Positions 1 through 64,000 of a stretch of DNA of 64,000 bases are shown here, piece by piece. The stretch is from Deinococcales bacterium (GTDB lineage Bacteria; Deinococcota; Deinococci; Deinococcales; JAAFIG01). The notes beneath the pieces are model-generated. The model was not told the origin of the DNA. It did no database searches and was given only the letters and a program-made list of their open reading frames with translations. Numbering within the stretch: position 1 is the stretch's first letter; each line of letters opens with the position of its first letter. The translations under genes were made by a program, and so were the position numbers. The DNA lies in assembly GCA_043778225.1 (NCBI GenBank), contig JAYWGM010000091.1:1-64000 (forward strand), in the 5' to 3' direction.

Positions 1-99
1 AACAAACTCAAGTATTGGCTATGAACAAACTCAAGTATTGGCTATGAACAAACTCAAGTATTGGCTATGAACAAACTCAAGTATTGGCTATGAACAAAC
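1..99 (+). repeat. 23-bp tandem repeat AACAAACTCAAGTATTGGCTATG, 4 copies plus a partial (may extend off-window)
   Basis: Identical units at 1, 24, 47 and 70, partial at 93; the last unit supplies the ATG of the next CDS. Confidence 0.95.
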
Positions 100-377
100 C
101 TAGAAACAACCAGCAAAAAACAGAAATCTCGCTCGAGCAACAACTGGCTCGAGTTTTTGGGCTGGGACTGAGTGCGGCGATATTCTTTTTAGGGATTGGA
201 ATTTTTATTCCTGCGGTTTTGTGGTTGGGAATTGCAGCGCTGATGCTTGTGCCAATGGCAGGTGCAGTGTTGGTCTGGAGGGACTCGAGCATCGAGCGAA
301 GTACCCGTTTCAACATTGGACTGGCTTTTTTTGGCGTGATGATGGCGGTGCTGATTGGTTTATTTTTACGGCGTTGA
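90..377 (+). CDS. small membrane protein (~3 TM)
   Basis: Hydrophobic ORF; start taken at ATG 90. Confidence 0.6.
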   Translation: MNKPRNNQQKTEISLEQQLARVFGLGLSAAIFFLGIGIFIPAVLWLGIAALMLVPMAGAVLVWRDSSIERSTRFNIGLAFFGVMMAVLIGLFLRR

Positions 378-430
378 AATTGCCAAGCAAGACACTATAC
401 CAACGCGAAACATGGTGTCTCGAGTTGGTT

Positions 431-1174
431 CTAGCTTTGCCATTGCTGTCCAAAGGCTTGGGCGTAGATTGTAAAACTCTGCTCAAGTAAAACCACAATC
501 AGCCTAATAAATGGCAGATGGTCGCCAGAGGTGTGTGCCAAATCCAATACTTGGTAATACTCAAGTCGGCGCTCGATTGGTAAAACAACGGCTGGGAAAC
601 CATTTTTGAGTAACTCGAGGTTTAGTAATAGTCGTGCAGTACGCCCGTTGCCATCGGTAAATGGATGGATTTTTACAAAGTCTGAGTGAACCCGAGCCGC
701 CCTTTCGATCGGATGGAGCGTTTGTCCCGTACCATTGTACCATTCGAGAAAATGCTGCATTTGTTCGGCTACCAACAGCGCATCTGGTGGGAGGTGTTCT
801 GCTCCAGCAATTCGTACATTGATGCTGCGGTAGCGTCCAGCATTCTTGTCATCCACATTTTTGAGGATTAACTGATGTAGGTTCTTGATTTGCCATTCCG
901 TAAACGCTTCTTCTCGAGCCACAATGCTTTCGACCAACAAAATCGCATCACGGTGATTGATTGCCTCGAAATGTTCACGCAGACTCTTTCCACCCACCGT
1001 GATGCCCTCGAGAACCACCTTGGTTTCCTTGAGGGTTAAGGTGTTGCCTTCAATGGCGTTGGAATGATACGTCCAGCGCAATACCAAATCCTGACGTAAA
1101 TTCTCAACCAAAGCACTTGGCAATGGGCGCAAAGCGTCAAGTTTGGTTTTTAGGGCATCGAGGTGAGCGAACAT
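431..1174 (-). CDS. Fic family protein (class II, N-terminal inhibitory motif)
   Basis: HPFTDGNGRTAR Fic motif and SNAIEGN inhibitory helix; ATG just after the leuS stop. Confidence 0.9.
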   Translation of the reverse strand: MFAHLDALKTKLDALRPLPSALVENLRQDLVLRWTYHSNAIEGNTLTLKETKVVLEGITVGGKSLREHFEAINHRDAILLVESIVAREEAFTEWQIKNLHQLILKNVDDKNAGRYRSINVRIAGAEHLPPDALLVAEQMQHFLEWYNGTGQTLHPIERAARVHSDFVKIHPFTDGNGRTARLLLNLELLKNGFPAVVLPIERRLEYYQVLDLAHTSGDHLPFIRLIVVLLEQSFTIYAQAFGQQWQS

Positions 1175-1178
1175 CAAA

Positions 1179-3620
1179 TCAACCTTTGACCACGATATTG
1201 ACCAAGCGCCCAGTGATGTAAATTTCTTTGACCACTTCTTTACCATCTATATGAACTCGAATACCCTCGAGACTGCGGGCTAAGGCAATCGCTTCAGCAC
1301 TCGAGATGGTCGAAAGTGCTTGGGTTTTGCCACGCATTTTGCCATTGACTTGCACCACCAATTCAAAGCTGTCCTTGACTAATTTACTTGGGTCAAAAGC
1401 ACGCCATGGCTGGAGGTGAACACTGTCTGTATGACCGCTTTTATTCCAGATTTCCTCGGCAATGTGCGGCGCATAAGGCGCAAGCATGGTGTTAAAAGTC
1501 TCGAGCGCCCAAGACCATTCAGGTGTGCCGTACACGGGGCTGCGTTTGGCTTTGCCCAAGAAATTACTCAATTCCATCATTGCGGCAATACTGGTATTGA
1601 ACTTAAAAACTTCGGTGTCTTCAGTCACTTTTTTCAAGGCATAATGAATCGCGTACTCGAGGTCAGCGATAGTGGTTGTTTCGTCGCTTCGCTCTTGCGT
1701 ATCAAAAAATAAACTCCAGACCCGCCCGAGCCAATTGGCGAGCCCATTTACGCCTTTGGGTGCCCATGGTCCGCCTTGGTCCCACGGTCCAATAAACTGC
1801 AAATACAAGCGCACCGTATCTGTGCCATATTCGCTTACCAAGTCGTCGGGGTCTACAACGTTGCCTCGAGACTTGCTCATTTTTTCGTTGTCTTCGCCCA
1901 GAATAATGCCTTGGTTCATCAGGCGTGTAAATGGTTCATCCCAGTCTATCAAACCAAGGTCGCGCATTGCTTTGGTCCAAAACCGAGCGTACAGTAAGTG
2001 CAAAATTGCGTGTTCGATACCGCCCGTGTACCAATCGGCAGGAGCCCATTTTTTAACCAGTTCTTTGTTGATTGCACTTTCAGAATTGTTTGGATCGAGG
2101 AATCGATAATAGTACCAACTCGAGTCCACAAAGGTATCCATCGTATCGGTATCGCGCACGGCTGCCCCACCGCATTTTGGGCAGTGGCAATTTTTCCAAT
2201 CCTCAAGCAAGGTTAATGGGCTTTGACCAGTTGGCAAAAACTCAGGGTTTTCAGGCAGTAAAATCGGCAAGTCACTTTCTGGTACAGGAACTTGTCCGCA
2301 CTTATCGCAGTAAATAATTGGAATCGGCGTTCCCCAATAACGCTGGCGGCTAATCAACCAATCGCGCAATCTGAAGGTGGTTTTTGGCTTACCTTTGCCA
2401 CTTGCCTCGAGTTCTTGAAGCATACGGGCTTTGGCTTCCACAACATTGAAGCCATTCAAAAAATCGGAGTTGATGGCGAGACCATCGCCCATAAATGGTT
2501 TATTTTCGTCCCAACCTTCTGGAGTTGCCACGGTGCGAATAATCTCGAGGTCAAATTTTTTGGCAAAATCCCAATCCCTTGCATCCTGCGCTGGCACACC
2601 CATAATACTGCCAGTCCCATAAGTCACCAGCACATAATCGGAAATAAAAATCGGGATGTCTTTATTTGTAAACGGATTGGTGGCATACGACCCCAAAAAC
2701 ACACCCGTTTTTTCTTTGCCTTCGGCGGTTCGGTCAATGTCCGAGGAGAGTTTAGCCACTGCCTGATAAGCAGTGACTTCCTCGAGTTTTTCGGGCTTGG
2801 TCAGGGCGGCAACCATTGGATGTTCGGGCGCAAGTACCATAAAAGTTGCCCCAAAGACGGTATCGGCTCGAGTTGTAAAGACCGTTAAAGTTCCGGCTGG
2901 CGTGGCAAAATCGAGTTCTGCGCCAACACTTTTGCCAATCCAATTGGTTTGCATCACCCGAACTTTTTCGGACCACTCAAGACCATCAAAATTTAAGAGT
3001 TCTTCGGCATAATCGGTAATTCGTAAATGCCATTGGCTCATCAGGCGGCGTTCGACCAGTGCGCCCGACCGATCGCCCCGCCCGTCAATGACTTGTTCGT
3101 TTGCCAGCACGGTGTTGTCTATCGGGTCCCAATTGACAAACGATTCTTTTTTGTAGGCTAAGCCTTTTTTATAAAACTGGACAAAAAACCACTGATTCCA
3201 TTTGTAGTAACTCGGGTCGCAAGTGCGTAATTCAGTTTGCCAGTCAATCATTGTTCCCATGCGCTTAAATTGACTCGTCATGTACTCGATATTGCTGGCT
3301 GTCCATTTGGCGGGGTCAATGTTATTTTTAATCGCCGCATTCTCGGCGGGTAAGCCAAAGGCATCAAAACCCATCGGGAACAGCACTTCGTAACCCTGCA
3401 TTCGCATAAACCGCGCCCTTGTATCGGGAATCGAAAACGCATACCAATGTCCGATGTGCAAATTGCCGCTTGGGTATGGAAACATGGTTGGCATATAGTG
3501 TTTGGGTTTACTCGAGTATAAATCAGTTTTATAAAGTTGGCTGGTTTCCCAAGCCTCGCGCCAACGCGGTTCAACTTCGTGAGGGTTATACTTTTCTAAA
3601 CGCTGTTTTTCTTGGGTCAT
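1179..3620 (-). CDS. leuS: leucine--tRNA ligase
   Basis: [13 protein letters not shown] (HIGH) and KMSKS motifs; AAGGAG RBS. Confidence 0.98.
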
Positions 3621-3651
3621 ACACTTCTCCTTAAAGATAACTTGAGGTCAT

Positions 3652-3678
3652 AAAAAAACCCCAGACACAAGACTGGGG
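3652..3678 (-). terminator. leuS attenuator terminator
   Basis: Minus strand CCCCAG-loop-CTGGGG followed by T7, in the 5' leader of leuS. Confidence 0.8.
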
Positions 3679-3697
3679 CGCGTACTCGAGAAAAAAC

Positions 3698-3742
3698 CTA
3701 ATCGAGTAAAGCCCCTGCCAAAAGTAGTCCAGAGCGAATCAT
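3698..3742 (-). CDS. Leu-rich leader peptide MIRSGLLLAGALLD
   Basis: 14-aa ORF with 5 Leu codons; TATATT 6 nt before the ATG; overlaps the antiterminator arm. Confidence 0.8.
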   Translation of the reverse strand: MIRSGLLLAGALLD

Positions 3743-3774
3743 CTGCCTAATATAGCTCGAGACCTACCGATTGG

Positions 3775-4035
3775 TCAATTGGGTATTTGGAAATCAGATG
3801 ACAGCCGCATCAGCAGCGCCGCCACTTGCGTTTCAGAAAATTCGCCTTTGAGCAGTTCTTTACCACTCGAATCTACTAAAACTGGAATTTCAAAGGCATA
3901 CAGCGCCATGCCTTCTGGGTTCTCGAGAATGTTAATTTCGTTGTACTCGAGTTTGGCGCTATCCAGCAGTGCTTTGGCTTTATCGCACAGCCCACAACCT
4001 GGTTTGGAGTAAAGAATTAACCTAACATTTGGCAT
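3775..4035 (-). CDS. glutaredoxin-like protein (DUF836/NrdH-like)
   Basis: YSKPGCGLCD CxxC motif, EIPVL. Confidence 0.85.
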   Translation of the reverse strand: MPNVRLILYSKPGCGLCDKAKALLDSAKLEYNEINILENPEGMALYAFEIPVLVDSSGKELLKGEFSETQVAALLMRLSSDFQIPN

Positions 4036-4076
4036 TGAGTTCCTTGAATCATTGTACATTGAACTGTGATTGTGTC

Positions 4077-4100
4077 GTAGGGGTGGGGCTTGCCTCACCT
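4077..4100 (+). repeat. GTAG-type REP-like palindrome
   Basis: GTAG followed by the GGGTGGGGC-TT-GCCTCACCT hairpin, intergenic. Confidence 0.45.
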
Positions 4101-4101
4101 T

Positions 4102-5649
4102 TCAGGCATGAGCCGCTTGGCTCGAGGCTGGGTTGTTGTGTACGCCTGCCATCAGTAAGCCAAGTTTTTCTTCGGTGGCTTCTTTTTGTGGCATCTCACC
4201 AACAATTTCGCCTTCGTACATCACCAAAATACGGTCAGATAAACTCATCACCTCGCCAAGGTCAGCACTGACCAGCAAGACCCCTAAGCCTTTATCTCGA
4301 GCCGCCACAATGCTGGTGTGAATAAACTCGATTGCCCCAATATCCACGCCTCGGGTGGGTTGAGAAGCAATCAGAATTTTCGGGTCTCGAGACATCTCTC
4401 GAGCCACAATGATTTTCTGGGCATTACCACCACTATAACTTTTGGCTGGATTTTCGATTGAACGTGGGCGAACATCAAATTCTTCGATGAGGGCTTTGGC
4501 ATTCTTTTCGATCGCATCAAATTTTAGTAAACCCAACGCCCCACAAAATTCATCGGTAAAATGATCGCCCAAAATTAAATTTTCTTGGGTACTGTATTCC
4601 ACTACAAGCCCGCGTTCGTTGCGGTCTTCGGGAATGTGCGACACACCCGCCATGCGAACGGCTCGAGCATCGCTATGAACCGCTTTGCCGCTGTAAACGA
4701 TTTGCCCAGAGTAATGCCCTAAACCCGTAATCGCTTCAACCAATTGCGATTGACCATTGCCTTCCACGCCAGCAATGCCAACAATTTCTCCGGCATGAAC
4801 CGTAAAAGTCACATTATTCACTTTTGGAATTTCGCCTTTTGCACCAACTGTCACGCCTTTTAACTCAAGCGCTGCACCGTCTGGGGTGGCATCGGCTTTT
4901 TTGACTTGCAGCACCACTTCACGCCCAACCATCATGTTGGCAATCTGTGGCGGGGTGATGCCGGGGGTTGGCACTGTGCCGATCATTTTGCCGTTTCGCA
5001 TCACCGAAATTCGGTCTGAAACTTCGATCACTTCACGCAATTTGTGCGAGATAAAAATAACTGCATTCCCGTCAAGCGCGTACTGCTGCAAGAACTTAAA
5101 TAATTCTTCGGTCTCGAGTGGTGTCAGCACCGCTGTTGGTTCATCCAGCACCAAGATATTACTTTCACGATAGAGCATTTTTAGGATTTCAACTTTTTGT
5201 TGCAAACCGACTGGCAGATTTTCGATTAAATCATCGGGTTTAAGTTCAAAATTAAATTGTTTAATCAGTTTATCGACTTTTTTACGAGCCGTTGCGAAAT
5301 CCAGACTGAATTTAGACCCCGGCTCGAGTCCCAAAATAATGTTTTCGGTCACGGAAAGCGGCTCGACCAGCATAAAATGCTGATGTACCATACCGATACC
5401 CGCGTTAATTGCATCGTTGGGGCTGCGTAAAGTTAAAGATTTACCATCAATTACAATTTCGCCACTGTCTGGTGATTGCATTCCATACAAAATTTTCATC
5501 AGGGTGCTTTTGCCCGCACCGTTCTCGCCCACCAAGGCTTTGACTTCGCCCCAACGCACATCAAACGAAACATTGTCGTTGGCTAAGACAAGCGGGAATT
5601 GTTTACGGATGCTACGCATATCCACAGCGAACTCGGCATGGTGATTCAT
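4102..5649 (-). CDS. nucleoside/sugar ABC transporter ATP-binding protein (two ABC domains)
   Basis: [33 protein letters not shown]. Confidence 0.92.
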
Positions 5650-5682
5650 GGCTGTATTCTCGCACTCGAGCCACTTAAACGC

Positions 5683-5717
5683 AAACAAAAAGAACGAGGG
5701 CTTTTGCCCTCGTTCTT
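5683..5717 (-). terminator. intrinsic terminator of rplM-rpsI
   Basis: 12-bp perfect stem with a T-rich tract on the minus strand. Confidence 0.85.
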
Positions 5718-5730
5718 GAGATTGGAAAAT

Positions 5731-6123
5731 TTAACGCTTACTAAATTGTGGGGCGCGGCGGGCTTTTTTCAAACCAGCTTTTTTACTTTCGACTTCACGG
5801 GAATCGCGGGTCAGTAAACCAGCCGGTTTAAGTTTAGCGCGGTTGTCGCCATCTAAACGCACCAAGGCTCGAGCTAAGCCAAGTTTGATGGCATCTATTT
5901 GACCGCTTGGACCGCCGCCTTCAACTGTAATTCGGGCATCGAAACGACCGACTGTGCCTGTTGCCCGCAAAGGCTCGAGGGCTTGCAAGGCACGCAAAAT
6001 ACCACGGAAATACTCTTGGAAATCCTTGCCATTGACGGTAATCCGACCTTCGCCGCCCTTCAAGAAAACGCGGGCGATGCTTGCCTTACGGCGACCTGTT
6101 CCGTAGAACATCTCGACTGCCAT
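5731..6123 (-). CDS. rpsI: 30S ribosomal protein S9
   Basis: YGTGRRK...KKARRAPQFSKR. Confidence 0.98.
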   Translation of the reverse strand: MAVEMFYGTGRRKASIARVFLKGGEGRITVNGKDFQEYFRGILRALQALEPLRATGTVGRFDARITVEGGGPSGQIDAIKLGLARALVRLDGDNRAKLKPAGLLTRDSREVESKKAGLKKARRAPQFSKR

Positions 6124-6572
6124 TATTTCACCTCATTTTTGCCATATGGCAGTGTCAGTTTGACAGGTTGTTGGGCTTCGTGCGGATGGGTTTCGCCTTT
6201 GTAGACTTTTAAGTGGTTATGCAGTGTCCGCCCCAAACGACCTTTTGGCAACATCCCAAAAACGGCGTGTTCAATCACCCGTTCTGGGTGCTTATCAATG
6301 GCAATGTTGGCTGGCTCGAGTTTCAAACCACTTGGGAAGCCACTGTAGCGGGTGTAAATTTTACCGCTCATTTTGTTGCCGGTTAAGACCACTTTTTCGG
6401 CATTGACGACAATCACATAATCGCCATTGCCCATGTGTGGCGTAAAATCGGGTTTGTGTTTGCCACGAATCAGGGTCGCAATTTGCGTCGCCAAACGACC
6501 AAGGGTCATCCCTTCGGCATCGACAACAACCCAGCGTGGATCGGTTTTGGTTGGGAGGTACGTTTTGAACAT
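6123..6572 (-). CDS. rplM: 50S ribosomal protein L13
   Basis: WVVVDA..LGRLA..GKHKP.FTPH..GMLPK. Confidence 0.98.
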
Positions 6573-6849
6573 AACAAATTCTCCAAAAAGTACACAGCTT
6601 TGCGCCGTGCATTTTCCGCTTGTAACTCGAGATGCCTGCTCGGGGGAACTTTGTCTCGAGGGTTGTCCGGGCGGTGTGACCGGCGGTTTGTACCTCTACC
6701 AAAGATCAAACCGAATTGGGAGTTTAGCACAGGGGCGCAAAAGCGAAAAGGACAGTTTATTAGACTCGAGGATAAATAGAAGGTAAAAAGGGTAAAGGGT
6801 AAAAAGGTTAAAAGTAAAAATCTTGTGTTTCTGACAAATCAAATCAATC

Positions 6850-6873
6850 GTAGGGGCGACCCTTGTGGTCGCC
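6850..6873 (+). repeat. GTAG-type REP palindrome
   Basis: GTAGGGGCGACC-CTTGT-GGTCGCC: GTAG tetranucleotide plus GC-rich hairpin. Confidence 0.6.
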
Positions 6874-6928
6874 ATGCCACAAAATCGTTATTTCTATTGA
6901 CCCAAGTTCAGCACGGTATTCTGCTCAG

Positions 6929-7405
6929 ATGAATTACCGAATTGGTTATGGCGAAGATGCACACAGGCTCGAGGCTGGCAGAAAACTGATTTTGGCAGGT
7001 CTCGAGATTTCAGATTCGCCACATGGTGCAATTGCCCATTCGGATGGCGATGCAATTCTGCACGCGGTGTCGGATGCGCTGCTTTCGAGCCTTGCTTTGG
7101 GTGATATTGGCAAGCTCTACCCAGACACCGACCCCAAATGGCAGGGGGTTGACTCGAGCATTATTTTGAAAGATTGTCTTGAGCGCACCAAAAGCGGAAA
7201 TCTCGAGCTAGTCAATTTGGCGGTGGTCGTGACCCTAGACCGCCCTAAGCTCGGGGTATGGCGCGACATCATGCGCGACCATCTGGCGGCATTGCTGGGG
7301 ACTGACCCTGAAAATGTTGGTATTACTTTCAAAACTTCCGAAGGACTTGCACCAATGCACGTGCAGACTCGAGTTACGGTACTTTTAGAGCAGAGAAAAG
7401 GTTAA
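6929..7405 (+). CDS. ispF: 2-C-methyl-D-erythritol 2,4-cyclodiphosphate synthase
   Basis: RIGYGEDAH, HSDGDAILHA, GDIG; TATTCT-N6-ATG leaderless start. Confidence 0.95.
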   Translation: MNYRIGYGEDAHRLEAGRKLILAGLEISDSPHGAIAHSDGDAILHAVSDALLSSLALGDIGKLYPDTDPKWQGVDSSIILKDCLERTKSGNLELVNLAVVVTLDRPKLGVWRDIMRDHLAALLGTDPENVGITFKTSEGLAPMHVQTRVTVLLEQRKG

Positions 7406-7445
7406 AGAGAAAAGTTGGCTTTTTTCTCCTTCCTCTTTTCTCCTG

Positions 7446-8240
7446 TTACCTAAACGTCTCGAGGTGCTTTTGCAAAAAAATCAAACTGGCTCGAGCCAAA
7501 GCAATACGGTGAGAAGAGAAACCGTGGTCGGTGGGAAAGTTGACCACTTTTGGTTTGCGTGGCAAGACCGCCAATAAAGGCTCTTGGGCATAGGTAATGG
7601 TACAAGAAGCAATCGCATCGTGTTCTGCACCAAACAATAAAAGTGGCATTTCGAGTTCTGGGGCTAGGTTCTCGAGATTCCATACAGCAGAAAACTCGAG
7701 CAGTTCGTCGGTCAGTGCTTCGGCATCGGCGTTTAAGGGGGCAATGGTTTTGTTGCACCAATCTATCCAACTGGCTCGAGCTTCTGGCGTAGCCAAAGTT
7801 TGGACATACTTGCCAAAATTGGCTGGCGCAATCGCAACGGTCGGCAGGTGCGTTTTGGCAGCCGTAGCAAGCGCAATCCAGCCACCCATACTGTGACCGA
7901 CTAAGGCAATTCGACTCGAGTCAACATCTTGGTGGTCTCTGAGCCACTGTAACGCAGTTTGGGCATCTTTGAGCGCATTCTGGAAAGTAAACCGCCCAGC
8001 ACTGCCCCACGCACCTCGGTAATGAATCACCAGCGCGTGAAAACCCGCCCGACGGTAGACATGAGCCAAGTCAAAATTTCGCTCCCAGCCGGGGAAACCA
8101 TGCAGCAATAAAACTGCTGGACGAGGATGTACGCCGCCAGCATGGTGCAAAAGTGCATTCATCTGGTCAATTCGGAGGCTTTGATTACTTGGTGGATGCA
8201 ATAAATCCACATGAGGGTCTTCGGTAACAGGGTCGAACAT
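7446..8240 (-). CDS. alpha/beta hydrolase
   Basis: LLLHGFPG, GHSMGG nucleophile elbow, C-terminal DHGF. Confidence 0.9.
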   Translation of the reverse strand: MFDPVTEDPHVDLLHPPSNQSLRIDQMNALLHHAGGVHPRPAVLLLHGFPGWERNFDLAHVYRRAGFHALVIHYRGAWGSAGRFTFQNALKDAQTALQWLRDHQDVDSSRIALVGHSMGGWIALATAAKTHLPTVAIAPANFGKYVQTLATPEARASWIDWCNKTIAPLNADAEALTDELLEFSAVWNLENLAPELEMPLLLFGAEHDAIASCTITYAQEPLLAVLPRKPKVVNFPTDHGFSSHRIALARASLIFLQKHLETFR

Positions 8241-8300
8241 TAGCTATTATAAAGCCAACTCGAGCCTAAAAAAAAAGCGTATGATGGCTTACTAAGTTTT

Positions 8301-8361
8301 AATCCCGACTAATTCGCTCGAGTTTCTTGTGCTTGACGTGGTAGAGTCTATCTGATACAAC
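8301..8361 (+). promoter_or_regulatory. ferredoxin promoter with upstream imperfect palindrome (Rrf2/IscR-like)
   Basis: AATCCCGACTAATTCGCTCGAGTTT at 8301-8325, then TTGACG-N17-TACAAC. Confidence 0.45.
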
Positions 8362-8414
8362 TTGTTCATTCGAGCGCTTTATTTCGCTCTTCATTCCCCA
8401 AGGAGGAATCAAAA

Positions 8415-8651
8415 ATGGCTCATATCATCGCTCAACCCTGCATCGGAACAAAAGACAGTGCCTGTGTCGAAGTTTGCCCAGTCGAATGTATTTACGAAGG
8501 CGACGACCAATTTTACATCCACCCAGACGAGTGCATTGACTGTGGCGCTTGCGTCCCAGCTTGTCCAGTCAGTGCCATTTTCCCAGAAGAAGACGTGCCA
8601 AGCGATCAAACTGCCTTTATTGCCAAGAACCGCACTCACTTTGGTCTGTAA
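8415..8651 (+). CDS. 7Fe ferredoxin ([3Fe-4S][4Fe-4S])
   Basis: CIGTKDSACVEVCPVEC and CIDCGACVPACP motifs; AGGAGG RBS. Confidence 0.95.
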   Translation: MAHIIAQPCIGTKDSACVEVCPVECIYEGDDQFYIHPDECIDCGACVPACPVSAIFPEEDVPSDQTAFIAKNRTHFGL

Positions 8652-8664
8652 ATTCTTGTTCTCG

Positions 8665-8696
8665 AGCGCTCTGCATTTTTTGTAGGGCGTTTTTTT
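8665..8696 (+). terminator. intrinsic terminator
   Basis: Hairpin plus T tract after the ferredoxin gene. Confidence 0.7.
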
Positions 8697-8847
8697 ATGG
8701 CGCTATAAACACGCAAGAATTAGCATACACTGCCCTGACAATTTTGTCTGTGTTGTTTAGCTCAGACAATCCATGGTGCAAGTGGTTAAAATCATCTGAC
8801 CGAAGCCATCAATTATTCATTTTACCGCTTCGGCATCAGGAGGCGCT

Positions 8848-9390
8848 ATGAACGTCTACAAACTGGTTGGTCGCAACCTCGAAGTCACCGAAGCCATCCG
8901 CCAACACGTGCAGCAACGCTTATCAAAACTCGAGCGATTCTCGCCAGATATATTGGATGCCAAAGTGGTTCTCAGTGTCAAAAACGATGGTCGTGTCAAT
9001 GCACCGCACCGCGTCGAGATGCAGTTAAATGTGCCACATGGGGTCATCCGAGCCGAGGAAGCTGGTACGGATATGTATGCAGTCATTGATGTGGCGGTTC
9101 ATGTTCTCGAGCGCCAACTGAAAAAATTTCGCACCAAACTGATTACTCGAGAACAGCGCGGCGAACTGATTCCCGAGAGCAGCCAAATAGCCGATGAAGA
9201 CGATTTTCAACCCGAGATTGTTCGCAATAAACGCTTTGAAGTTCGTCCGATGTCGCCCGAGGATGCTGCCGCCCAAATGGAAGCGCTTGGACATGATTTT
9301 TATATGTTTGAAAACTCGAGAACCACCCGAGTTAATGTAATTTATAAACGCAAAGATGGCAATTATGGCTTGCTCGAGCCTCATGTCTAG
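8848..9390 (+). CDS. hpf: long ribosome hibernation promoting factor
   Basis: GRNLEVTEAI, DMYAVID..LERQL, C-terminal MSPEDAAAQMEALGHDFY..YKRKDGNYGL. Confidence 0.95.
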   Translation: MNVYKLVGRNLEVTEAIRQHVQQRLSKLERFSPDILDAKVVLSVKNDGRVNAPHRVEMQLNVPHGVIRAEEAGTDMYAVIDVAVHVLERQLKKFRTKLITREQRGELIPESSQIADEDDFQPEIVRNKRFEVRPMSPEDAAAQMEALGHDFYMFENSRTTRVNVIYKRKDGNYGLLEPHV

Positions 9391-9402
9391 GGCTATGCCA
9401 GT

Positions 9403-10251
9403 ATGACCCCAGCCGAACGCATCCCAATAGGTGGCTCAAGTGGCTTGGAGCGTCGTAGCCACGCCCTGCGAGCCTACCTTGGGGCATTACACAGCAGCCT
9501 CGAGACGGCGTTAGCTCTCGATTTAGCGGCAGTGCGCTTATTGGTTTTATCCGAAGCCGATTGGCGCACTGCCAGCCCTTACCCGTATGGCTTTACTTTT
9601 TTTCGGCGCTTAAAAGATGGCGCTGGGGTTATCTTTGCGCCAGCCGATTACCCGACCAATTTGCTCTGGGTTTTTCGGGCGCTGCTGGCAAAAGCCGAAC
9701 AAAAACCCAAATCAAGCCTCGAGATGTTTTTAGATTTGACCCTTGGACACGAACTTGGTCATGCCATTGCTGACCAGATTGGTTTACGCACCCATGTGCG
9801 CTGGCTGGATGAGTTTCTTGCCACTTATTTATATTTGGCTGCCCTGAGGCAAACCATGCCCGAAGCCCTCGAGACCGCCCTCGAGTGGGGCAGAATTTTA
9901 AGCGGCACAAATCTCGAGTGCGCCTTAGCCGATATGGCGCTCTTAAAACCCAGTGGCTCGAGAAGCCGAATTCAAAAACGCCGCCAGACTCGAGCTTTGG
10001 ACACCACCGTGCCGCGCCACGACTTGGGGGCATTTGAATACCCTCTGGTGCGTTTGCCATTAGCCAACCAAGCCTGGTATCAAGCCCGATTTACCTTATT
10101 TGCTGCCGAACTGCTCGAGCGTCATGGGTTTGGGTTTATTCGGTCGTTGCTCGAGGTTTTGCCCAATGTTAAAGGGCGCGGCGCGGTTTCTAAGGCATTG
10201 GTGCGTCTCGAGCCAAGTTTTAAGTCGTGGTTTGCTTCGTTTGGCGCATAA
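9403..10251 (+). CDS. hypothetical protein with HExxH zincin-like motif
   Basis: GHELGH followed by WLDEF. Confidence 0.6.
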   Translation: MTPAERIPIGGSSGLERRSHALRAYLGALHSSLETALALDLAAVRLLVLSEADWRTASPYPYGFTFFRRLKDGAGVIFAPADYPTNLLWVFRALLAKAEQKPKSSLEMFLDLTLGHELGHAIADQIGLRTHVRWLDEFLATYLYLAALRQTMPEALETALEWGRILSGTNLECALADMALLKPSGSRSRIQKRRQTRALDTTVPRHDLGAFEYPLVRLPLANQAWYQARFTLFAAELLERHGFGFIRSLLEVLPNVKGRGAVSKALVRLEPSFKSWFASFGA

Positions 10252-10301
10252 CGGGTTTGCTTCGTTTGGCGCATAACGGGTTTGCTTGGTTTGGCGCGTA
10301 G
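10229..10301 (+). repeat. 25-bp tandem repeat of a gene 3' end (2 identical copies, 1 diverged)
   Basis: GGTTTGCTTCGTTTGGCGCATAACG x2, then GGTTTGCTTGGTTTGGCGCGTAG. Confidence 0.9.
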
Positions 10302-10304
10302 AGA

Positions 10305-10808
10305 TTAAAAAGCTGTCCAAGGTACTCGAGCCACAGCAATACTCGAGACTTTAGCTCGTGGGTCAATTGCCCGAACACGCTGCTTGAGTTTGTCAGGAGC
10401 AGCTTTGGCATCAATCACTTGCGGGAAAAACTTACTTGGTTTGCTTGGTTGTTCGAGATGAAGCACCACCCGTAAACGCACCTGTTTTAGGGCTTGAACC
10501 GCAAAAACTTGCTCTTCTCCGACTGCATTAGCTCGCATTGCCAGCAAACACGTGAGGCTCGAGAAAACCTTTAAGGCAATTTCGTCAAATAAATCAATGG
10601 TTTTGATACGCCGATGAGCGCGATAATCTTTAACTTCAATCAACCATAATTCGGTGCTGCTCGAGTCAAAAGCCAGTATGTCCATGGCTTTTGCTCCACC
10701 CGAAAAAGATTGAAAGTGCTTTTTGTAAAATGTGGTTGTGTCGAGTTTTTGCACTTCAAAAGTAGCTGGGAAATCAAACGTAATTGACCCTTCAATAATC
10801 CGCGGCAC
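10305..10808 (-). CDS. putative PD-(D/E)xK nuclease-like protein, partner of the upstream ATPase
   Basis: KAMDIL...LWLIEVKDY motif; starts 3 nt after the ATPase stop. Confidence 0.6.
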   Translation of the reverse strand: MPRIIEGSITFDFPATFEVQKLDTTTFYKKHFQSFSGGAKAMDILAFDSSSTELWLIEVKDYRAHRRIKTIDLFDEIALKVFSSLTCLLAMRANAVGEEQVFAVQALKQVRLRVVLHLEQPSKPSKFFPQVIDAKAAPDKLKQRVRAIDPRAKVSSIAVARVPWTAF

Positions 10809-10811
10809 ACA

Positions 10812-11831
10812 TCACTCCAACTCGAGGTAACGCTCTGACTGTTCAAGGTCAGCATCCAAAGCGGTGATTGGGTCAAGTTCTTCCATGGAATCGCCTTGGT
10901 GAACACTCACACCCTGCTTTTCAGGTTTTAGCGCAAAATAGCGGGCTGGAGCTTCTGGATGTTTTAGTAATTGGATTTTGAGTTCGCGCAGTAAAAATAA
11001 GCTGTGGGTTGCAAGGACAATTTGAATTCCCATACTCGAGAGCGTCACGAGGGTTTCGGCAAGTTGTACCATCATTTTTGGATTGAGATTTGATTCTGGT
11101 TCGTCCCAGAAAACCGTTGAGCCTTTTTGAATGCTGCCATTCATGATTAGGTACGCCAGCATTGCAATTTTGCGTATGCCTTCAGCAACAAGCGGCATCT
11201 CGAGGCGTTTTTTACCTTGCTCTAAATAGAAGCGCCCGTTTTTTACAATAACCTTACCCCTCATTTGTTTTTCGAGAACTTCAATAATCGGATGAACAAG
11301 CTCGGCACGTTCGCCTTTTAGCGGCGTGAGTGCAAGCGCATCTGCAAGGTCAAGAAACGTTCCATCAAATGCCAGTTCTCGATTACGTAATGCTCCTGCA
11401 AAACCCGCATAAACAGACATGATTTCTCGAGTCGGAATAAATAGTGGTTTTGGAAAATGAACACCTTCAGTTTCAAATTCAAATTCTGGTGCAATGGTTT
11501 TCTCTTGGCTCGAAAAACCAAAACTGAGGGCAGTACCTTCTAGAAAAGTGGCTTTGACTGTACTTTTCTCTTGCTGATGACTGACCAGATGTGCCAATGA
11601 TTCTGGTTGGTACACCTCCATAAAAGTTGTGAAGAAAGCCGCTCCCATATTCTGAATGCGCGTGATCATGTCAGGATTTTCGTGTTCGATTCGTAAAAAC
11701 ACATACCCTAGCTTTAAGAGTTGACTTTTTCCAGTTCCATTCTCACCAATAACGACGTTCAAGCCAGCGCTAAACTCGAGCTTGGCTTCTTCAAAAACCG
11801 TAAAATTCTTAATCTCGAGCGATTGCAACAT
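10812..11831 (-). CDS. AAA_15/AAA_21-type ABC-like ATPase
   Basis: LEIKNF, GENGTGKS Walker A, VAEGIRK signature, WDEPESNLNP Walker B, ATHS. Confidence 0.9.
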   Translation of the reverse strand: MLQSLEIKNFTVFEEAKLEFSAGLNVVIGENGTGKSQLLKLGYVFLRIEHENPDMITRIQNMGAAFFTTFMEVYQPESLAHLVSHQQEKSTVKATFLEGTALSFGFSSQEKTIAPEFEFETEGVHFPKPLFIPTREIMSVYAGFAGALRNRELAFDGTFLDLADALALTPLKGERAELVHPIIEVLEKQMRGKVIVKNGRFYLEQGKKRLEMPLVAEGIRKIAMLAYLIMNGSIQKGSTVFWDEPESNLNPKMMVQLAETLVTLSSMGIQIVLATHSLFLLRELKIQLLKHPEAPARYFALKPEKQGVSVHQGDSMEELDPITALDADLEQSERYLELE

Positions 11832-11840
11832 GGCTTTAGT

Positions 11841-11931
11841 TTACCCCGCAATCACATACCGCGTATCTCGTGGGCTTTCGCCTATTTTCTCGAGTAACCC
11901 CGCTTGGAACATGGTGCGTAATAAATAGCTG
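11841..11931 (-). pseudogene. orphan 91-bp copy of the 3' end of the 12646-14298 gene
   Basis: 83/91 identical to 12646-12736, including the stop codon. Confidence 0.9.
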
Positions 11932-11946
11932 CCTCCGCTTAAAATC

Positions 11947-12198
11947 CTACGCCGCCTTTTGCGTTGCTCGAGACTTGGAGCTTACTCGTGCATTCCAATT
12001 GAGTGCTAATTCAAACTTTGTTTCCACATACGGCAATGTGCTTTTTAAGGCAGCTTTGATAATCTCTTGGACTCGTTCGGCTGTCTCGAGCGAATAGAGC
12101 GGTTCGTTGCTTTCCTTGAGGTAACGCACCACTGGCACGCCGCGAATGACCACAGTTTGCTGGGTTTTTTTGGAAATATAAGTAGAGTCGTGTTTCAT
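11947..12198 (-). CDS. YgiT/MqsA-N-like putative antitoxin
   Basis: VVIRGVP...EPLYSLETAERVQEII; follows a DUF4258-like gene. Confidence 0.6.
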   Translation of the reverse strand: MKHDSTYISKKTQQTVVIRGVPVVRYLKESNEPLYSLETAERVQEIIKAALKSTLPYVETKFELALNWNARVSSKSRATQKAA

Positions 12199-12200
12199 GC

Positions 12201-12581
12201 TTACCTCGAGCGGCGCTGAATGGTTTTAATGCTGTGAACTGTAACGATATAGTAACCGTCCTGCCAAGATACTTTAGCACGTAAACGGCGTTTGCCGCCT
12301 GAGCGACCTTCAAAATTGATACCCGGTTCTCGAGTTTTGTGGTCTGGCATATCTTTTGAGATGGCTGTTCCGTTCAGAATTACGGATACCACTTGCGGAA
12401 TGGTAATCGTATCGTCAGAAGCAGCTAAAGTGGCATGGGCTGGAATGGTCAGCAAACCACTCAGCGTTGCTTCTCGAATGCGTGTCACTTCATCAATGGT
12501 TGGATGCAGTGTTGTGAAGTCGAAGGCTTCTTCGAGTAATTTTGGGACTTGAATCATTTTTACGACATTCGTTTCTGGCAT
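12201..12581 (-). CDS. DUF4258-like (RelE-superfamily) putative toxin
   Basis: HA...D.I...VILNG...D.P...YIVTV pattern. Confidence 0.55.
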   Translation of the reverse strand: MPETNVVKMIQVPKLLEEAFDFTTLHPTIDEVTRIREATLSGLLTIPAHATLAASDDTITIPQVVSVILNGTAISKDMPDHKTREPGINFEGRSGGKRRLRAKVSWQDGYYIVTVHSIKTIQRRSR

Positions 12582-12645
12582 CCTGATTTTAGATTAGCAC
12601 TTTGATGTGCAGAAAAAGAATTTCTCTCGAGATGCACAGTAGGGA

Positions 12646-14298
12646 TTAACCCGCAATCACATACCGAGTATCTCGTGGGCTTTCGCCTATTTTCTCGAGC
12701 AGACCCGCTTGAAACATGGTGCGTAGTAAATGGCTGGCTTGCGATAAATTTAAGCCCAACGCCTGGCGCACATCGCGGTTGGCAACACTGCCCAAGGCTC
12801 GAGCCACCTCGAGTACAGTGCTGCGTTTTTCTAAGCGGCTCGAGTCAGCTTTGCGCTGCATTGGCGTGATGCTGGTTGGCATTATTCGGGGGGTGCGCGG
12901 CGGCATTCGAGCAAAGTGCTTGCCGAGGGCTTGGATGGCTTCATGGGATAATTGCCATTGGTCGCCGTCGCGCAACAGTAAACCAGCTTCCTCGAGTGGA
13001 CGCAGACTGCGGCTGGTTTGCTCGAGTGGCAGTTGTAAGGCAGTGCCAAGTTGCTGTTTGTCGGCTGTTCCTTCGCGTTTGAGAATAGATAAAACAATCA
13101 GCGCGTCTAAGCTAAACGCACCCATTTCTTCTTGTTTTCGAGCCACAAAGCGGGTAAAAGCCTCATCGAAATCTGGATTATGAATGCTCAGTTGCACACT
13201 GTCTGGGTACGCCGTGTACTCGGGTGGCTCTTTGCCGTGCCGCAAGAGCAGCCTGTACATTCGGTCTACCCCAATTCCAGCCCGTTCGATGTAGCCAAGT
13301 CGAGCGAGGGCTTCGGCAAGGGTTGGGTTACGGCGTTTGGGCTGATGGCGTAGGATATTTTGCACACTGATACCGCCCGAAAATCCACCCGGATTGGCAA
13401 TCTCGAGTTTATTGGGGTAATGATGCAACTGTACAGTGTCTCTCGAGGTATAATCGCGGTGAACCAAGGCATTTAGAATCGCTTCGCGGTAGACAACTTC
13501 GTCAAAATCCCAGACTTCGATTTGAAAAAGCCCAACGTGTAAGGTTTTGTATTTATTGCGGGCTTGCACCAATTCACGCAGCCGTTCGAGCATCGCGGGA
13601 ATCGGACGATGAATCGTTTCGCGGAATTCAAATTCCATGTCTCCAGCCCCATGATGGTAATAATCAAGCTCGGCTTGGGGCAGATAGCGCTTTAGGGCTT
13701 TGTTTGTGCCGCACAATAAAATCCCAGCCAAATTTGGTTGTTCACCCTCGAGTAGACCAAGCGCCCGCAACAAATCCATATCGGGTAACTCGGCAATCGC
13801 TGCTCCACGGCGCGACTCGAGAACGCTTCTGAGCCGATGTACCTCGAGTGGGTCGATGTCGGCAAGGCTCGAGGTTGGTGGCACACTGGCGCTAAAATCT
13901 GGCAAGGGGGCGGGGTCGAGCGCCAAAGCCGCTAAAGGCTCGAGGTTTAGTCCATTCCAATGCAGCACCTCGCCAGTCGGTGTGGCAAGCACCACGGGGC
14001 TGCGCGGCACAGAGACCACCAAAATTGGTTTGCCCTCGAGCGTCGTGTTGGCACAATGCACTGTTAATTTGCCGCCAGTCAGTTCCCAGAGGGCGTGGGT
14101 CACTTGGAGCGGATGAAGGTCTTCTGCTCCCCAAATTTTGCCATCCCGTACCCCCACCACCAACGTTCCGCCACTCGAGTTTGCCAAGCCGACTGCATGG
14201 CGTGCAAGGTCGTTGGGGGTGACTTCGGGAGGCAGTAAAACAGAATCCTTAGCGTTGCCGACACGCACAAGGCTCGAGAGGTCTGGAGGAGTGGTCAT
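12646..14298 (-). CDS. AlbA_2/Schlafen + ATP-binding (HATPase_c_4) + wHTH protein
   Basis: GLANSSGGTLVVGV, REAILNALVHRDY, NPG, RNP.LA, GIGV. Confidence 0.85.
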   Translation of the reverse strand: MTTPPDLSSLVRVGNAKDSVLLPPEVTPNDLARHAVGLANSSGGTLVVGVRDGKIWGAEDLHPLQVTHALWELTGGKLTVHCANTTLEGKPILVVSVPRSPVVLATPTGEVLHWNGLNLEPLAALALDPAPLPDFSASVPPTSSLADIDPLEVHRLRSVLESRRGAAIAELPDMDLLRALGLLEGEQPNLAGILLCGTNKALKRYLPQAELDYYHHGAGDMEFEFRETIHRPIPAMLERLRELVQARNKYKTLHVGLFQIEVWDFDEVVYREAILNALVHRDYTSRDTVQLHHYPNKLEIANPGGFSGGISVQNILRHQPKRRNPTLAEALARLGYIERAGIGVDRMYRLLLRHGKEPPEYTAYPDSVQLSIHNPDFDEAFTRFVARKQEEMGAFSLDALIVLSILKREGTADKQQLGTALQLPLEQTSRSLRPLEEAGLLLRDGDQWQLSHEAIQALGKHFARMPPRTPRIMPTSITPMQRKADSSRLEKRSTVLEVARALGSVANRDVRQALGLNLSQASHLLRTMFQAGLLEKIGESPRDTRYVIAG

Positions 14299-14319
14299 TT
14301 GGGCATCGTACCACTGAAC

Positions 14320-14348
14320 TTGACTCGAGCCAAAAAGCCATTTAACAT
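14320..14348 (+). promoter_or_regulatory. sigma-A promoter of the phe leader/pheS
   Basis: TTGACT-N17-TAACAT, 6 nt before the leader ATG. Confidence 0.7.
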
Positions 14349-14354
14349 AAGCCT

Positions 14355-14393
14355 ATGGAAGTTACACTTTCGCTATTTACAAGTTTCGCGTAG
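14355..14393 (+). CDS. Phe-containing leader peptide MEVTLSLFTSFA (PheM analogue)
   Basis: 12-aa leaderless ORF with 2 Phe codons, followed by competing hairpins and a terminator. Confidence 0.7.
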   Translation: MEVTLSLFTSFA

Positions 14394-14422
14394 AACCAAC
14401 CCAAAATGGTTTTACGCGCTTT

Positions 14423-14449
14423 ACTTCGGCATATCAGCCGAAGTTTTTT
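14423..14449 (+). terminator. pheS attenuator terminator
   Basis: ACTTCGGC-ATATCA-GCCGAAGT plus T tract, ~20 nt before pheS. Confidence 0.85.
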
Positions 14450-14468
14450 ATTGTGTTAAGGAGAAAAT

Positions 14469-15479
14469 ATGATTAACGATGCAAAACTCGAGATTGCCCC
14501 TGCCTCGAGCCTTCCAGAACTCCAAGAAATTAAAGTTAAGTACCTTGGTAAAAAAGGCTTACTGACGGCTGAATTAAAAACCCTAGGCAACCTCACCCCA
14601 GATGACCGCAAAATTCGCGGCGCAGCACTGAACATGATCAAAACCGAACTCGAGGCATTGTTTGATACAAGGGAAGCTGAACTGAAAAACGCGGCGCTCG
14701 AGGCTAAACTGGCATCCGAAAGCCTTGATGTGACCCTGCCCGGAATGGCATTTCAGACGGGTGGTTTTCATTTACTGACCCGCATTATTGACGACCTGTG
14801 CAACATTTACAAAGGCTTGGGTTATCAAGTGGTGCAAGGACAAGAAGTCGAGACTGAACTCTATAATTTTGATGCCCTAAACATCCCAAGCTGGCATCCG
14901 GCTCGAGACCTCTGGGATACCTTCTGGCTGACCGACGGGCGACTTCTTCGCACCCACACCAGCCCAATGCAGGCTCGGTTTATGCAGAATTTTGAGCCGC
15001 CGTTTCGGATTGTTGTCCCCGGAAAAACCTACCGCTTTGAAGCTGTGGATGCCACCCACGAAGCGATGTTTCATCAACTCGAGGGGCTGGCAGTTGGTAA
15101 AAATATCACCATGTCTGACCTTAAAGGCACACTCGAGGAAATGGCAAAGGGCTTATTTGGCGAAAGCAGCAAAGTGCGCTTTCAGCCGAGTTACTATCCG
15201 TTCACCGAACCAAGCGCCGATTTTGCAGTCTACTGGGAAAATAAACGCACAGGGCAATCCAAATGGCTCGAGTTGGGCGGTAGTGGCATGGTACACCCTC
15301 GGGTTTTTGAAGAAGTCTGCAAGTTACGCAACGACGAGGTTTACGCTGGGCAGCGCGGCTTTGCTTTTGGCTTGGGCATCGAGCGGGTGGCGATGATTAA
15401 GTATGGTGTGCCAGATATACGCTACTTTTTTCAGAACGATTTGCGGGTCTTAAAGCAATTTCGTGGGGCGCTCGAGTAA
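14469..15479 (+). CDS. pheS: phenylalanine--tRNA ligase alpha subunit
   Basis: NFDALN..HPARD..LRTHTSP..FHQLEG..YYPFTEP..GFAFGLGIER. Confidence 0.98.
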   Translation: MINDAKLEIAPASSLPELQEIKVKYLGKKGLLTAELKTLGNLTPDDRKIRGAALNMIKTELEALFDTREAELKNAALEAKLASESLDVTLPGMAFQTGGFHLLTRIIDDLCNIYKGLGYQVVQGQEVETELYNFDALNIPSWHPARDLWDTFWLTDGRLLRTHTSPMQARFMQNFEPPFRIVVPGKTYRFEAVDATHEAMFHQLEGLAVGKNITMSDLKGTLEEMAKGLFGESSKVRFQPSYYPFTEPSADFAVYWENKRTGQSKWLELGGSGMVHPRVFEEVCKLRNDEVYAGQRGFAFGLGIERVAMIKYGVPDIRYFFQNDLRVLKQFRGALE

Positions 15480-15483
15480 TGGC

Positions 15484-15982
15484 ACTCCCCCTCGCTTCGC
15501 TCGACCCCTCAAAGAGGGGTGCTTGGTGGGTGGAGTTTGGCTTGGGTGTTCAGTTCACGAAGTGCTTTTGTTGTTTCAGAAATCCTTTGGCAAGTTTTTG
15601 GGAAGCTAGTCAGAACTTCTTGATTGGTAAAACGAATGACTTTAATACCAAGTTCCTCCAGAATAGCAGTACGCTCAGCGTCTTGAATCAGACCTTCTGG
15701 GGTGTAATGTTGCAAACCATCAACTTCAACCACCAATTTGCTCGAGGCACAATAGAAATCCACAATGAAATGTCCAATTGGTCGTTGTCGCAACCATCTT
15801 TCAGGTTGCAATTTCAAAAAGTCATACCAAAGTTTGCGTTCTGGTTTCGTCATCTCAGCCCGAAGTTCTTGCGCTCGAGCCGTCAATATTTTTTCGTACC
15901 CCAATCTTGGCATCCAAACATCATAAACCCTTTCCCTAGCCCAGCACCCCTCTTTGAGGGGGCGAGCGAAGCGAGGGGGAGT
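15484..15982. mobile_element. 499-bp unit: DUF559 gene between 40-bp inverted REP-like repeats
   Basis: 15484-15523 matches the reverse complement of 15943-15982 at 39/40. Confidence 0.65.
15509..15913 (-). CDS. DUF559 (Vsr-like) endonuclease domain protein
   Basis: ARAQELR..MT.PE..LW, RQ.PIG.FIVDFYC, EVDG..H, D.ER...L...G..VIRF.N. Confidence 0.9.
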   Translation of the reverse strand: MPRLGYEKILTARAQELRAEMTKPERKLWYDFLKLQPERWLRQRPIGHFIVDFYCASSKLVVEVDGLQHYTPEGLIQDAERTAILEELGIKVIRFTNQEVLTSFPKTCQRISETTKALRELNTQAKLHPPSTPL

Positions 15983-16000
15983 ACCTAGGAGTCCCCTTCA

Positions 16001-16459
16001 ATGACCATTCGCCTTGCCGAACCTACCGATGCTCGAGCCATTGCCGAGATTTTGCACAGTCTCGAGGAACACCCAAATTATCGCCAAATTGCTTTAGAGG
16101 TTTTGCTGACTCGATTACAAGAGGGTTTGGAACGTCTAGCTGACCGCACTGTGCTTGTTGCAGTTATTAAAAATCAGGTACTTGGTTTTGTTATGGTGCA
16201 TTGGTTGTACCCACTGATTACCCAATCAGAAGGCTACATCGGTGATTTATTTGTTCATGCCAGCAGTACGGGTCAAGGTCTTGGTTCGGCATTACTAAGC
16301 GCCGTCATACAAGAAGCAAAGTCTCGAGGGTGTTCTCGGTTAGTTTTGAGCAATTGGCGCAACCGAATTTCGTATCAACGTAGCTTTTACGCCAAGCATG
16401 GTTTTCAAGAAAAACCCAATTCGGCACGTTTTAGTTTGAATCTCGAGGAGCGTCTATGA
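16001..16459 (+). CDS. GNAT acetyltransferase
   Basis: DLFVH...GQGLGSALL, FY.KHGF. Confidence 0.85.
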   Translation: MTIRLAEPTDARAIAEILHSLEEHPNYRQIALEVLLTRLQEGLERLADRTVLVAVIKNQVLGFVMVHWLYPLITQSEGYIGDLFVHASSTGQGLGSALLSAVIQEAKSRGCSRLVLSNWRNRISYQRSFYAKHGFQEKPNSARFSLNLEERL

Positions 16460-17556
16460 AAGTAAAGAAAACCATGTCTTTTGATGTAATTGTTTCGAGT
16501 ATTCTCGAGGCGGATAAAGAATTAAGTTTGCAAGCGACTCGAGCCGTGAACGTTAGTTTGACGCTGCGAAATTGGCTGATTGGTTTTTACATTGCTGAGT
16601 TTGAATTTAGGGGCGCTGACCGAGCGCAGTATGGTGAGAAACTATTGGACATACTTTCTGAGCGTTTAATGGCAGCTAAGTTATCTCGAGTGGAAGTACG
16701 TGAGTTACGGCGTTATAAGTTATTCTATTCGGTTTATCCAGATGTTATTGATGTATTACCTGATGCACTAAAAAATCGGTTGTTGCTTGAGCGTTCAATT
16801 CGGGAGACAGTGTCTCCCGAATTGAGAGTTCCAATTCACGATATTGTTACTCAGTTATCATTCAGCCACATTATTGAACTTATTGCGATTGAAGACAACT
16901 TAAAACGAGTCTTTTTTGAATTACAGTCGACTCGAGGTCATTGGTCTGTGCGTGAATTAAGAAGGCAAATCAGCAGCCTTTTCTTTGAACGAACTGCCAT
17001 GTCCACTGATTTGAAAAAAATGGTGGCAACTGCCCAAGTCAGGGCTGAGAGAATGCAGCCTATTCTCGAGATTAAAGACCCATATATCTTTGAGTTTCTG
17101 GGCATTAAACCCAACGAAACAGTGACCGAAAGCGTTGTCGAGCATGGCTTAATTACTAAAATTGGGGATTTTATTCTTGAGCTTGGGAATGGTTTTTGTT
17201 TCGAGGCTCGACAAAAACGAATTTTGATTGGGGATTCAACTTTTTTTGTGGATTTGGTCTTTTACCATCGTATCCTAAAATGCCATGTGCTGATTGAACT
17301 TAAAATTGGTAAATTCTCGCATGAACATATTGGACAACTCAACACCTATGTCACTTGGTATAAGCGCCACATGATGACCGAAAACGACAATCCACCAATT
17401 GGTATTTTATTGTGCAACGAGAAAGACAATGCACTTGTTGAGTACGCCTTGGCAGGTCTGGACAATGATGTATTCGTGTCAAAGTATTTGCTTGAATTGC
17501 CAAGCAAAGAAATTATTCAGCGTTTCTTAGAAGAGACGTTTCAGGAGAACTTATGA
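16456..17556 (+). CDS. YhcG/DUF1016 PDDEXK nuclease domain protein
   Basis: NWLIG, YG..L, LSFSH, WSVREL, KDPY.FEFL, DLVFY, IELK, PPIGILLC; true start may be 16474. Confidence 0.9.
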   Translation: MKVKKTMSFDVIVSSILEADKELSLQATRAVNVSLTLRNWLIGFYIAEFEFRGADRAQYGEKLLDILSERLMAAKLSRVEVRELRRYKLFYSVYPDVIDVLPDALKNRLLLERSIRETVSPELRVPIHDIVTQLSFSHIIELIAIEDNLKRVFFELQSTRGHWSVRELRRQISSLFFERTAMSTDLKKMVATAQVRAERMQPILEIKDPYIFEFLGIKPNETVTESVVEHGLITKIGDFILELGNGFCFEARQKRILIGDSTFFVDLVFYHRILKCHVLIELKIGKFSHEHIGQLNTYVTWYKRHMMTENDNPPIGILLCNEKDNALVEYALAGLDNDVFVSKYLLELPSKEIIQRFLEETFQENL

Positions 17557-20075
17557 AAATTCCGTATTCTTGGCTGGCTGAATTACTGCCCGAACTTCCA
17601 AAAGCAATTGACAACAATCCGCATAACCTCGAGCCGATTCTGGCAATGCTTGGCACAGGTGTCGAAGAGATTGTGTCCTTTCCCGCCCCACCTGAAGGCA
17701 TCATTTTTGGCGTGGTTCTCGAGTGTAGTCCAATTCCCGAAACGCATTTATTCAAGCTCCAAGTGGACGTTGGTCTCGAGAACAAAAAGCAAATCGTGAC
17801 TGGTGCGCCAAATGCTAAAGCGGGTGTGGGCGTAGCTATTGCGCCACCAAACACCACCATTCAAGGCAAACTGCTCGAGGAGCGCTTGGTGCAGGGTGAA
17901 ACCTCGTGGGGGATGGCGTGTAGCCCCAAAGAACTTGGGATTGGAGAGTATGCTGCTGGTTTGCTCGAGTTGCCAGTTAATAATGCGAAGGCTGGTACGC
18001 CGCTCTCGAGCTTCTGGGCGGCAGACTATGTGCTGGACATTGAAATCACCCCCAATCGAGCCGATGCGCTGTCGGTCTTGGGCATTGCCAGAGATTTGGC
18101 GGCAAAACTGAAACTCGAGTTGAAACCCCCGTCAAGCGGTCTCGAGTCAGTGCATGATGATACTTTCCCAGTTCAAATCGAACTCGACCCAAATTTAGGC
18201 TGTGACCGTTTTGTGGCTCGAGTGATTAAAAATGTCAAAAACCAGCCCAGCCCAGCATGGTTGCAACGCCGCCTAAGTTTATGTGGAATGCGTCCAATTT
18301 CTGCACTGGTGGATGCCAGCAATTACATCATGCTCGAGCTTGGGCAGCCGAGCGCAGCGTATGATGCACAGGATATTCCAGAAAATAAAATTGTGGTGCG
18401 AGATGCTGTTCTAGGCGAAAAGGTACTTGGTTTGGATGGTCTCGAGTACGAGTGCAACCCCAAGGATTTATTGGTCACCACCCCAGTAAACGGCGAATCT
18501 CGAGTGGTTGGCATTGGCAGTATGCTTGGCGCGAAATACTCGAGTATCCAACCTGACACGACCGATGTCATTCTCGAAGTGGCGCATTGGAATCCAGTCA
18601 GAATGCGCTTGACTGGACGGCGCTTGGGCATTGCCACCGATGCCCTGTACCGCTACGAGCGTGGTGTTGACCCGAACTTGCCAGTTTGGGCAGCGAACCG
18701 CTATATAGAGCTTGTACAAGCAGCTTGTGGCGGCGTTGTTCTCGAGGGACACCGTGATGTTGGTGGGGAAAAACCAAGAAAGGTGATTGAGATTCGTCCA
18801 GAATTTGTGAATCAGTATTTAGGTACAAATTTTGCTTGGGAAGAGATGCAAGCTGCCCTCGAGCGCTTGGGTTTTGAGGTTGAAGTCACCAATGATACAA
18901 AAATCTTCATGACCAAACCAACCGCAAAATCAGTGACCGATTATGCCGAGCAAAAAAGTATGCCACTTCGAGAAAGTCTAGGTGTTCTACGGTCTCACTA
19001 TGACGAGATTGCTGATAAAGTCGAACCTCTTTGGAAAGTCCACGCCCCAACCTACCGCGTCAACATGGACATCCCCGAGGATTTAACCGAAGAAATTGCT
19101 CGAGTCTTGGGGTATGATTTAATCCCCGAAACATTACCAAATATCAAAGTCAACGACCTCACCCGCAGCACTTCGGAAGCCTATAACCGTACTCGAGAAC
19201 TCAAAAACGCACTGGTCGGCTTGGGTTTTCAAGAGATTGTGTCTTACAGTTTTACCAGCCCCGAAGAAATGAAAATCATGAAATTGCCCGAGCCGATTCT
19301 CGAGCTTAGAAATGCCCAAAGTTCTGAACGCACACACTTGCGCCCATGCTTAATCGGCAGTTTACTGAATGCTGCCAAGACCAATTTGCAAGCCAAAAAT
19401 ATACTGCTGTTTGAAGTCGGACGGGTTTTCCCAAGCCTCGAACTCGAGGAAGAACGGCTTGGCGCACTTTTAATGGGCGATTTTTCCAGCAAAACATGGC
19501 AACCGAGTATGGCTGGCGGTTTCTATAGCTTTAAGGGTTTGCTCGAGGTTGCTGCCACCAAACTGGGGGATGACCTCAAAGTTGTGCCAATCGAAAAACA
19601 CGTGGCGCAAAAACCCGAATGCTTGCATCCCGGAATTGTGGGAGCGCTCGAGTATAACGGGCAATTTGTGGGTATTATCGGCGCGGTACATCCAAGTGTA
19701 TCAGCCGCCCTCGAGTTACCAAGCAACATCATGATTGCTGAAATTCGCTTGCCTTTGCCGACTCGAGCCTGGGCATTTGCCGACCCAAGCCGTCAGCCAG
19801 CCGCAATTCGGGACTTGGCAATTATTGCCGACAAAACCTTAGCGTACTCAAGACTCGAGGAAATCACCAAAAATGCAGCCGGTGCGTTTCTCGAGAGCGT
19901 TGCTCCATTCGATGTTTTTGAATCCGAACGGATTGGTTTTGGTAAGCGTAGCACAGCCATCACCATGACGTGGCGAGCGCAAAACCGAACCCTGACCGAT
20001 GAAGAAGTTGGGGCGGCGTTTCAAAATGTAATTGCGGCGATGCGAACTGCTGGTCTCGAGATTCGGGATTCATGA
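17553..20075 (+). CDS. pheT: phenylalanine--tRNA ligase beta subunit
   Basis: MKIPYSWL, ITPNRADALS, RYERGVD, DLTEEIAR, RDLA. Confidence 0.97.
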   Translation: MKIPYSWLAELLPELPKAIDNNPHNLEPILAMLGTGVEEIVSFPAPPEGIIFGVVLECSPIPETHLFKLQVDVGLENKKQIVTGAPNAKAGVGVAIAPPNTTIQGKLLEERLVQGETSWGMACSPKELGIGEYAAGLLELPVNNAKAGTPLSSFWAADYVLDIEITPNRADALSVLGIARDLAAKLKLELKPPSSGLESVHDDTFPVQIELDPNLGCDRFVARVIKNVKNQPSPAWLQRRLSLCGMRPISALVDASNYIMLELGQPSAAYDAQDIPENKIVVRDAVLGEKVLGLDGLEYECNPKDLLVTTPVNGESRVVGIGSMLGAKYSSIQPDTTDVILEVAHWNPVRMRLTGRRLGIATDALYRYERGVDPNLPVWAANRYIELVQAACGGVVLEGHRDVGGEKPRKVIEIRPEFVNQYLGTNFAWEEMQAALERLGFEVEVTNDTKIFMTKPTAKSVTDYAEQKSMPLRESLGVLRSHYDEIADKVEPLWKVHAPTYRVNMDIPEDLTEEIARVLGYDLIPETLPNIKVNDLTRSTSEAYNRTRELKNALVGLGFQEIVSYSFTSPEEMKIMKLPEPILELRNAQSSERTHLRPCLIGSLLNAAKTNLQAKNILLFEVGRVFPSLELEEERLGALLMGDFSSKTWQPSMAGGFYSFKGLLEVAATKLGDDLKVVPIEKHVAQKPECLHPGIVGALEYNGQFVGIIGAVHPSVSAALELPSNIMIAEIRLPLPTRAWAFADPSRQPAAIRDLAIIADKTLAYSRLEEITKNAAGAFLESVAPFDVFESERIGFGKRSTAITMTWRAQNRTLTDEEVGAAFQNVIAAMRTAGLEIRDS

Positions 20076-20518
20076 TGTTAAGAATTTATTTGGATTGCTG
20101 TTCTTTACAACGTCCTTTTGACGACCAGACCCAGCCTCGAATTAAAGTGGAATCCGAAGCAGTTCTGGCGATTTTAGCAATTGTTGAAAACAGCGAAGTA
20201 ACACTGCTAAATTCGGATGCACTCGAGTATGAAATTAGGCGTATTCCAGATACTATTCGCCGAGTTGAATCACAAGCACTGCTTAGACTCGCTAAAGAAT
20301 TTATTGCCATGTCCTCTGCTATTTCTGTTCAAGCCAATTCGTTTCATGCGCGTGGTATTCGCCCTATGGATGCCGTTCACTTAGCGGCGGCTCATGTTGC
20401 AAAAGCAGATTTCTTTTGTACAACCGATGACAAGTTCTTAAAGGTAGCTCGGGGAATAACGCAGTTATCGTGTAAAGTAGTTTCGGTACTGGATTTATTG
20501 TTGGAGGTTTCATCATGA
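20072..20518 (+). CDS. PIN-domain toxin
   Basis: IYLDCC..RPFDD, DAVHLA, TTDD. Confidence 0.85.
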   Translation: MMLRIYLDCCSLQRPFDDQTQPRIKVESEAVLAILAIVENSEVTLLNSDALEYEIRRIPDTIRRVESQALLRLAKEFIAMSSAISVQANSFHARGIRPMDAVHLAAAHVAKADFFCTTDDKFLKVARGITQLSCKVVSVLDLLLEVSS

Positions 20519-20721
20519 ATGCACAAATTATGCCTATTGCTCAGATTACTCAACAAGCCACTCAAGTGTTGGTTCGTGAATTGGGCGCGGTCAATACGAT
20601 TCGGTTTTTGAATCAGTTTAGGGTTGGTCAAGGTGATTATACTATTGAACGCGAACAGCTTTTTGCAGATACAAGTTTAGAAGAAATTCTGAGTAATTTG
20701 AAACAAAATTATGATTCCTAA
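20515..20721 (+). CDS. putative antitoxin downstream of PIN
   Basis: 68 aa, ELG...TIRFL.QF..G.GDYT.ER; ATGA overlap with the PIN gene. Confidence 0.7.
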   Translation: MNAQIMPIAQITQQATQVLVRELGAVNTIRFLNQFRVGQGDYTIEREQLFADTSLEEILSNLKQNYDS

Positions 20722-21361
20722 AGCTGTCCTATTCGATTTAGACGATACCCTCCATGACCGCCGCTCGAGTGTCGAGGTGTTCACGCCGACTTTGTACCAG
20801 TTTCTCGAGCCGTGGCTGGTTGGCGTATCGCTCGAGGATTTTAGAACTGGGCTGCATCGTCTAGATTACGGCGGTTATGTGCCTCGAGAAGTGTTTATGC
20901 AGCGTTTACTCGAGGCGTTTGGCGCTACAAATTTCGATGCAGTCGAACTGGCTAAATTCTGGCGCTCTGAATTTGCAAACTTTGCCCAACCAATGCACGG
21001 GGCTTATGAATTGCTCGAGTTTTTGCGGCTCAGAGGAATCAAAACGGGTATTGTCTCGAATGGGACGGTACAGTTACAGCAAGCCAAAATAGTTGCGCTC
21101 GAGTTAAAAGTGGATGTAATCGTTATTTCTGAAGCAGTTGGTGTTAAAAAACCTTCTGCCGAGCCGTTTCTCGAAGCGTTGCGGTTGCTCGAGGTTCAGG
21201 CATCCGAAACATGGTTTGTTGGCGATCATCCTGTTAATGATGTAGAAGGAGCTATGGCGGTTGGCATCAAAGCGTTTTGGCTCGAGCGGGAGCAAAAAGC
21301 TGAAGCTATGCAAGCCACACGAATTTTAAGTTTACTCGAGCTGCGCGGGTTTCTCGAGTAA
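20711..21361 (+). CDS. HAD-superfamily hydrolase
   Basis: FDLDDTL, SNG, KP, VGDHPVND. Confidence 0.92.
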   Translation: MIPKAVLFDLDDTLHDRRSSVEVFTPTLYQFLEPWLVGVSLEDFRTGLHRLDYGGYVPREVFMQRLLEAFGATNFDAVELAKFWRSEFANFAQPMHGAYELLEFLRLRGIKTGIVSNGTVQLQQAKIVALELKVDVIVISEAVGVKKPSAEPFLEALRLLEVQASETWFVGDHPVNDVEGAMAVGIKAFWLEREQKAEAMQATRILSLLELRGFLE

Positions 21362-21369
21362 TGAAACAA

Positions 21370-21400
21370 CAAAAAAGACCGAAGTGAATGCTTCGGTCTT
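21370..21400 (-). terminator. intrinsic terminator (probably bidirectional)
   Basis: AAGACCGAAG-N6-CTTCGGTCTT stem; T tract on the minus strand. Confidence 0.85.
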
Positions 21401-21584
21401 CTCAGTACCCGTCTGGAATTGGGACTTGTCCCACCACTCGGGTTTCTCGCGTTCTGGCTGCGTCCTTTGTCGGACGCTATTCAGAGGCGAAGTGCAAACG
21501 CTAAGCGTTTACAGGGTTAGCCCCGACGGGCACCTCCACCAACTTGATTTATATGTAACAGCTGGATCACCTCCTTTTTGGTAT
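21370..21584 (-). ncRNA. candidate structured RNA with a 5' 17-nt complement of the 16S rRNA 3' end
   Basis: TACACT -10 at 21596-21591, multi-stem domain 21405-21533, terminator 21370-21400. Confidence 0.6.
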
Positions 21585-21605
21585 GGACAGAGTGTATCAT
21601 ACTTT

Positions 21606-22592
21606 GTGACCGAAAATGTAATCAAGAATGCGAACTCGAGTCTAAGCCATCCGACTTATGCGCCCCTGCTCTGTGTTGGCGACCTCAACTGGGATGTCTT
21701 GGCAAAACCCGACCATATTTTATTAAGTGGCGGCGATACAACCGGACGGGTGCAACTCGCCCACGGTGGCTCGAGTGCCAATGTGGCGGTTTGGGCGCGA
21801 CGGGTCGGGATGCCAACTGGTTTTTTGGGCAAAATTGGGCGCGACCAATTTGGAGCGTTTGCGCTGGCTAAACTCGAAGAAGAACAAGTTGTGCCGTATA
21901 TGATTTGGTCGGAGCAGCACGCCACTGGTGTGGTTTTGGTGCTGATAGACTCGAGCGGACAACGCAGTATGTTGACCAATCAAGGCGCAGATTTTTTTCT
22001 TTTGCCAGACGAACTGCCAAGAGGTGTGATTGCGGCGGCAAAACACGTCCATATCACGGCTTGGAGCTTATTTACCGACCCACCTCGAGCCGCCGCCCTC
22101 GAAGCCGCCCGAATTGCCACCGAAGCTGGCGCAACCGTCAGCTTTGACCCGGGGAGTTACCAAATGATTCGCCAGATGGGACGCGAGGAATTCAAACGCG
22201 CCACCAAAGCACTTTCGATAGACATTATGTTTCCAAATCTCGAGGAAGGTAGGGCTTTAACCGGCGCACAAAACCCCGAGGACGTTTTAGCTGCCCTGCG
22301 CCAAGAATATCCAGAAACGCTGATGTGCCTAAAACTTGATAAAGATGGTGCAATGGTGGCTGACTCGAGCAGTATCTTTCAAGTTGAAGCCACCAAAGAC
22401 ACGGTTATAGATGCAACAGGCGCTGGCGATAGTTTCTGCGGGGCGTTCCTTGGGCATTATCTGCGTTCTAAGGATGCTCGAGCCGCCGCTGCACTGGCTG
22501 CCCAAGTGGCGGGTTGGGTGGTCAGCGTGTTTGGTGCAAGACCCGAAATGGAGTCAAATCTCGAGGAGCGGATAAAAAAATATGGCTATTGA
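21606..22592 (+). CDS. PfkB family carbohydrate kinase
   Basis: GGSSANVA and DATGAGDSF; GTG start inferred just after TATCAT (the ORF track over-extends to 21384). Confidence 0.88.
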   Translation: MTENVIKNANSSLSHPTYAPLLCVGDLNWDVLAKPDHILLSGGDTTGRVQLAHGGSSANVAVWARRVGMPTGFLGKIGRDQFGAFALAKLEEEQVVPYMIWSEQHATGVVLVLIDSSGQRSMLTNQGADFFLLPDELPRGVIAAAKHVHITAWSLFTDPPRAAALEAARIATEAGATVSFDPGSYQMIRQMGREEFKRATKALSIDIMFPNLEEGRALTGAQNPEDVLAALRQEYPETLMCLKLDKDGAMVADSSSIFQVEATKDTVIDATGAGDSFCGAFLGHYLRSKDARAAAALAAQVAGWVVSVFGARPEMESNLEERIKKYGY

Positions 22593-22595
22593 TAA

Positions 22596-22630
22596 CAAAA
22601 AGACGAGAGCTTCATTGCTCTCGTCTTTTG
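22596..22630. terminator. bidirectional terminator
   Basis: AAAAGACGAGAGC-loop-GCTCTCGTCTTTT between convergent genes. Confidence 0.85.
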
Positions 22631-22640
22631 ATGTGGTGGT

Positions 22641-24821
22641 TTACTTCTCGAGTTTGACTTCGATGCTCTTTTCGTCTGGGAATCGGACTTCTTTGGTAAA
22701 TTCCTTAAAGCCAGTGGCAACCACTTTGAGGGTATAAAAGCCATTGGGAATTTTGCTCAGACTTGCTCGGCTGGACTTGGCATCCACCGTTTGTAGCGTG
22801 GTTGTTCCCTCGAGTAGCGTTACCTTGGCTTCGGTTGCACCAACCAATTTAATCTCGAGCGGTGGGTTTTTGGCGGCTTCGTCGGCTTTGCGCTTGTCGT
22901 CTTCGGCTTTGCGCTTGGCTTCGTCGGCAGCTTTTTGCTTGGTGGCTTCGAGCGCTTTGGCTTCAAGTTGCTTGCCTACGCCTTTTTCGCCAATGTACAA
23001 GTTCTCGGCTTTGGCGGCTTTGACGGCTGCCGTCAGCCAGTTCTGACCCTCGAGGCTGCGCTTAGAAGCCAAGGCTTTTTCTTTGGCATCTTCAAAGACT
23101 TCGCTGATTGGCTTGGTCTTTTTCTCGATAAAGCTCGAGACCCCAAGCACAATAAATTTCTTGTCTTTTTGAATCACATCAGAAACTTCAAATGCACCCG
23201 CTTTGCTCAGGGCTTTGGCTTCAAAAACGACCGTTTTGTATTCTGGGGCAATGCTTTCTGGGGTCAATGCGCCAAGCTCAGAGACTGTGCCTTGTTGTTT
23301 GGCAGCACTCTTGGTGAAATCGCCACCACCTTGGGCAACAAAAGCGCTTCTAAAGGCTTTGGCGGCATCAATGCTGGTGAATGTAGCCTCGGCAATGTTG
23401 GCGCTGGCTGGGGTGCTGTAGAGCGCCACATTGTCTTTGTAATACTTGGCAACATCGGCATCGGTAATGCTGACATCTTTGGTTTTCCATTGCTTGGCTT
23501 GATTGACAATATCTTGTTCTGAACCAAAAAATGGCTGCCCAAGTGTTTTGGCGGCTTGTACGCCGACCACACCACTAATCAGGGTCTCGAGGGTTTGGGG
23601 CTTAAAGAATTGCTCGACCAACTGGGCGCTCTGGGCTGCGCCACCCTGTTGAATAAATTGCTGAATCTGTTGGTTTTGCAAATAGACAAGGCGGTTTAAC
23701 TGGTTGAGTTTAATTTCTTCTTTGCCAACCTTTGCCACGGTCGGATTGAAATACTCGAGTTTTTGCTCGATGCCATCTTTGGTAATTTCAACTTTGGCGT
23801 TTTTCTCGAGTTCCTTAATCCAGGCTTCGGTCGCGCCACTGCTTTTTAAGGCTTTGGCATCTTCCTCGAGCTTGGCTTTGGCTTCCTCAAAGGTTTGTTG
23901 ACCAGCCGCAAAGTATTTTTCGACTTTTAAGAAGTAGAACTTGCCACCTTCGGCAATCGGTGCAGTCACGCCACCTGTTTTGAGAGCAAAGGCGGCGGTC
24001 GCAACATTGGTTGGCAGTGCCAGTTGCACCACGGGGACTGGGGTTTTCTTGCCTTTTTCTGAAGCAATCGCACCATCTTCGGCTTTTGTGGAATCATCTT
24101 TGCTGTACTCGCGCACTAATTTTACAAAGTCTTCGTTGGCTTTGAGTTTGGCGCTGACTTCATCGGCGGTTTTTTGGTCATTGACCACAATTTGTCGTGC
24201 GGTGATGCGCTCTTCGTTTTTGTAATTGGTTTTATTGAGTTCCCAAAACAATTTCAGTTCGGCTTCGGTGACTTTCTGGGCATCTTGAATTTCTTTTAAG
24301 CGGGCTTGGATTTTTTGTTGCAAAGTAACAGTCTCGCGGAAAGTCGCGTCAGTGTAGCCCTGCGCTCGAATTGCATTTTGGTAATCCGAGTCTTTGGCTA
24401 AATTTTGACCAGCCCGAAACTGAGCAATAAACTTAGAAACTTCGTCTGCGCCTAAACGTATACTTCTCGAGTCGGCTTCAGCTGCCTTAAAAAGCACAGT
24501 TTGACTGAGTAATTGGTTTTGTAAATCCTGACCAATCACGCCGTCTAAGCCAAGGCTAAACAGCGGACTGCCACCACGGTTGCGTTCTAAATCGCGTTCA
24601 AAAATTGGTAAGCCATTGACCGTCATGATGGTTTTGCCATTGCTTTGTGCGCCAGCCCCACCACCACCTAAATTTGGCGTAAATTGAATCACCATACCAG
24701 CCAGAAGCGCCACAGCCACCACGCCAAGCACAACACGAGAAACTAAGGTACGCTTCGAGACTGGTTCTTGGGTCTCGAGCGCGGCGTAACGGGGTTTACG
24801 GGGTGTATCGTTCACTTGCAT
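22641..24821 (-). CDS. membrane-anchored SurA/PpiD-like peptidyl-prolyl isomerase with a C-terminal beta-sandwich
   Basis: N-terminal TM, ARQIVV..F..L.REYS.D rotamase motif, duplicated architecture. Confidence 0.8.
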   Translation of the reverse strand: MQVNDTPRKPRYAALETQEPVSKRTLVSRVVLGVVAVALLAGMVIQFTPNLGGGGAGAQSNGKTIMTVNGLPIFERDLERNRGGSPLFSLGLDGVIGQDLQNQLLSQTVLFKAAEADSRSIRLGADEVSKFIAQFRAGQNLAKDSDYQNAIRAQGYTDATFRETVTLQQKIQARLKEIQDAQKVTEAELKLFWELNKTNYKNEERITARQIVVNDQKTADEVSAKLKANEDFVKLVREYSKDDSTKAEDGAIASEKGKKTPVPVVQLALPTNVATAAFALKTGGVTAPIAEGGKFYFLKVEKYFAAGQQTFEEAKAKLEEDAKALKSSGATEAWIKELEKNAKVEITKDGIEQKLEYFNPTVAKVGKEEIKLNQLNRLVYLQNQQIQQFIQQGGAAQSAQLVEQFFKPQTLETLISGVVGVQAAKTLGQPFFGSEQDIVNQAKQWKTKDVSITDADVAKYYKDNVALYSTPASANIAEATFTSIDAAKAFRSAFVAQGGGDFTKSAAKQQGTVSELGALTPESIAPEYKTVVFEAKALSKAGAFEVSDVIQKDKKFIVLGVSSFIEKKTKPISEVFEDAKEKALASKRSLEGQNWLTAAVKAAKAENLYIGEKGVGKQLEAKALEATKQKAADEAKRKAEDDKRKADEAAKNPPLEIKLVGATEAKVTLLEGTTTLQTVDAKSSRASLSKIPNGFYTLKVVATGFKEFTKEVRFPDEKSIEVKLEK

Positions 24822-24852
24822 TCCTCCTCGGTGCGTGCTACTAATTTCCTGC

Positions 24853-24929
24853 GCGCCCGTAGCTCAGTCGGATAGAGCGTTGCCCTCCGGAGGCAAAGGT
24901 CAGAGGTTCGAATCCCCTCGGGCGCACCA
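24853..24929 (+). tRNA. tRNA-Arg(CCG)
   Basis: 77-nt cloverleaf, anticodon loop CTCCGGA, GGTTCGAATC, encoded CCA. Confidence 0.96.
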
Positions 24930-25147
24930 TCTTCAGCACACCCTAGCCCCTCGGTTGGGGTTTTTTACTACCCCAAGGCACTATATCAGCGGGTCAGTTT
25001 AACACGCCAAAACAAGGACAAGTGAGTCTAAAATGAATAATTTCAGGGCTGAATCATGAACTTAGGCGTTGGTCTATACTGGGTCTCAAAACACGCCTCA
25101 TCTCGAGTATTAAAAAGCGCCACCTTGTTGCGGTAGCGCTGGCACTT

Positions 25148-26821
25148 CTAATCCAGAAAATCACGCAATTTGCGGGTGCGAGATTCGTGGTACTTGAGTT
25201 TCCGCAAGGCTTTATTTTCGATTTGTCGAATCCGCTCACGGGTGACATTAAAATACTGCCCAACTTCCTCAAGCGTGTGTTCGCGCCCGTCTATTAAGCC
25301 TTTTCGCAATTTTAAGACCATCGCTTCGCGCTCGGTCAGTTTGGCGAGGGCTTTCTCGAGTTCTTCGGACAGTAAACTTTTGGCAGCGTTGTCTACTGGC
25401 GTATCGAGGTTATCGTCGGGGATAAAATCGCCATAAAAGCTGTCTTTCTCGTCACCAATTGGGGTCTCGAGCGAAACGGGTTCTTGCGAAACTTTTAAAA
25501 CTTCTTCAACTTTTTCGGCATTCCAGCCCGGTCCCATCGCCTCGGCAATCTCTTCAAAACTTGGTTCTCGAGACAATTCTTGTTGCAATTGTCTGGCGGT
25601 GCGGGTCAATTTATTGATTGTTTCGACCATATGGACTGGTATCCGAATGGTGCGGGCTTGGTCGGCAATCGCGCGGTTGATCGCTTGACGAATCCACCAT
25701 GTTGCGTAGGTGCTAAATTTATAACGGCGCTTGTACTCAAATTTCTCGACTGCTCGGATTAAGCCTTGGTTGCCTTCTTGGATTAAATCCAAAAAGCTCA
25801 TGCCACGCCCCGTGTATTTTTTAGCGATGCTGACCACGAGCCGTAAGTTGGCTTCGATTAAATGCTGACGGGCGGCATCGCCGTCTTGACCTTTGCGCTT
25901 TAAGGTACGGCGGGCGCGTTCTTCGGCATCGTCTGGCAATTCGGCAAAGGCTTTTTTGGCTTCTTCGCCTTCTTCGACACGCCTCGCAAGGTCAATTTCT
26001 TCTTCTAAGGTCAAAAGCGCCACTCGACCGATTTCGTGTAAATACTGACGCACGGGGTCGTTGGTGCTTAAACGCCCTGTTTCTTCGGCAACTCGAGTTT
26101 CCAAGTCTTCTTCTTTTTCGCCCTCTTCGTCAAACCCAGCCTCGAGTCCAGCTTCGTCGTCCATCTCGAGTTCTTCGTCGTCGGCTAAGTCCTCGATAAA
26201 AATACCTTCGGACTGCAAATACTGCATCAGGTCATCGAACTCGTCGGTTTCGTCTGGATTGACTCCAAGTTCGCGCAATGCCTTGCCAAGTGCCTCGGCA
26301 GCATCGGCACTGTTGAGCATTCCGTCTTTTTTACCACGCTTAACCACATCTTTAATTGCATCGGTATCCACCCAAGCACGTTTTTTACCGCTTGGGGCTT
26401 TGCCAGCTTCAGGTTTTTTAGGGTCCGGCTTAGCAGCAACCTTTGTGGCTGGTTTAGCAGCAACCTTAGCGGCTGGCTTGGCTTCAACTTTAGCGGCTGG
26501 CTTGGCGGCAACTGGCTTTTTTGGTTCTGGCTTTGCACTGACTGGTTTTTCTGCCACGGCGGTGGTTTCTGGCTTACGAATGGCGGGTTTTTTGGCAGCA
26601 GCCACAGGTGGCTCGACTGCTTTAACGACTGGTTTAGGGGTTTGTTTACTCATAGAAGTTGTTGGTGTCGTCTCTTTCTTGGTTTGGGTGGGCGAAGTGG
26701 GCGTTTTGGGCTGGCTTTTGGCATTCGAGGCTTTGCTCGGACTGGCTTTAGCGGCTGGAATTGCTGTTTTTGCGGGTGTGCCGACTGCCTTGGTTGCTGG
26801 TTTTGCACTTGCCTTTGCCAT
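25148..26821 (-). CDS. rpoD: primary sigma factor
   Basis: [38 protein letters not shown]. Confidence 0.97.
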
Positions 26822-26998
26822 CTTTCCCCCTGCCTCGAGCCTATCTCGAGTGGTTGTCCAAGCTGCCTATAAAAAGTTGCACATGGCAGACACGGCTTTA
26901 GAGTCTAACACTCTAAGCCGACAGTATGAGTTCTTCCCCCGAAAGGGAGTGTAAAGTGTACGCAGCTTTATACAAACTGTCAAGCTATACTACAACCC

Positions 26999-28342
26999 AT
27001 GCGAATTGCCCTCATCTCGAGCGAAGTTCATCCATACTCTAAATCCGGTGGTCTTGCCGATGTTGCCTCGAGCCTACCGATTGCTTTAGCTGCCATGGGA
27101 CACGAAGTGGTTGTGGTTTCACCGTGGTATCAAACCCTTAAAAATGTAACGCCCTATTATCTTTGGGATGTGGATGCGCCGCGTTTATCCACCAAGATGG
27201 GGGTAGCCGATACCTTAGCCCATGGGGTGCGCTGGGTCTTTGTGGGCGGCGAACTTTTTAATCGTGATTCGTATTATGGCTACGCCGATGATGTCTACCG
27301 CTTTGCACAGTTTTGCTTAGCCGTACCGCACGTGCTGCATGGACTGCATTTTTTCCCAGATAGCTACCACCTCAACGATTGGCAGACAGGTTTACTTGCG
27401 CCATTGTTGCGTTATGGCGATGTCCCAGCCGCTCAGCGCCGTGCTAAAACAGTTTTAACGATTCATAATTTGGCATTTCATGGGCGTTGGAATCTTGAAG
27501 CAGTTCGTGGCTGGACTGGTTTAACCGACTGGACAGACGGCTTAGAGTACAATAAAGATGCCAATTGCCTCAAAGCCGGCATTGCCTATTCGGATGTGGT
27601 CAGCACCGTTTCGCCGCGTTATGGCTATGAAATCACCACCGCCGAAGGTGGCTTTGGACTAGATGGAATTCTGCGCGTCCGAGGTGTGACGGGTATCCTC
27701 AACGGCATAGACACCAACTATTGGAATCCAGAAACCGATAAGCTCATCGCCAAGAATTTTAGCAGCTTAAAAGGCAAAGAGGCAGCTCGAGTAGCGCTTT
27801 GCCAAGAGCTTAAACTCGATCCAAACCGCCCAACCTTGAGTATGGTTAGCCGCTTATCGGAACAAAAAGGCTTGAGCATCATTTTTGGGGCGCTCGAGGA
27901 ATTGGCTCGAGACTGGAACATTGTGATTCTTGGCAGTGGCGAAGCTGGCGCAGAACAGGGCTTACGTTGGTTTATGGAAACTCGAGCCAACATTCACTTC
28001 TCGAATGGTTTTAATGAACCTCTGGCGCACCGAATTTATGCGGGTTCAGATGCGTTTTTAATGCCAAGTTTGTTTGAACCATGTGGCTTATCGCAAATGA
28101 TTAGTATGCGTTACGGCACGCTGCCGATTGTCAGGGCGGTTGGCGGTTTACTCGATACCGTGCCAGAATCTCGAGGCTATCCATTTTGGGATTATTCCGA
28201 CTGGGCATTGGCGGCGACGGCTCGTTATGCTTTGTCGCAGTGGCGCACAGCCGCATGGGAAGAAAAAGTTCTCGAGGCAATGGGTACAGATTTTAGCTGG
28301 GATAACGCCGCTAAAGAATACTTGGGGTTATACAGCAGATAA
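26999..28342 (+). CDS. glgA: glycogen synthase
   Basis: KSGGLADV, NDWQT, TIHNL, FEPCGLSQ. Confidence 0.95.
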   Translation: MRIALISSEVHPYSKSGGLADVASSLPIALAAMGHEVVVVSPWYQTLKNVTPYYLWDVDAPRLSTKMGVADTLAHGVRWVFVGGELFNRDSYYGYADDVYRFAQFCLAVPHVLHGLHFFPDSYHLNDWQTGLLAPLLRYGDVPAAQRRAKTVLTIHNLAFHGRWNLEAVRGWTGLTDWTDGLEYNKDANCLKAGIAYSDVVSTVSPRYGYEITTAEGGFGLDGILRVRGVTGILNGIDTNYWNPETDKLIAKNFSSLKGKEAARVALCQELKLDPNRPTLSMVSRLSEQKGLSIIFGALEELARDWNIVILGSGEAGAEQGLRWFMETRANIHFSNGFNEPLAHRIYAGSDAFLMPSLFEPCGLSQMISMRYGTLPIVRAVGGLLDTVPESRGYPFWDYSDWALAATARYALSQWRTAAWEEKVLEAMGTDFSWDNAAKEYLGLYSR

Positions 28343-28406
28343 ACGCAGTAATGCACTTTATCTCGAGCTACTGCGTACTTAGGAAATGTCGTCAAGTTTA
28401 GCATAA

Positions 28407-28446
28407 ATACTCCTTATAACTCGGAGTATGTTATATTCGGAGTATG
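28407..28446 (+). promoter_or_regulatory. putative TA autoregulatory operator
   Basis: IR ATACTCC-N9-GGAGTAT; direct repeats TTATAACTCGGAGTATG/TTATATTCGGAGTATG overlapping the start codon. Confidence 0.55.
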
Positions 28447-28854
28447 ACACTTCGCTTAAATCTTCATAAATTTCTAGAAGCCCACGCCATCAGCACTTAC
28501 CGTGTGGTCAAAGAAACAACTGGTCAACTTGCAGCCAATACTGTGTATGACCTTGCCAAGCGACCTGCACAACGAATTGACCTACAAACCATCGGACAAG
28601 TCTTGACTGCTTTGGAACGAATTACAGGTAAAACAATGACAATCAACGATCTTCTCGAGACCACATCAGACGACTTAGAAACCCCAACAGAAGCACTGCC
28701 AAATTTAACATCACTCCTCGCCAAAGCCGCCAAAACAGCAAAAACCACAAAAACCACAAAAACCCAAGGTAAACCCATTGGCTCAAACCAGCCAACGCGC
28801 ATTCGTGGAACAGGTCCAAGTATTGTCGAAATAATTCGTGATGGTCGGCGATGA
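28444..28854 (+). CDS. Cro/C1 HTH antitoxin
   Basis: N-terminal HTH_26-like domain, low-complexity linker, C-terminal SIVEII.DGR; ATGA overlap. Confidence 0.7.
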   Translation: MTLRLNLHKFLEAHAISTYRVVKETTGQLAANTVYDLAKRPAQRIDLQTIGQVLTALERITGKTMTINDLLETTSDDLETPTEALPNLTSLLAKAAKTAKTTKTTKTQGKPIGSNQPTRIRGTGPSIVEIIRDGRR

Positions 28855-29285
28855 AACTCTACATTGACAGCAACGCATTGGTAGCCCTGTATGCAAACGA
28901 TAACCCAAACGATGCCATACTCACCAAGCAAGCCATCGTCCAAGCCAACCAAATCGTCTCCAGCCCAATTACATACAGCGAAGTTCGGGCTGCCTTTCGA
29001 GCCTTACGACACAACAAACGAATCAGTAAACGCGAATACGAACAAGCGATTCATGACTTTGACCAAGATTGGGCTACGATTCAAACCCTAGATGTCAATC
29101 AATCTTTGGCATTACTGGCGGGTGCGCTTGCCGACGCACATTTACTCAAAGGCTGCGATGCAATTCATGTTGCCACTGCCATGACATTTCAGATATTAAC
29201 CAACGAATTACAATTCTTAACTTTTGACCTTCAACTCGAGAAACGCATTGCAAGCTCGAGCATCGTACCGTTGTGGAAGCCCTGA
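28851..29285 (+). CDS. VapC PIN toxin
   Basis: YIDSNAL, E, DAIHVATA, TFD. Confidence 0.88.
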   Translation: MKLYIDSNALVALYANDNPNDAILTKQAIVQANQIVSSPITYSEVRAAFRALRHNKRISKREYEQAIHDFDQDWATIQTLDVNQSLALLAGALADAHLLKGCDAIHVATAMTFQILTNELQFLTFDLQLEKRIASSSIVPLWKP

Positions 29286-29546
29286 CTTTTATGGGCGCTC
29301 AATTACGACCACATCTGGAGCATAAGCAGCAACACGAAGCAAAGCTCGAGCCGCGCCATTTGGTTGGTTGGCTGCGTCCTTGTTCTCAATTTTCTAAAGT
29401 GCGGACACTCACGCCAATCATTTTAGCAAATTTAGGTCGGCTCACTCCAAGTTGCTGACAGGTTTGCATGGCATTTTCAACCACTTCTATTTTTGTTACT
29501 CGAGTAGCGGCTTAAACTTGTGGCTCGAGCAGGGGCAGATAGAATA

Positions 29547-29581
29547 AAAACTCGAGCCTCCAATTAAAGAGGCTCGAGTTC
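29547..29581 (-). terminator. terminator whose stem contains two CTCGAG sites
   Basis: AACTCGAGCCTC-N8-GAGGCTCGAGTT. Confidence 0.75.
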
Positions 29582-29593
29582 AGCGACTTGGGC

Positions 29594-31417
29594 TTAGTTG
29601 GTACGGAATTCAAAATTGGTTGGATTGATGTTGAACACACCTGCACGAATAAAGTCTGGGTTGGTCAGCGCAGCATCTGTGTAGAAATTGCGTTGGATAC
29701 CACGTCCATCAAGAACTTTGTCGGCTACATTGGTGACATTGGCTTCACGAACACACAATGAATTCAAAGCAAAATTGGTGTATGGGGTATTAAAGCCAAT
29801 ACGGGCTGGTTCGTTGGTGTCTGGCAAAGTCACACGTTGGTCATCCGAGCTGCCCAACCATAACGCACCTGCACCTGTGTAACCAGCAATGTAATTGTTC
29901 AAGAAGTTATTACCTTCGGAACAACCTGTGTTTTGTACCACGGCAACACGGAATTCTGGGATAACATTTCCACCCGGTGCGCGGAATGGTGAAGCTGGTG
30001 GTAGTACCAAAATACCGTTAGGTTGTTCTGTACCGCTAATACTTGGTTTATTTAAGGCAATGCCCCCAGCACCTGTGGTGTCAATCACTTCTGACCAGGC
30101 AACTGTACCTTTACCCGCCACTGTTCCAAGTGAGCTTGCACGGTACTTCAAGCCCGATGGCGCACCATAATTTTCGATGTCCAAATCCCAATTGGTAACC
30201 GAGCCAGAATTGGTAATGGTTTTTTGGGTCAGAGGGAAATATGCGGTGCGAAGACCGAGTGCAAGTGTTGGAGCAAGTTTTGAGACTTTACCGACAGGGA
30301 TGTTGTATTCAACACGCAACCATGCAGTTACTGTAGATTGAACAATGCCTGACGGGAAGGTCGCAGTACCTGTTAAGGTGGTTGAATTCGCTGTTGCAAC
30401 ACTCAGTTTACCACCGGGCAGTGCGTCTACATCGGAGTTAAGTTTGGTGAGAGAATTTGGGAAAATTGGCACGTTAGCGCGAACACCCTTAGCAACAATT
30501 GTACCACCGGCATTGCGTTCAACATAAACCACAGTGCCAATCAGGTCGTTGTAGCACATATCTAAGTCAAATGGTACAGCAATATTGAAAACACTTGAAC
30601 CAGCAGGCAAGGTCAAGGTAGCGAAGGACTCGGTAGGACGGTAATTAATACCAGGAGCAATGTAAACCACTTGACCAGTATTGTTTAATCCCACAGGCTG
30701 ACTAAGCTCAACTCGCAATTGACCATTGGCTGGGGCTGGAGTGCATTCGTTTTGAAATCCTGGAGGCGTAGCAAGTGCAAACGCATTTTTACGCACCACA
30801 ACAATCGGGTTGGTAATGGTTACTTTATCGTTTGAAAGTGGCACAATACCTGTTCCCAAAGCTGGGATTGCCGACAATTGGTACGGTGTAACAACGTTCT
30901 GAACTGTAAATTTACCATCTGGGTCTGAAGCACTGTTACGGATGTTACCGCCAGCATCCACGATGGTGATGTTCACACCGCCTTCTGGTTTACCGCTCCA
31001 TTTAAGTACCGTACCGTTTACGGTTACGCCTGAAGCGGCGGTTGGATTGACATTGACCACTGTGTTACCAGTTACGGCTGGAGTCACCCCTTGCAAAGTT
31101 CCAGTAATCGTTACTGGTAATTGTGCGCTGACTGTAACCGGTGGTGTGTAATTAACTGTTGCTGAACCAGCAACAATTGGACTGGTACTGACCGACAATG
31201 TGCCCGTGGTAGCACTTGAAGGTGGGTTCATTGTCCACTGAACCGTACCTGTGGTGCTAGTGGGGGTAAATGCCGCCGTGAATGTAGCTGCCGCAGCACC
31301 GTTTTGCAATGATGCTGGTCCTGTGACCAGAACTGTTACAACTGGTGTTGGTCCACCACCACAAGCAACCAGTGTTGCCAATCCGAACGCTAATAATCCG
31401 AAAATCTTACTTTTCAT
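29594..31417 (-). CDS. large T/V/G/P/N-rich lipoprotein with Ig-like domains, S-layer-like
   Basis: Lipobox LVAC; carboxypeptidase-regulatory-like segment; strong RBS and own terminator. Confidence 0.65.
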   Translation of the reverse strand: MKSKIFGLLAFGLATLVACGGGPTPVVTVLVTGPASLQNGAAAATFTAAFTPTSTTGTVQWTMNPPSSATTGTLSVSTSPIVAGSATVNYTPPVTVSAQLPVTITGTLQGVTPAVTGNTVVNVNPTAASGVTVNGTVLKWSGKPEGGVNITIVDAGGNIRNSASDPDGKFTVQNVVTPYQLSAIPALGTGIVPLSNDKVTITNPIVVVRKNAFALATPPGFQNECTPAPANGQLRVELSQPVGLNNTGQVVYIAPGINYRPTESFATLTLPAGSSVFNIAVPFDLDMCYNDLIGTVVYVERNAGGTIVAKGVRANVPIFPNSLTKLNSDVDALPGGKLSVATANSTTLTGTATFPSGIVQSTVTAWLRVEYNIPVGKVSKLAPTLALGLRTAYFPLTQKTITNSGSVTNWDLDIENYGAPSGLKYRASSLGTVAGKGTVAWSEVIDTTGAGGIALNKPSISGTEQPNGILVLPPASPFRAPGGNVIPEFRVAVVQNTGCSEGNNFLNNYIAGYTGAGALWLGSSDDQRVTLPDTNEPARIGFNTPYTNFALNSLCVREANVTNVADKVLDGRGIQRNFYTDAALTNPDFIRAGVFNINPTNFEFRTN

Positions 31418-31755
31418 GAACGCCTCCTAGTGTTCTATGAGAAAACTTACAAAAAACTTACAAAACTTTACGCGGTAAGACACACGTTTAATGCCTCGAG
31501 AGTAGTATACACAGCTTTACCAAAAAAGTGCTGTGATGTATTTTACTTCTGTATACAACGATGTCTTTGGTAATATGAAAGATTGGCATCTATCTACAGT
31601 AGGGGTATTTTCGAGTCAAAATCGTGGTTTTCTCATGTGCAAATATCACAGCAAGTTAGCAGTACAAGCCACATTCTCGAGCCACAGCACCTAGCTTTTT
31701 GATGGTTGTGTTTTACCAAAAAACCTTAGATACTCGAGTCTAGGAGGCTCTAAAA

Positions 31756-32301
31756 ATGCGTTTATACAATGTTTTGTTTGTGCTGTTGCTGTTGGTCGTG
31801 ATTGTTTTTGCCTTTGCCAATGCCAATACGCTCTTGCGTCCAACCACCGTGATGATTCCTTTTGTTGGCTTGCAGTCGGTACAAATGCGCTTACTGGGCT
31901 GTGTGGCGCTGATTGTGGTCTCGGGGGTTTACAGTGTGTTGTGGTATTTCTCGAGTACCCGCCAACGTGCCAAAAGTGCCGATTACCTGACCAAGCTCGA
32001 GGAAACGCGGCGCAACCTCGACGAAAAAGAGGCGGGTCGTTTTGCCCAGCTACAAGCCCAACTTGAAAACGCCACCCAAGCTATTTTGGCAAAGGTTAGC
32101 GGTGCTGTGCCATCCCCAAAGCGCGGTTTTTTCTCGAGCTTGACCCAAAAAGAAGCTATTATACCAGCGCTCCCTAGCAGCAATTCAGAAGATTTGATGG
32201 TGCGTATCGAAAAAGTCCGCGACGAATTGGCTGCTGATATTGCCAGTTCAGAGCATGAAATTTTGCAAGCCATCGAAACCCTCAAAGACCGTCGTTCGTA
32301 A
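31756..32301 (+). CDS. LapA-like membrane protein with coiled coil
   Basis: Two N-terminal TM (FAFAN), helical C-terminus. Confidence 0.55.
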   Translation: MRLYNVLFVLLLLVVIVFAFANANTLLRPTTVMIPFVGLQSVQMRLLGCVALIVVSGVYSVLWYFSSTRQRAKSADYLTKLEETRRNLDEKEAGRFAQLQAQLENATQAILAKVSGAVPSPKRGFFSSLTQKEAIIPALPSSNSEDLMVRIEKVRDELAADIASSEHEILQAIETLKDRRS

Positions 32302-32957
32302 TGCTAGACTGCCCCATGCCTCATCGTCATGTCCCGACCAATGCTGCACAGGCTTTTTTTTCTTGGCTCATGGGTCTGTTTGGTTGGAAAGCGATTCTCG
32401 AGCCACCAAGCGCCAAAAAATACATTGTGGTCGGCTATCCGCACACCAGCAATTGGGATTTTGTGCCAGCCATCGCTTGGATTTGGAGTACCGGACTCCA
32501 TGGCAGTTTTGTGGGCAAAGCCGAATTATTTAAGGGCATCATGAAACCGATCATGACGTGGCTGGGTGGCATTCCAGTAGACCGCGATAAGGGGACAAAT
32601 TTTGTCCAGAAAGTCGCGGCTATTTTTGCGGCTCGAGACGAGCTTTTTTTGATTATTGCCGCCGAAGGAAGCCGCTCTAAAGCCGAGTATTGGAAAAGTG
32701 GCTTTTACTACATGGCACTCGAGGCAAACGTGCCACTGGCTTTGGCGTACATGGATTGGAAACGCAAAGAAATAGGCATTGGGGCGTACTTTATGCCAAC
32801 TGGCAACCTCGAAGCTGATTTTTTAGCGATTCAAGGATTTTTTGCCGACGTGACTGGGCGCGACCCGAGTAAGCAAAGCCCAATTCGCTTAAAGCCCAAA
32901 GAAGCTGCGTCTGAGCAAGCGCCCAAAGAAGCGCCACTCGAGCCACCTATCCCTTAA
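32301..32957 (+). CDS. PlsC-family acyltransferase
   Basis: PHTSNWD, GKAELF, AEGSR. Confidence 0.9.
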   Translation: MLDCPMPHRHVPTNAAQAFFSWLMGLFGWKAILEPPSAKKYIVVGYPHTSNWDFVPAIAWIWSTGLHGSFVGKAELFKGIMKPIMTWLGGIPVDRDKGTNFVQKVAAIFAARDELFLIIAAEGSRSKAEYWKSGFYYMALEANVPLALAYMDWKRKEIGIGAYFMPTGNLEADFLAIQGFFADVTGRDPSKQSPIRLKPKEAASEQAPKEAPLEPPIP

Positions 32958-32991
32958 TTTTCCTCATTGGGAGCGGTTATACTTCGCGCCG

Positions 32992-33750
32992 ATGCTCCAG
33001 AATGTGCTTGCTGCCAGTGCGATTTTATTTAGTGTTTCCGACCCCGCCAACGATGCGCTGGGCGATGGTGGCTATACCTTACCTGTGGCAAAGCGCGATG
33101 TGGCACAACTGGATATTCGCACTTTTACGGCGCTAGATGTGAATGGCAAACTCGAGTTACGGCTCAATATGGGGCGGATTCAAAACCCAGACAAAGCCCC
33201 AAATGGTTTCTCGAGTCCAGTCGTGGATGTTTTTATTGGCACCGGACGCGGTGGCATAACCGACCTCGGTGGCAGTGGTTTTTCGACCCGCCCCAATAGT
33301 GGTTGGTACTATTGGATTCGGGCAACCCCGTGGGCAGTGACAATCAAACGCGACCCCAATGCCGACTTGGTACAACTGCCAAAATCCAGAACTGCCAAAG
33401 TGCTAACCCAAAGCTCGAGTCTGGTGATTAAAACCGATATTCCAGCCCAAGCCTACACTTACTATGCCATTTCGAGCTTATACGACAGCTTAACGCCGTC
33501 TGGAGTTGCCCAGCCGCAATTTGAAGCCTCGCCCTTAAAATTGGTTTCGCCGCTCGAGAATGCCCCAACCGCCTTAGACATTTTGTTTGAAAATCGCCAG
33601 ATTCTGCTTTGGGCAACCCGAGAAGTGCCGCCACTAAACGAACCACAATTGGGTATTAACCCCTTGGTATTTACTGGCTTAGCAGGTTTGGTATTGGTGC
33701 TGGTCACGACCATTTGGGGTTTATTTAATCCTCGGCGAAATACTTTTTAA
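32992..33750 (+). CDS. glucodextranase DOMON-like domain membrane protein
   Basis: DP.ND.LGDGGY.LP, NP..APNGFS...DVFI; C-terminal TM. Confidence 0.7.
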   Translation: MLQNVLAASAILFSVSDPANDALGDGGYTLPVAKRDVAQLDIRTFTALDVNGKLELRLNMGRIQNPDKAPNGFSSPVVDVFIGTGRGGITDLGGSGFSTRPNSGWYYWIRATPWAVTIKRDPNADLVQLPKSRTAKVLTQSSSLVIKTDIPAQAYTYYAISSLYDSLTPSGVAQPQFEASPLKLVSPLENAPTALDILFENRQILLWATREVPPLNEPQLGINPLVFTGLAGLVLVLVTTIWGLFNPRRNTF

Positions 33751-34690
33751 GTTGCTCGAGCAATCGTGATTCGGCTGGCTGAGTGGCTGGGACAAATTCT
33801 AGTCCCGTAATTTGTTCATAAGCACTGATGTACCGTGCCGCAACCTCGGCAATAAATTCTGGCGGCATGACTGGTGGTGTACCATCACCATTGTAGCCAC
33901 GGGCGTTAAACCACAAGCGCAAAAATTCTTTGTCAATGCTGTGTGGGTTGGCTTGGTCGGCTTGGTAACTGGCAAAAGTCCAGTAGCGGCTCGAGTCTGG
34001 GGTATGAAGCTCGTCTATTAAGACCAACTGATTGCCGATTGTGCCAAATTCGTACTTGGTGTCCACCAAAATTAAACCGCGCTCGAGTGCCAACGCCTGT
34101 CCTCGAGCAAACAAAGCCAAGGCTGCTTGTTCGATTTCTGCCCAAAGTTGTGGGCTAACTAAGCCACGCTCGAGAATCTGTTGCTTGGTGATTTGCTCGT
34201 CGTGACCACCTAACTCGGCTTTGGTGGTTGGTGTAATGATTGGCTTGGGTAGGACGGCGTTTTTCTCGAGACCAGTGGGCAGTGTAAAACCATACGCATC
34301 TCGTATACCCTTGTTGTAAAGCGTCCAGAGGCTGGTTTTGGTGCTACCAGTTAAATAGCCACGCACCACAATCTCGATTGGCAGAGGCTTAGCTTCTTTG
34401 GCAAGCATCGCATTTTCGTCTGGGACAGCCAATACATGATTCGGCACAATATCGGCGGTTTTTTCAAACCACCAAGCTGATAACTGATTCAGCACCTGTC
34501 CTTTGTAGGGTATTGCACCTAGCACCACATCGAAAGCACTGATTCGGTCGGTCGTGACCAACAAACGCTCACCAGAGGAGAGCAAAACCATCTCGCGGAC
34601 TTTGCCATGGGTTTGTTGTCCAAAAGCAGCTAAATCAAGGCTCGAGAGGACACTGGGAATGGCGGCAATTAAATCGCTATGAGGAATCAT
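33725..34690 (-). CDS. purC: SAICAR synthase
   Basis: GKVRE, TDRISAFD, DTKYEFG, DELHTPDSSRYW. Confidence 0.96.
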   Translation of the reverse strand: MIPHSDLIAAIPSVLSSLDLAAFGQQTHGKVREMVLLSSGERLLVTTDRISAFDVVLGAIPYKGQVLNQLSAWWFEKTADIVPNHVLAVPDENAMLAKEAKPLPIEIVVRGYLTGSTKTSLWTLYNKGIRDAYGFTLPTGLEKNAVLPKPIITPTTKAELGGHDEQITKQQILERGLVSPQLWAEIEQAALALFARGQALALERGLILVDTKYEFGTIGNQLVLIDELHTPDSSRYWTFASYQADQANPHSIDKEFLRLWFNARGYNGDGTPPVMPPEFIAEVAARYISAYEQITGLEFVPATQPAESRLLEQLKKYFAED

Positions 34691-35562
34691 TCGCGCCCCA
34701 ATTCTAAACCCGCCCAGGTCTCGAGCATCTGGGCGGCAGCCACATGGTCTACATCCCCAAGTTGACGCAGGGCAATCTCGAGCAGGTTTTCGGTTAAACC
34801 AACAATCGGCGCTGGGATGCCTTGTTCGCGCAAATTCTGGGCAGCAATTCGCACATCCTTGGTCATCAGGGCAAGCGCAAAGGTGTTGGGGAATGCCCGA
34901 CCCAAGACGCGCTCGGGGAATAAATTCTGCGAAACATTGCTGCGCCCAGAACTGGCGTTAATCACATCCAAAGCCGCCCGACTGCTGACCCCCTGTTTCT
35001 CGAGTCCAAGCAGCACTTCGGTCAATGCCAGAATGTTGACTCCCAAGAGCGCTTGATTCGCCGCCTTGACCCCCATCCCAGCACCACTTGCGCCGACATG
35101 AACGATTTTTGCGGCAAAAGTCTCGAGGGCTGGACGGGCGCGTTCAAGGACTTCGGCTGCGCCACCAATCATGGTCGTCAGTTGTCCAGCCACCGCCCCC
35201 CTGACCCCGCCAGAGACTGGGGCATCCAAAAAGTGCATTTGGCGTTGCTCGAGTGTGGCGCTCAAGGTTCGAGCGCTGGCAGGGTCGCCACTGGTGCAGT
35301 CTATCCAGATAAAACCAGCTTTGGCACGTTCTAGGATTCGCGGCGCAATGGCTAAAACTTCTTGGCTGGTTGGAAAACAGGTAAAGAGCAAATCGGCGCT
35401 GGCGGCATCCTCGGGTAGTTGCGCCAAACTCGAGCCAAATTCTGCCACGTGGCGTTCGGCTTTCTCGAGGTTGCGTGTCCAAACGGTGGTTGAAAAAACT
35501 TTGGACAGATGCCCAGCCATCGGGTAGCCCATCAGACCTAAACCAAGAAAAGCGATTTTCAT
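34687..35562 (-). CDS. NAD(P)-dependent beta-hydroxyacid dehydrogenase
   Basis: GLGLMGYPMA, DAPVSGG, KAANQ. Confidence 0.92.
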   Translation of the reverse strand: MKIAFLGLGLMGYPMAGHLSKVFSTTVWTRNLEKAERHVAEFGSSLAQLPEDAASADLLFTCFPTSQEVLAIAPRILERAKAGFIWIDCTSGDPASARTLSATLEQRQMHFLDAPVSGGVRGAVAGQLTTMIGGAAEVLERARPALETFAAKIVHVGASGAGMGVKAANQALLGVNILALTEVLLGLEKQGVSSRAALDVINASSGRSNVSQNLFPERVLGRAFPNTFALALMTKDVRIAAQNLREQGIPAPIVGLTENLLEIALRQLGDVDHVAAAQMLETWAGLELGRE

Positions 35563-35571
35563 GGCGTTATT

Positions 35572-35838
35572 CTATGCCACCAAGTCTGGGTGTTGTAAAA
35601 GCATCTCGAGTTCGTATCTTGAAATCTGCTGCACCGCCAGCAATGTTTTGCCAAGGCGCGGGGCTTGTGTTTCGGTCAGGCACAATTGAATGGTGTTTGA
35701 TTCGAGGTGTTTAAGCTCGAGCGTCAGGGTTGTGGAAAATTTTATTTTGAAGTCAGACACAGTAAAATCCTTTGGGCGCAATGCACCAAGGGCAGACTCT
35801 AGCACAAGTTTTTGGATAGCCAAGTGAAAAATGACCAA
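35572..35838 (-). CDS. small hypothetical protein (start uncertain)
   Basis: Open frame filling the gap, ending 9 nt before the next start. Confidence 0.4.
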   Translation of the reverse strand: MVIFHLAIQKLVLESALGALRPKDFTVSDFKIKFSTTLTLELKHLESNTIQLCLTETQAPRLGKTLLAVQQISRYELEMLLQHPDLVA

Positions 35839-35862
35839 ACACGAAAAAGTTAGAATACCCAC

Positions 35863-37017
35863 ATGACCCATTTTGATGTGATTGTGGTTGGGGCTGGTGC
35901 AGCCGGCAGCAGCAGTGCTTTGGCATTGGCGCAGCGCGGTAAAAAAGTCTTGCTGCTCGAGCAATTCAGTGTGCCACACGAGCGCGGCTCGAGCCACGGG
36001 CATTCGCGTATTTTTCGCTTTGCTTACGACGACCCCGATTATGCACGGCTCGCCGTGCAGTCCCTAGCGGCATGGCGCAGTCTCGAGGCAGAGACGAACC
36101 AAAGTGTGCTGGATTTATTTGGCGGTCTGGACATCGGAGCGGCTGGCAATGCCAGTTTAGAACGCACCGCCACAGCAATGTCCGAAGTTGGGGCAAAGTT
36201 TGAACGGCTCAACTCGAGGGCGTTACGGCAGCGATTTGGGCAGTGGTCTGTACCGAGCGATTATGTGGGTTTGTACAGTCCAGATGCTGGAATTGTGATG
36301 CCTTCTAAAGCGGTTGAACTGATGGTGGCGGTTGCCCGAAGTCTGGGCGTGACTTTACTCGAGCAGACCCAAGTTCTAAGCATCAATCTCGAGCAGAACA
36401 GTCTTAAAACCAACAACGGCGAATTTTGGGCAAACCAAATTGTGATTGCAGCAGGGGCATGGTTGCCCAAACTTGTGCCAGCCCTTGCACCAAAACTCGA
36501 GGTCACACTCGAGAACACGATGTACTTTGCGCCAAAAAATTTAGCTGCCTTTATGCCGCCAGACTTTCCGATTTTTATTGACCACAACAGCTTGGTCTAT
36601 GGTTTTCCAGTGCAGGGTTTACCGGGCGTTAAACTTGGCTTTCATCAAAGCGGCGCAAGCACAGACCCAGATACTCGAGGCTTTGAAGTGCCACAAAGCA
36701 CCATAGACCAAACTTACGCTTGGCTCGAGGCACACTTGCCTAATCAAAACTGGCGTTTAATTCAGGCACGGACGTGTTTATACACCAACACCCCAAGCCA
36801 TGATTTTATTTTGGATACCCACCCAGACTCGAGCCGTGTGCTTTTGGTCAGCCCGTGTTCGGGGCATGGTTTTAAGTTTGCGGCATACATTGGGCAAATT
36901 GTGGCAGACAAGCTGATGGGCATTGCTAATCCGTTTGACTTGGCGCGTTTTCGGCTTGCTTCGGCACTACAAACGGGAACTGCTAAACTGCTGTCTCGAG
37001 CCATTCTTGAAACTTGA
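35863..37017 (+). CDS. solA: N-methyltryptophan/sarcosine oxidase family
   Basis: GAGAAG, GSSHGHSRIFR, C.YT.TP, GHGFKF. Confidence 0.88.
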   Translation: MTHFDVIVVGAGAAGSSSALALAQRGKKVLLLEQFSVPHERGSSHGHSRIFRFAYDDPDYARLAVQSLAAWRSLEAETNQSVLDLFGGLDIGAAGNASLERTATAMSEVGAKFERLNSRALRQRFGQWSVPSDYVGLYSPDAGIVMPSKAVELMVAVARSLGVTLLEQTQVLSINLEQNSLKTNNGEFWANQIVIAAGAWLPKLVPALAPKLEVTLENTMYFAPKNLAAFMPPDFPIFIDHNSLVYGFPVQGLPGVKLGFHQSGASTDPDTRGFEVPQSTIDQTYAWLEAHLPNQNWRLIQARTCLYTNTPSHDFILDTHPDSSRVLLVSPCSGHGFKFAAYIGQIVADKLMGIANPFDLARFRLASALQTGTAKLLSRAILET

Positions 37018-37032
37018 AGTAGACTAAGCCGC

Positions 37033-38337
37033 ATGAAGTCTTTTCGTTTTTTATGGCTGATGCTGTTTGTCTCGAGTCTGGCGCTGGCTGCCCCCAAATT
37101 GTTTATTCAGCCTCGAGATGGTATTGCCCCGATTCTCGAGCGCATCAATGCCGCCAAAACCAGTATTCGCCATAAAATTTATTTGTTCACCGATTCGCGC
37201 CAAGATGTGATTGATGCCTTAGCTGCTGCGACCAAACGCGGCGTGGATGTCAAAATTTTGCTTGAGCGCGAACCGAGCGGCACAAGTGGTGGCAACACCA
37301 CGATTTTTCTAAAACTGAGGGAGGCTGGCTTAAATGTGCAGTTGTCCCGAGCCTTTAAGTTTGTCTTTATTCACGAAAAGAGCTTTGTGTTTGACGACCG
37401 CGAAGCCCTGATTTCGACTGCCAACATCACTGGCTCGAGTTTTGGTGCAAACCGCGAATACCAAGTGGTGCTGGACGAACCAGCACTGGTACAAGAAGTT
37501 GCTAAAGTCTTTGATGCCGATTGGAAAGGCGAAGACATAGATTTACGTGATGCCAAACTGGTCTGGAGTCCGAGCCAAACCAAATCCAACGGTTTGGTGC
37601 GCGGCAATGCTCGAGAAAAAATGATTCAACTGATTCGCAGCGCTCGTTCGAGTTTGCTGATTCAACAACAAAGCATGGCGGACGAAGAAATTATCCGAGA
37701 AATATCCACCATCTCGAGACAAGGTATTGCCGTTACTCTGGTTGGACCACCCAACGAACTGACCGACACCTATTATATTGCCGGCGCAGAACGGCTGCGC
37801 CAAGCTGGGGTTAAGGTCAAGTACCTCCTGACCAATTATGTTCATGCCAAAGTGATTGTTGCCGATAAAACCCGAGCGCTGGTTGGCAGCATCAATTTAA
37901 GCGGCAACAGCATCAACAACAACCGCGAACTGAGTGTGATTCTCGAGACCAATAGCGCCCCAGAAGCGGTATCAGCACTGGTGGCTCAAATCGAACTCGA
38001 TGCCAGTAAAAGCGTAGACAGCAACCCGTTTGGCTTACCGAGGCTCGAGGCGGTTCAAGATGCTAAAAATATGGGCGAATTTGTCGGGCGCGAAGGCACA
38101 TTTGAAGGCATAGTCGAGGAAGTTGAACGCCGTGATGCGGTGGCATTTATTAACTTTGGCAAGGGCGACCTTGCGCCGCGTGGTGTGGTTTTTGCCCGAG
38201 CTTACGATAGCTTTGCCCAGCCATTCCCACAGGCTTATCTGGGTAAACGGGTGCAGATTCGTGGTCGGGTACAACTGTATGGCGATTACTTTGAGGTAAT
38301 TTTGAACACCCCAGACCAAATTACGGTGCTGCCTTAA
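37033..38337 (+). CDS. secreted phospholipase D family protein with C-terminal OB fold
   Basis: Signal peptide; HEKSFVFD and HAKVIVAD HKD motifs. Confidence 0.85.
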   Translation: MKSFRFLWLMLFVSSLALAAPKLFIQPRDGIAPILERINAAKTSIRHKIYLFTDSRQDVIDALAAATKRGVDVKILLEREPSGTSGGNTTIFLKLREAGLNVQLSRAFKFVFIHEKSFVFDDREALISTANITGSSFGANREYQVVLDEPALVQEVAKVFDADWKGEDIDLRDAKLVWSPSQTKSNGLVRGNAREKMIQLIRSARSSLLIQQQSMADEEIIREISTISRQGIAVTLVGPPNELTDTYYIAGAERLRQAGVKVKYLLTNYVHAKVIVADKTRALVGSINLSGNSINNNRELSVILETNSAPEAVSALVAQIELDASKSVDSNPFGLPRLEAVQDAKNMGEFVGREGTFEGIVEEVERRDAVAFINFGKGDLAPRGVVFARAYDSFAQPFPQAYLGKRVQIRGRVQLYGDYFEVILNTPDQITVLP

Positions 38338-38852
38338 AGTAAAGTCACAATGGACAACAAATCGGTCAGTTTGAGGTTGACCCCAACTGCCGCTCCAGCC
38401 GTGACTTCGATGCCAGTCCAGATTTTACCGCCATTGATGCCGTCGCGCAGGACATTATTGCTGTCGTCGAAGGTAAAGGCGCGTTTTGTGCCACTGCTCG
38501 AGAGTACAATTTCGCTCGAGTTAATTTTTTTCTCGCTGCTGCTTGGGCAAAAATAGAGCGTTCCCGTATTGGTGCATTTGGGGTCAAGGGCTGGGTCGGT
38601 GGTGCGCCCGTACAAGAACATCCGCACTTCGTTGGTGATTGGTGTGCCACTGGCATTGCCCTCGAGTTTGACACTGCTAAAACTAATTGATGGCTGATTA
38701 AAAACACTTGGATTTTTTTGATAAATCACACTGCCATTGGTATTGACCGCCACTGGAATCGTGACGTTAATATCGTCTATACCCAAACGCAATGGAAAAG
38801 CACCACAAGCCACCAGTAGCGAGGCAGAAGCCAAAAGAAAAGACCATTTCAT
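38334..38852 (-). CDS. hypothetical lipoprotein
   Basis: LVAC lipobox. Confidence 0.7.
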   Translation of the reverse strand: MKWSFLLASASLLVACGAFPLRLGIDDINVTIPVAVNTNGSVIYQKNPSVFNQPSISFSSVKLEGNASGTPITNEVRMFLYGRTTDPALDPKCTNTGTLYFCPSSSEKKINSSEIVLSSSGTKRAFTFDDSNNVLRDGINGGKIWTGIEVTAGAAVGVNLKLTDLLSIVTLL

Positions 38853-38908
38853 GGGCAGAATTATATCACTGTTGTCCGTGAACCTCGCCCCGACTTTAGG
38901 ATGGCTGC

Positions 38909-38962
38909 CTCAAGCCGTTGGGCTACTTACCACTCAAGCCGTTGGGCTACTTACCACTCGAG
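38909..38962. repeat. 24-bp tandem repeat spanning a stop codon
   Basis: CTCAAGCCGTTGGGCTACTTACCA x2, then CTCGAG. Confidence 0.9.
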
Positions 38963-39943
38963 ACGTTGCTGAGACCAACCACTCGAGTTCAAAAAATTCG
39001 CCACCGCACTGCCGGGTGGCACAAGTGCATCACAAGCCAAACGCAGTTCATCTGGCAGACTCATCTCGAGGACTGGCAAGTAATTCTTTAACTGCTCGAG
39101 GTTGCGCGGTCCAATGATTGGCGCAGTTACCCCAGTTTGGTCTTTGACCCACAGCACCGCCAATTGCACGGGGTCAAAACCATAGGCTCGAGCCAGTACC
39201 ACAAACTGATTTCCGACCGCCACGGCTTTTTCGGTCACACGCTCGCTATAAATTCCACCACGCAACGTGGCTCGAGAATCGGGGCTTGGATTTTCGTAGC
39301 GCCCAGCCAACATTCCCATGGCTAAGGGCGACCACGGCAAAATTGCTAGATTGTACTTTTGCGCCATTGGAATCAACTCGTTTTCGATGCGTCGGTCGAG
39401 CAAATTGTAGGGTGGTTGCTCCGAAGCAAACTTTGCCCAACCTCGAGCCTCGGATGTATTTAGCCCCTCGAGAATGCGCCAAGCTGGAGCGGTACTGCAC
39501 CCGATATAGCGCACCCAACCGCGCTGCACCAAGTCTTGCAGAGCCGACAATGTTTCCTCAAGCGGTGTGTCATCGAGGCGGTGCAATTGGTAGAGGTCTA
39601 TATAATCGGTTTTGAGGCGTTTTAGGCTTTCTTCGCAGGCTTTGAGAATGTGCTTTCTCGAGTTGCCATAATCGTTTGCGCCGACACCAGTCGGATAATG
39701 CACTTTGGTGGCGATGATTGCAGCCTCACGGCGTTTAAGGTGCTGCAAAGTTGCCCCAAGAATTTGTTCGGCAGCCCCATTTTTATAGCTGTTGCTGGTG
39801 TCAAAAAAATTGATTCCGGCATCCAAGGCAACCTCAATCATCTGAGCCGACTCGAGTTCTGAGGTTGGATTCAAAAAATTATCTGTCCCCAAAGCAAGCG
39901 GAGCGATTCGTAAGCCAGTTCGACCAAAAGGACGGTAAATCAT
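38951..39943 (-). CDS. aldo/keto reductase
   Basis: [31 protein letters not shown]. Confidence 0.93.
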
Positions 39944-39964
39944 GGCTTAGAGTTTAATCAAAAA

Positions 39965-40660
39965 TTACGGCAAACGCTCGAGCGCTATTTTGGCTCGTTC
40001 GGCATACAATTTATCTTCGGCATCTTTGATTGGTAATTTGAGGGCAATTTGCAGTTGCTCTCGGGCTTTTTGGCGGTTGTTCATGGCAAGATAAGCCCTT
40101 GCATACTCGAGCCGAAATCCAATGTTGTTAGGGGCTATTTTTAAGGCTTCTTTGAATAAGGGTTCGACCTGTTGGACATCTGCCCCCAGCGAAATGACCG
40201 CCAGTTGTCCTCGAGCCGATACCTCGGCGTGCCAGACAGCCAAGGCAACCATTGCGCCAGAATGATTATTTTGTAGTTCTAGGGTTTTATCAAGCAACTG
40301 CTTAACTTTTGAACCTGTGCCTTGCATCAGTGCTACCCCAATGCCGCGCAGCACCCCAAGTTGCCCGATGGCTCGAGCCAATTCTAAATAGCTATTTGGG
40401 TTTTCTTTATCTTGGTTAATTGCTCGTTGGGCTTGTGCCTCGGCTTGAATGTAGAGCGTTTCGCGTTGTGCTTCGGGTAAGGTCGAGGCGTAAATGCTGT
40501 AAGCTCGAGCCGCAAAGGCAGAACCTGTGCTGGTATTGAGTTTAGCAAATTGTTGAGCCGCCGCCAAGAATTGCCCTTGGCTGTAGAGTTCTCGAGCTTC
40601 GGATAGGGCATCAGCAAGGGCTACTCCACAAAATATCAGTAAAGCAATTAAGTATTTCAT
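39965..40660 (-). CDS. secreted TPR-like protein
   Basis: Signal peptide, helical repeats. Confidence 0.7.
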   Translation of the reverse strand: MKYLIALLIFCGVALADALSEARELYSQGQFLAAAQQFAKLNTSTGSAFAARAYSIYASTLPEAQRETLYIQAEAQAQRAINQDKENPNSYLELARAIGQLGVLRGIGVALMQGTGSKVKQLLDKTLELQNNHSGAMVALAVWHAEVSARGQLAVISLGADVQQVEPLFKEALKIAPNNIGFRLEYARAYLAMNNRQKAREQLQIALKLPIKDAEDKLYAERAKIALERLP

Positions 40661-41856
40661 ACGCCACGCTCGAGTTTTAGGTGCAAGTTACGAATTTCAT
40701 AACCTTCTAGGGTTGGATTAAAGGTCACTTTTGGGGTGCTGACCAGTTTAATCGGCAATGCCAGCAGGCGCAACAAAAACACATCGGTTTCGGCAAAGGC
40801 TAAGAACGACCCGGGACAACGATGATGCCCGTCGCCAAAGCTCATGACTGGTTCTTGGACACTTTTTGGTAATGGTCGGGCTGGACAAAGGTCGTTGGGG
40901 TGTTCACCAACGGTTTTAGTGTCGGCATTGGCAGCATAAATATGCAGGTGCAACAACGCCCCACTTGGAATAACGGTGTCCTCGAGTTGCAGGGCAGCCG
41001 TGGTGCGGCGTTTGAGTGTGCCAATAACGGGTTCTAAACGCAGAATTTCGCCCAAAATGGCATGGCGTTCAGGTTCAGAAGCGACTAAATACCGAGCGCG
41101 TAAAGCGGGTCGCTCGAGCAAGTGCCAAACGCAAACACTGATAAATTCTCGAGTCGTCAGCATTCCGGCTGCCCCATACGTGACACATTCGCCAAGCACC
41201 TCAAAGGGCTTATAACCTAAGCCCAGCACATGGCTAATCAGGTCGTCTTGTGGTTTTTTGCGCCGCGCTATAATTGCGGGGCGGACATCCAAAAAGAAGA
41301 ATGACATGATTTTGTAGGCGGCGGTCAGTCGCATCAGTTTTTTTTGCCAATTTGGAATGGTGCTTGGATTAAAAGCAAATGCACCAATTCGCGCCGCTAA
41401 ACCTTGGCGTGAACTGCCCGATAAACCAATCACTTCGGCAGCAACCCCAACGGCTAACTCGAGCGAAAGTTGGCTCAGGTCGCTTTTACCTTTTTGCTCG
41501 AGTCGCGCAATCAGTTCGGCGGTTAGGCTTTCCATGATGTGTTTGTGTTTGCTGTTGGTGGTGCTTGGCGTAAAAAACTTAGCCGTTTGGCTTCGCAGTT
41601 GTTTGTGGCGTTCGCCCTCGAGAAATAAAATCGGCTCGCGCATATGTTTGATGTTGGGTCCGAGTTGTTCGGCATTAAATCCAGCTTGGCGGGTGCTATC
41701 GGAGCGCAAAATTTGGCGGCACAAGTCAAATGAACGAATCTGCCAAATACCGTTGTTATCTTGTTCGATGCTTGGATTGGCAGAGATGTTGCCTGCTTGG
41801 GTTTTACGAGCCATGGTCTCTAAACTTTTGTCTACTGGGCAGGTTTGTAAGGTCAT
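40657..41856 (-). CDS. cytochrome P450
   Basis: AAGMLTT, EILR, FGDGHHRCPG. Confidence 0.93.
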   Translation of the reverse strand: MTLQTCPVDKSLETMARKTQAGNISANPSIEQDNNGIWQIRSFDLCRQILRSDSTRQAGFNAEQLGPNIKHMREPILFLEGERHKQLRSQTAKFFTPSTTNSKHKHIMESLTAELIARLEQKGKSDLSQLSLELAVGVAAEVIGLSGSSRQGLAARIGAFAFNPSTIPNWQKKLMRLTAAYKIMSFFFLDVRPAIIARRKKPQDDLISHVLGLGYKPFEVLGECVTYGAAGMLTTREFISVCVWHLLERPALRARYLVASEPERHAILGEILRLEPVIGTLKRRTTAALQLEDTVIPSGALLHLHIYAANADTKTVGEHPNDLCPARPLPKSVQEPVMSFGDGHHRCPGSFLAFAETDVFLLRLLALPIKLVSTPKVTFNPTLEGYEIRNLHLKLERGV

Positions 41857-41865
41857 CTGGACTCC

Positions 41866-41890
41866 TTTATGATACAGCGTGTATCATAAA
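41866..41890. promoter_or_regulatory. perfect palindromic operator (likely TetR site)
   Basis: TTTATGATACA-GCG-TGTATCATAAA between the P450 and the divergent TetR. Confidence 0.75.
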
Positions 41891-41957
41891 TCAAGATTTT
41901 GTTCAAAAAATGAGAAGCCCACTAGGCAGTCTCGAGTCAAGCCGCCATAATGCTTGC

Positions 41958-42509
41958 ATGGTAGCGATTGCCAAAACAGACCGACGTATCAGTAAAACCC
42001 GTTGGCAATTAACCCAAGCCTTTGTGGACTTGGCACTCGAGCGCGACTATGAGCAAATTACGCTGCGAGATTTGACTGAACGCGCCAAAGTTGGGTATGC
42101 CACTTTTTTTAGGCATTACCCTGATAAAGAAAGTTTCTTAAACGCGATTCTCGAGGAGAGTATCGGAATTCTGATTGGTAGCATTGCGCCTTTAAGTAAC
42201 CAACCTGAACGAATCATCAGGGTTGTTTTTGAACAATTAACCGAGCAACCTAAGCGCTACCAAATGCTTCTCAAAACCCGTCATATCAGCCATTTACTCG
42301 AGCGGGTCTTGGCAGTCGGTTCAGTTCTTTTTATTCAGCAACTTGGACCGCACTTAAAACCAAATATCCCACCCGAATTGGCAGCACGGCACGCGATTGG
42401 GGCAATTATCAACCTGATTGAATGGTGGCTCGAGCAACCAACCCGAGAAACCCCTGAACGCATGGGAGAGTTGATCAATGCCTTGATTATTTCTCCGATG
42501 CAACAATGA
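41958..42509 (+). CDS. TetR/AcrR regulator
   Basis: DRR..KTR..L, ITLRDL.ERA.VG..TFFRHY.DK; CATAAT-N6-ATG. Confidence 0.9.
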   Translation: MVAIAKTDRRISKTRWQLTQAFVDLALERDYEQITLRDLTERAKVGYATFFRHYPDKESFLNAILEESIGILIGSIAPLSNQPERIIRVVFEQLTEQPKRYQMLLKTRHISHLLERVLAVGSVLFIQQLGPHLKPNIPPELAARHAIGAIINLIEWWLEQPTRETPERMGELINALIISPMQQ

Positions 42510-42544
42510 GAACTGGTTCATCTCGAGCCGCGTAGACTTTATCC

Positions 42545-43414
42545 ATGTTCACACCAGTATCAACTCGAGGTAGACTAGACACAATGACCCAAGAACCCGC
42601 AGTTGCACCCAGTTGGCGTTCTCGAGTCGTCCGCACTGCCCAAGGCTTGATGCGCCCCTTGTATGCCTTATACGAACAACGGCTCGAGCGTAAAGTCCAA
42701 AGTCAAACCATGCCAAAACACATCGGTTTAATTTTAGATGGCAACCGCCGTTTTGCCAAAGCGCTGGGTTTAGATGGCAAAGCTGGCTACGAATTTGGTG
42801 TGGACAAAGCCCACGAAGTGCTTGGTTGGTGTTTAGAACTTGGCATTCCCGCCGCGACCATCTGGGTACTCAGCACCGATAACTTTACCAAACGCGGCAC
42901 AGACGAAGTTCAACACCTGATGCACCTGTTTGAACGCGAAGCCCGCAACCTTGCCAAAGACCCACGGATTCATGGCAACCGTGTTCGGGTACGCGCCATT
43001 GGGCGGCACGATTTATTTCCCGAAGATGTGCTTGCCAGTCTGCGCGACCTCGAGACTGCCACTGCTCACTACGATGGCATGACCTTGAACATTGCAGTTG
43101 GATATGGTGGACGCGAAGAAATTGTAGATGCAGTTAAAAAACTCTTGCTTTCAAAAACAGGTCAAACCCCAGAAAGCATTGCTGCAACCCTCGAGCCAGA
43201 AGCGATTGGGCAGCATTTGTACACCGCCGATTTGCCAGACCCAGACTTTATTATTCGTACTTCGGGCGAAATTAGATTAGGTGGATTCATGCTCTGGCAA
43301 AGCGCTTATTCTGAGTATTATTTTTGCGAAGCCAATTGGCCCGATTTTCGGCGCATAGATTTTTTACGCGCTATCCGTGCCTATCAAGCTAGGGACTCGA
43401 GACTCGGGAAATAA
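42545..43414 (+). CDS. cis-isoprenyl diphosphate synthase (UppS family)
   Basis: HIGLILDGNRR, LSTDN, YGGREEI, IRTSGE.R. Confidence 0.92.
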   Translation: MFTPVSTRGRLDTMTQEPAVAPSWRSRVVRTAQGLMRPLYALYEQRLERKVQSQTMPKHIGLILDGNRRFAKALGLDGKAGYEFGVDKAHEVLGWCLELGIPAATIWVLSTDNFTKRGTDEVQHLMHLFEREARNLAKDPRIHGNRVRVRAIGRHDLFPEDVLASLRDLETATAHYDGMTLNIAVGYGGREEIVDAVKKLLLSKTGQTPESIAATLEPEAIGQHLYTADLPDPDFIIRTSGEIRLGGFMLWQSAYSEYYFCEANWPDFRRIDFLRAIRAYQARDSRLGK

Positions 43415-43796
43415 TGGCTGGCACAAATAAATATAAGCCAATCAGTAAACTTGCCAAGCCCGAGACCAGCACTGCCCCAGCCGCCGTATCCTTAGCAATT
43501 TTTGCCAATGGATGATAGGTCGGCGAAACCAAGTCCACAATTGCCTCGAGGGCGGTATTGATTAACTCCAGACTCAGCACCAAAGCACAGCACAACACCA
43601 CAGGCACAAGATTCACACCCAGCACCAGTGCCAAAAGATTGACCAAGACCGAAATATAAAGCTCGACTCTAAAATTGCGCTCGGTGCGCCACGCATAGGC
43701 AATGCCACTTATGGCATAGAAAAAATTCTTCAAGAAATCACGCTGGGGCGCATGGCGCGGTGGGTCGGTAAGGCTCGAGCGTTCTCGAGGAGTCAT
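43389..43796 (-). CDS. dgkA: diacylglycerol/undecaprenol kinase
   Basis: ERNFR, ELINTALE..VD, AKD.AAGAV. Confidence 0.88.
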   Translation of the reverse strand: MTPRERSSLTDPPRHAPQRDFLKNFFYAISGIAYAWRTERNFRVELYISVLVNLLALVLGVNLVPVVLCCALVLSLELINTALEAIVDLVSPTYHPLAKIAKDTAAGAVLVSGLASLLIGLYLFVPAIISRVSSP

Positions 43797-43893
43797 GGCT
43801 AGAGCATACCGCGCTACGCCATTTGGCGCATTTCCCACAAAGCTCGAGAACGTGCTAAGATTTTTTCAATAACCCCAAAGGAGGTGCTTGAAT

Positions 43894-44025
43894 ATGAATC
43901 ACAACTTAACCTTTGTCCGACTCGAGAAAACCGTGTCTCGAACTAATAATAGCTTTGTTTCCCCTACTTTTAGGAGTAACCGTGATTCCAACATTTTCAG
44001 CATCACCTTGGCAGCATCAACCTAA
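43894..44025 (+). CDS. 43-aa upstream peptide
   Basis: AAGGAGGTG RBS, ATG..TAA, ends 21 nt before the RIO kinase. Confidence 0.55.
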   Translation: MNHNLTFVRLEKTVSRTNNSFVSPTFRSNRDSNIFSITLAAST

Positions 44026-44046
44026 ACACAATCCGGTGGTCTTCTA

Positions 44047-45063
44047 ATGCCGCGTCATCCTGCGCTGCTGGCGCTGACCGAAAATGCTGTCCCAAATGCG
44101 TTTGAACTGACCAAAACCGCGATTGTAGCTCGAGCCGAAACGCCACTCGAGCCTGAAGAAATAACCGATGAACCGTGGTGGGCAGACCTCGAGGCACTCG
44201 ATAAAATCGAGGAATTCCAAGACCGTTCGCACCGACTTGGCAAAGGTAAACCAGCCCGTAGGCGCACGGTCAGCCAACTTCATGCGGCATCAGACATTGA
44301 TTTCAAAAAAGATGACCGCAAATTTATAGATTCTGGACTCGAGGAACTGTTTATTCGCGGGTTAATCAAAGATGTCCTATGGCAATTAAAAAGCGGTAAG
44401 GAAGCCACAGTTTACGTCTGCGAAGGACAAACGGGTTTGGTTGCCGCCAAGCTCTACGTGGATTCTCGAGTTCGTGGTTTCAAAGACGATGCCCTGTACC
44501 GCGAAGGACGCAACATAGACGATAAACGCCTGCAAAAAGCGATTGACCAACGCTCCGAAACAGGCATCTCAGCCCAGAATTTCTTGTGGGTACAAGAAGA
44601 ATTTAATCAACTTCACGCCCTGCATAAGGCTGGTGTGCGCGTACCCAAACCACTGGCACACGAAGGCAGCGTCATTTTAATGGAATTTATCGGCAACGAA
44701 GACGAAGTTGCCCAACGTGTCGCCGATGCCCGACTGAGCAAAGAACAAGCCGAAATTGCCTTTGCCCAAGCCCTCGAGCAGTACGCCCACATTCTAAGCA
44801 CGGGCAGGGTTCATGGGGATTTTAGCACCTTTAATTTACTCTGGTGGCAAGGTGAATGCGTGGTTATAGACTTCCCGCAAGTGGTCAGTATCAAACAACC
44901 TGCTGCTAAACCGATTCTCGAGCGTGACATTCAAGGGCTATGCCGAACGTTTAGCACCTTTGGGATTAAAAAAGATTGGCAAGCCGCCCTAAAAATTATT
45001 CAAGCCAAGGCTCGAGCGCTGCAAACAGAAATGCTAACCGAGGAAATGGAGAATATCCTATGA
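44047..45063 (+). CDS. RIO1-family kinase
   Basis: LKSGKEATVY, AAKLY, VHGDFSTFN, IDFPQ. Confidence 0.9.
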   Translation: MPRHPALLALTENAVPNAFELTKTAIVARAETPLEPEEITDEPWWADLEALDKIEEFQDRSHRLGKGKPARRRTVSQLHAASDIDFKKDDRKFIDSGLEELFIRGLIKDVLWQLKSGKEATVYVCEGQTGLVAAKLYVDSRVRGFKDDALYREGRNIDDKRLQKAIDQRSETGISAQNFLWVQEEFNQLHALHKAGVRVPKPLAHEGSVILMEFIGNEDEVAQRVADARLSKEQAEIAFAQALEQYAHILSTGRVHGDFSTFNLLWWQGECVVIDFPQVVSIKQPAAKPILERDIQGLCRTFSTFGIKKDWQAALKIIQAKARALQTEMLTEEMENIL

Positions 45064-45887
45064 GTGCAACGATGCAACTCGAGTTTGCCAATCAAATCAC
45101 GGCTTTACTACAAACCGATGCTCGAGTAAAAGCTGTCTGGCTCGAGGGTAGCCTTGGGCGTGGACAAGGGGATAAGCATTCGGATATTGATATACACATT
45201 GCGCTGGCTCAAGAAGATTTCGATGCTTTCAAAGCCGATTACGAAAACATTTTGAAGCAACTTCATCCAGTCCTAAAGCACCACGAATTATTTGGTGGCA
45301 ACATGATTGGTACGCTGTTGTTGCATCCAAATGGTGACATCATTGCCCATCAAACTTGGCTTGATGCCAAAACCGATATTCAAATCACCCAGCATCGAAG
45401 CCAAGTGTTATTTGACCGTGATAACATTCTTAAAACCGTGTCAGCCATTGCCTCGAGTGCCGAGGAAATAAGAAAAGCCCTGTATGTGGAAATTTGTTAC
45501 TTCTGGAGCTTATTTAGTGTACTCCCAAGTATTGAACGCGGCGAAATTCTTTCGGCATCGCAACGACTGCATTACATGATGGTGCAAATGATTTTGGTAT
45601 TCTCCCTTGGACGCGGCAGAATGCGCGATGTTGGCGACCAGCGCTACAATGAATTACTCAAAGGGAACGAACAGCAAGAACTCGAGGCAATCATGCACTT
45701 ACCAGATTACTCCAAGGCTTCAATCATTAAAGCTCATTTTGAATTAGCCAAGCTCATGCAGGACGCAGGCAAAAAAGCTGCAATCACTTGGGAAGCCATT
45801 TACCCAGAAGCACTCGAGCAAGCTGTGCTGACTTATGTTTCCCGAGAATTAAGGCGTATGGGTTTTGAACTCGAGAAAACCCCATGA
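45060..45887 (+). CDS. nucleotidyltransferase (antibiotic NTase-like)
   Basis: WLEGSLGRG..D.HSDID; helical C-terminal domain. Confidence 0.75.
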   Translation: MSATMQLEFANQITALLQTDARVKAVWLEGSLGRGQGDKHSDIDIHIALAQEDFDAFKADYENILKQLHPVLKHHELFGGNMIGTLLLHPNGDIIAHQTWLDAKTDIQITQHRSQVLFDRDNILKTVSAIASSAEEIRKALYVEICYFWSLFSVLPSIERGEILSASQRLHYMMVQMILVFSLGRGRMRDVGDQRYNELLKGNEQQELEAIMHLPDYSKASIIKAHFELAKLMQDAGKKAAITWEAIYPEALEQAVLTYVSRELRRMGFELEKTP

Positions 45888-45892
45888 CCAAA

Positions 45893-46444
45893 TCAACGAT
45901 TCATTGGCACAATGCCACTGTAAATATCCTCGAGCCTGAGCGTTAAATCTAAGCATGGAATATCAAATTCACCTGTGTTCTCGAGCAGCGAAAAGCGCCA
46001 TTGTGTGCCATCTCTTGAGTACACAAAAGCTAAAGCCCTATCTTGGCGCAGCAGCACGTAACGTTGCACACTGGCAATTTTTAGGTACTCCTCGAGTTTT
46101 TCGTTTTCATCCACATCTCGGGTGCTGTCGGATAGCACTTCAAAAACAGCACAAGGCGCTTTTATCAGGTATTCATCGGCATCTTCTTCGCAGGTCACAA
46201 CCACATCTGGATAACGATATTCTCCGTTAGGGACTTGCATTTTGACAACAGTAAAGAACACATCGCAATTTTTGGCTTCGGCAGCAGCATCGAGTAACCT
46301 GAGTAACTTCCCTACCAAACGATTATTTTGTTTCTTAACCTTGGATTTTTCGTGCATCACACCGTTCACAAATTCATGACGAAGCTCAGATTGTTTCTCG
46401 AGTGCAAAGTATTCTTCTTCGCTTAGTCGTTTTTCGGCAATCAT
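45893..46444 (-). CDS. Uma2 family endonuclease
   Basis: YPDVVV, FEVLSDST...D..EK...Y. Confidence 0.88.
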   Translation of the reverse strand: MIAEKRLSEEEYFALEKQSELRHEFVNGVMHEKSKVKKQNNRLVGKLLRLLDAAAEAKNCDVFFTVVKMQVPNGEYRYPDVVVTCEEDADEYLIKAPCAVFEVLSDSTRDVDENEKLEEYLKIASVQRYVLLRQDRALAFVYSRDGTQWRFSLLENTGEFDIPCLDLTLRLEDIYSGIVPMNR

Positions 46445-46477
46445 TCTAATAGTCTAATGGACACTTTATGAGGTGAA

Positions 46478-46879
46478 ATGAACTTAACATATTTAATCAA
46501 TCCACCACTCGAGAATACAGTCTTGAACACACTTTTCTCGAGTGCATGGGGCAAACCGTATAATGTGGATTTTCAGCCTGAACTCAATGCTGCCTTGTGT
46601 TACATCTGTGCTTTCGACGATTCCAAACTGATTGGTTTTGTAAAACTGATTGGGGATGCTGGGGTTCATGCGTTTCTGCTCGACCCGTCGGTACATCAGG
46701 ATTACAAGCGCCTTGGTATTGGGCAAGAACTGGTGGCTCAAGCCGTGGCATTTGCCAAAGAACACGGTTGCGAATGGGTTCATGTGGACTTTGATGATGA
46801 CCTCGAGCCATTTTATACAAAATGCGGTTTTAAGCCGACCAAGGCAGGTTTAATAGCCTTATCTGGAGAAACATTTTGA
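46478..46879 (+). CDS. GNAT acetyltransferase
   Basis: VH.DYKRLGIG, FY.KCGF. Confidence 0.88.
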   Translation: MNLTYLINPPLENTVLNTLFSSAWGKPYNVDFQPELNAALCYICAFDDSKLIGFVKLIGDAGVHAFLLDPSVHQDYKRLGIGQELVAQAVAFAKEHGCEWVHVDFDDDLEPFYTKCGFKPTKAGLIALSGETF

Positions 46880-48102
46880 AGCGCTTATCCCCGCAACTGA
46901 TTTTTTTAATTCTCAATCTAGGCTCGAGTTTCCTGTTTGGACTGGTTTTTAGCACCAACATTTTGTATTACGCCACGGTCATTCGGCTCTCACCGCTCGA
47001 GTTGGTGCTGGTTGGCACGGCGCTCGAATTGGCAATCCTGCTTTTTGAAGTCCCGACGGGGGTGGTGGCGGACACGATTTCCCGTAAAATCTCGGTGCTG
47101 ATTGGTTTTGCACTGATTGGGCTTGGTTTTTTACTCGAGGGTTTGATACCAGCGTTTCTGGCAGTGCTGGCGGCGCAAGTGCTGTGGGGCATTGGCTACA
47201 CCTTTACCAGTGGTGCAACCCAAGCGTGGTTATCGGACGAAATTGGTGAACTCGAGGCGAATCAATTGATGCTTCGGGTTAATGTCTACCGCTTTCCGAT
47301 TCGCATGGCAATTGTTCTCAGTGCCTTACTGCTGGCAAACTCGAGTTTACAAATCCCGATTGTTGTTGGTGGGCTTGGGTTTATGGTACTGAGTGCTTTT
47401 TTGTGGTTTGCCATGCCCGAAACGAGGTTCAAACCAATACCAGTAACTCGGCAAAATGCTGTTCAATCCATGCGAAAAACTTTGCTCGAGGCAGTTGCTT
47501 TTGCGACGAAGAATCCAACCATTCGTTTGTTATTTCTCGTGACCATTATTTCAGGGGCAGCTTCAGAATCCTTTGACCGACTCTGGCAACTGCATTTAAT
47601 TCGTTTTGGCTTACCAAAACTCGAGCTTGGGTTTCTGAGCAGTGTCCAACAACAATTGCTGCTTTTTTTGCTACTCGATTTGTGCATAGATCTTGTGGCG
47701 TTACCGTTCACACTCTGGGCAAAACGCATTGACATGAATTCAATTCGTGCCATTACCCAAACACTGCTGTTCACCTCGAGCATCGTGATTGTCTGTATCA
47801 GTATTTTTGCATTTGCCAATGGTTTTACAGTGGCAATCATTGCTTATATTCTCGCTCGAGCTTGCCGTGAAATTCAAGCGCCACTTGGCACAGCTTGGCT
47901 TAATCAACGCCTTGAACCAAGCACTCGAGCCACCGTGCTGTCCTTAAATGGTCAAGCCGACGCGATAGGACAAATTGCTGGCGGACCAATTGTTGGTTTT
48001 CTGGGCAATAAAAACCTGCGGCTGGCTTTATTGAGTGGCGCACTGATTTTGGCGCTAACCCTACCGATGTACGCTCGAGCAGGAAAAAAGGAAGCATCAT
48101 AA
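46876..48102 (+). CDS. MFS efflux transporter (TetA(P)-like)
   Basis: FEVPTGVVAD.ISRK.S, SGA..AW..DE; ~12 TM. Confidence 0.85.
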   Translation: MKRLSPQLIFLILNLGSSFLFGLVFSTNILYYATVIRLSPLELVLVGTALELAILLFEVPTGVVADTISRKISVLIGFALIGLGFLLEGLIPAFLAVLAAQVLWGIGYTFTSGATQAWLSDEIGELEANQLMLRVNVYRFPIRMAIVLSALLLANSSLQIPIVVGGLGFMVLSAFLWFAMPETRFKPIPVTRQNAVQSMRKTLLEAVAFATKNPTIRLLFLVTIISGAASESFDRLWQLHLIRFGLPKLELGFLSSVQQQLLLFLLLDLCIDLVALPFTLWAKRIDMNSIRAITQTLLFTSSIVIVCISIFAFANGFTVAIIAYILARACREIQAPLGTAWLNQRLEPSTRATVLSLNGQADAIGQIAGGPIVGFLGNKNLRLALLSGALILALTLPMYARAGKKEAS

Positions 48103-48149
48103 AAACTTTTATTCGGTACGCCCTCGAGTTTGCCAAAGGAATTGAATAG

Positions 48150-49879
48150 ATGAACCCTCGAACCATAAAATTCTTTTCGTACTACAAACCTTATTTGGGT
48201 ATGTTGCTGCTGGATTTACTCTGTACCTTTTTGGTTTCTTTAGCTGCTTTATTGTTGCCGTTGTGTGCTGGGTACATCACGGGGACATTGCTACGAAATA
48301 ACGCACCACTCGAGCAGATTTATTGGGTCGGTTGGCTGATGCTTGGGCTAGGTATTATTTACGTGCTGTGCAATGTTTTTGTGGATTACCAAGGGCATAT
48401 GATGGGAACACTGATGGAAGCCGATATGCGCTGCGAATTATTCGAGCATTATCAGAAATTGTCGCATCGTTTTTTTGATGCTCAGAAAACGGGGCAACTG
48501 ATGACCCGCTTAACCAACGATTTATTTGCGATTGGCGAGTTAGCACATCATGCCCCAGAAGATTTACTGGTCGCACTGGTCAAATTTATTGGCGTGTTTG
48601 TGGTGCTTGGCATCACCAATCTCGAGCTAACCCTGATTGCTTTTTGTTTTTTACCAGTCATGGCGGCTTACGGGCTTTACTTTAATAAAAAAATGAATGC
48701 CGCACAGTACAAAACCAATCAGCAAGTCGGTGAACTCAACGCCCAAATCGAGGATTCCTTGGCTGGAATTCGGGTGGTACAGTCTTTTACCAACGAGGTG
48801 GCTGAAAATCATAAATTTATGGTGCAGAACACCCGTTTTGTCCAGACTCGCCGAGCCTGGTATTTCAATGAAACCTTTTTTTATAGCGGTATGACCGCAT
48901 TTACGCAACTGATGACGATTCTGGTGATTGTTTTTGGTAGCCTTGCGATTGCCAAAGGCAACTTGCGCCCAGATCAACTGGTGGTTTTTTTGTTGTGCCT
49001 TGGCATTCTTACCGATCCAATTCAGCGCATCATTAACTTTGCTCGGCTTTACCAAGAAGGTGGCACAGGCTTTCATCGGTTTATGGAAATTATGGAATTA
49101 CAACCCGAAATTGCTGATGCTCAAATGCGGTTATACTAGCGCAGACTCGAGGGAACATAGATTTTAAGGATGTTGGTTTTTGGTACAGCGAAGATGGCAA
49201 GCCAGTTCTCGAGCATCTGGATTTAACGATTCAAGCAGGGGAATTTATTGCACTGGTCGGTACTTCTGGAGTTGGCAAAACCACTTTATGTTCTTTGATT
49301 CCTCGATTTTATCAGGTCAGTCAAGGCGAAATTCTGCTGGATGGCACAAACATCAAAAACATTCAAATTCAGTCTTTGCGGCAACACATTGGTGTGGTGC
49401 AACAAGATGTCTACTTATTTGCTGGCACAATTCTCGAGAACATTCGGTACGGGCAACTCGAGGCGAGCCAAGCACAAATTATCCAAGCCGCTAAAAAAGC
49501 CAATGCTCACGACTTTATTATGGCATTACCGAACGGATATAACACCGATATTGGTCAGCGTGGGGTGAAATTATCAGGTGGACAAAAACAACGCCTGAGC
49601 ATTGCTCGAGTTTTCCTAAAAGACCCAGCCATCCTGATTTTTGATGAGGCGACCAGCGCACTAGATAACGAAAGTGAAAAAGCCATCCAGCACTCGCTCG
49701 AGCAGCTTGCCCGTCATCGCACGACTTTAGTCATTGCTCACCGATTATCCACAGTTCGCAATGCCCAGCGCATCTTGGTTTTGGACGCTGGTGGTATTAG
49801 CGAACAAGGAACGCACCAAGCCTTAATTGCTATGGGCGGAATCTATGCCAATTTGTACAACACGCAGTTGTCTTTGTAG
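48150..49879 (+). pseudogene. ABC exporter (TMD+NBD) split by a 1-nt frameshift near 49123
   Basis: The TMD frame stops at 49139; the shifted frame continues to GTSGVGKT, LSGGQKQR and DEATSALD. Confidence 0.85.
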
Positions 49880-50047
49880 GAGGAATCATGACCGAAAAGC
49901 AAGATTGTAGAAATGCTCGAGAAAATTACTGAGTTACCAAATAAGAAACACGAAACCCTGATTGTATCAAGTAGCGTATTTTGTTAATATGTTCGTACAC
50001 AATTCGGCATCTAAAAATTCTCGCTTAGGTTAAAAAAGAGGTTATGT

Positions 50048-50527
50048 ATGATAAGTCCAGAAATCGAATTCGCTTGGAACACCAACAACGCCGTCAATCA
50101 AGTTTTGGTGCAGCATCTGACCCCAGTCATGCTCGAGGCTGGTACACCCGGCGGTGGCTACAGCGTGGCGCAGCACTTGGCGCACATGGTTGAATGCACC
50201 AAGTCATGGGGAATGGAACTCGAGGCAGGGGAATTAAAAGACTTGCCAGACCTCTATTCAAATTATGACAATGATACGGGGATGTTCGATGCAGAAATGA
50301 ACTTGGAGCGAATTCGCGCAGTCATGACCCAAACCCGAGATTTGGTTCTCGAGACCGCCAAAAAAGCAGTTGGCACAGGCAAATTGCCGCACTCGAGTCC
50401 AGCCCAATTTTTAATGCACATGGCAATGCACGACGCGCATCATCGCGGACAGATTTTATTGGCACTGAAAACCAATGGGTTTGCACTGCCCGAGGAAAGA
50501 GCTTTCTGGATTCCATTACGTGCGTAA
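50048..50527 (+). CDS. DinB family protein
   Basis: QHLAHM, HDAHHRGQ. Confidence 0.88.
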   Translation: MISPEIEFAWNTNNAVNQVLVQHLTPVMLEAGTPGGGYSVAQHLAHMVECTKSWGMELEAGELKDLPDLYSNYDNDTGMFDAEMNLERIRAVMTQTRDLVLETAKKAVGTGKLPHSSPAQFLMHMAMHDAHHRGQILLALKTNGFALPEERAFWIPLRA

Positions 50528-50558
50528 AAATCCACATTGGTTTTAGACAGGGGTAAGT

Positions 50559-50894
50559 ATGGCAACTTTTGATCATGTCATCTCAATTGCATTAAAACTT
50601 CCTGAAACCGAAGTATCCACTTCATACAACACACCTGCAATCAAAGTTGGCAAAAAACTCTTGGCTCGACTGCGCGAAGATGGTGTTTCGTTGGCAATAC
50701 GAGCAACATTCGAGGCTCGAAGCGCTTTGCCATTGCTCGAGCCAGAAACGTTTTCGATTCCAGCCCATTATGCCAATACGGATATGGTAGTGATTCAACT
50801 ACCAACCGTGAAACTCGAGGAATTAGAGCGCTTAATTTTTGAGGCTTGGCAGATTGTCGCTCCAAAGAAATTAAAGGAGAAAAACCATGTCTGA
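50559..50894 (+). CDS. MmcQ/YjbR family protein
   Basis: LPE...Y.TPA.KV.KK, HY, EAW..VAPK. Confidence 0.82.
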   Translation: MATFDHVISIALKLPETEVSTSYNTPAIKVGKKLLARLREDGVSLAIRATFEARSALPLLEPETFSIPAHYANTDMVVIQLPTVKLEELERLIFEAWQIVAPKKLKEKNHV

Positions 50895-51333
50895 AGAAAC
50901 CTTAAAAAGTAATATTCTCGAGTTACTCGAGGAAACTTTTATGCAAACCCGAGGGATTTACCTTGACCGTGCTAAAGGCGGGTTGCTCGAGTCGCTCGAG
51001 AATATCAGTGCTGCAACCGCATCGGTAGAATCAGGTCAGCAACGCAGTATTGCGGCTCATGTTGAACATACAAGGGTTTATCTGGTGGCGCTGCACGGTT
51101 ATATGAATGGTGCGACAGGAAAAACCGATTGGGATGCCAGTTGGCAAACACACACGGTTTCTGAACTCGAGTGGAAAGCCTTGCGCGACAACCTAAAAGC
51201 AGCTTATGAAGCGCTGGTCAAGGATTTACTCGAGCTTGACGAAAATGATATTAAATTTGCCGAAAGTCTGGCGATTTTGACCCACAGTGCTTATCATTTC
51301 GGAGCGATTCGGCAATTGCTACTTATTGCATAA
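50887..51333 (+). CDS. DinB-like protein
   Basis: SIAAHVEH, HSAYHFGAIRQ. Confidence 0.8.
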   Translation: MSEETLKSNILELLEETFMQTRGIYLDRAKGGLLESLENISAATASVESGQQRSIAAHVEHTRVYLVALHGYMNGATGKTDWDASWQTHTVSELEWKALRDNLKAAYEALVKDLLELDENDIKFAESLAILTHSAYHFGAIRQLLLIA

Positions 51334-51377
51334 ATTTGGTGTACAATCTGACCAGTGCTAGTCAGGAGATGATTTTT

Positions 51378-51623
51378 ATGCGAAATTGGCAACTTCAGGA
51401 AGCAAAGGCAAAATTTAGTGAAGTCATCGAACTTGCCGCCGCAGGCGAAGCGCAAGTTATTACTAAACGCGGTGAGCAAACCGCCGTAATTGTTTCGCAC
51501 GGCGAATATATGCGTTTGCAACAAAAAAGCAAAACTGCACTCGAGGCATTGGCAGGTGCGCCTAAAGGTGAGTTGAAAATTTATCGCGATAAGTCACCGA
51601 TTAAACCTGTGAAACTCGGATGA
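51378..51623 (+). CDS. Phd/YefM antitoxin
   Basis: WQLQEAKAKFSE, QVITKRG. Confidence 0.9.
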   Translation: MRNWQLQEAKAKFSEVIELAAAGEAQVITKRGEQTAVIVSHGEYMRLQQKSKTALEALAGAPKGELKIYRDKSPIKPVKLG

Positions 51624-52048
51624 AACGTTTTGTTTTTGACACCAATGTTCTATCGGAGCAAACCAAACCAAAACCAGACATTGGTGTCACCACTTGGTTA
51701 TCCGAGCAAAAAGTCTCGAGTTGTCTCGTCAGTGTTGTTAGTATCGCAGAAATTGAACAAGGTATTTTACTTTTGGGTAAAACAAAACGCGCTCAGGGTT
51801 ATCGTGACTGGTTAGCCAACCTCGAGCAGGAATACTTTGGAAATATTATTGCTATAGACCGAGAAATTGCGACTGCATGGGCAGAAATAACCAGCCGAGC
51901 AATGCGGTTAGGTCAAACACAAGGTTATTCGGATGCTTGGATTGCTGCGACTGCCCTTGTCATGGATGCCGTTGTGGTGACTCGGAAGACTGATGATTTC
52001 AAGGCTTTTGTTTCTGTGCTTAATCCGTGGACTGAGCCTTTGAATTAA
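51620..52048 (+). CDS. VapC PIN toxin
   Basis: DTNVLSE, E, DAWIAATA, VVTR..DF. Confidence 0.9.
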   Translation: MKRFVFDTNVLSEQTKPKPDIGVTTWLSEQKVSSCLVSVVSIAEIEQGILLLGKTKRAQGYRDWLANLEQEYFGNIIAIDREIATAWAEITSRAMRLGQTQGYSDAWIAATALVMDAVVVTRKTDDFKAFVSVLNPWTEPLN

Positions 52049-52084
52049 ATTCTCGAGCGACGAAAAACGCCACCATCTTGGTAT

Positions 52085-52453
52085 TCAAACCGTGACTCGG
52101 ACTTCATCGCCAATGATTTCAACCACAAATTTCTCGAGGTCTGGCGAGTTCTTTTTTGGAATCAGCGCAGCAGCTAATGCCCCAATGCCCAGCGGTGTGG
52201 ATTTCTGCCAGTCCTTGCCTAATGCCCCGACCAAACACGCCCCTGTTTTTGCGTCAAACTGCGCCCCATGGAAACCGCAGGTGATTACACCATTCACGGC
52301 TTTTGCGGGCAATGCCATATTCAGATGCGAACACCGACTCGAGATGGCACTGACAGCGTTATGCTCGCGGTAAAATAGAATTTCTTTGCCGCCTACCAAA
52401 CGCTTACTGACTTGAAGATTCTCGAGTTCGGATAATTTAATTACTTCAGACAT
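52085..52453 (-). CDS. Rieske 2Fe-2S ferredoxin
   Basis: CSH...CGFHGAQFD. Confidence 0.88.
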   Translation of the reverse strand: MSEVIKLSELENLQVSKRLVGGKEILFYREHNAVSAISSRCSHLNMALPAKAVNGVITCGFHGAQFDAKTGACLVGALGKDWQKSTPLGIGALAAALIPKKNSPDLEKFVVEIIGDEVRVTV

Positions 52454-52585
52454 GACTTACGATACGCTTTACCACAGATAACATCATGATAAATCCAAAT
52501 TTTCGAGTCTGCCCCTAGCCAAACTCCTTGTTCTCGAGTACACTTCTAAGGTTGCCGAGTTCATAGTCTCGGGTAAGGATGTCTC

Positions 52586-52903
52586 ATGAGCGAAAAAAAC
52601 ATTGATAAACTCTTATCGCAAACCGATAGTAAGTACAAACTCAGCGTTGCTATTGCCAAACGCGCCCTGCAACTTAAAAGCGGTGTTGTGCCGGTTATCC
52701 CGCCCGACCAACGCACTGGAACGCGAAATTTAATTACCGTAGCGATGCGTGAAATGGCAACGGGTAAGCTCGAGATGGGAACAAACCTGATTGACCAAGC
52801 CCGTTTAGATAAGCACTTGGCGCAAGAAAAACAACGCCAAGCCGAGGAACTGCAACGCCAACAAGCGGGCAGTTATCAAATGCCAGAATTTGACAACGAT
52901 TAA
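52586..52903 (+). CDS. rpoZ: RNA polymerase omega subunit
   Basis: IDKLL..TDSKY.LSV..AKRALQL, AMRE. Confidence 0.93.
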   Translation: MSEKNIDKLLSQTDSKYKLSVAIAKRALQLKSGVVPVIPPDQRTGTRNLITVAMREMATGKLEMGTNLIDQARLDKHLAQEKQRQAEELQRQQAGSYQMPEFDND

Positions 52904-52937
52904 AGGGGCTAGGTTAAAAGGTCAAAGGGTGAAAAGG

Positions 52938-53045
52938 TTAAAGGTAAAAAACTTTTGACCTTTTCTGCTTTTACCCTTTTTACCCTGCTCTTTAAAGGTA
53001 AAAAACTTTTGACCTTTTCTGCTTTTACCCTTTTTACCTTGCTCT
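52938..53045. repeat. 54-bp tandem duplication spanning a stop codon
   Basis: 52938-52991 and 52992-53045 differ at one position. Confidence 0.88.
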
Positions 53046-54017
53046 TTGCTCGAGTTGCTTTTTAATATCAGCAATCGCTTTAACTGCATCTATTTTGCCA
53101 TTTTCGATAAAGACTTGCCCGGTAAATCGCCCAGCGTAGCAACTGCCAATGGCGTATAGCCCTTTGACATCCTCGGTTTCAAAAGTTGGTTTAACCGCAA
53201 TTCTCGAGTCTTTGTCCGGCACCACCCCAGCCGCCTCGAGCAGTTCGGTGTTGGGGGTGTAACCAACCAGCACAAAAGTAAAATCGGTCGGGATGTTGAC
53301 CACGCCGCGTGGAGTCTCGAGGGTCACGGCTTCTTGGGTTATTTCTTTGACGATGCTTAAAAATTCGGCTTTGATGCTGCCTTCTTTGATGCGGTTTTCT
53401 AAATCTGGTTTCATCCAGTATTTAATCGTGTTTTTAATGTCTTTGCCTCGGTGAACCAAAGTCACATTTGCCCCATGACGGTATAAATCCAGCGCCGCAT
53501 CGGCAGCACTGTTGCCACCACCGACCACAGTCACATTTAAGCCCCAAAACGGATGGGCTTCGGTGTAGCCATACGCCACATTCTCGAGGTCATCGCCTTG
53601 GATACTCAACTTGTTTGGGTTGTCAAAGTAGCCCGTAGCCACCACACAATAACGGCATTCGATTGGCTCTAGCTCGCCAGATTTGGCTTCGACTTCTAAA
53701 GTAAAGCCAGCCGGCGCAGGGTGAATCTGGACAACTTCTGTGTATTGGCGCAAATTGAGGTGTTCTCGAGCCGCAACCAAACGGTAATACGATAAAGCCT
53801 CTTTGCGGGTGGCTTTTTCGGTGCTGGTGACAAACGGATGCTCGCCAATCTCGAGTCGTTCGGCAGTGGTAAAAAAAGTCATGTAGGTTGGGTACTCAAA
53901 AATCGCGTTGACGACACAACCTTTCTCGAGAACAATGTAGCTTAGACCCAAGTTTTTGGCTTCAATGGCGGCGGCTAGACCAACCGGTCCTGCGCCAATA
54001 ATTGCAATATCGTACAT
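53034..54017 (-). CDS. ypdA: YpdA family bacillithiol disulfide reductase
   Basis: [33 protein letters not shown]. Confidence 0.85.
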
Positions 54018-54095
54018 GGTTTTAAGTCTAACTCGAGTCTGGGTGTTTTTTCGTCCTTGTCAAAAACCCCACAAAGCCATGTATGATTCTTGGGC

Positions 54096-55130
54096 ATGAA
54101 TGTTTTTCTCACTGGCGGGACTGGTTTTATTGGACAGAGACTGGTTGCTGCTTTAATTCGCCATGGCGCTCAGGTTACGGCGTTGGTACGCCGTCCAAGC
54201 AGCCCCGACGCGCTGAAAATCGCAGCGCTTGGCGCAACCCTTGTCCAAGGTGATGTGACTGCTAAAGAATCAATGAGAGCCGCCATGCAAGGCATGGATG
54301 TGGTGATTCATAATGCTGGGGTCTACGAATTGGGACTCAATGCGGCGGGGATTGAACGGATGAACGCCGTCAATATCCAAGGCACAGAAAATACCTTGAG
54401 TTTAGCCATGGAACTCGATGTGCCGCGTTCGATCTACTGCTCGACCACCTATGTCTACGGCGCAAGTTCGGCAACCGTGGCTCGAGACGAATTGTACCAA
54501 CCAAACACAAGCTCTAAAACGCATTATGAGCGCACCAAAAAAGCTGCTCACCGCATCGCCCTAGATTTACAAAAACGTGGCTTACCGCTGACCATTATTT
54601 GTCCCAATGCGGCAGTTGGCGCGAACGACCACTCGATTCTAGGCTACTGCTTACGGATGTATTTATGTCATCTGATGCCGCCGATTGCTTGGACTCCAGA
54701 GGTGATGCTCTCGTTGATTCATGTGGACGACCTCTGTGAAGGTGTGGTCAAAGCCATCGAGTACGCCAAATCCGAAACCTATTTTATGGGCGGTGAAGCC
54801 CACACTCGAGCCGAAATGTTTGAATACTGGAAACCGCACATCGGTGGAGCAAAAGCCCGTGCTTGGCTGCCAGTCAGTTTAGCCAAAGTCATTTTCGCAC
54901 CGCTCGAGCCACTGCAACGCGCCATTGGGCTGCCCGCGATTTTCTCGAGGGAATTGGTCGAGGCGGGTCGGATTAGCTTGTACGACTCGAGCCAAAAAGC
55001 CAAAGACGATTTGAATTGGACACACCGCAGTGCCAAAGCGATGTGGGACGACACGATCGAAGAAGAAAAAAAGTTGCTGGCTGCCCGAACCAAGCGCGAT
55101 ATTGTCAGTTTACTCAATCCTATCCACTGA
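54096..55130 (+). CDS. NAD-dependent epimerase/dehydratase
   Basis: TGGTGFIG, HNAG, YERTK. Confidence 0.88.
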   Translation: MNVFLTGGTGFIGQRLVAALIRHGAQVTALVRRPSSPDALKIAALGATLVQGDVTAKESMRAAMQGMDVVIHNAGVYELGLNAAGIERMNAVNIQGTENTLSLAMELDVPRSIYCSTTYVYGASSATVARDELYQPNTSSKTHYERTKKAAHRIALDLQKRGLPLTIICPNAAVGANDHSILGYCLRMYLCHLMPPIAWTPEVMLSLIHVDDLCEGVVKAIEYAKSETYFMGGEAHTRAEMFEYWKPHIGGAKARAWLPVSLAKVIFAPLEPLQRAIGLPAIFSRELVEAGRISLYDSSQKAKDDLNWTHRSAKAMWDDTIEEEKKLLAARTKRDIVSLLNPIH

Positions 55131-55697
55131 TGCGTAGCGAACTGCAAATCGTGATTCTGGCGGCTGGGGCTTCAAGCCGCATGGGGCAGCATAAATTGCT
55201 GCTGCCAATTTCTGGTAAAACCCTACTGCAACGAGCAGTAGCCACAGCACTCGAGGTCAGTCCAGAAGTGCTGGTGGTGCTTGGGCGCGATGCCCCACTG
55301 CTGAAGGACTCTTTAGAGGGTTATCCAGTGCAATTTGTGGTCAATTCAGACTATACCAACGGCAAAATGGAAACCAGTTTTCAGACGGCTATTGCGGTTC
55401 TCGAGCCTAGGGCTACACTGCTAATGCTGGCGGATATGCCTCTGATTAGCGCTGATATGCTCCGAAGTTTAGAACAGACTTTTATAAAGCAGCAACCAAA
55501 AATTGTCGCTTCGAGATTTGGCACAGTGATTGCTCCGCCGCATCTTTTTGCATCAGAATTGCTGCCAGTGCTGGGTGCAACAGGGGCAAAACCACTGATT
55601 ATGCAGCACCTTGAAGAAACCATTTTTTTAGATTGGTACGAAGAAAAACTCTTCGATGTGGATACACCCGAAGATTTGATTACCATGCAACAACTTT

Positions 55698-55711
<14 letters not shown>
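55130..55711 (+). CDS. MocA/MobA-like nucleotidyltransferase
   Basis: [26 protein letters not shown]. Confidence 0.88.
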
Positions 55712-56915
<1,204 letters not shown>

Positions 56916-56982
56916 GGGCAAAGTTTAACATCCAAGGTACTCGAGGAAAAGGGTCGGCTCGGGCTTGCACCGACGCTCAGAA

Positions 56983-58008
56983 TTATCGTCCCTCGAGCGC
57001 CGCATTTTTGGCTTCTACGGCGACATCCGAAGAATCATACGCCCGAATAATTCTGCCAACCAACGGATGGCGCACCACGTCCGATTCGTTAAAGTAGACA
57101 AAGTTAATCCCATCTATGTCTTTCAGGATGCGCTGCGCTTCTGCCAAGCCACTTTTCTGGTGGCGTGGTAAATCCACTTGGGTAATGTCGCCCGTGACCA
57201 CGACTTTACTCGAGAATCCCATGCGGGTTAAGAACATTTTCATTTGCTCTGGGGTGGTGTTTTGGGCTTCGTCGAGGATGATAAAAGCATCATTAAGGGT
57301 GCGGCCCCGCATGAAACCGAGCGGTGCTACCTCAATACTTCCACTTGACAAGTAACTTTCAAATCGTTCAGCGTCAATCATATCAAAAAGTGCATCGTAA
57401 AGCGGACGGAGGTACGGGTCTATTTTGGCTTGCAGGTCGCCCGGTAAGAACCCAAGTTTTTCGCCAGCTTCGACGGCTGGGCGGGTCAGGATAATCCGTT
57501 TGACTTTTTTGGCTTTGAAGGCAGCCACCGCCATTGCCACCGCGAGATAGCTTTTTCCCGTGCCGGCTGGACCAATCCCAAAGGTAATATCCGAGGTGTT
57601 AATTGTGTCTATGTAACGTTGCTGCCCTTTGGTTTTGGCGCGTAAGCGCTTAGGTAACTCGAGTGCGCCCGAAACAATCCCGGCTTCTTCGGTGTGAATC
57701 CGTTCGCCACCCAAGGCAAGCTCTAAACCACGTTCGATGTCTTCCATACCAAGGTCGCCTCCTTGTCGGTAGAGGGATAAAAGGTCGCGCAGCAGGTTTT
57801 CGGCGGTCTCGATGGCTTTTTTAGTGCCTTCAATCCGCACACTGTCGCCTCGAGCTAAAATTCTCGCCTCGAGTTTTTCGCGCATTCGCTTTAAGTGGCG
57901 GTCGTTTTCGCCAAACAGCGCCATGGCTTCCGATGGGTTTTGCAGGCGAATGCTGACCATGCCTTGGGCGGCAGCAACCAGTTCTTGGGTTTCGATAAGC
58001 TGTTTCAA
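56983..58008 (-). CDS. phoH: PhoH family ATPase
   Basis: [32 protein letters not shown]. Confidence 0.95.
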
Positions 58009-58150
58009 TATGCCCTAGATTTTACCCCTTGTTTGTCAGGTCAGCTAGTGGCATTTTGGCGTATGCCGTTCTTGAGGTTGTTTGCCTCATCTCTCATGCC
58101 CTGCTAGACTGCCCTTGACTCGAGTACACCTCGAGCAGTGGAGGAAAACC

Positions 58151-58351
58151 ATGAGTGCATGGCAGTGGATAGCAGTGTTTTTTCTGGGCGGCTTAATCGC
58201 TTGGGTGGTTCAGTGGCTTTTGGATGTTGTCAAATGGAATGGTTCACAACCTGCCCAAGGCATTACCAACGATGACTTGCGTGATGAATTGATTGCCAAG
58301 CAGCGTGAAGTTCTCGAGTTACGAGCCAAGCTCGAGCAGGGGGGAGATTAA
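58151..58351 (+). CDS. small protein, TM plus coiled coil (66 aa)
   Basis: GGAGG RBS; hydrophobic N-terminus, heptad C-terminus. Confidence 0.7.
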   Translation: MSAWQWIAVFFLGGLIAWVVQWLLDVVKWNGSQPAQGITNDDLRDELIAKQREVLELRAKLEQGGD

Positions 58352-58528
58352 ATGGAATTCTTGGGTATTTTTTTGCTCGGCGCGGGTACTTTTTTTGTCC
58401 TCGAAATTATTTACGATCATTTTTTGTGGCGCACCAACGCCAATAAATCCAACGATGTCCTCAAGGCAGACCTTGCTAAAGTCAGCACCGAACTCGAGGC
58501 ATTGCGTGCCAAAGTTGGTGGTCACTAA
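58352..58528 (+). CDS. small protein, TM plus coiled coil (58 aa, below the ORF-track cutoff)
   Basis: GGAG RBS; MEFLGIFLLGAG...ELEALRAKVGGH; TAATG overlap with the next gene. Confidence 0.7.
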   Translation: MEFLGIFLLGAGTFFVLEIIYDHFLWRTNANKSNDVLKADLAKVSTELEALRAKVGGH

Positions 58529-59466
58529 TGGCTCGAGGTTATCCGTTTCATCCTGTTAAAACGGCTGGGGCATTGCTCTTGGCTGGGGCGGCGGCTTTTG
58601 GTTTTATGAACTGGGATGCGGTCAGTTTAATAGCGCCAACCATTGCACCAATCACTGGGGCGGTGGCTTCTGGGGCGCGAACCCTTGATGGAAAGGCTGC
58701 CAAAAATGGCAAAGTGCAGGTTTTTGTCAATGGTCAAGCCGTGGGCATTGCCGATGTGGATGCCAATGGCAATTGGAAACTCGACACCAGCCTGCCAAGT
58801 GGTTCGGTCAACATCGTGGCAAAAGCCTTTGATGGAAAAACCGCCAGCCTCGAGTCTGCGCCGCTTGACCTGACGCTAAAAGCACCTTTTGAGGGCTTAA
58901 ATGTGATGGCAGAAGGCGAGGGGATTAACATTTTTACGCCACAACTTGCCGATGCCAATGGTTTTTTAGCCGCCGACCAGTTTAATTTGGCTGGCTTGGC
59001 AGCGGCTAATACCAAGCTCGAGATTCTTGAGGGTGGAAAATTACTTGGTAATGCCACAGCAGCAGATGATGGTCAATGGTCGTACAAAGTTATCCCAACT
59101 GGCACAGGCGATATTGATTACTTGGTGCGCCCAGAAGGCAAAGAAACTGGGGCGCTCTATACCTTAAACATTGCGCCAAAAGGTGCAACAGCAGCAGTTT
59201 GCCCTTGTAAATTGCGTTTTATCCTGACCAATCCTAAAGCCTTGGCTGCCAACATCACTCTCAAAGGCTCGAGTACCACACCAGAACCCGTCAGTGCGAC
59301 CATCCCTTTTAAGGGCAAAACCGCCACGATGATTTCCTTTATTGGCGTGGCATCTGGCGATTACACCTACAGTGTTGCCCAGAATGGCTTTACGACCTTT
59401 GGAAAAACCGCCAGTCTACCTAAGAACCGCACCATTAGCGTGTACTTAAATCCAGTTAAAAAATAA
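58528..59466 (+). CDS. membrane-anchored protein with bacterial Ig-like repeats
   Basis: N-terminal TM; two D..G.W Big-like repeats; C-terminal beta-sandwich. Confidence 0.65.
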   Translation: MARGYPFHPVKTAGALLLAGAAAFGFMNWDAVSLIAPTIAPITGAVASGARTLDGKAAKNGKVQVFVNGQAVGIADVDANGNWKLDTSLPSGSVNIVAKAFDGKTASLESAPLDLTLKAPFEGLNVMAEGEGINIFTPQLADANGFLAADQFNLAGLAAANTKLEILEGGKLLGNATAADDGQWSYKVIPTGTGDIDYLVRPEGKETGALYTLNIAPKGATAAVCPCKLRFILTNPKALAANITLKGSSTTPEPVSATIPFKGKTATMISFIGVASGDYTYSVAQNGFTTFGKTASLPKNRTISVYLNPVKK

Positions 59467-59479
59467 GGTGCTACTGATT

Positions 59480-59509
59480 GACCTCCTTGAAGCTCGAGGA
59501 GGTTTTTTT
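59480..59509 (+). terminator. intrinsic terminator
   Basis: ACCTCCTTGA-loop-TCGAGGAGGT plus T tract. Confidence 0.75.
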
Positions 59510-59568
59510 GGTGGTTTTAACTTTCCATTACAAAATGCTTTTAGGCTCGAGAAGGTCTTGCTCGAGCT

Positions 59569-61722
59569 TCAGGTCTTAAAACCAATACTGATGTCGCGCA
59601 ATTTGTTCGCCAGCCCCTCGAGTTGTTGGGCAATGCTCTGGGTTTGCTGGGTGGCGTACATCGAAGTCTTGGTGGTGTCAGAAATACTCTGCATCGCTTT
59701 TTCGATTTGGTTCATACCGATGTTATTTTGCTGGACTGTTATCTGAATCATTTGGGTCTGCTCGGCAGATTCGCGTATGGCTGTACCGAGTGCTTCGATC
59801 GTCTCGAGGGTGTGCGCCAGATGTTCTGCCCCACTTTCGGCAACTTTAGAGCCTTGCTCGGAGGTCATGACCGCGCCATTGGTGGCACGTTGAATCTGAT
59901 TTAAGAGGTTTTTGACCTGTTGGGTTGCGTCTTTGCTGCGTTCGGCTAAGTGCCTGATTTCTTGGGCAACCACCGCAAAGCCACGCCCGTGTTCGCCGGC
60001 TCTCGAGGCTTCGATGGCAGCATTTAAGGCGAGTAAATTGCTCTGGTCGGCAATATCAGAAACCGTGGCAATGATTTCGCCAATGCTTTGGGCTTGCTCT
60101 GATAAACTCAGAATTTTTTCTGAGATTTCGCCAACCCGAGCGCGAATTTGCTGCATTCCCTCGTCGGCAGTGCGTGCTGCCTCGATTCCAGCCGTGGCTA
60201 CTCGAGCCACACTGTTGGCGCTCTGGGTGATGTTGTGGGTCAGTTCGAGCGCATGGCTCGAGGATTGACTGACTTGGGCAACTGTGGCGCTGGTTTGATG
60301 AACCGCCGCACTTTGTTCGGCAATGCCACTGCTTTGCTGCACACAGGCTGCCAGAATTTGTTGGCTGGCACTCGAGACGGCTTGACTTGAAGTGTGAATC
60401 TGCCCAAGCACTTGGCGCAGTTTACGGGTCATTTCCGAAAAAGCTGTCCCGAGTTCGTCGTGTTCGGACTTGGCTTCGATGCTGGTTGTTAAATCGCCCT
60501 GCGAAATCGCTCCAGCCACGGTTGCCATTTGGCGTTGATAGCCAATCATCTCCTTAAACGAAGCCCGCAATGCACCAATTTCGTCGGTGCTGTCAGCTTG
60601 GATGTCTTGGGCTAAGTTGCCTTGGGCAAGGGCGGCGGCGTGGCTTCGTAAGCTCGAGACTTGTCCGGTCACATAGCGCGAAATCAGCCACGCCACCAAA
60701 ACCGCGCCAAGTAAAAAAAATAAAGCCGAAAAAACCAGTGGCAGCAATAAGGTATTGCGCTCGTCGGTAATTTCTTGAGATGACTGACTGGCAAAAACCG
60801 ACCAGTTTAAGCCCTTAAAATCATTTTTTGAATCGCTGGCAAACCAGCCAACTGTTCCCGAGACTTTGGCACTCAAGTTTTGGTCGCCAAAATCTCGGTC
60901 TTGAATAAAACCAGCTTGGGTGGCTCGAGAGGCTTTGTAAGACGAAAAATTACGCAGATTTGTTTTCATTGCTAGGTCTGGGTTGGGGGCGCTGATTAAA
61001 CGCCCGACGGCATCGGTAATCAGATAACGAATTGAAGCATAACCATTGTTTTTGGCTTCGGTCTGGGCATCACTTAAAATCCGTGTAATTTCTTCCCAAT
61101 TTAAGAGCGTGTGCCAAACGCCAATAATCTGACCACCAAAACCACGAATCGGGGCAGAAAATCCAATGCTCATCGGGCTGATGCTTGGCTCGAGTTTTTT
61201 AAGGATTTCGTCTTCGCCGGCTTCGGTTGCAAAAGCGGTGCGGTCTGGGACTAAACCTTGGCGGCAAGAGATAAACCACTGTTCTGCTGCTACGCTCGAG
61301 CCGATGATTTGACTGGTGTTTAAGGTTGCTCCTTGGGCATTGACACTTGAGGTGGCAATCACTTTACCGTCGGTGTCGGCAACCAGCATCAGGCGGTAAA
61401 TTGGGCTTTGGTTTCTAATTAAAGTGTTCATCCATGTACTTTGTTCTTCAGCATCCATGTTGCGGGCAAAGCGCGAAGTCGAAAAACTCAAGACATCGCT
61501 GTAGCGTTCGTTGAGGTTGCGATTGAGGATATTGGCGGCGCTAAAGGCGGCTTGCCGTACCCTCGCTCCTGCGCTGCGTTCGGTTTGCGAACCAATTGCG
61601 CCAAAAAATAGCCAAAAAGCCACCAAGACCATTGGCAAAAGCATCATGCCTGCCAGCATCAATAGCTTAATCAGCAAGGACGCATTATCAAAGATGGTAC
61701 GAACTCGAGTCCAGACAGCCAT
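59569..61722 (-). CDS. methyl-accepting chemotaxis protein (Cache + HAMP + MA)
   Basis: Two [41 protein letters not shown]. Confidence 0.93.
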
Positions 61723-61782
61723 GTTCAACACCTCATGAAGTGCATCATACCTAAAAAAACAGTCCTGCGGTATAATTTAAGA

Positions 61783-62964
61783 ATGAAACGGGTTTTGTTT
61801 GGGCTATTTTGGCTGACACTTTGGGTCTCGAGTTTGGCGCAAAGCCAAGCGGTCGGGGTTGGTATTCTGCACTCTTTAAGTGGCACGATGTCCATTTCCG
61901 AGGTCAGCGTTGCCAATGCGACCGAATTGGCGCTCGAGGAAATCAATCAAAGCGGTGGTGTGCTGGGGCAGCAAATTTTAATCAGCAAAGAAGACGGGGC
62001 TTCTAATTGGAATCGTTTTGCCGAAAAAGCCAAAAAGCTGATTCTCGAGGATAAGGTCGTGGCTATTTTTGGTGGTTGGACCAGTGCCAGCCGTAAATCC
62101 TTGCTGCCAGTCATCGAGAAGTACCAGAACCTACTTTTTTATCCAGTCCAATTTGAAGGCAACGAGTGCAGCCCGAACATTATTTACAGTGGCGCACAGC
62201 CCAACCAGCAAGCCTTACCCGCCCTCGATTGGGCGCTTGAGCAGGGCTACAAACGTATTTATTTGCTGGGTTCGGATTATATTTATCCGCGCACAATCAA
62301 TAAAATCCTCAAGCGCCACATTGCTAAAAAAGGCGCGATTTTGGTAGGCGAAGACTATTTGCCACTTGGCGGCAGCAATTTTAGTGCGATTATCGCTAAA
62401 ATCCGCAACAGCCGCCCACAAATCATTATTAACACGATCAATGGTGACAGCAACATTGCTTTTTTTAAGGCATACCGCAGTGCTGGATTTGACCCAAGGC
62501 TGATTCCAACGATCAGTTTTTCGGTTGCCGAACCCGAACTTCGTACCATTGGGGTCAATTTGCTTTTTGGGCATTACACCGCTTGGAATTACTTTCAGAG
62601 TCTCGAGAATCCAGCCAACCGCTTATTTATCCAAAGTTATCGCCAGCGCTTTGGGTCAAACAGCGTTCTCTCCGACCCGATGGCACACGCCTACAGCAGC
62701 GTCTTTTTTTGGCGTAGAGCGGTCGAGAAAGCCAAAAGTTTTGACCCACTTCTGGTGCGCCAAGCCTTGGTTGGACTCGAGTTTAGGGATTCACCCTTGG
62801 GCAGAATCCGCATCGAAGCCAATGGCTCGCTCAAACAACGGGTCTATATTGGTCGGGTCGAGAGGAACGGGCAGTTTCAGGTGGTTTGGCGTTCTTTAAG
62901 CGAAGTCTTGCCAGAACCCTACGACCCACTGACTTTTCCGGGGCAGCGCTGCCCGAAGAACTAA
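61783..62964 (+). CDS. UrtA/AmiC-like urea/amide-binding protein
   Basis: GILHSLSGTMSISE, FGGWTSASRK, PNQQ, GSDYIYPR; TATAAT-N6-ATG. Confidence 0.88.
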   Translation: MKRVLFGLFWLTLWVSSLAQSQAVGVGILHSLSGTMSISEVSVANATELALEEINQSGGVLGQQILISKEDGASNWNRFAEKAKKLILEDKVVAIFGGWTSASRKSLLPVIEKYQNLLFYPVQFEGNECSPNIIYSGAQPNQQALPALDWALEQGYKRIYLLGSDYIYPRTINKILKRHIAKKGAILVGEDYLPLGGSNFSAIIAKIRNSRPQIIINTINGDSNIAFFKAYRSAGFDPRLIPTISFSVAEPELRTIGVNLLFGHYTAWNYFQSLENPANRLFIQSYRQRFGSNSVLSDPMAHAYSSVFFWRRAVEKAKSFDPLLVRQALVGLEFRDSPLGRIRIEANGSLKQRVYIGRVERNGQFQVVWRSLSEVLPEPYDPLTFPGQRCPKN

Positions 62965-63013
62965 AACCTCGAGACCACGCCACATTGTCCAAATCTGTGC
63001 AAGAATACAAGAC

Positions 63014-63814
63014 GTGGCGCAGGAACGCAGCAAATCTATCCCGATTCTCGAGCGAGCTTATCCAGACGCAACTTTGCCAATGCTCAATGCCTTGCCAGTT
63101 GGTGAACGCTCAATTTTGGGCTTGCACGCCAGTTTTGCCGAGTTGCCTAAAGTTTGCAACCACCTCGAGAAAACTGGTTTTGATGGGGCTTTAATCCTTG
63201 AGAATGCGGTGGTGCTGCTTTTTGAGGGCAAAATTATCAATGCTTGTGCGGCTCGAAATGAAGAATTGCTTTGGAGCGACCTCGCCCTGCTTGAGTTCTC
63301 GCGGCGCTATGCCGAAGGGCTGCGGCTCGAGGCGTTGGTTCTCGAGCGGCGTGTGGCTCATGCCTTATCGGGTTTACAAGACCGTCCGTGGCGCGTCCAA
63401 CCCTCAGATGGTTTTACGGGCGCTCGAGCCATGGGCAATGGTTATTTGGCACTGATTCAAGATGGTGATTCGTTTGGACGCTTACAAATTGGCAATCGTG
63501 AAACTGGCGCATACCCAGCCACGATGCGCCCCAAGGCTTTAACCTTGCCTCGAGTGATTGGCGCGTGGGCTGGTGAGCGCTATGCCCTGACCCTGCGTGG
63601 GCGCGATGCGGTTAATCCAATTACCGACACCTACAACCGCGCTCGAGCCGCCCATGGTAAGCCAGCCCTCGAAGTTTTAACCCTTTTGGGGCGCGGCAAG
63701 ACCCCGCTCGAGATTGCTGCTACTTTAGAACGTGACACCGCAAGCCTTGAAGCAGTGGTTGAGGTTTTTATCCGCGAGGGTTTACTCAGTCGCCGCCCAG
63801 ACCCGACCACATGA
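63014..63814 (+). CDS. hypothetical protein with C-terminal wHTH-like region
   Basis: 266-aa ORF filling the gap. Confidence 0.6.
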   Translation: MAQERSKSIPILERAYPDATLPMLNALPVGERSILGLHASFAELPKVCNHLEKTGFDGALILENAVVLLFEGKIINACAARNEELLWSDLALLEFSRRYAEGLRLEALVLERRVAHALSGLQDRPWRVQPSDGFTGARAMGNGYLALIQDGDSFGRLQIGNRETGAYPATMRPKALTLPRVIGAWAGERYALTLRGRDAVNPITDTYNRARAAHGKPALEVLTLLGRGKTPLEIAATLERDTASLEAVVEVFIREGLLSRRPDPTT

Positions 63815-63892
63815 GAAAAACCCTTTAGTTTTTCTTAAAATTTCACGTAAAAAGTACACTTGTCCTGCTAAACTGTTGTCAGGAGGTTTTTC

Positions 63893-64000
63893 ATGAAATT
63901 AAAACCCGCACATATTCTCGGACTAAGCTCACTCGCTTTGGCAGCTTTGGTGCTGTCGCCACTGGCTTTTGCCAAGAACAGTTACCGAATTGCTGCCCAA
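63893..64000 (+). CDS. secreted protein, N-terminus only (runs off the window)
   Basis: AGGAGG RBS; signal peptide ending LAFA. Confidence 0.7.
   Translation, partial: MKLKPAHILGLSSLALAALVLSPLAFAKNSYRIAAQ

Follow-up and report, generated by a model that had tools for sequence, protein, structure and literature searches.

CTCGAG is a HIP1-like, highly iterated palindrome in a family of Deinococcales

Introduction

The closest described counterparts of the word reported here are the cyanobacterial highly iterated palindromes, HIP1 (GCGATCGC) and the alternate HIPs (Elhai 2015, PMC4390886; Xu, Lawrence and Durand 2018, PMC5861425; Rodriguez-Cruz et al. 2026, PMC13756078). In the sections of these papers drawn on here, HIP1 is proposed as a signal for chromosome or nucleoid organisation and shows a long-range periodicity of 10–90 kb (PMC5861425); it raises natural transformation in a way that depends on methylation, and competence and type IV pilus proteins, not methylases, follow it phylogenetically (PMC13756078). 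We analysed a stretch of 64,000 nucleotides from a Deinococcales bacterium (the window) and the assembly to which it belongs, in which a first-pass annotation had described CTCGAG as HIP1-like. The label fits. CTCGAG is a short hyper-abundant palindrome (27-fold, against 15- to 300-fold for HIP1 in the same sections) that occurs in all frames and in coding and non-coding DNA, keeps its positions between species and spreads by point substitution, and the word contains an adenine or cytosine methylase target in at least some carriers. In contrast to HIP1, it has six bases instead of eight, it occurs in another phylum, and it is far denser, at about 1 per 160 bp, where the consulted text of PMC5861425 speaks of 'more than one motif per gene'. 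Again differing from HIP1, it visibly shifts protein composition, and a search for a conserved cognate methylase in the family where it is most extreme found none.

HIP1 has, to our knowledge, remained unexplained for three decades and is known essentially from one phylum. Other frequent words are better understood. The DUS of Neisseria, whose receptor is known, and the USS of Pasteurellaceae are non-palindromic signals of 9–12 bp, present about once per kb, with a demonstrated uptake bias. CTCGAG resembles them as a genome-wide word that occupies genes at places where the encoded protein can accommodate it and that recently imported DNA lacks, and an exchange-linked drive is proposed for it here too; it differs in being a 6-bp palindrome at 6.2 per kb. 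In E. coli, Dcm/Vsr very-short-patch repair, a repair tied to a methylase, raises the frequency of its target word, but the effect is small, depends on the deamination of 5-methylcytosine and needs Vsr, for which our assembly gave no match. Genomes normally avoid restriction targets rather than enrich them. XhoI-type restriction-modification (R-M) systems and CTCGAG methylases share this recognition word, and the methylases show activity in cultured organisms of this order, yet the XhoI-type nuclease family PF04555 was found in 0 of 12 genomes of the host family, and CTCGAG is enriched there rather than avoided.

Our literature search found no publication joining CTCGAG with 'highly iterated palindrome' or with Meiothermus. 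The metagenome papers on methylation motifs that mention CTCGAG are not about motif abundance, the sole paper combining HIP1, palindrome and Deinococcus is unrelated, and the searched text of Elhai (2015, PMC4390886) mentions neither CTCGAG nor the Deinococcota names looked for.

Results

The window contains 423 copies of CTCGAG (6.6 per kb), while 100 dinucleotide-preserving shuffles gave a mean of 8.89 and a maximum of 17; a separate calculation put the observed/expected ratio (O/E) of the window at 28.7. Sites lie in leuS, pheS, pheT, the genes for a sigma-70 factor and a starch/glycogen synthase, purC, glyA, phoH and uppS (Table 1); the hand count of about 26 copies in pheT that accompanied the original claim proved exact. 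In the whole assembly (G000; 4,029,277 bp in 107 contigs, GC 48.7%, 89% complete), CTCGAG ranks first of the 4,096 hexamers with 24,877 copies, about three times the next hexamer. This amounts to 6.2 per kb and 3.7% of the genome. The genome-wide O/E values that had been suggested as a check came to 26.7, 47.5, 15.1 and 3.6 under Markov models of order 0, 1, 2 and 3; at order 4 the value of 1.16 is trivial, because the 5-mers themselves consist of the motif.

Table 1. Coordinates of the features discussed (positions in the window)
Feature	Position	Strand	Description
Whole window	1..64000	.	Sites in housekeeping genes and in the spacers between them; Pfam on 50 ORFs
leuS	1179..3620	-	Ordinary housekeeping gene; 10 sites between 1266 and 3511; Pfam
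pheT	17553..20075	+	26 sites in 2.5 kb; Pfam B3_4, tRNA_synthFbeta, FDX-ACB, B5
Longest motif-free stretch (1,922 bp)	29572..31494	-	Gene for a 607-aa predicted secreted protein

The sites use all reading frames as well as intergenic DNA, as had been claimed. In a crude set of 3,475 ORFs of the assembly, 22,075 sites are distributed as 13,010 in the CTC-GAG frame and 4,448 and 4,617 in the other two. Density is 6.17 per kb within ORFs and 6.18 per kb outside them (O/E 26.2 and 31.8, respectively); of the sites in the window, 356 fall in ORFs, at 6.4 per kb, and the other 67, at 7.8 per kb, lie outside. Shuffling synonymous codons, which preserves every protein and the codon usage of each gene, left 2,320 sites, so that the observed number is 9.5 times higher. 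The enrichment thus did not vanish once codon and dipeptide usage was controlled for, and a codon or dipeptide artefact was rejected for this genome. The excess acts at the DNA level, since it survives the codon shuffle and is equal inside and outside ORFs. Proteins are pulled towards Leu-Glu by the motif: Leu-Glu is the most over-represented dipeptide (O/E 2.32), and 69% of its occurrences are encoded by CTCGAG. In pheT, 19 sites encode Leu-Glu and 5 and 2 lie in the remaining two frames; the translation has 21 Leu-Glu pairs against 8.1 expected, and across lineages the Leu-Glu count of PheT follows motif density.

CTCGAG behaves as a word and not as part of a longer repeat element. Over all ten positions that flank the word, from -5 to +5, each base has a frequency of 0.17–0.31, near background, and the top octamers are simply all the flank variants of CTCGAG; a dispersed repeat unit of the REP or MITE type was rejected on these grounds. 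Placement is near-Poisson, which together with the uninformative flanks points to the same conclusion: at scales of 0.5–5 kb, on contigs of 139 kb or shorter, we saw no regular spacing and variance-to-mean ratios of 0.88–1.48, as for other frequent hexamers. Density is uniform along the chromosome, and gaps above 400 bp are 19% rarer than in a geometric distribution (1,642 of 24,770, against 2,037 expected). The protein encoded in the longest motif-free stretch of the window is rich in T, V, G and N, has no Pfam family and no Leu-Glu pair, and its gene has normal GC (0.47). In the assembly, 19 motif-free gaps are at least 1.5 kb long, and 14 of them are islands of low GC (0.31–0.39), a pattern to be expected if imported DNA arrives unmarked. 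No Rfam match was obtained in the six largest gaps, and rRNA was therefore rejected as their cause. Motif density proved useless as a native-versus-imported test for methylase genes, because even genes of 37–38% GC carry 2.7–5.1 sites per kb.

The recurrence of CTCGAG in terminator stems, also claimed in the first-pass annotation, was weakly borne out. Positions 1–20000 of the window contain 24 terminator-like sites, compared with 26.2 in shuffles, and no strong terminator-like hairpin there holds a whole CTCGAG; the hairpins that the motif nucleates are mostly trivial ones of 5 pairs. Across the whole genome, the tip of a long hairpin is formed by a CTCGAG-N-CTCGAG pair in a few cases. A depletion of one-mismatch variants, proposed as a further signature, was absent relative to base composition (O/E 0.15–1.4). 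Among the 64 palindromic hexamers of the assembly, 34 have an O/E of 0.1 or less, compared with 2.1% of the non-palindromic hexamers.

All 12 sampled genomes of the host family carry CTCGAG at 4.3–6.5 per kb. Several other genera of the order have 1.4–3.4 per kb, one large genus has few sites, and the g9 genomes, probably Thermus, are not enriched and carry M.TaqI orthologues. Site conservation in orthologues, which had been put forward as a check, was pronounced: across four congeners (n = 69–462 sites per genome), 64–69% of CTCGAG sites kept their position, compared with 22–35% for other hexamers, and the values in another genus were 43% and 15%. Sites thus keep their position between species 2–3 times more often than other hexamers do. 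Polarised losses (55/281, 68/239 and 68/264) reached 0.38–0.47 of those of control hexamers, and single-step losses alone about 0.22–0.30. Gains through a transition (10/70) exceeded the 4.0% of the control about 3.5-fold (p = 5e-4); gains through a transversion (2/76) were not significantly raised. All 12 polarised gains are single substitutions in ungapped aligned hexamers: CTCGAG spreads by nucleotide substitution and not within an inserted repeat. The directional process postulated at the outset thus both preserves sites, with losses 2–4 times fewer, and creates them. On the short sister branches G001 and G003 we counted 59 losses, no gain from 92 conserved near-cognates and 2 gains overall, implying that the push is non-uniform, or weak on short time scales.

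A link to a cognate methyltransferase, another part of the original proposal, is documented only in cultured relatives. For Marinithermus hydrothermalis, Meiothermus chliarophilus and M. ruber, Blow et al. (2016, PMC4752239, S3 Table) list the active N6-methyladenine (m6A) methylases of CTCGAG M.Mhy14884I, M.Mch9957IV and M.Mru1279II, and no cognate nuclease. No methyltransferase, XhoI-type nuclease or Vsr was found conserved across the host family, a negative limited by the 57–94% completeness of the metagenome-assembled genomes (MAGs) and, for methylases, by specificities that are not readable from sequence. G000 has more than 20 DNA methylase genes, one with a TaqI-type specificity domain. 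Among 19 family genomes, PF01555 occurs in 16 (it is absent from the single-contig G013), PF02086 in 16, PF00145 in 17 and PF02384 in 18, the last with no class in common, and an all-against-all comparison of the methylases of four genomes gave no common orthologue. Neither G000 nor its family yielded orthologues of the published CTCGAG methylases or of XhoI-type R-M systems. Elsewhere in the order, PF04555 is present in 5 of 161 genomes (4 of 15 in f4, and one broken copy in f2). Vsr (PF03852) had no match in G000; the same search was positive in 3 of 14 control genomes.

Individual candidates were likewise dropped: the Type I systems on C15, C9 and C64, which HsdS and HsdR adjoin; an R-M islet on C92; an enzyme with a TaqI_C domain on C65, present by ORF size in about 6 of 18 family genomes and with weak PDB matches only; and solitary Type-ISP-like methylases on C1 and C99, whose occurrence is sporadic (6 of 12 in the host family, 14 of 45 in the motif-poor f3). 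The same holds for a TaqI-type enzyme of G025 that fits the Marinithermus gene and has orthologues in 25 of 25 non-enriched g9 genomes and 0 of 12 of the host family; for the family of a solitary 558-aa methylase of G027, absent from the host family, g22 and g24, and whose carriers outside Deinococcota show no CTCGAG enrichment; and for the N6_N4 partner of the f4 XhoI nucleases, whose best match in G000 has 26% identity.

Discussion

We read CTCGAG as a genuine highly iterated palindrome held by a directional fixation bias at the DNA level (selection or biased conversion). Our preferred explanation, to which we give a probability of about 40%, is a HIP-like self mark favoured in transformation or recombination. 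The enrichment would correspond to a scaled advantage S = ln(27 to 32), about 3.3–3.5 per site, which would predict gains multiplied by 3.4 and losses by 0.13, close to the measured values; a push of this size would be weak to moderate at very many sites, rather than strong selection per site. By analogy with HIP1, DUS and USS, the push would most likely arise during DNA exchange between relatives: fragments carrying CTCGAG as a mark of 'self' would be favoured for uptake or integration, and the spread of alleles containing the word would follow. Adenine methylation of the word, known in cultured relatives, may help a putative reader protein to recognise it. Such a self mark seems to us the most likely model. 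ComEC (PF03772), found as a single copy in 18 of 19 family genomes, is not discriminating, because 10 of 14 control genomes have it too. Several results count against the model, namely the g9 genomes with M.TaqI orthologues and no enrichment, the failure to find a conserved reader or methylase in the host family, the excess of losses over gains on the G001 and G003 branches and the transversion gains, which are not raised. A density of one site per 160 bp also far exceeds what any uptake signal known to us needs.

Methylation-coupled biased mismatch repair (Elhai's ratchet), by which a methylase marks its sites and repair resolves near-cognate mismatches towards the methylatable word, is a conceivable but doubtful alternative. 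Unlike 5-methylcytosine, N6-methyladenine does not give rise to a mismatch by deamination, which counts against such a ratchet. Raised gains and lowered losses match the bias expected of it, G000 is rich in methylase genes, including the one of TaqI-type specificity, and the CTCGAG methylases active in three cultured Deinococcota look like orphans. The alternate HIPs, in the consulted part of Elhai (2015, PMC4390886), are also accompanied by a cognate methylase. Set against this, no common methylase lineage was found in the host family, whose MAGs are 57–94% complete, G000 gave no Vsr match, and two of the candidates are distributed the wrong way, the G025 enzyme that fits the Marinithermus gene occurring throughout the non-enriched g9 genomes and nowhere in the host family, and the 558-aa methylase missing from the host family, g22 and g24 and having non-enriched carriers outside the phylum.

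It is unlikely that CTCGAG is a methylase-independent 'self' watermark, with a putative reader biasing uptake, recombination or repair while nearly all other six-base palindromes are purged. If so, own DNA would be defined by one permitted, hyper-abundant palindrome, and the word would represent a second and denser HIP system of independent evolutionary origin, of which cultured Meiothermus relatives carry a milder form.

We regard as improbable a mark, Chi-like or an immunity tag, by which dense CTCGAG protects own DNA from nuclease, defence or repair functions while DNA without it is degraded. The purge of palindromic hexamers indicates heavy restriction pressure, the genome has many R-M and defence genes, and motif-free DNA is limited to a few low-GC islands; yet no candidate reader was found, a palindrome has no direction, unlike Chi, and motif-free islands of 2–5.6 kb persist in the genome. 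A role of the sites as binding or structural signals in chromosome or nucleoid organisation, again by analogy with HIP1, appears more improbable still: density is uniform over the chromosome and both genic and intergenic sites are conserved, as reported for HIP1 in the consulted sections of Xu et al. (2018, PMC5861425), but placement is near-Poisson with no regular spacing over the scales and contigs analysed, and some 25,000 sites far exceed known nucleoid signals. That the excess is a by-product of codon, dipeptide or base composition can be set aside with near certainty, for although 59% of coding sites fall in the Leu-Glu frame and codon usage alone lifts CTCGAG in GC-rich DNA (a g9 piece has an O/E of 3.8 by base composition, yet 1.1 against the codon shuffle), the codon-shuffle result, the equal density outside ORFs, the use of every frame and a GC of just 48.7% speak against it.

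CTCGAG thus represents a phenomenon of the HIP kind that occurs independently in Deinococcota, in a stronger form in which one hexamer occupies several per cent of the genome and proteins are visibly reshaped. Within one order it forms a graded series (extreme, moderate, none, scarce). Existing measurements of CTCGAG adenine methylation cover cultured members of genera in this series, and the origin of highly iterated palindromes thereby becomes a comparative and experimental question. For uncultured genomes of the host family the motif is a strong indicator of native as opposed to imported DNA and a signal for binning, and it biases codon-, dipeptide- or k-mer-based analyses of these genomes.

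GC-rich viral contigs carry up to 6.7 CTCGAG per kb, but 1.8–2.8 times their codon shuffle; we draw no inference from them, because they have no host assignment and were chosen for site clusters. As a separate observation, G000 carries a Deinococci-type RecJ C-terminal domain.

The motif excess lies at the DNA level

CTCGAG occurs 423 times in the window, against a mean of 8.89 and a maximum of 17 in 100 dinucleotide-preserving shuffles, which bears out the over-representation described in the first-pass annotation; the hand count of 26 copies given there for pheT, identified by Pfam, matches our site list exactly. Genome-wide, the source assembly (G000; 4,029,277 bp in 107 contigs, 89% complete, GC 48.7%), in which the window is C91:1-64000, holds 24,877 copies (6.17 per kb), and CTCGAG ranks first among all 4,096 hexamers; the runners-up (at most 8,682 copies) are neighbours that overlap it. 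For Markov models of rising order, from 0 to 3, the observed/expected ratio (O/E) is 26.7, 47.5, 15.1 and 3.6; order 4 gives only 1.16, because the 5-mers themselves consist of the motif. The flanking bases carry little information; the unit is thus the hexamer, and we rejected a longer repeat. A depletion of one-mismatch variants, also raised in the annotation, is not seen: their O/E is 0.15-1.40, and the commonest variant at each position is the transition.

In a crude gene set (3,475 ORFs, each 100 aa or longer and none overlapping another), 22,075 copies lie inside ORFs. Shuffling synonymous codons within each gene, which preserves every protein, hence every dipeptide, as well as per-gene codon usage, left 2,320 copies (10 shuffles), and shuffling codon order left 1,032. 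The enrichment therefore does not vanish once codon and dipeptide usage are controlled for, the one outcome that the annotation had named as fatal to its proposal. All three reading frames are used, as claimed (13,010 copies as CTC-GAG, Leu-Glu; the two remaining frames have 4,448 and 4,617), and intergenic DNA is indeed enriched too: density is 6.17 per kb in ORFs and 6.18 outside, with O/E against local composition of 26.2 and 31.8. A compositional artefact is excluded for G000.

The most over-represented dipeptide of the genome is Leu-Glu (O/E 2.32), and 69% of its 18,842 Leu-Glu pairs are encoded as CTCGAG. PheT, being one gene, serves as an illustration of this figure: Leu-Glu pairs number 21 in G000 (8.1 expected) and 17 in G013, from a second genus of its family (7.2 expected), then 17 in G105, whose genus is moderately enriched (9.1 expected), 11 in G139 (7.1 expected), 13 in G090, whose genus is non-enriched (13.3 expected), and 4 in G028, whose genus is motif-poor (7.6 expected). 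The last four of these genomes lie outside the family and show Leu-Glu at 3-7 of the 19 in-frame PheT sites of G000.

Coordinates of features (window positions unless a contig of G000 is given)
Feature	Position	Strand	Remarks
Inverted repeat, first arm	15481-15526		46 nt
Inverted repeat, second arm	15940-15985		46 nt
pheT	17553-20075		
CTCGAG-free gap	29572-31494		normal GC
Predicted secreted protein	29594-31417	-	607 aa; signal-peptide-like start; T/V/G/N-rich; no Pfam family
Solitary methylase	C1:34616-37834		outside window
Solitary methylase	C99:49951-52971		outside window

Sites are preserved and created in the family

Orthologous stretches of five relatives, 34-115 kb per genome, were projected onto G000; divergence is 16-19% for congeners and 27-30% for G009, which belongs to another genus. 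Sites are conserved in orthologues: for four congeners (n = 69-462), an earlier, smaller projection had CTCGAG still in position in 64-69% of cases, compared with 22-35% for the rest of the hexamers, and for G009 the two values are 43% and 15%. Change was polarised where two or more other lineages agreed. On the branches of G000 and its congeners G006 and G007, 55/281, 68/239 and 68/264 sites were lost. Relative to the rate at which control hexamers change, this is 0.38-0.47; with single-step losses only, it is about 0.22-0.30. Hexamers one transition away became CTCGAG in 3/24, 5/24 and 2/22 cases, the pooled 10/70 (14%) exceeding the 4.0% per specific transition in control hexamers (p=5e-4); transversion gains (2/76 against 1.0% in controls) were not significant. 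Two further congeners, G001 and G003, sit on short sister branches where 59 of 546 sites were lost (0.59 of control, p=9e-7) and none of 92 conserved near-cognates gained the motif (0.85 expected); 2 gains occurred in all. Their genomes have 5.2 sites per kb, the minimum for a genus whose other members have 5.9-6.4; there are hints here of a weakened driving force in that lineage. With a scaled advantage S of ln(27 to 32), about 3.3-3.5, gains would be multiplied by 3.4-3.6 and losses by 0.11-0.13. These values are close to those measured, allowing for control hexamers being under constraint too and for multi-base changes, some perhaps misaligned, making up over half of the losses scored.

Among 161 genomes of the order that are at least 85% complete, density varies widely (table below). 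An 8-mer form of the motif is enriched in 18/18 genomes of the G000 family, and members with a sampled GC of 0.44 to 0.60 all have O/E of 15-33. Relative to codon shuffles, single loci reach 5.6 (G013), 3.2 (G105), 2.0 (G139) and 1.1 (G090). A directional bias at the DNA level preserves and creates CTCGAG across this family, and it is strong enough to bend proteins.

CTCGAG per kb across the order (counts with rounded genome sizes; GAGCTC, the control word, is palindromic too and avoided in many surveyed genomes)
Group	Genomes	CTCGAG per kb	Control word
Family of G000 (f1)	12/12	4.3-6.5	
Genus g13	13/13	1.4-3.1	
Genus g22		2.7-3.4	
Genus g24		3.1	
Family f2		0.3-2.6	
Family f4		0.7-2.9	
Genus g9	25	0.6-1.1	same
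Genus g7	44	0.01-0.27	equally scarce

GC-rich viral contigs (L404, L386/L387, L354/L355 and others; GC 0.58-0.73), loci chosen for site clusters and not assigned to any host, carry 3-6.7 copies per kb, with O/E of 8-20 by composition and 1.8-2.8 against codon shuffles; Leu-Glu is about 2 times expected, and GGCC and GAGCTC are plentiful.

Source of the bias

The source of the bias, unlike the bias itself, we infer. Our leading, still tentative reading (probability about 0.4) is that CTCGAG marks self DNA, in that transformation or recombination would favour DNA bearing it. We rank it first because no other class of process is known to reach such enrichments, because no mutagenic methylation is needed, because ComEC is present in 18/19 family genomes, and because it agrees with the direction of the HIP1 field. 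Against it stand the lack of enrichment in g9 and the net loss on the sister branches of G001 and G003. The motif is best grouped with the cyanobacterial highly iterated palindromes (HIPs), as a variant and not as HIP1 itself, and we found no literature report of its abundance as a motif. In the HIP literature, HIP1 is argued from conservation to be kept by selection (Xu et al. 2018, PMC5861425), HIPs are linked to cognate methylases and a repair ratchet is proposed (Elhai 2015, PMC4390886), and HIP1 is tracked by type IV pilus and competence proteins, not methylases (Rodriguez-Cruz et al. 2026, PMC13756078); the last cites experiments where HIP1 increases transformation, an effect that depends on methylation, and proposes a phylum-wide uptake or 'watermark' role.

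Second comes a methylation-coupled repair bias that would generate CTCGAG, which we regard as doubtful. Active type II m6A CTCGAG methylases are reported from Marinithermus hydrothermalis, Meiothermus chliarophilus and M. ruber, with no cognate nuclease named in the relevant part of Blow et al. 2016 (PMC4752239), where the M. hydrothermalis enzyme is annotated 'Eco57I' and that of M. chliarophilus 'type I ... methyltransferase subunit'. By position and annotation, a 447-aa gene of G025 matches the M. hydrothermalis methylase, and its product is a full-length M.TaqI homologue (PDB M.TaqI match, E 1e-126). We dropped this enzyme as a candidate, since orthologues (51-58% identity; e.g. L118-L128) occur in 25/25 sampled, non-enriched g9 genomes and in 0/12 of the G000 family. 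A 558-aa solitary methylase is present in 10/13 g13, 24/45 f2, 0/3 g22, 0/2 g24 and 0/12 f1 genomes; its family is spread over many phyla, and 11 of 80 listed loci show CTCGAG enrichment (O/E at least 4). Nine of the 11 are labelled Deinococcota, Meiothermus, Truepera or Trueperaceae; the remaining 69 loci have O/E of 0-2.8.

G000 itself is rich in DNA methylases, with matches to PF02384 (8), PF01555 (6), PF00145 (6), PF02086 (4) and PF07669 (8). Across 19 family genomes no methylase family is universal (PF01555 in 16, with none in single-contig G013; PF02086 in 16; PF00145 in 17; PF02384 in 18, without a shared class), and an all-against-all comparison of G000, G013, G006 and G010 gave no common methylase orthologue. 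Nucleases of XhoI type, with an N6_N4 methylase as partner, are present in 4/15 f4 genomes, with one broken copy in f2; none was found in f1 genomes, and neither an XhoI-family nuclease nor Vsr was found in G000 (89% complete). These searches did not single out a CTCGAG enzyme in the family, a negative limited by MAG incompleteness and unrecognised methylase families. Two solitary methylases (~1,000-1,070 aa) on C1 and C99, whose C-terminal specificity domain is of Type ISP, have no Pfam nuclease or helicase match and adjoin rpsO, and recJ and rpsA; such Type-ISP-like enzymes are sporadic in the order.

A defence or self-protection tag, third in our ranking, is improbable.

Least probable of the four is a structural role. 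The 24,770 gaps between sites (mean 160.6, median 117, CV 1.00) are nearly random: counts per bin are near Poisson (variance/mean 0.88 at 500 bp, 1.01 at 1 kb, 1.48 at 5 kb), with a dispersion resembling other frequent hexamers. Pairs <20 bp apart are scarce (0.3-0.5 of expectation), gaps of 50-200 bp reach 1.2 times expectation, and 1,642 gaps exceed 400 bp where a geometric distribution predicts 2,037, a shortfall of 19%. No pair lies exactly 6 bp apart, a spacing that would create GAGCTC, an avoided word. CTCGAG-N-CTCGAG (N being any base; exactly 7 bp) forms 123 pairs, three to four times neighbouring distances, and some cap long hairpins with T runs next; the placement in terminator stems claimed at first is weakly supported.

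Motif-free stretches, purged words and a repeat beside pheS

Only 19 gaps of at least 1.5 kb lack the motif, 14 of them with GC of 0.31-0.39; the six largest contain no Rfam family. The window's only long CTCGAG-free gene, despite its normal GC, encodes the predicted secreted protein.

There is a near-global purge of six-base palindromes in G000: O/E is at most 0.1 in 34/64 (median 0.077), against 2.1% of non-palindromic hexamers (median 0.815). Tetramer avoidance is ruled out as the cause, CTGCAG standing at 0.01 while TGCA is at 1.04. Taken together, the 63 palindromes besides CTCGAG stand at O/E 0.31 for the window; six family genomes give 0.31-0.54, and small samples of outgroups give 0.48-0.98. 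GGCC is nearly missing (131 copies, O/E 0.01), and GATC (0.13) and CTAG (0.22) are low. GGCC is absent from 17/19 CTCGAG-free stretches, including all low-GC islands but one, as if imports were filtered at entry.

Just after pheS, the inverted repeat arms (93% complementary, 413 nt apart) bracket a 169-aa ORF without Pfam family; they match many places in G007, and by sequence the pair looks like a miniature mobile element. Genes for a GNAT acetyltransferase and a YhcG-type PD-(D/E)xK nuclease also lie between pheS and pheT.
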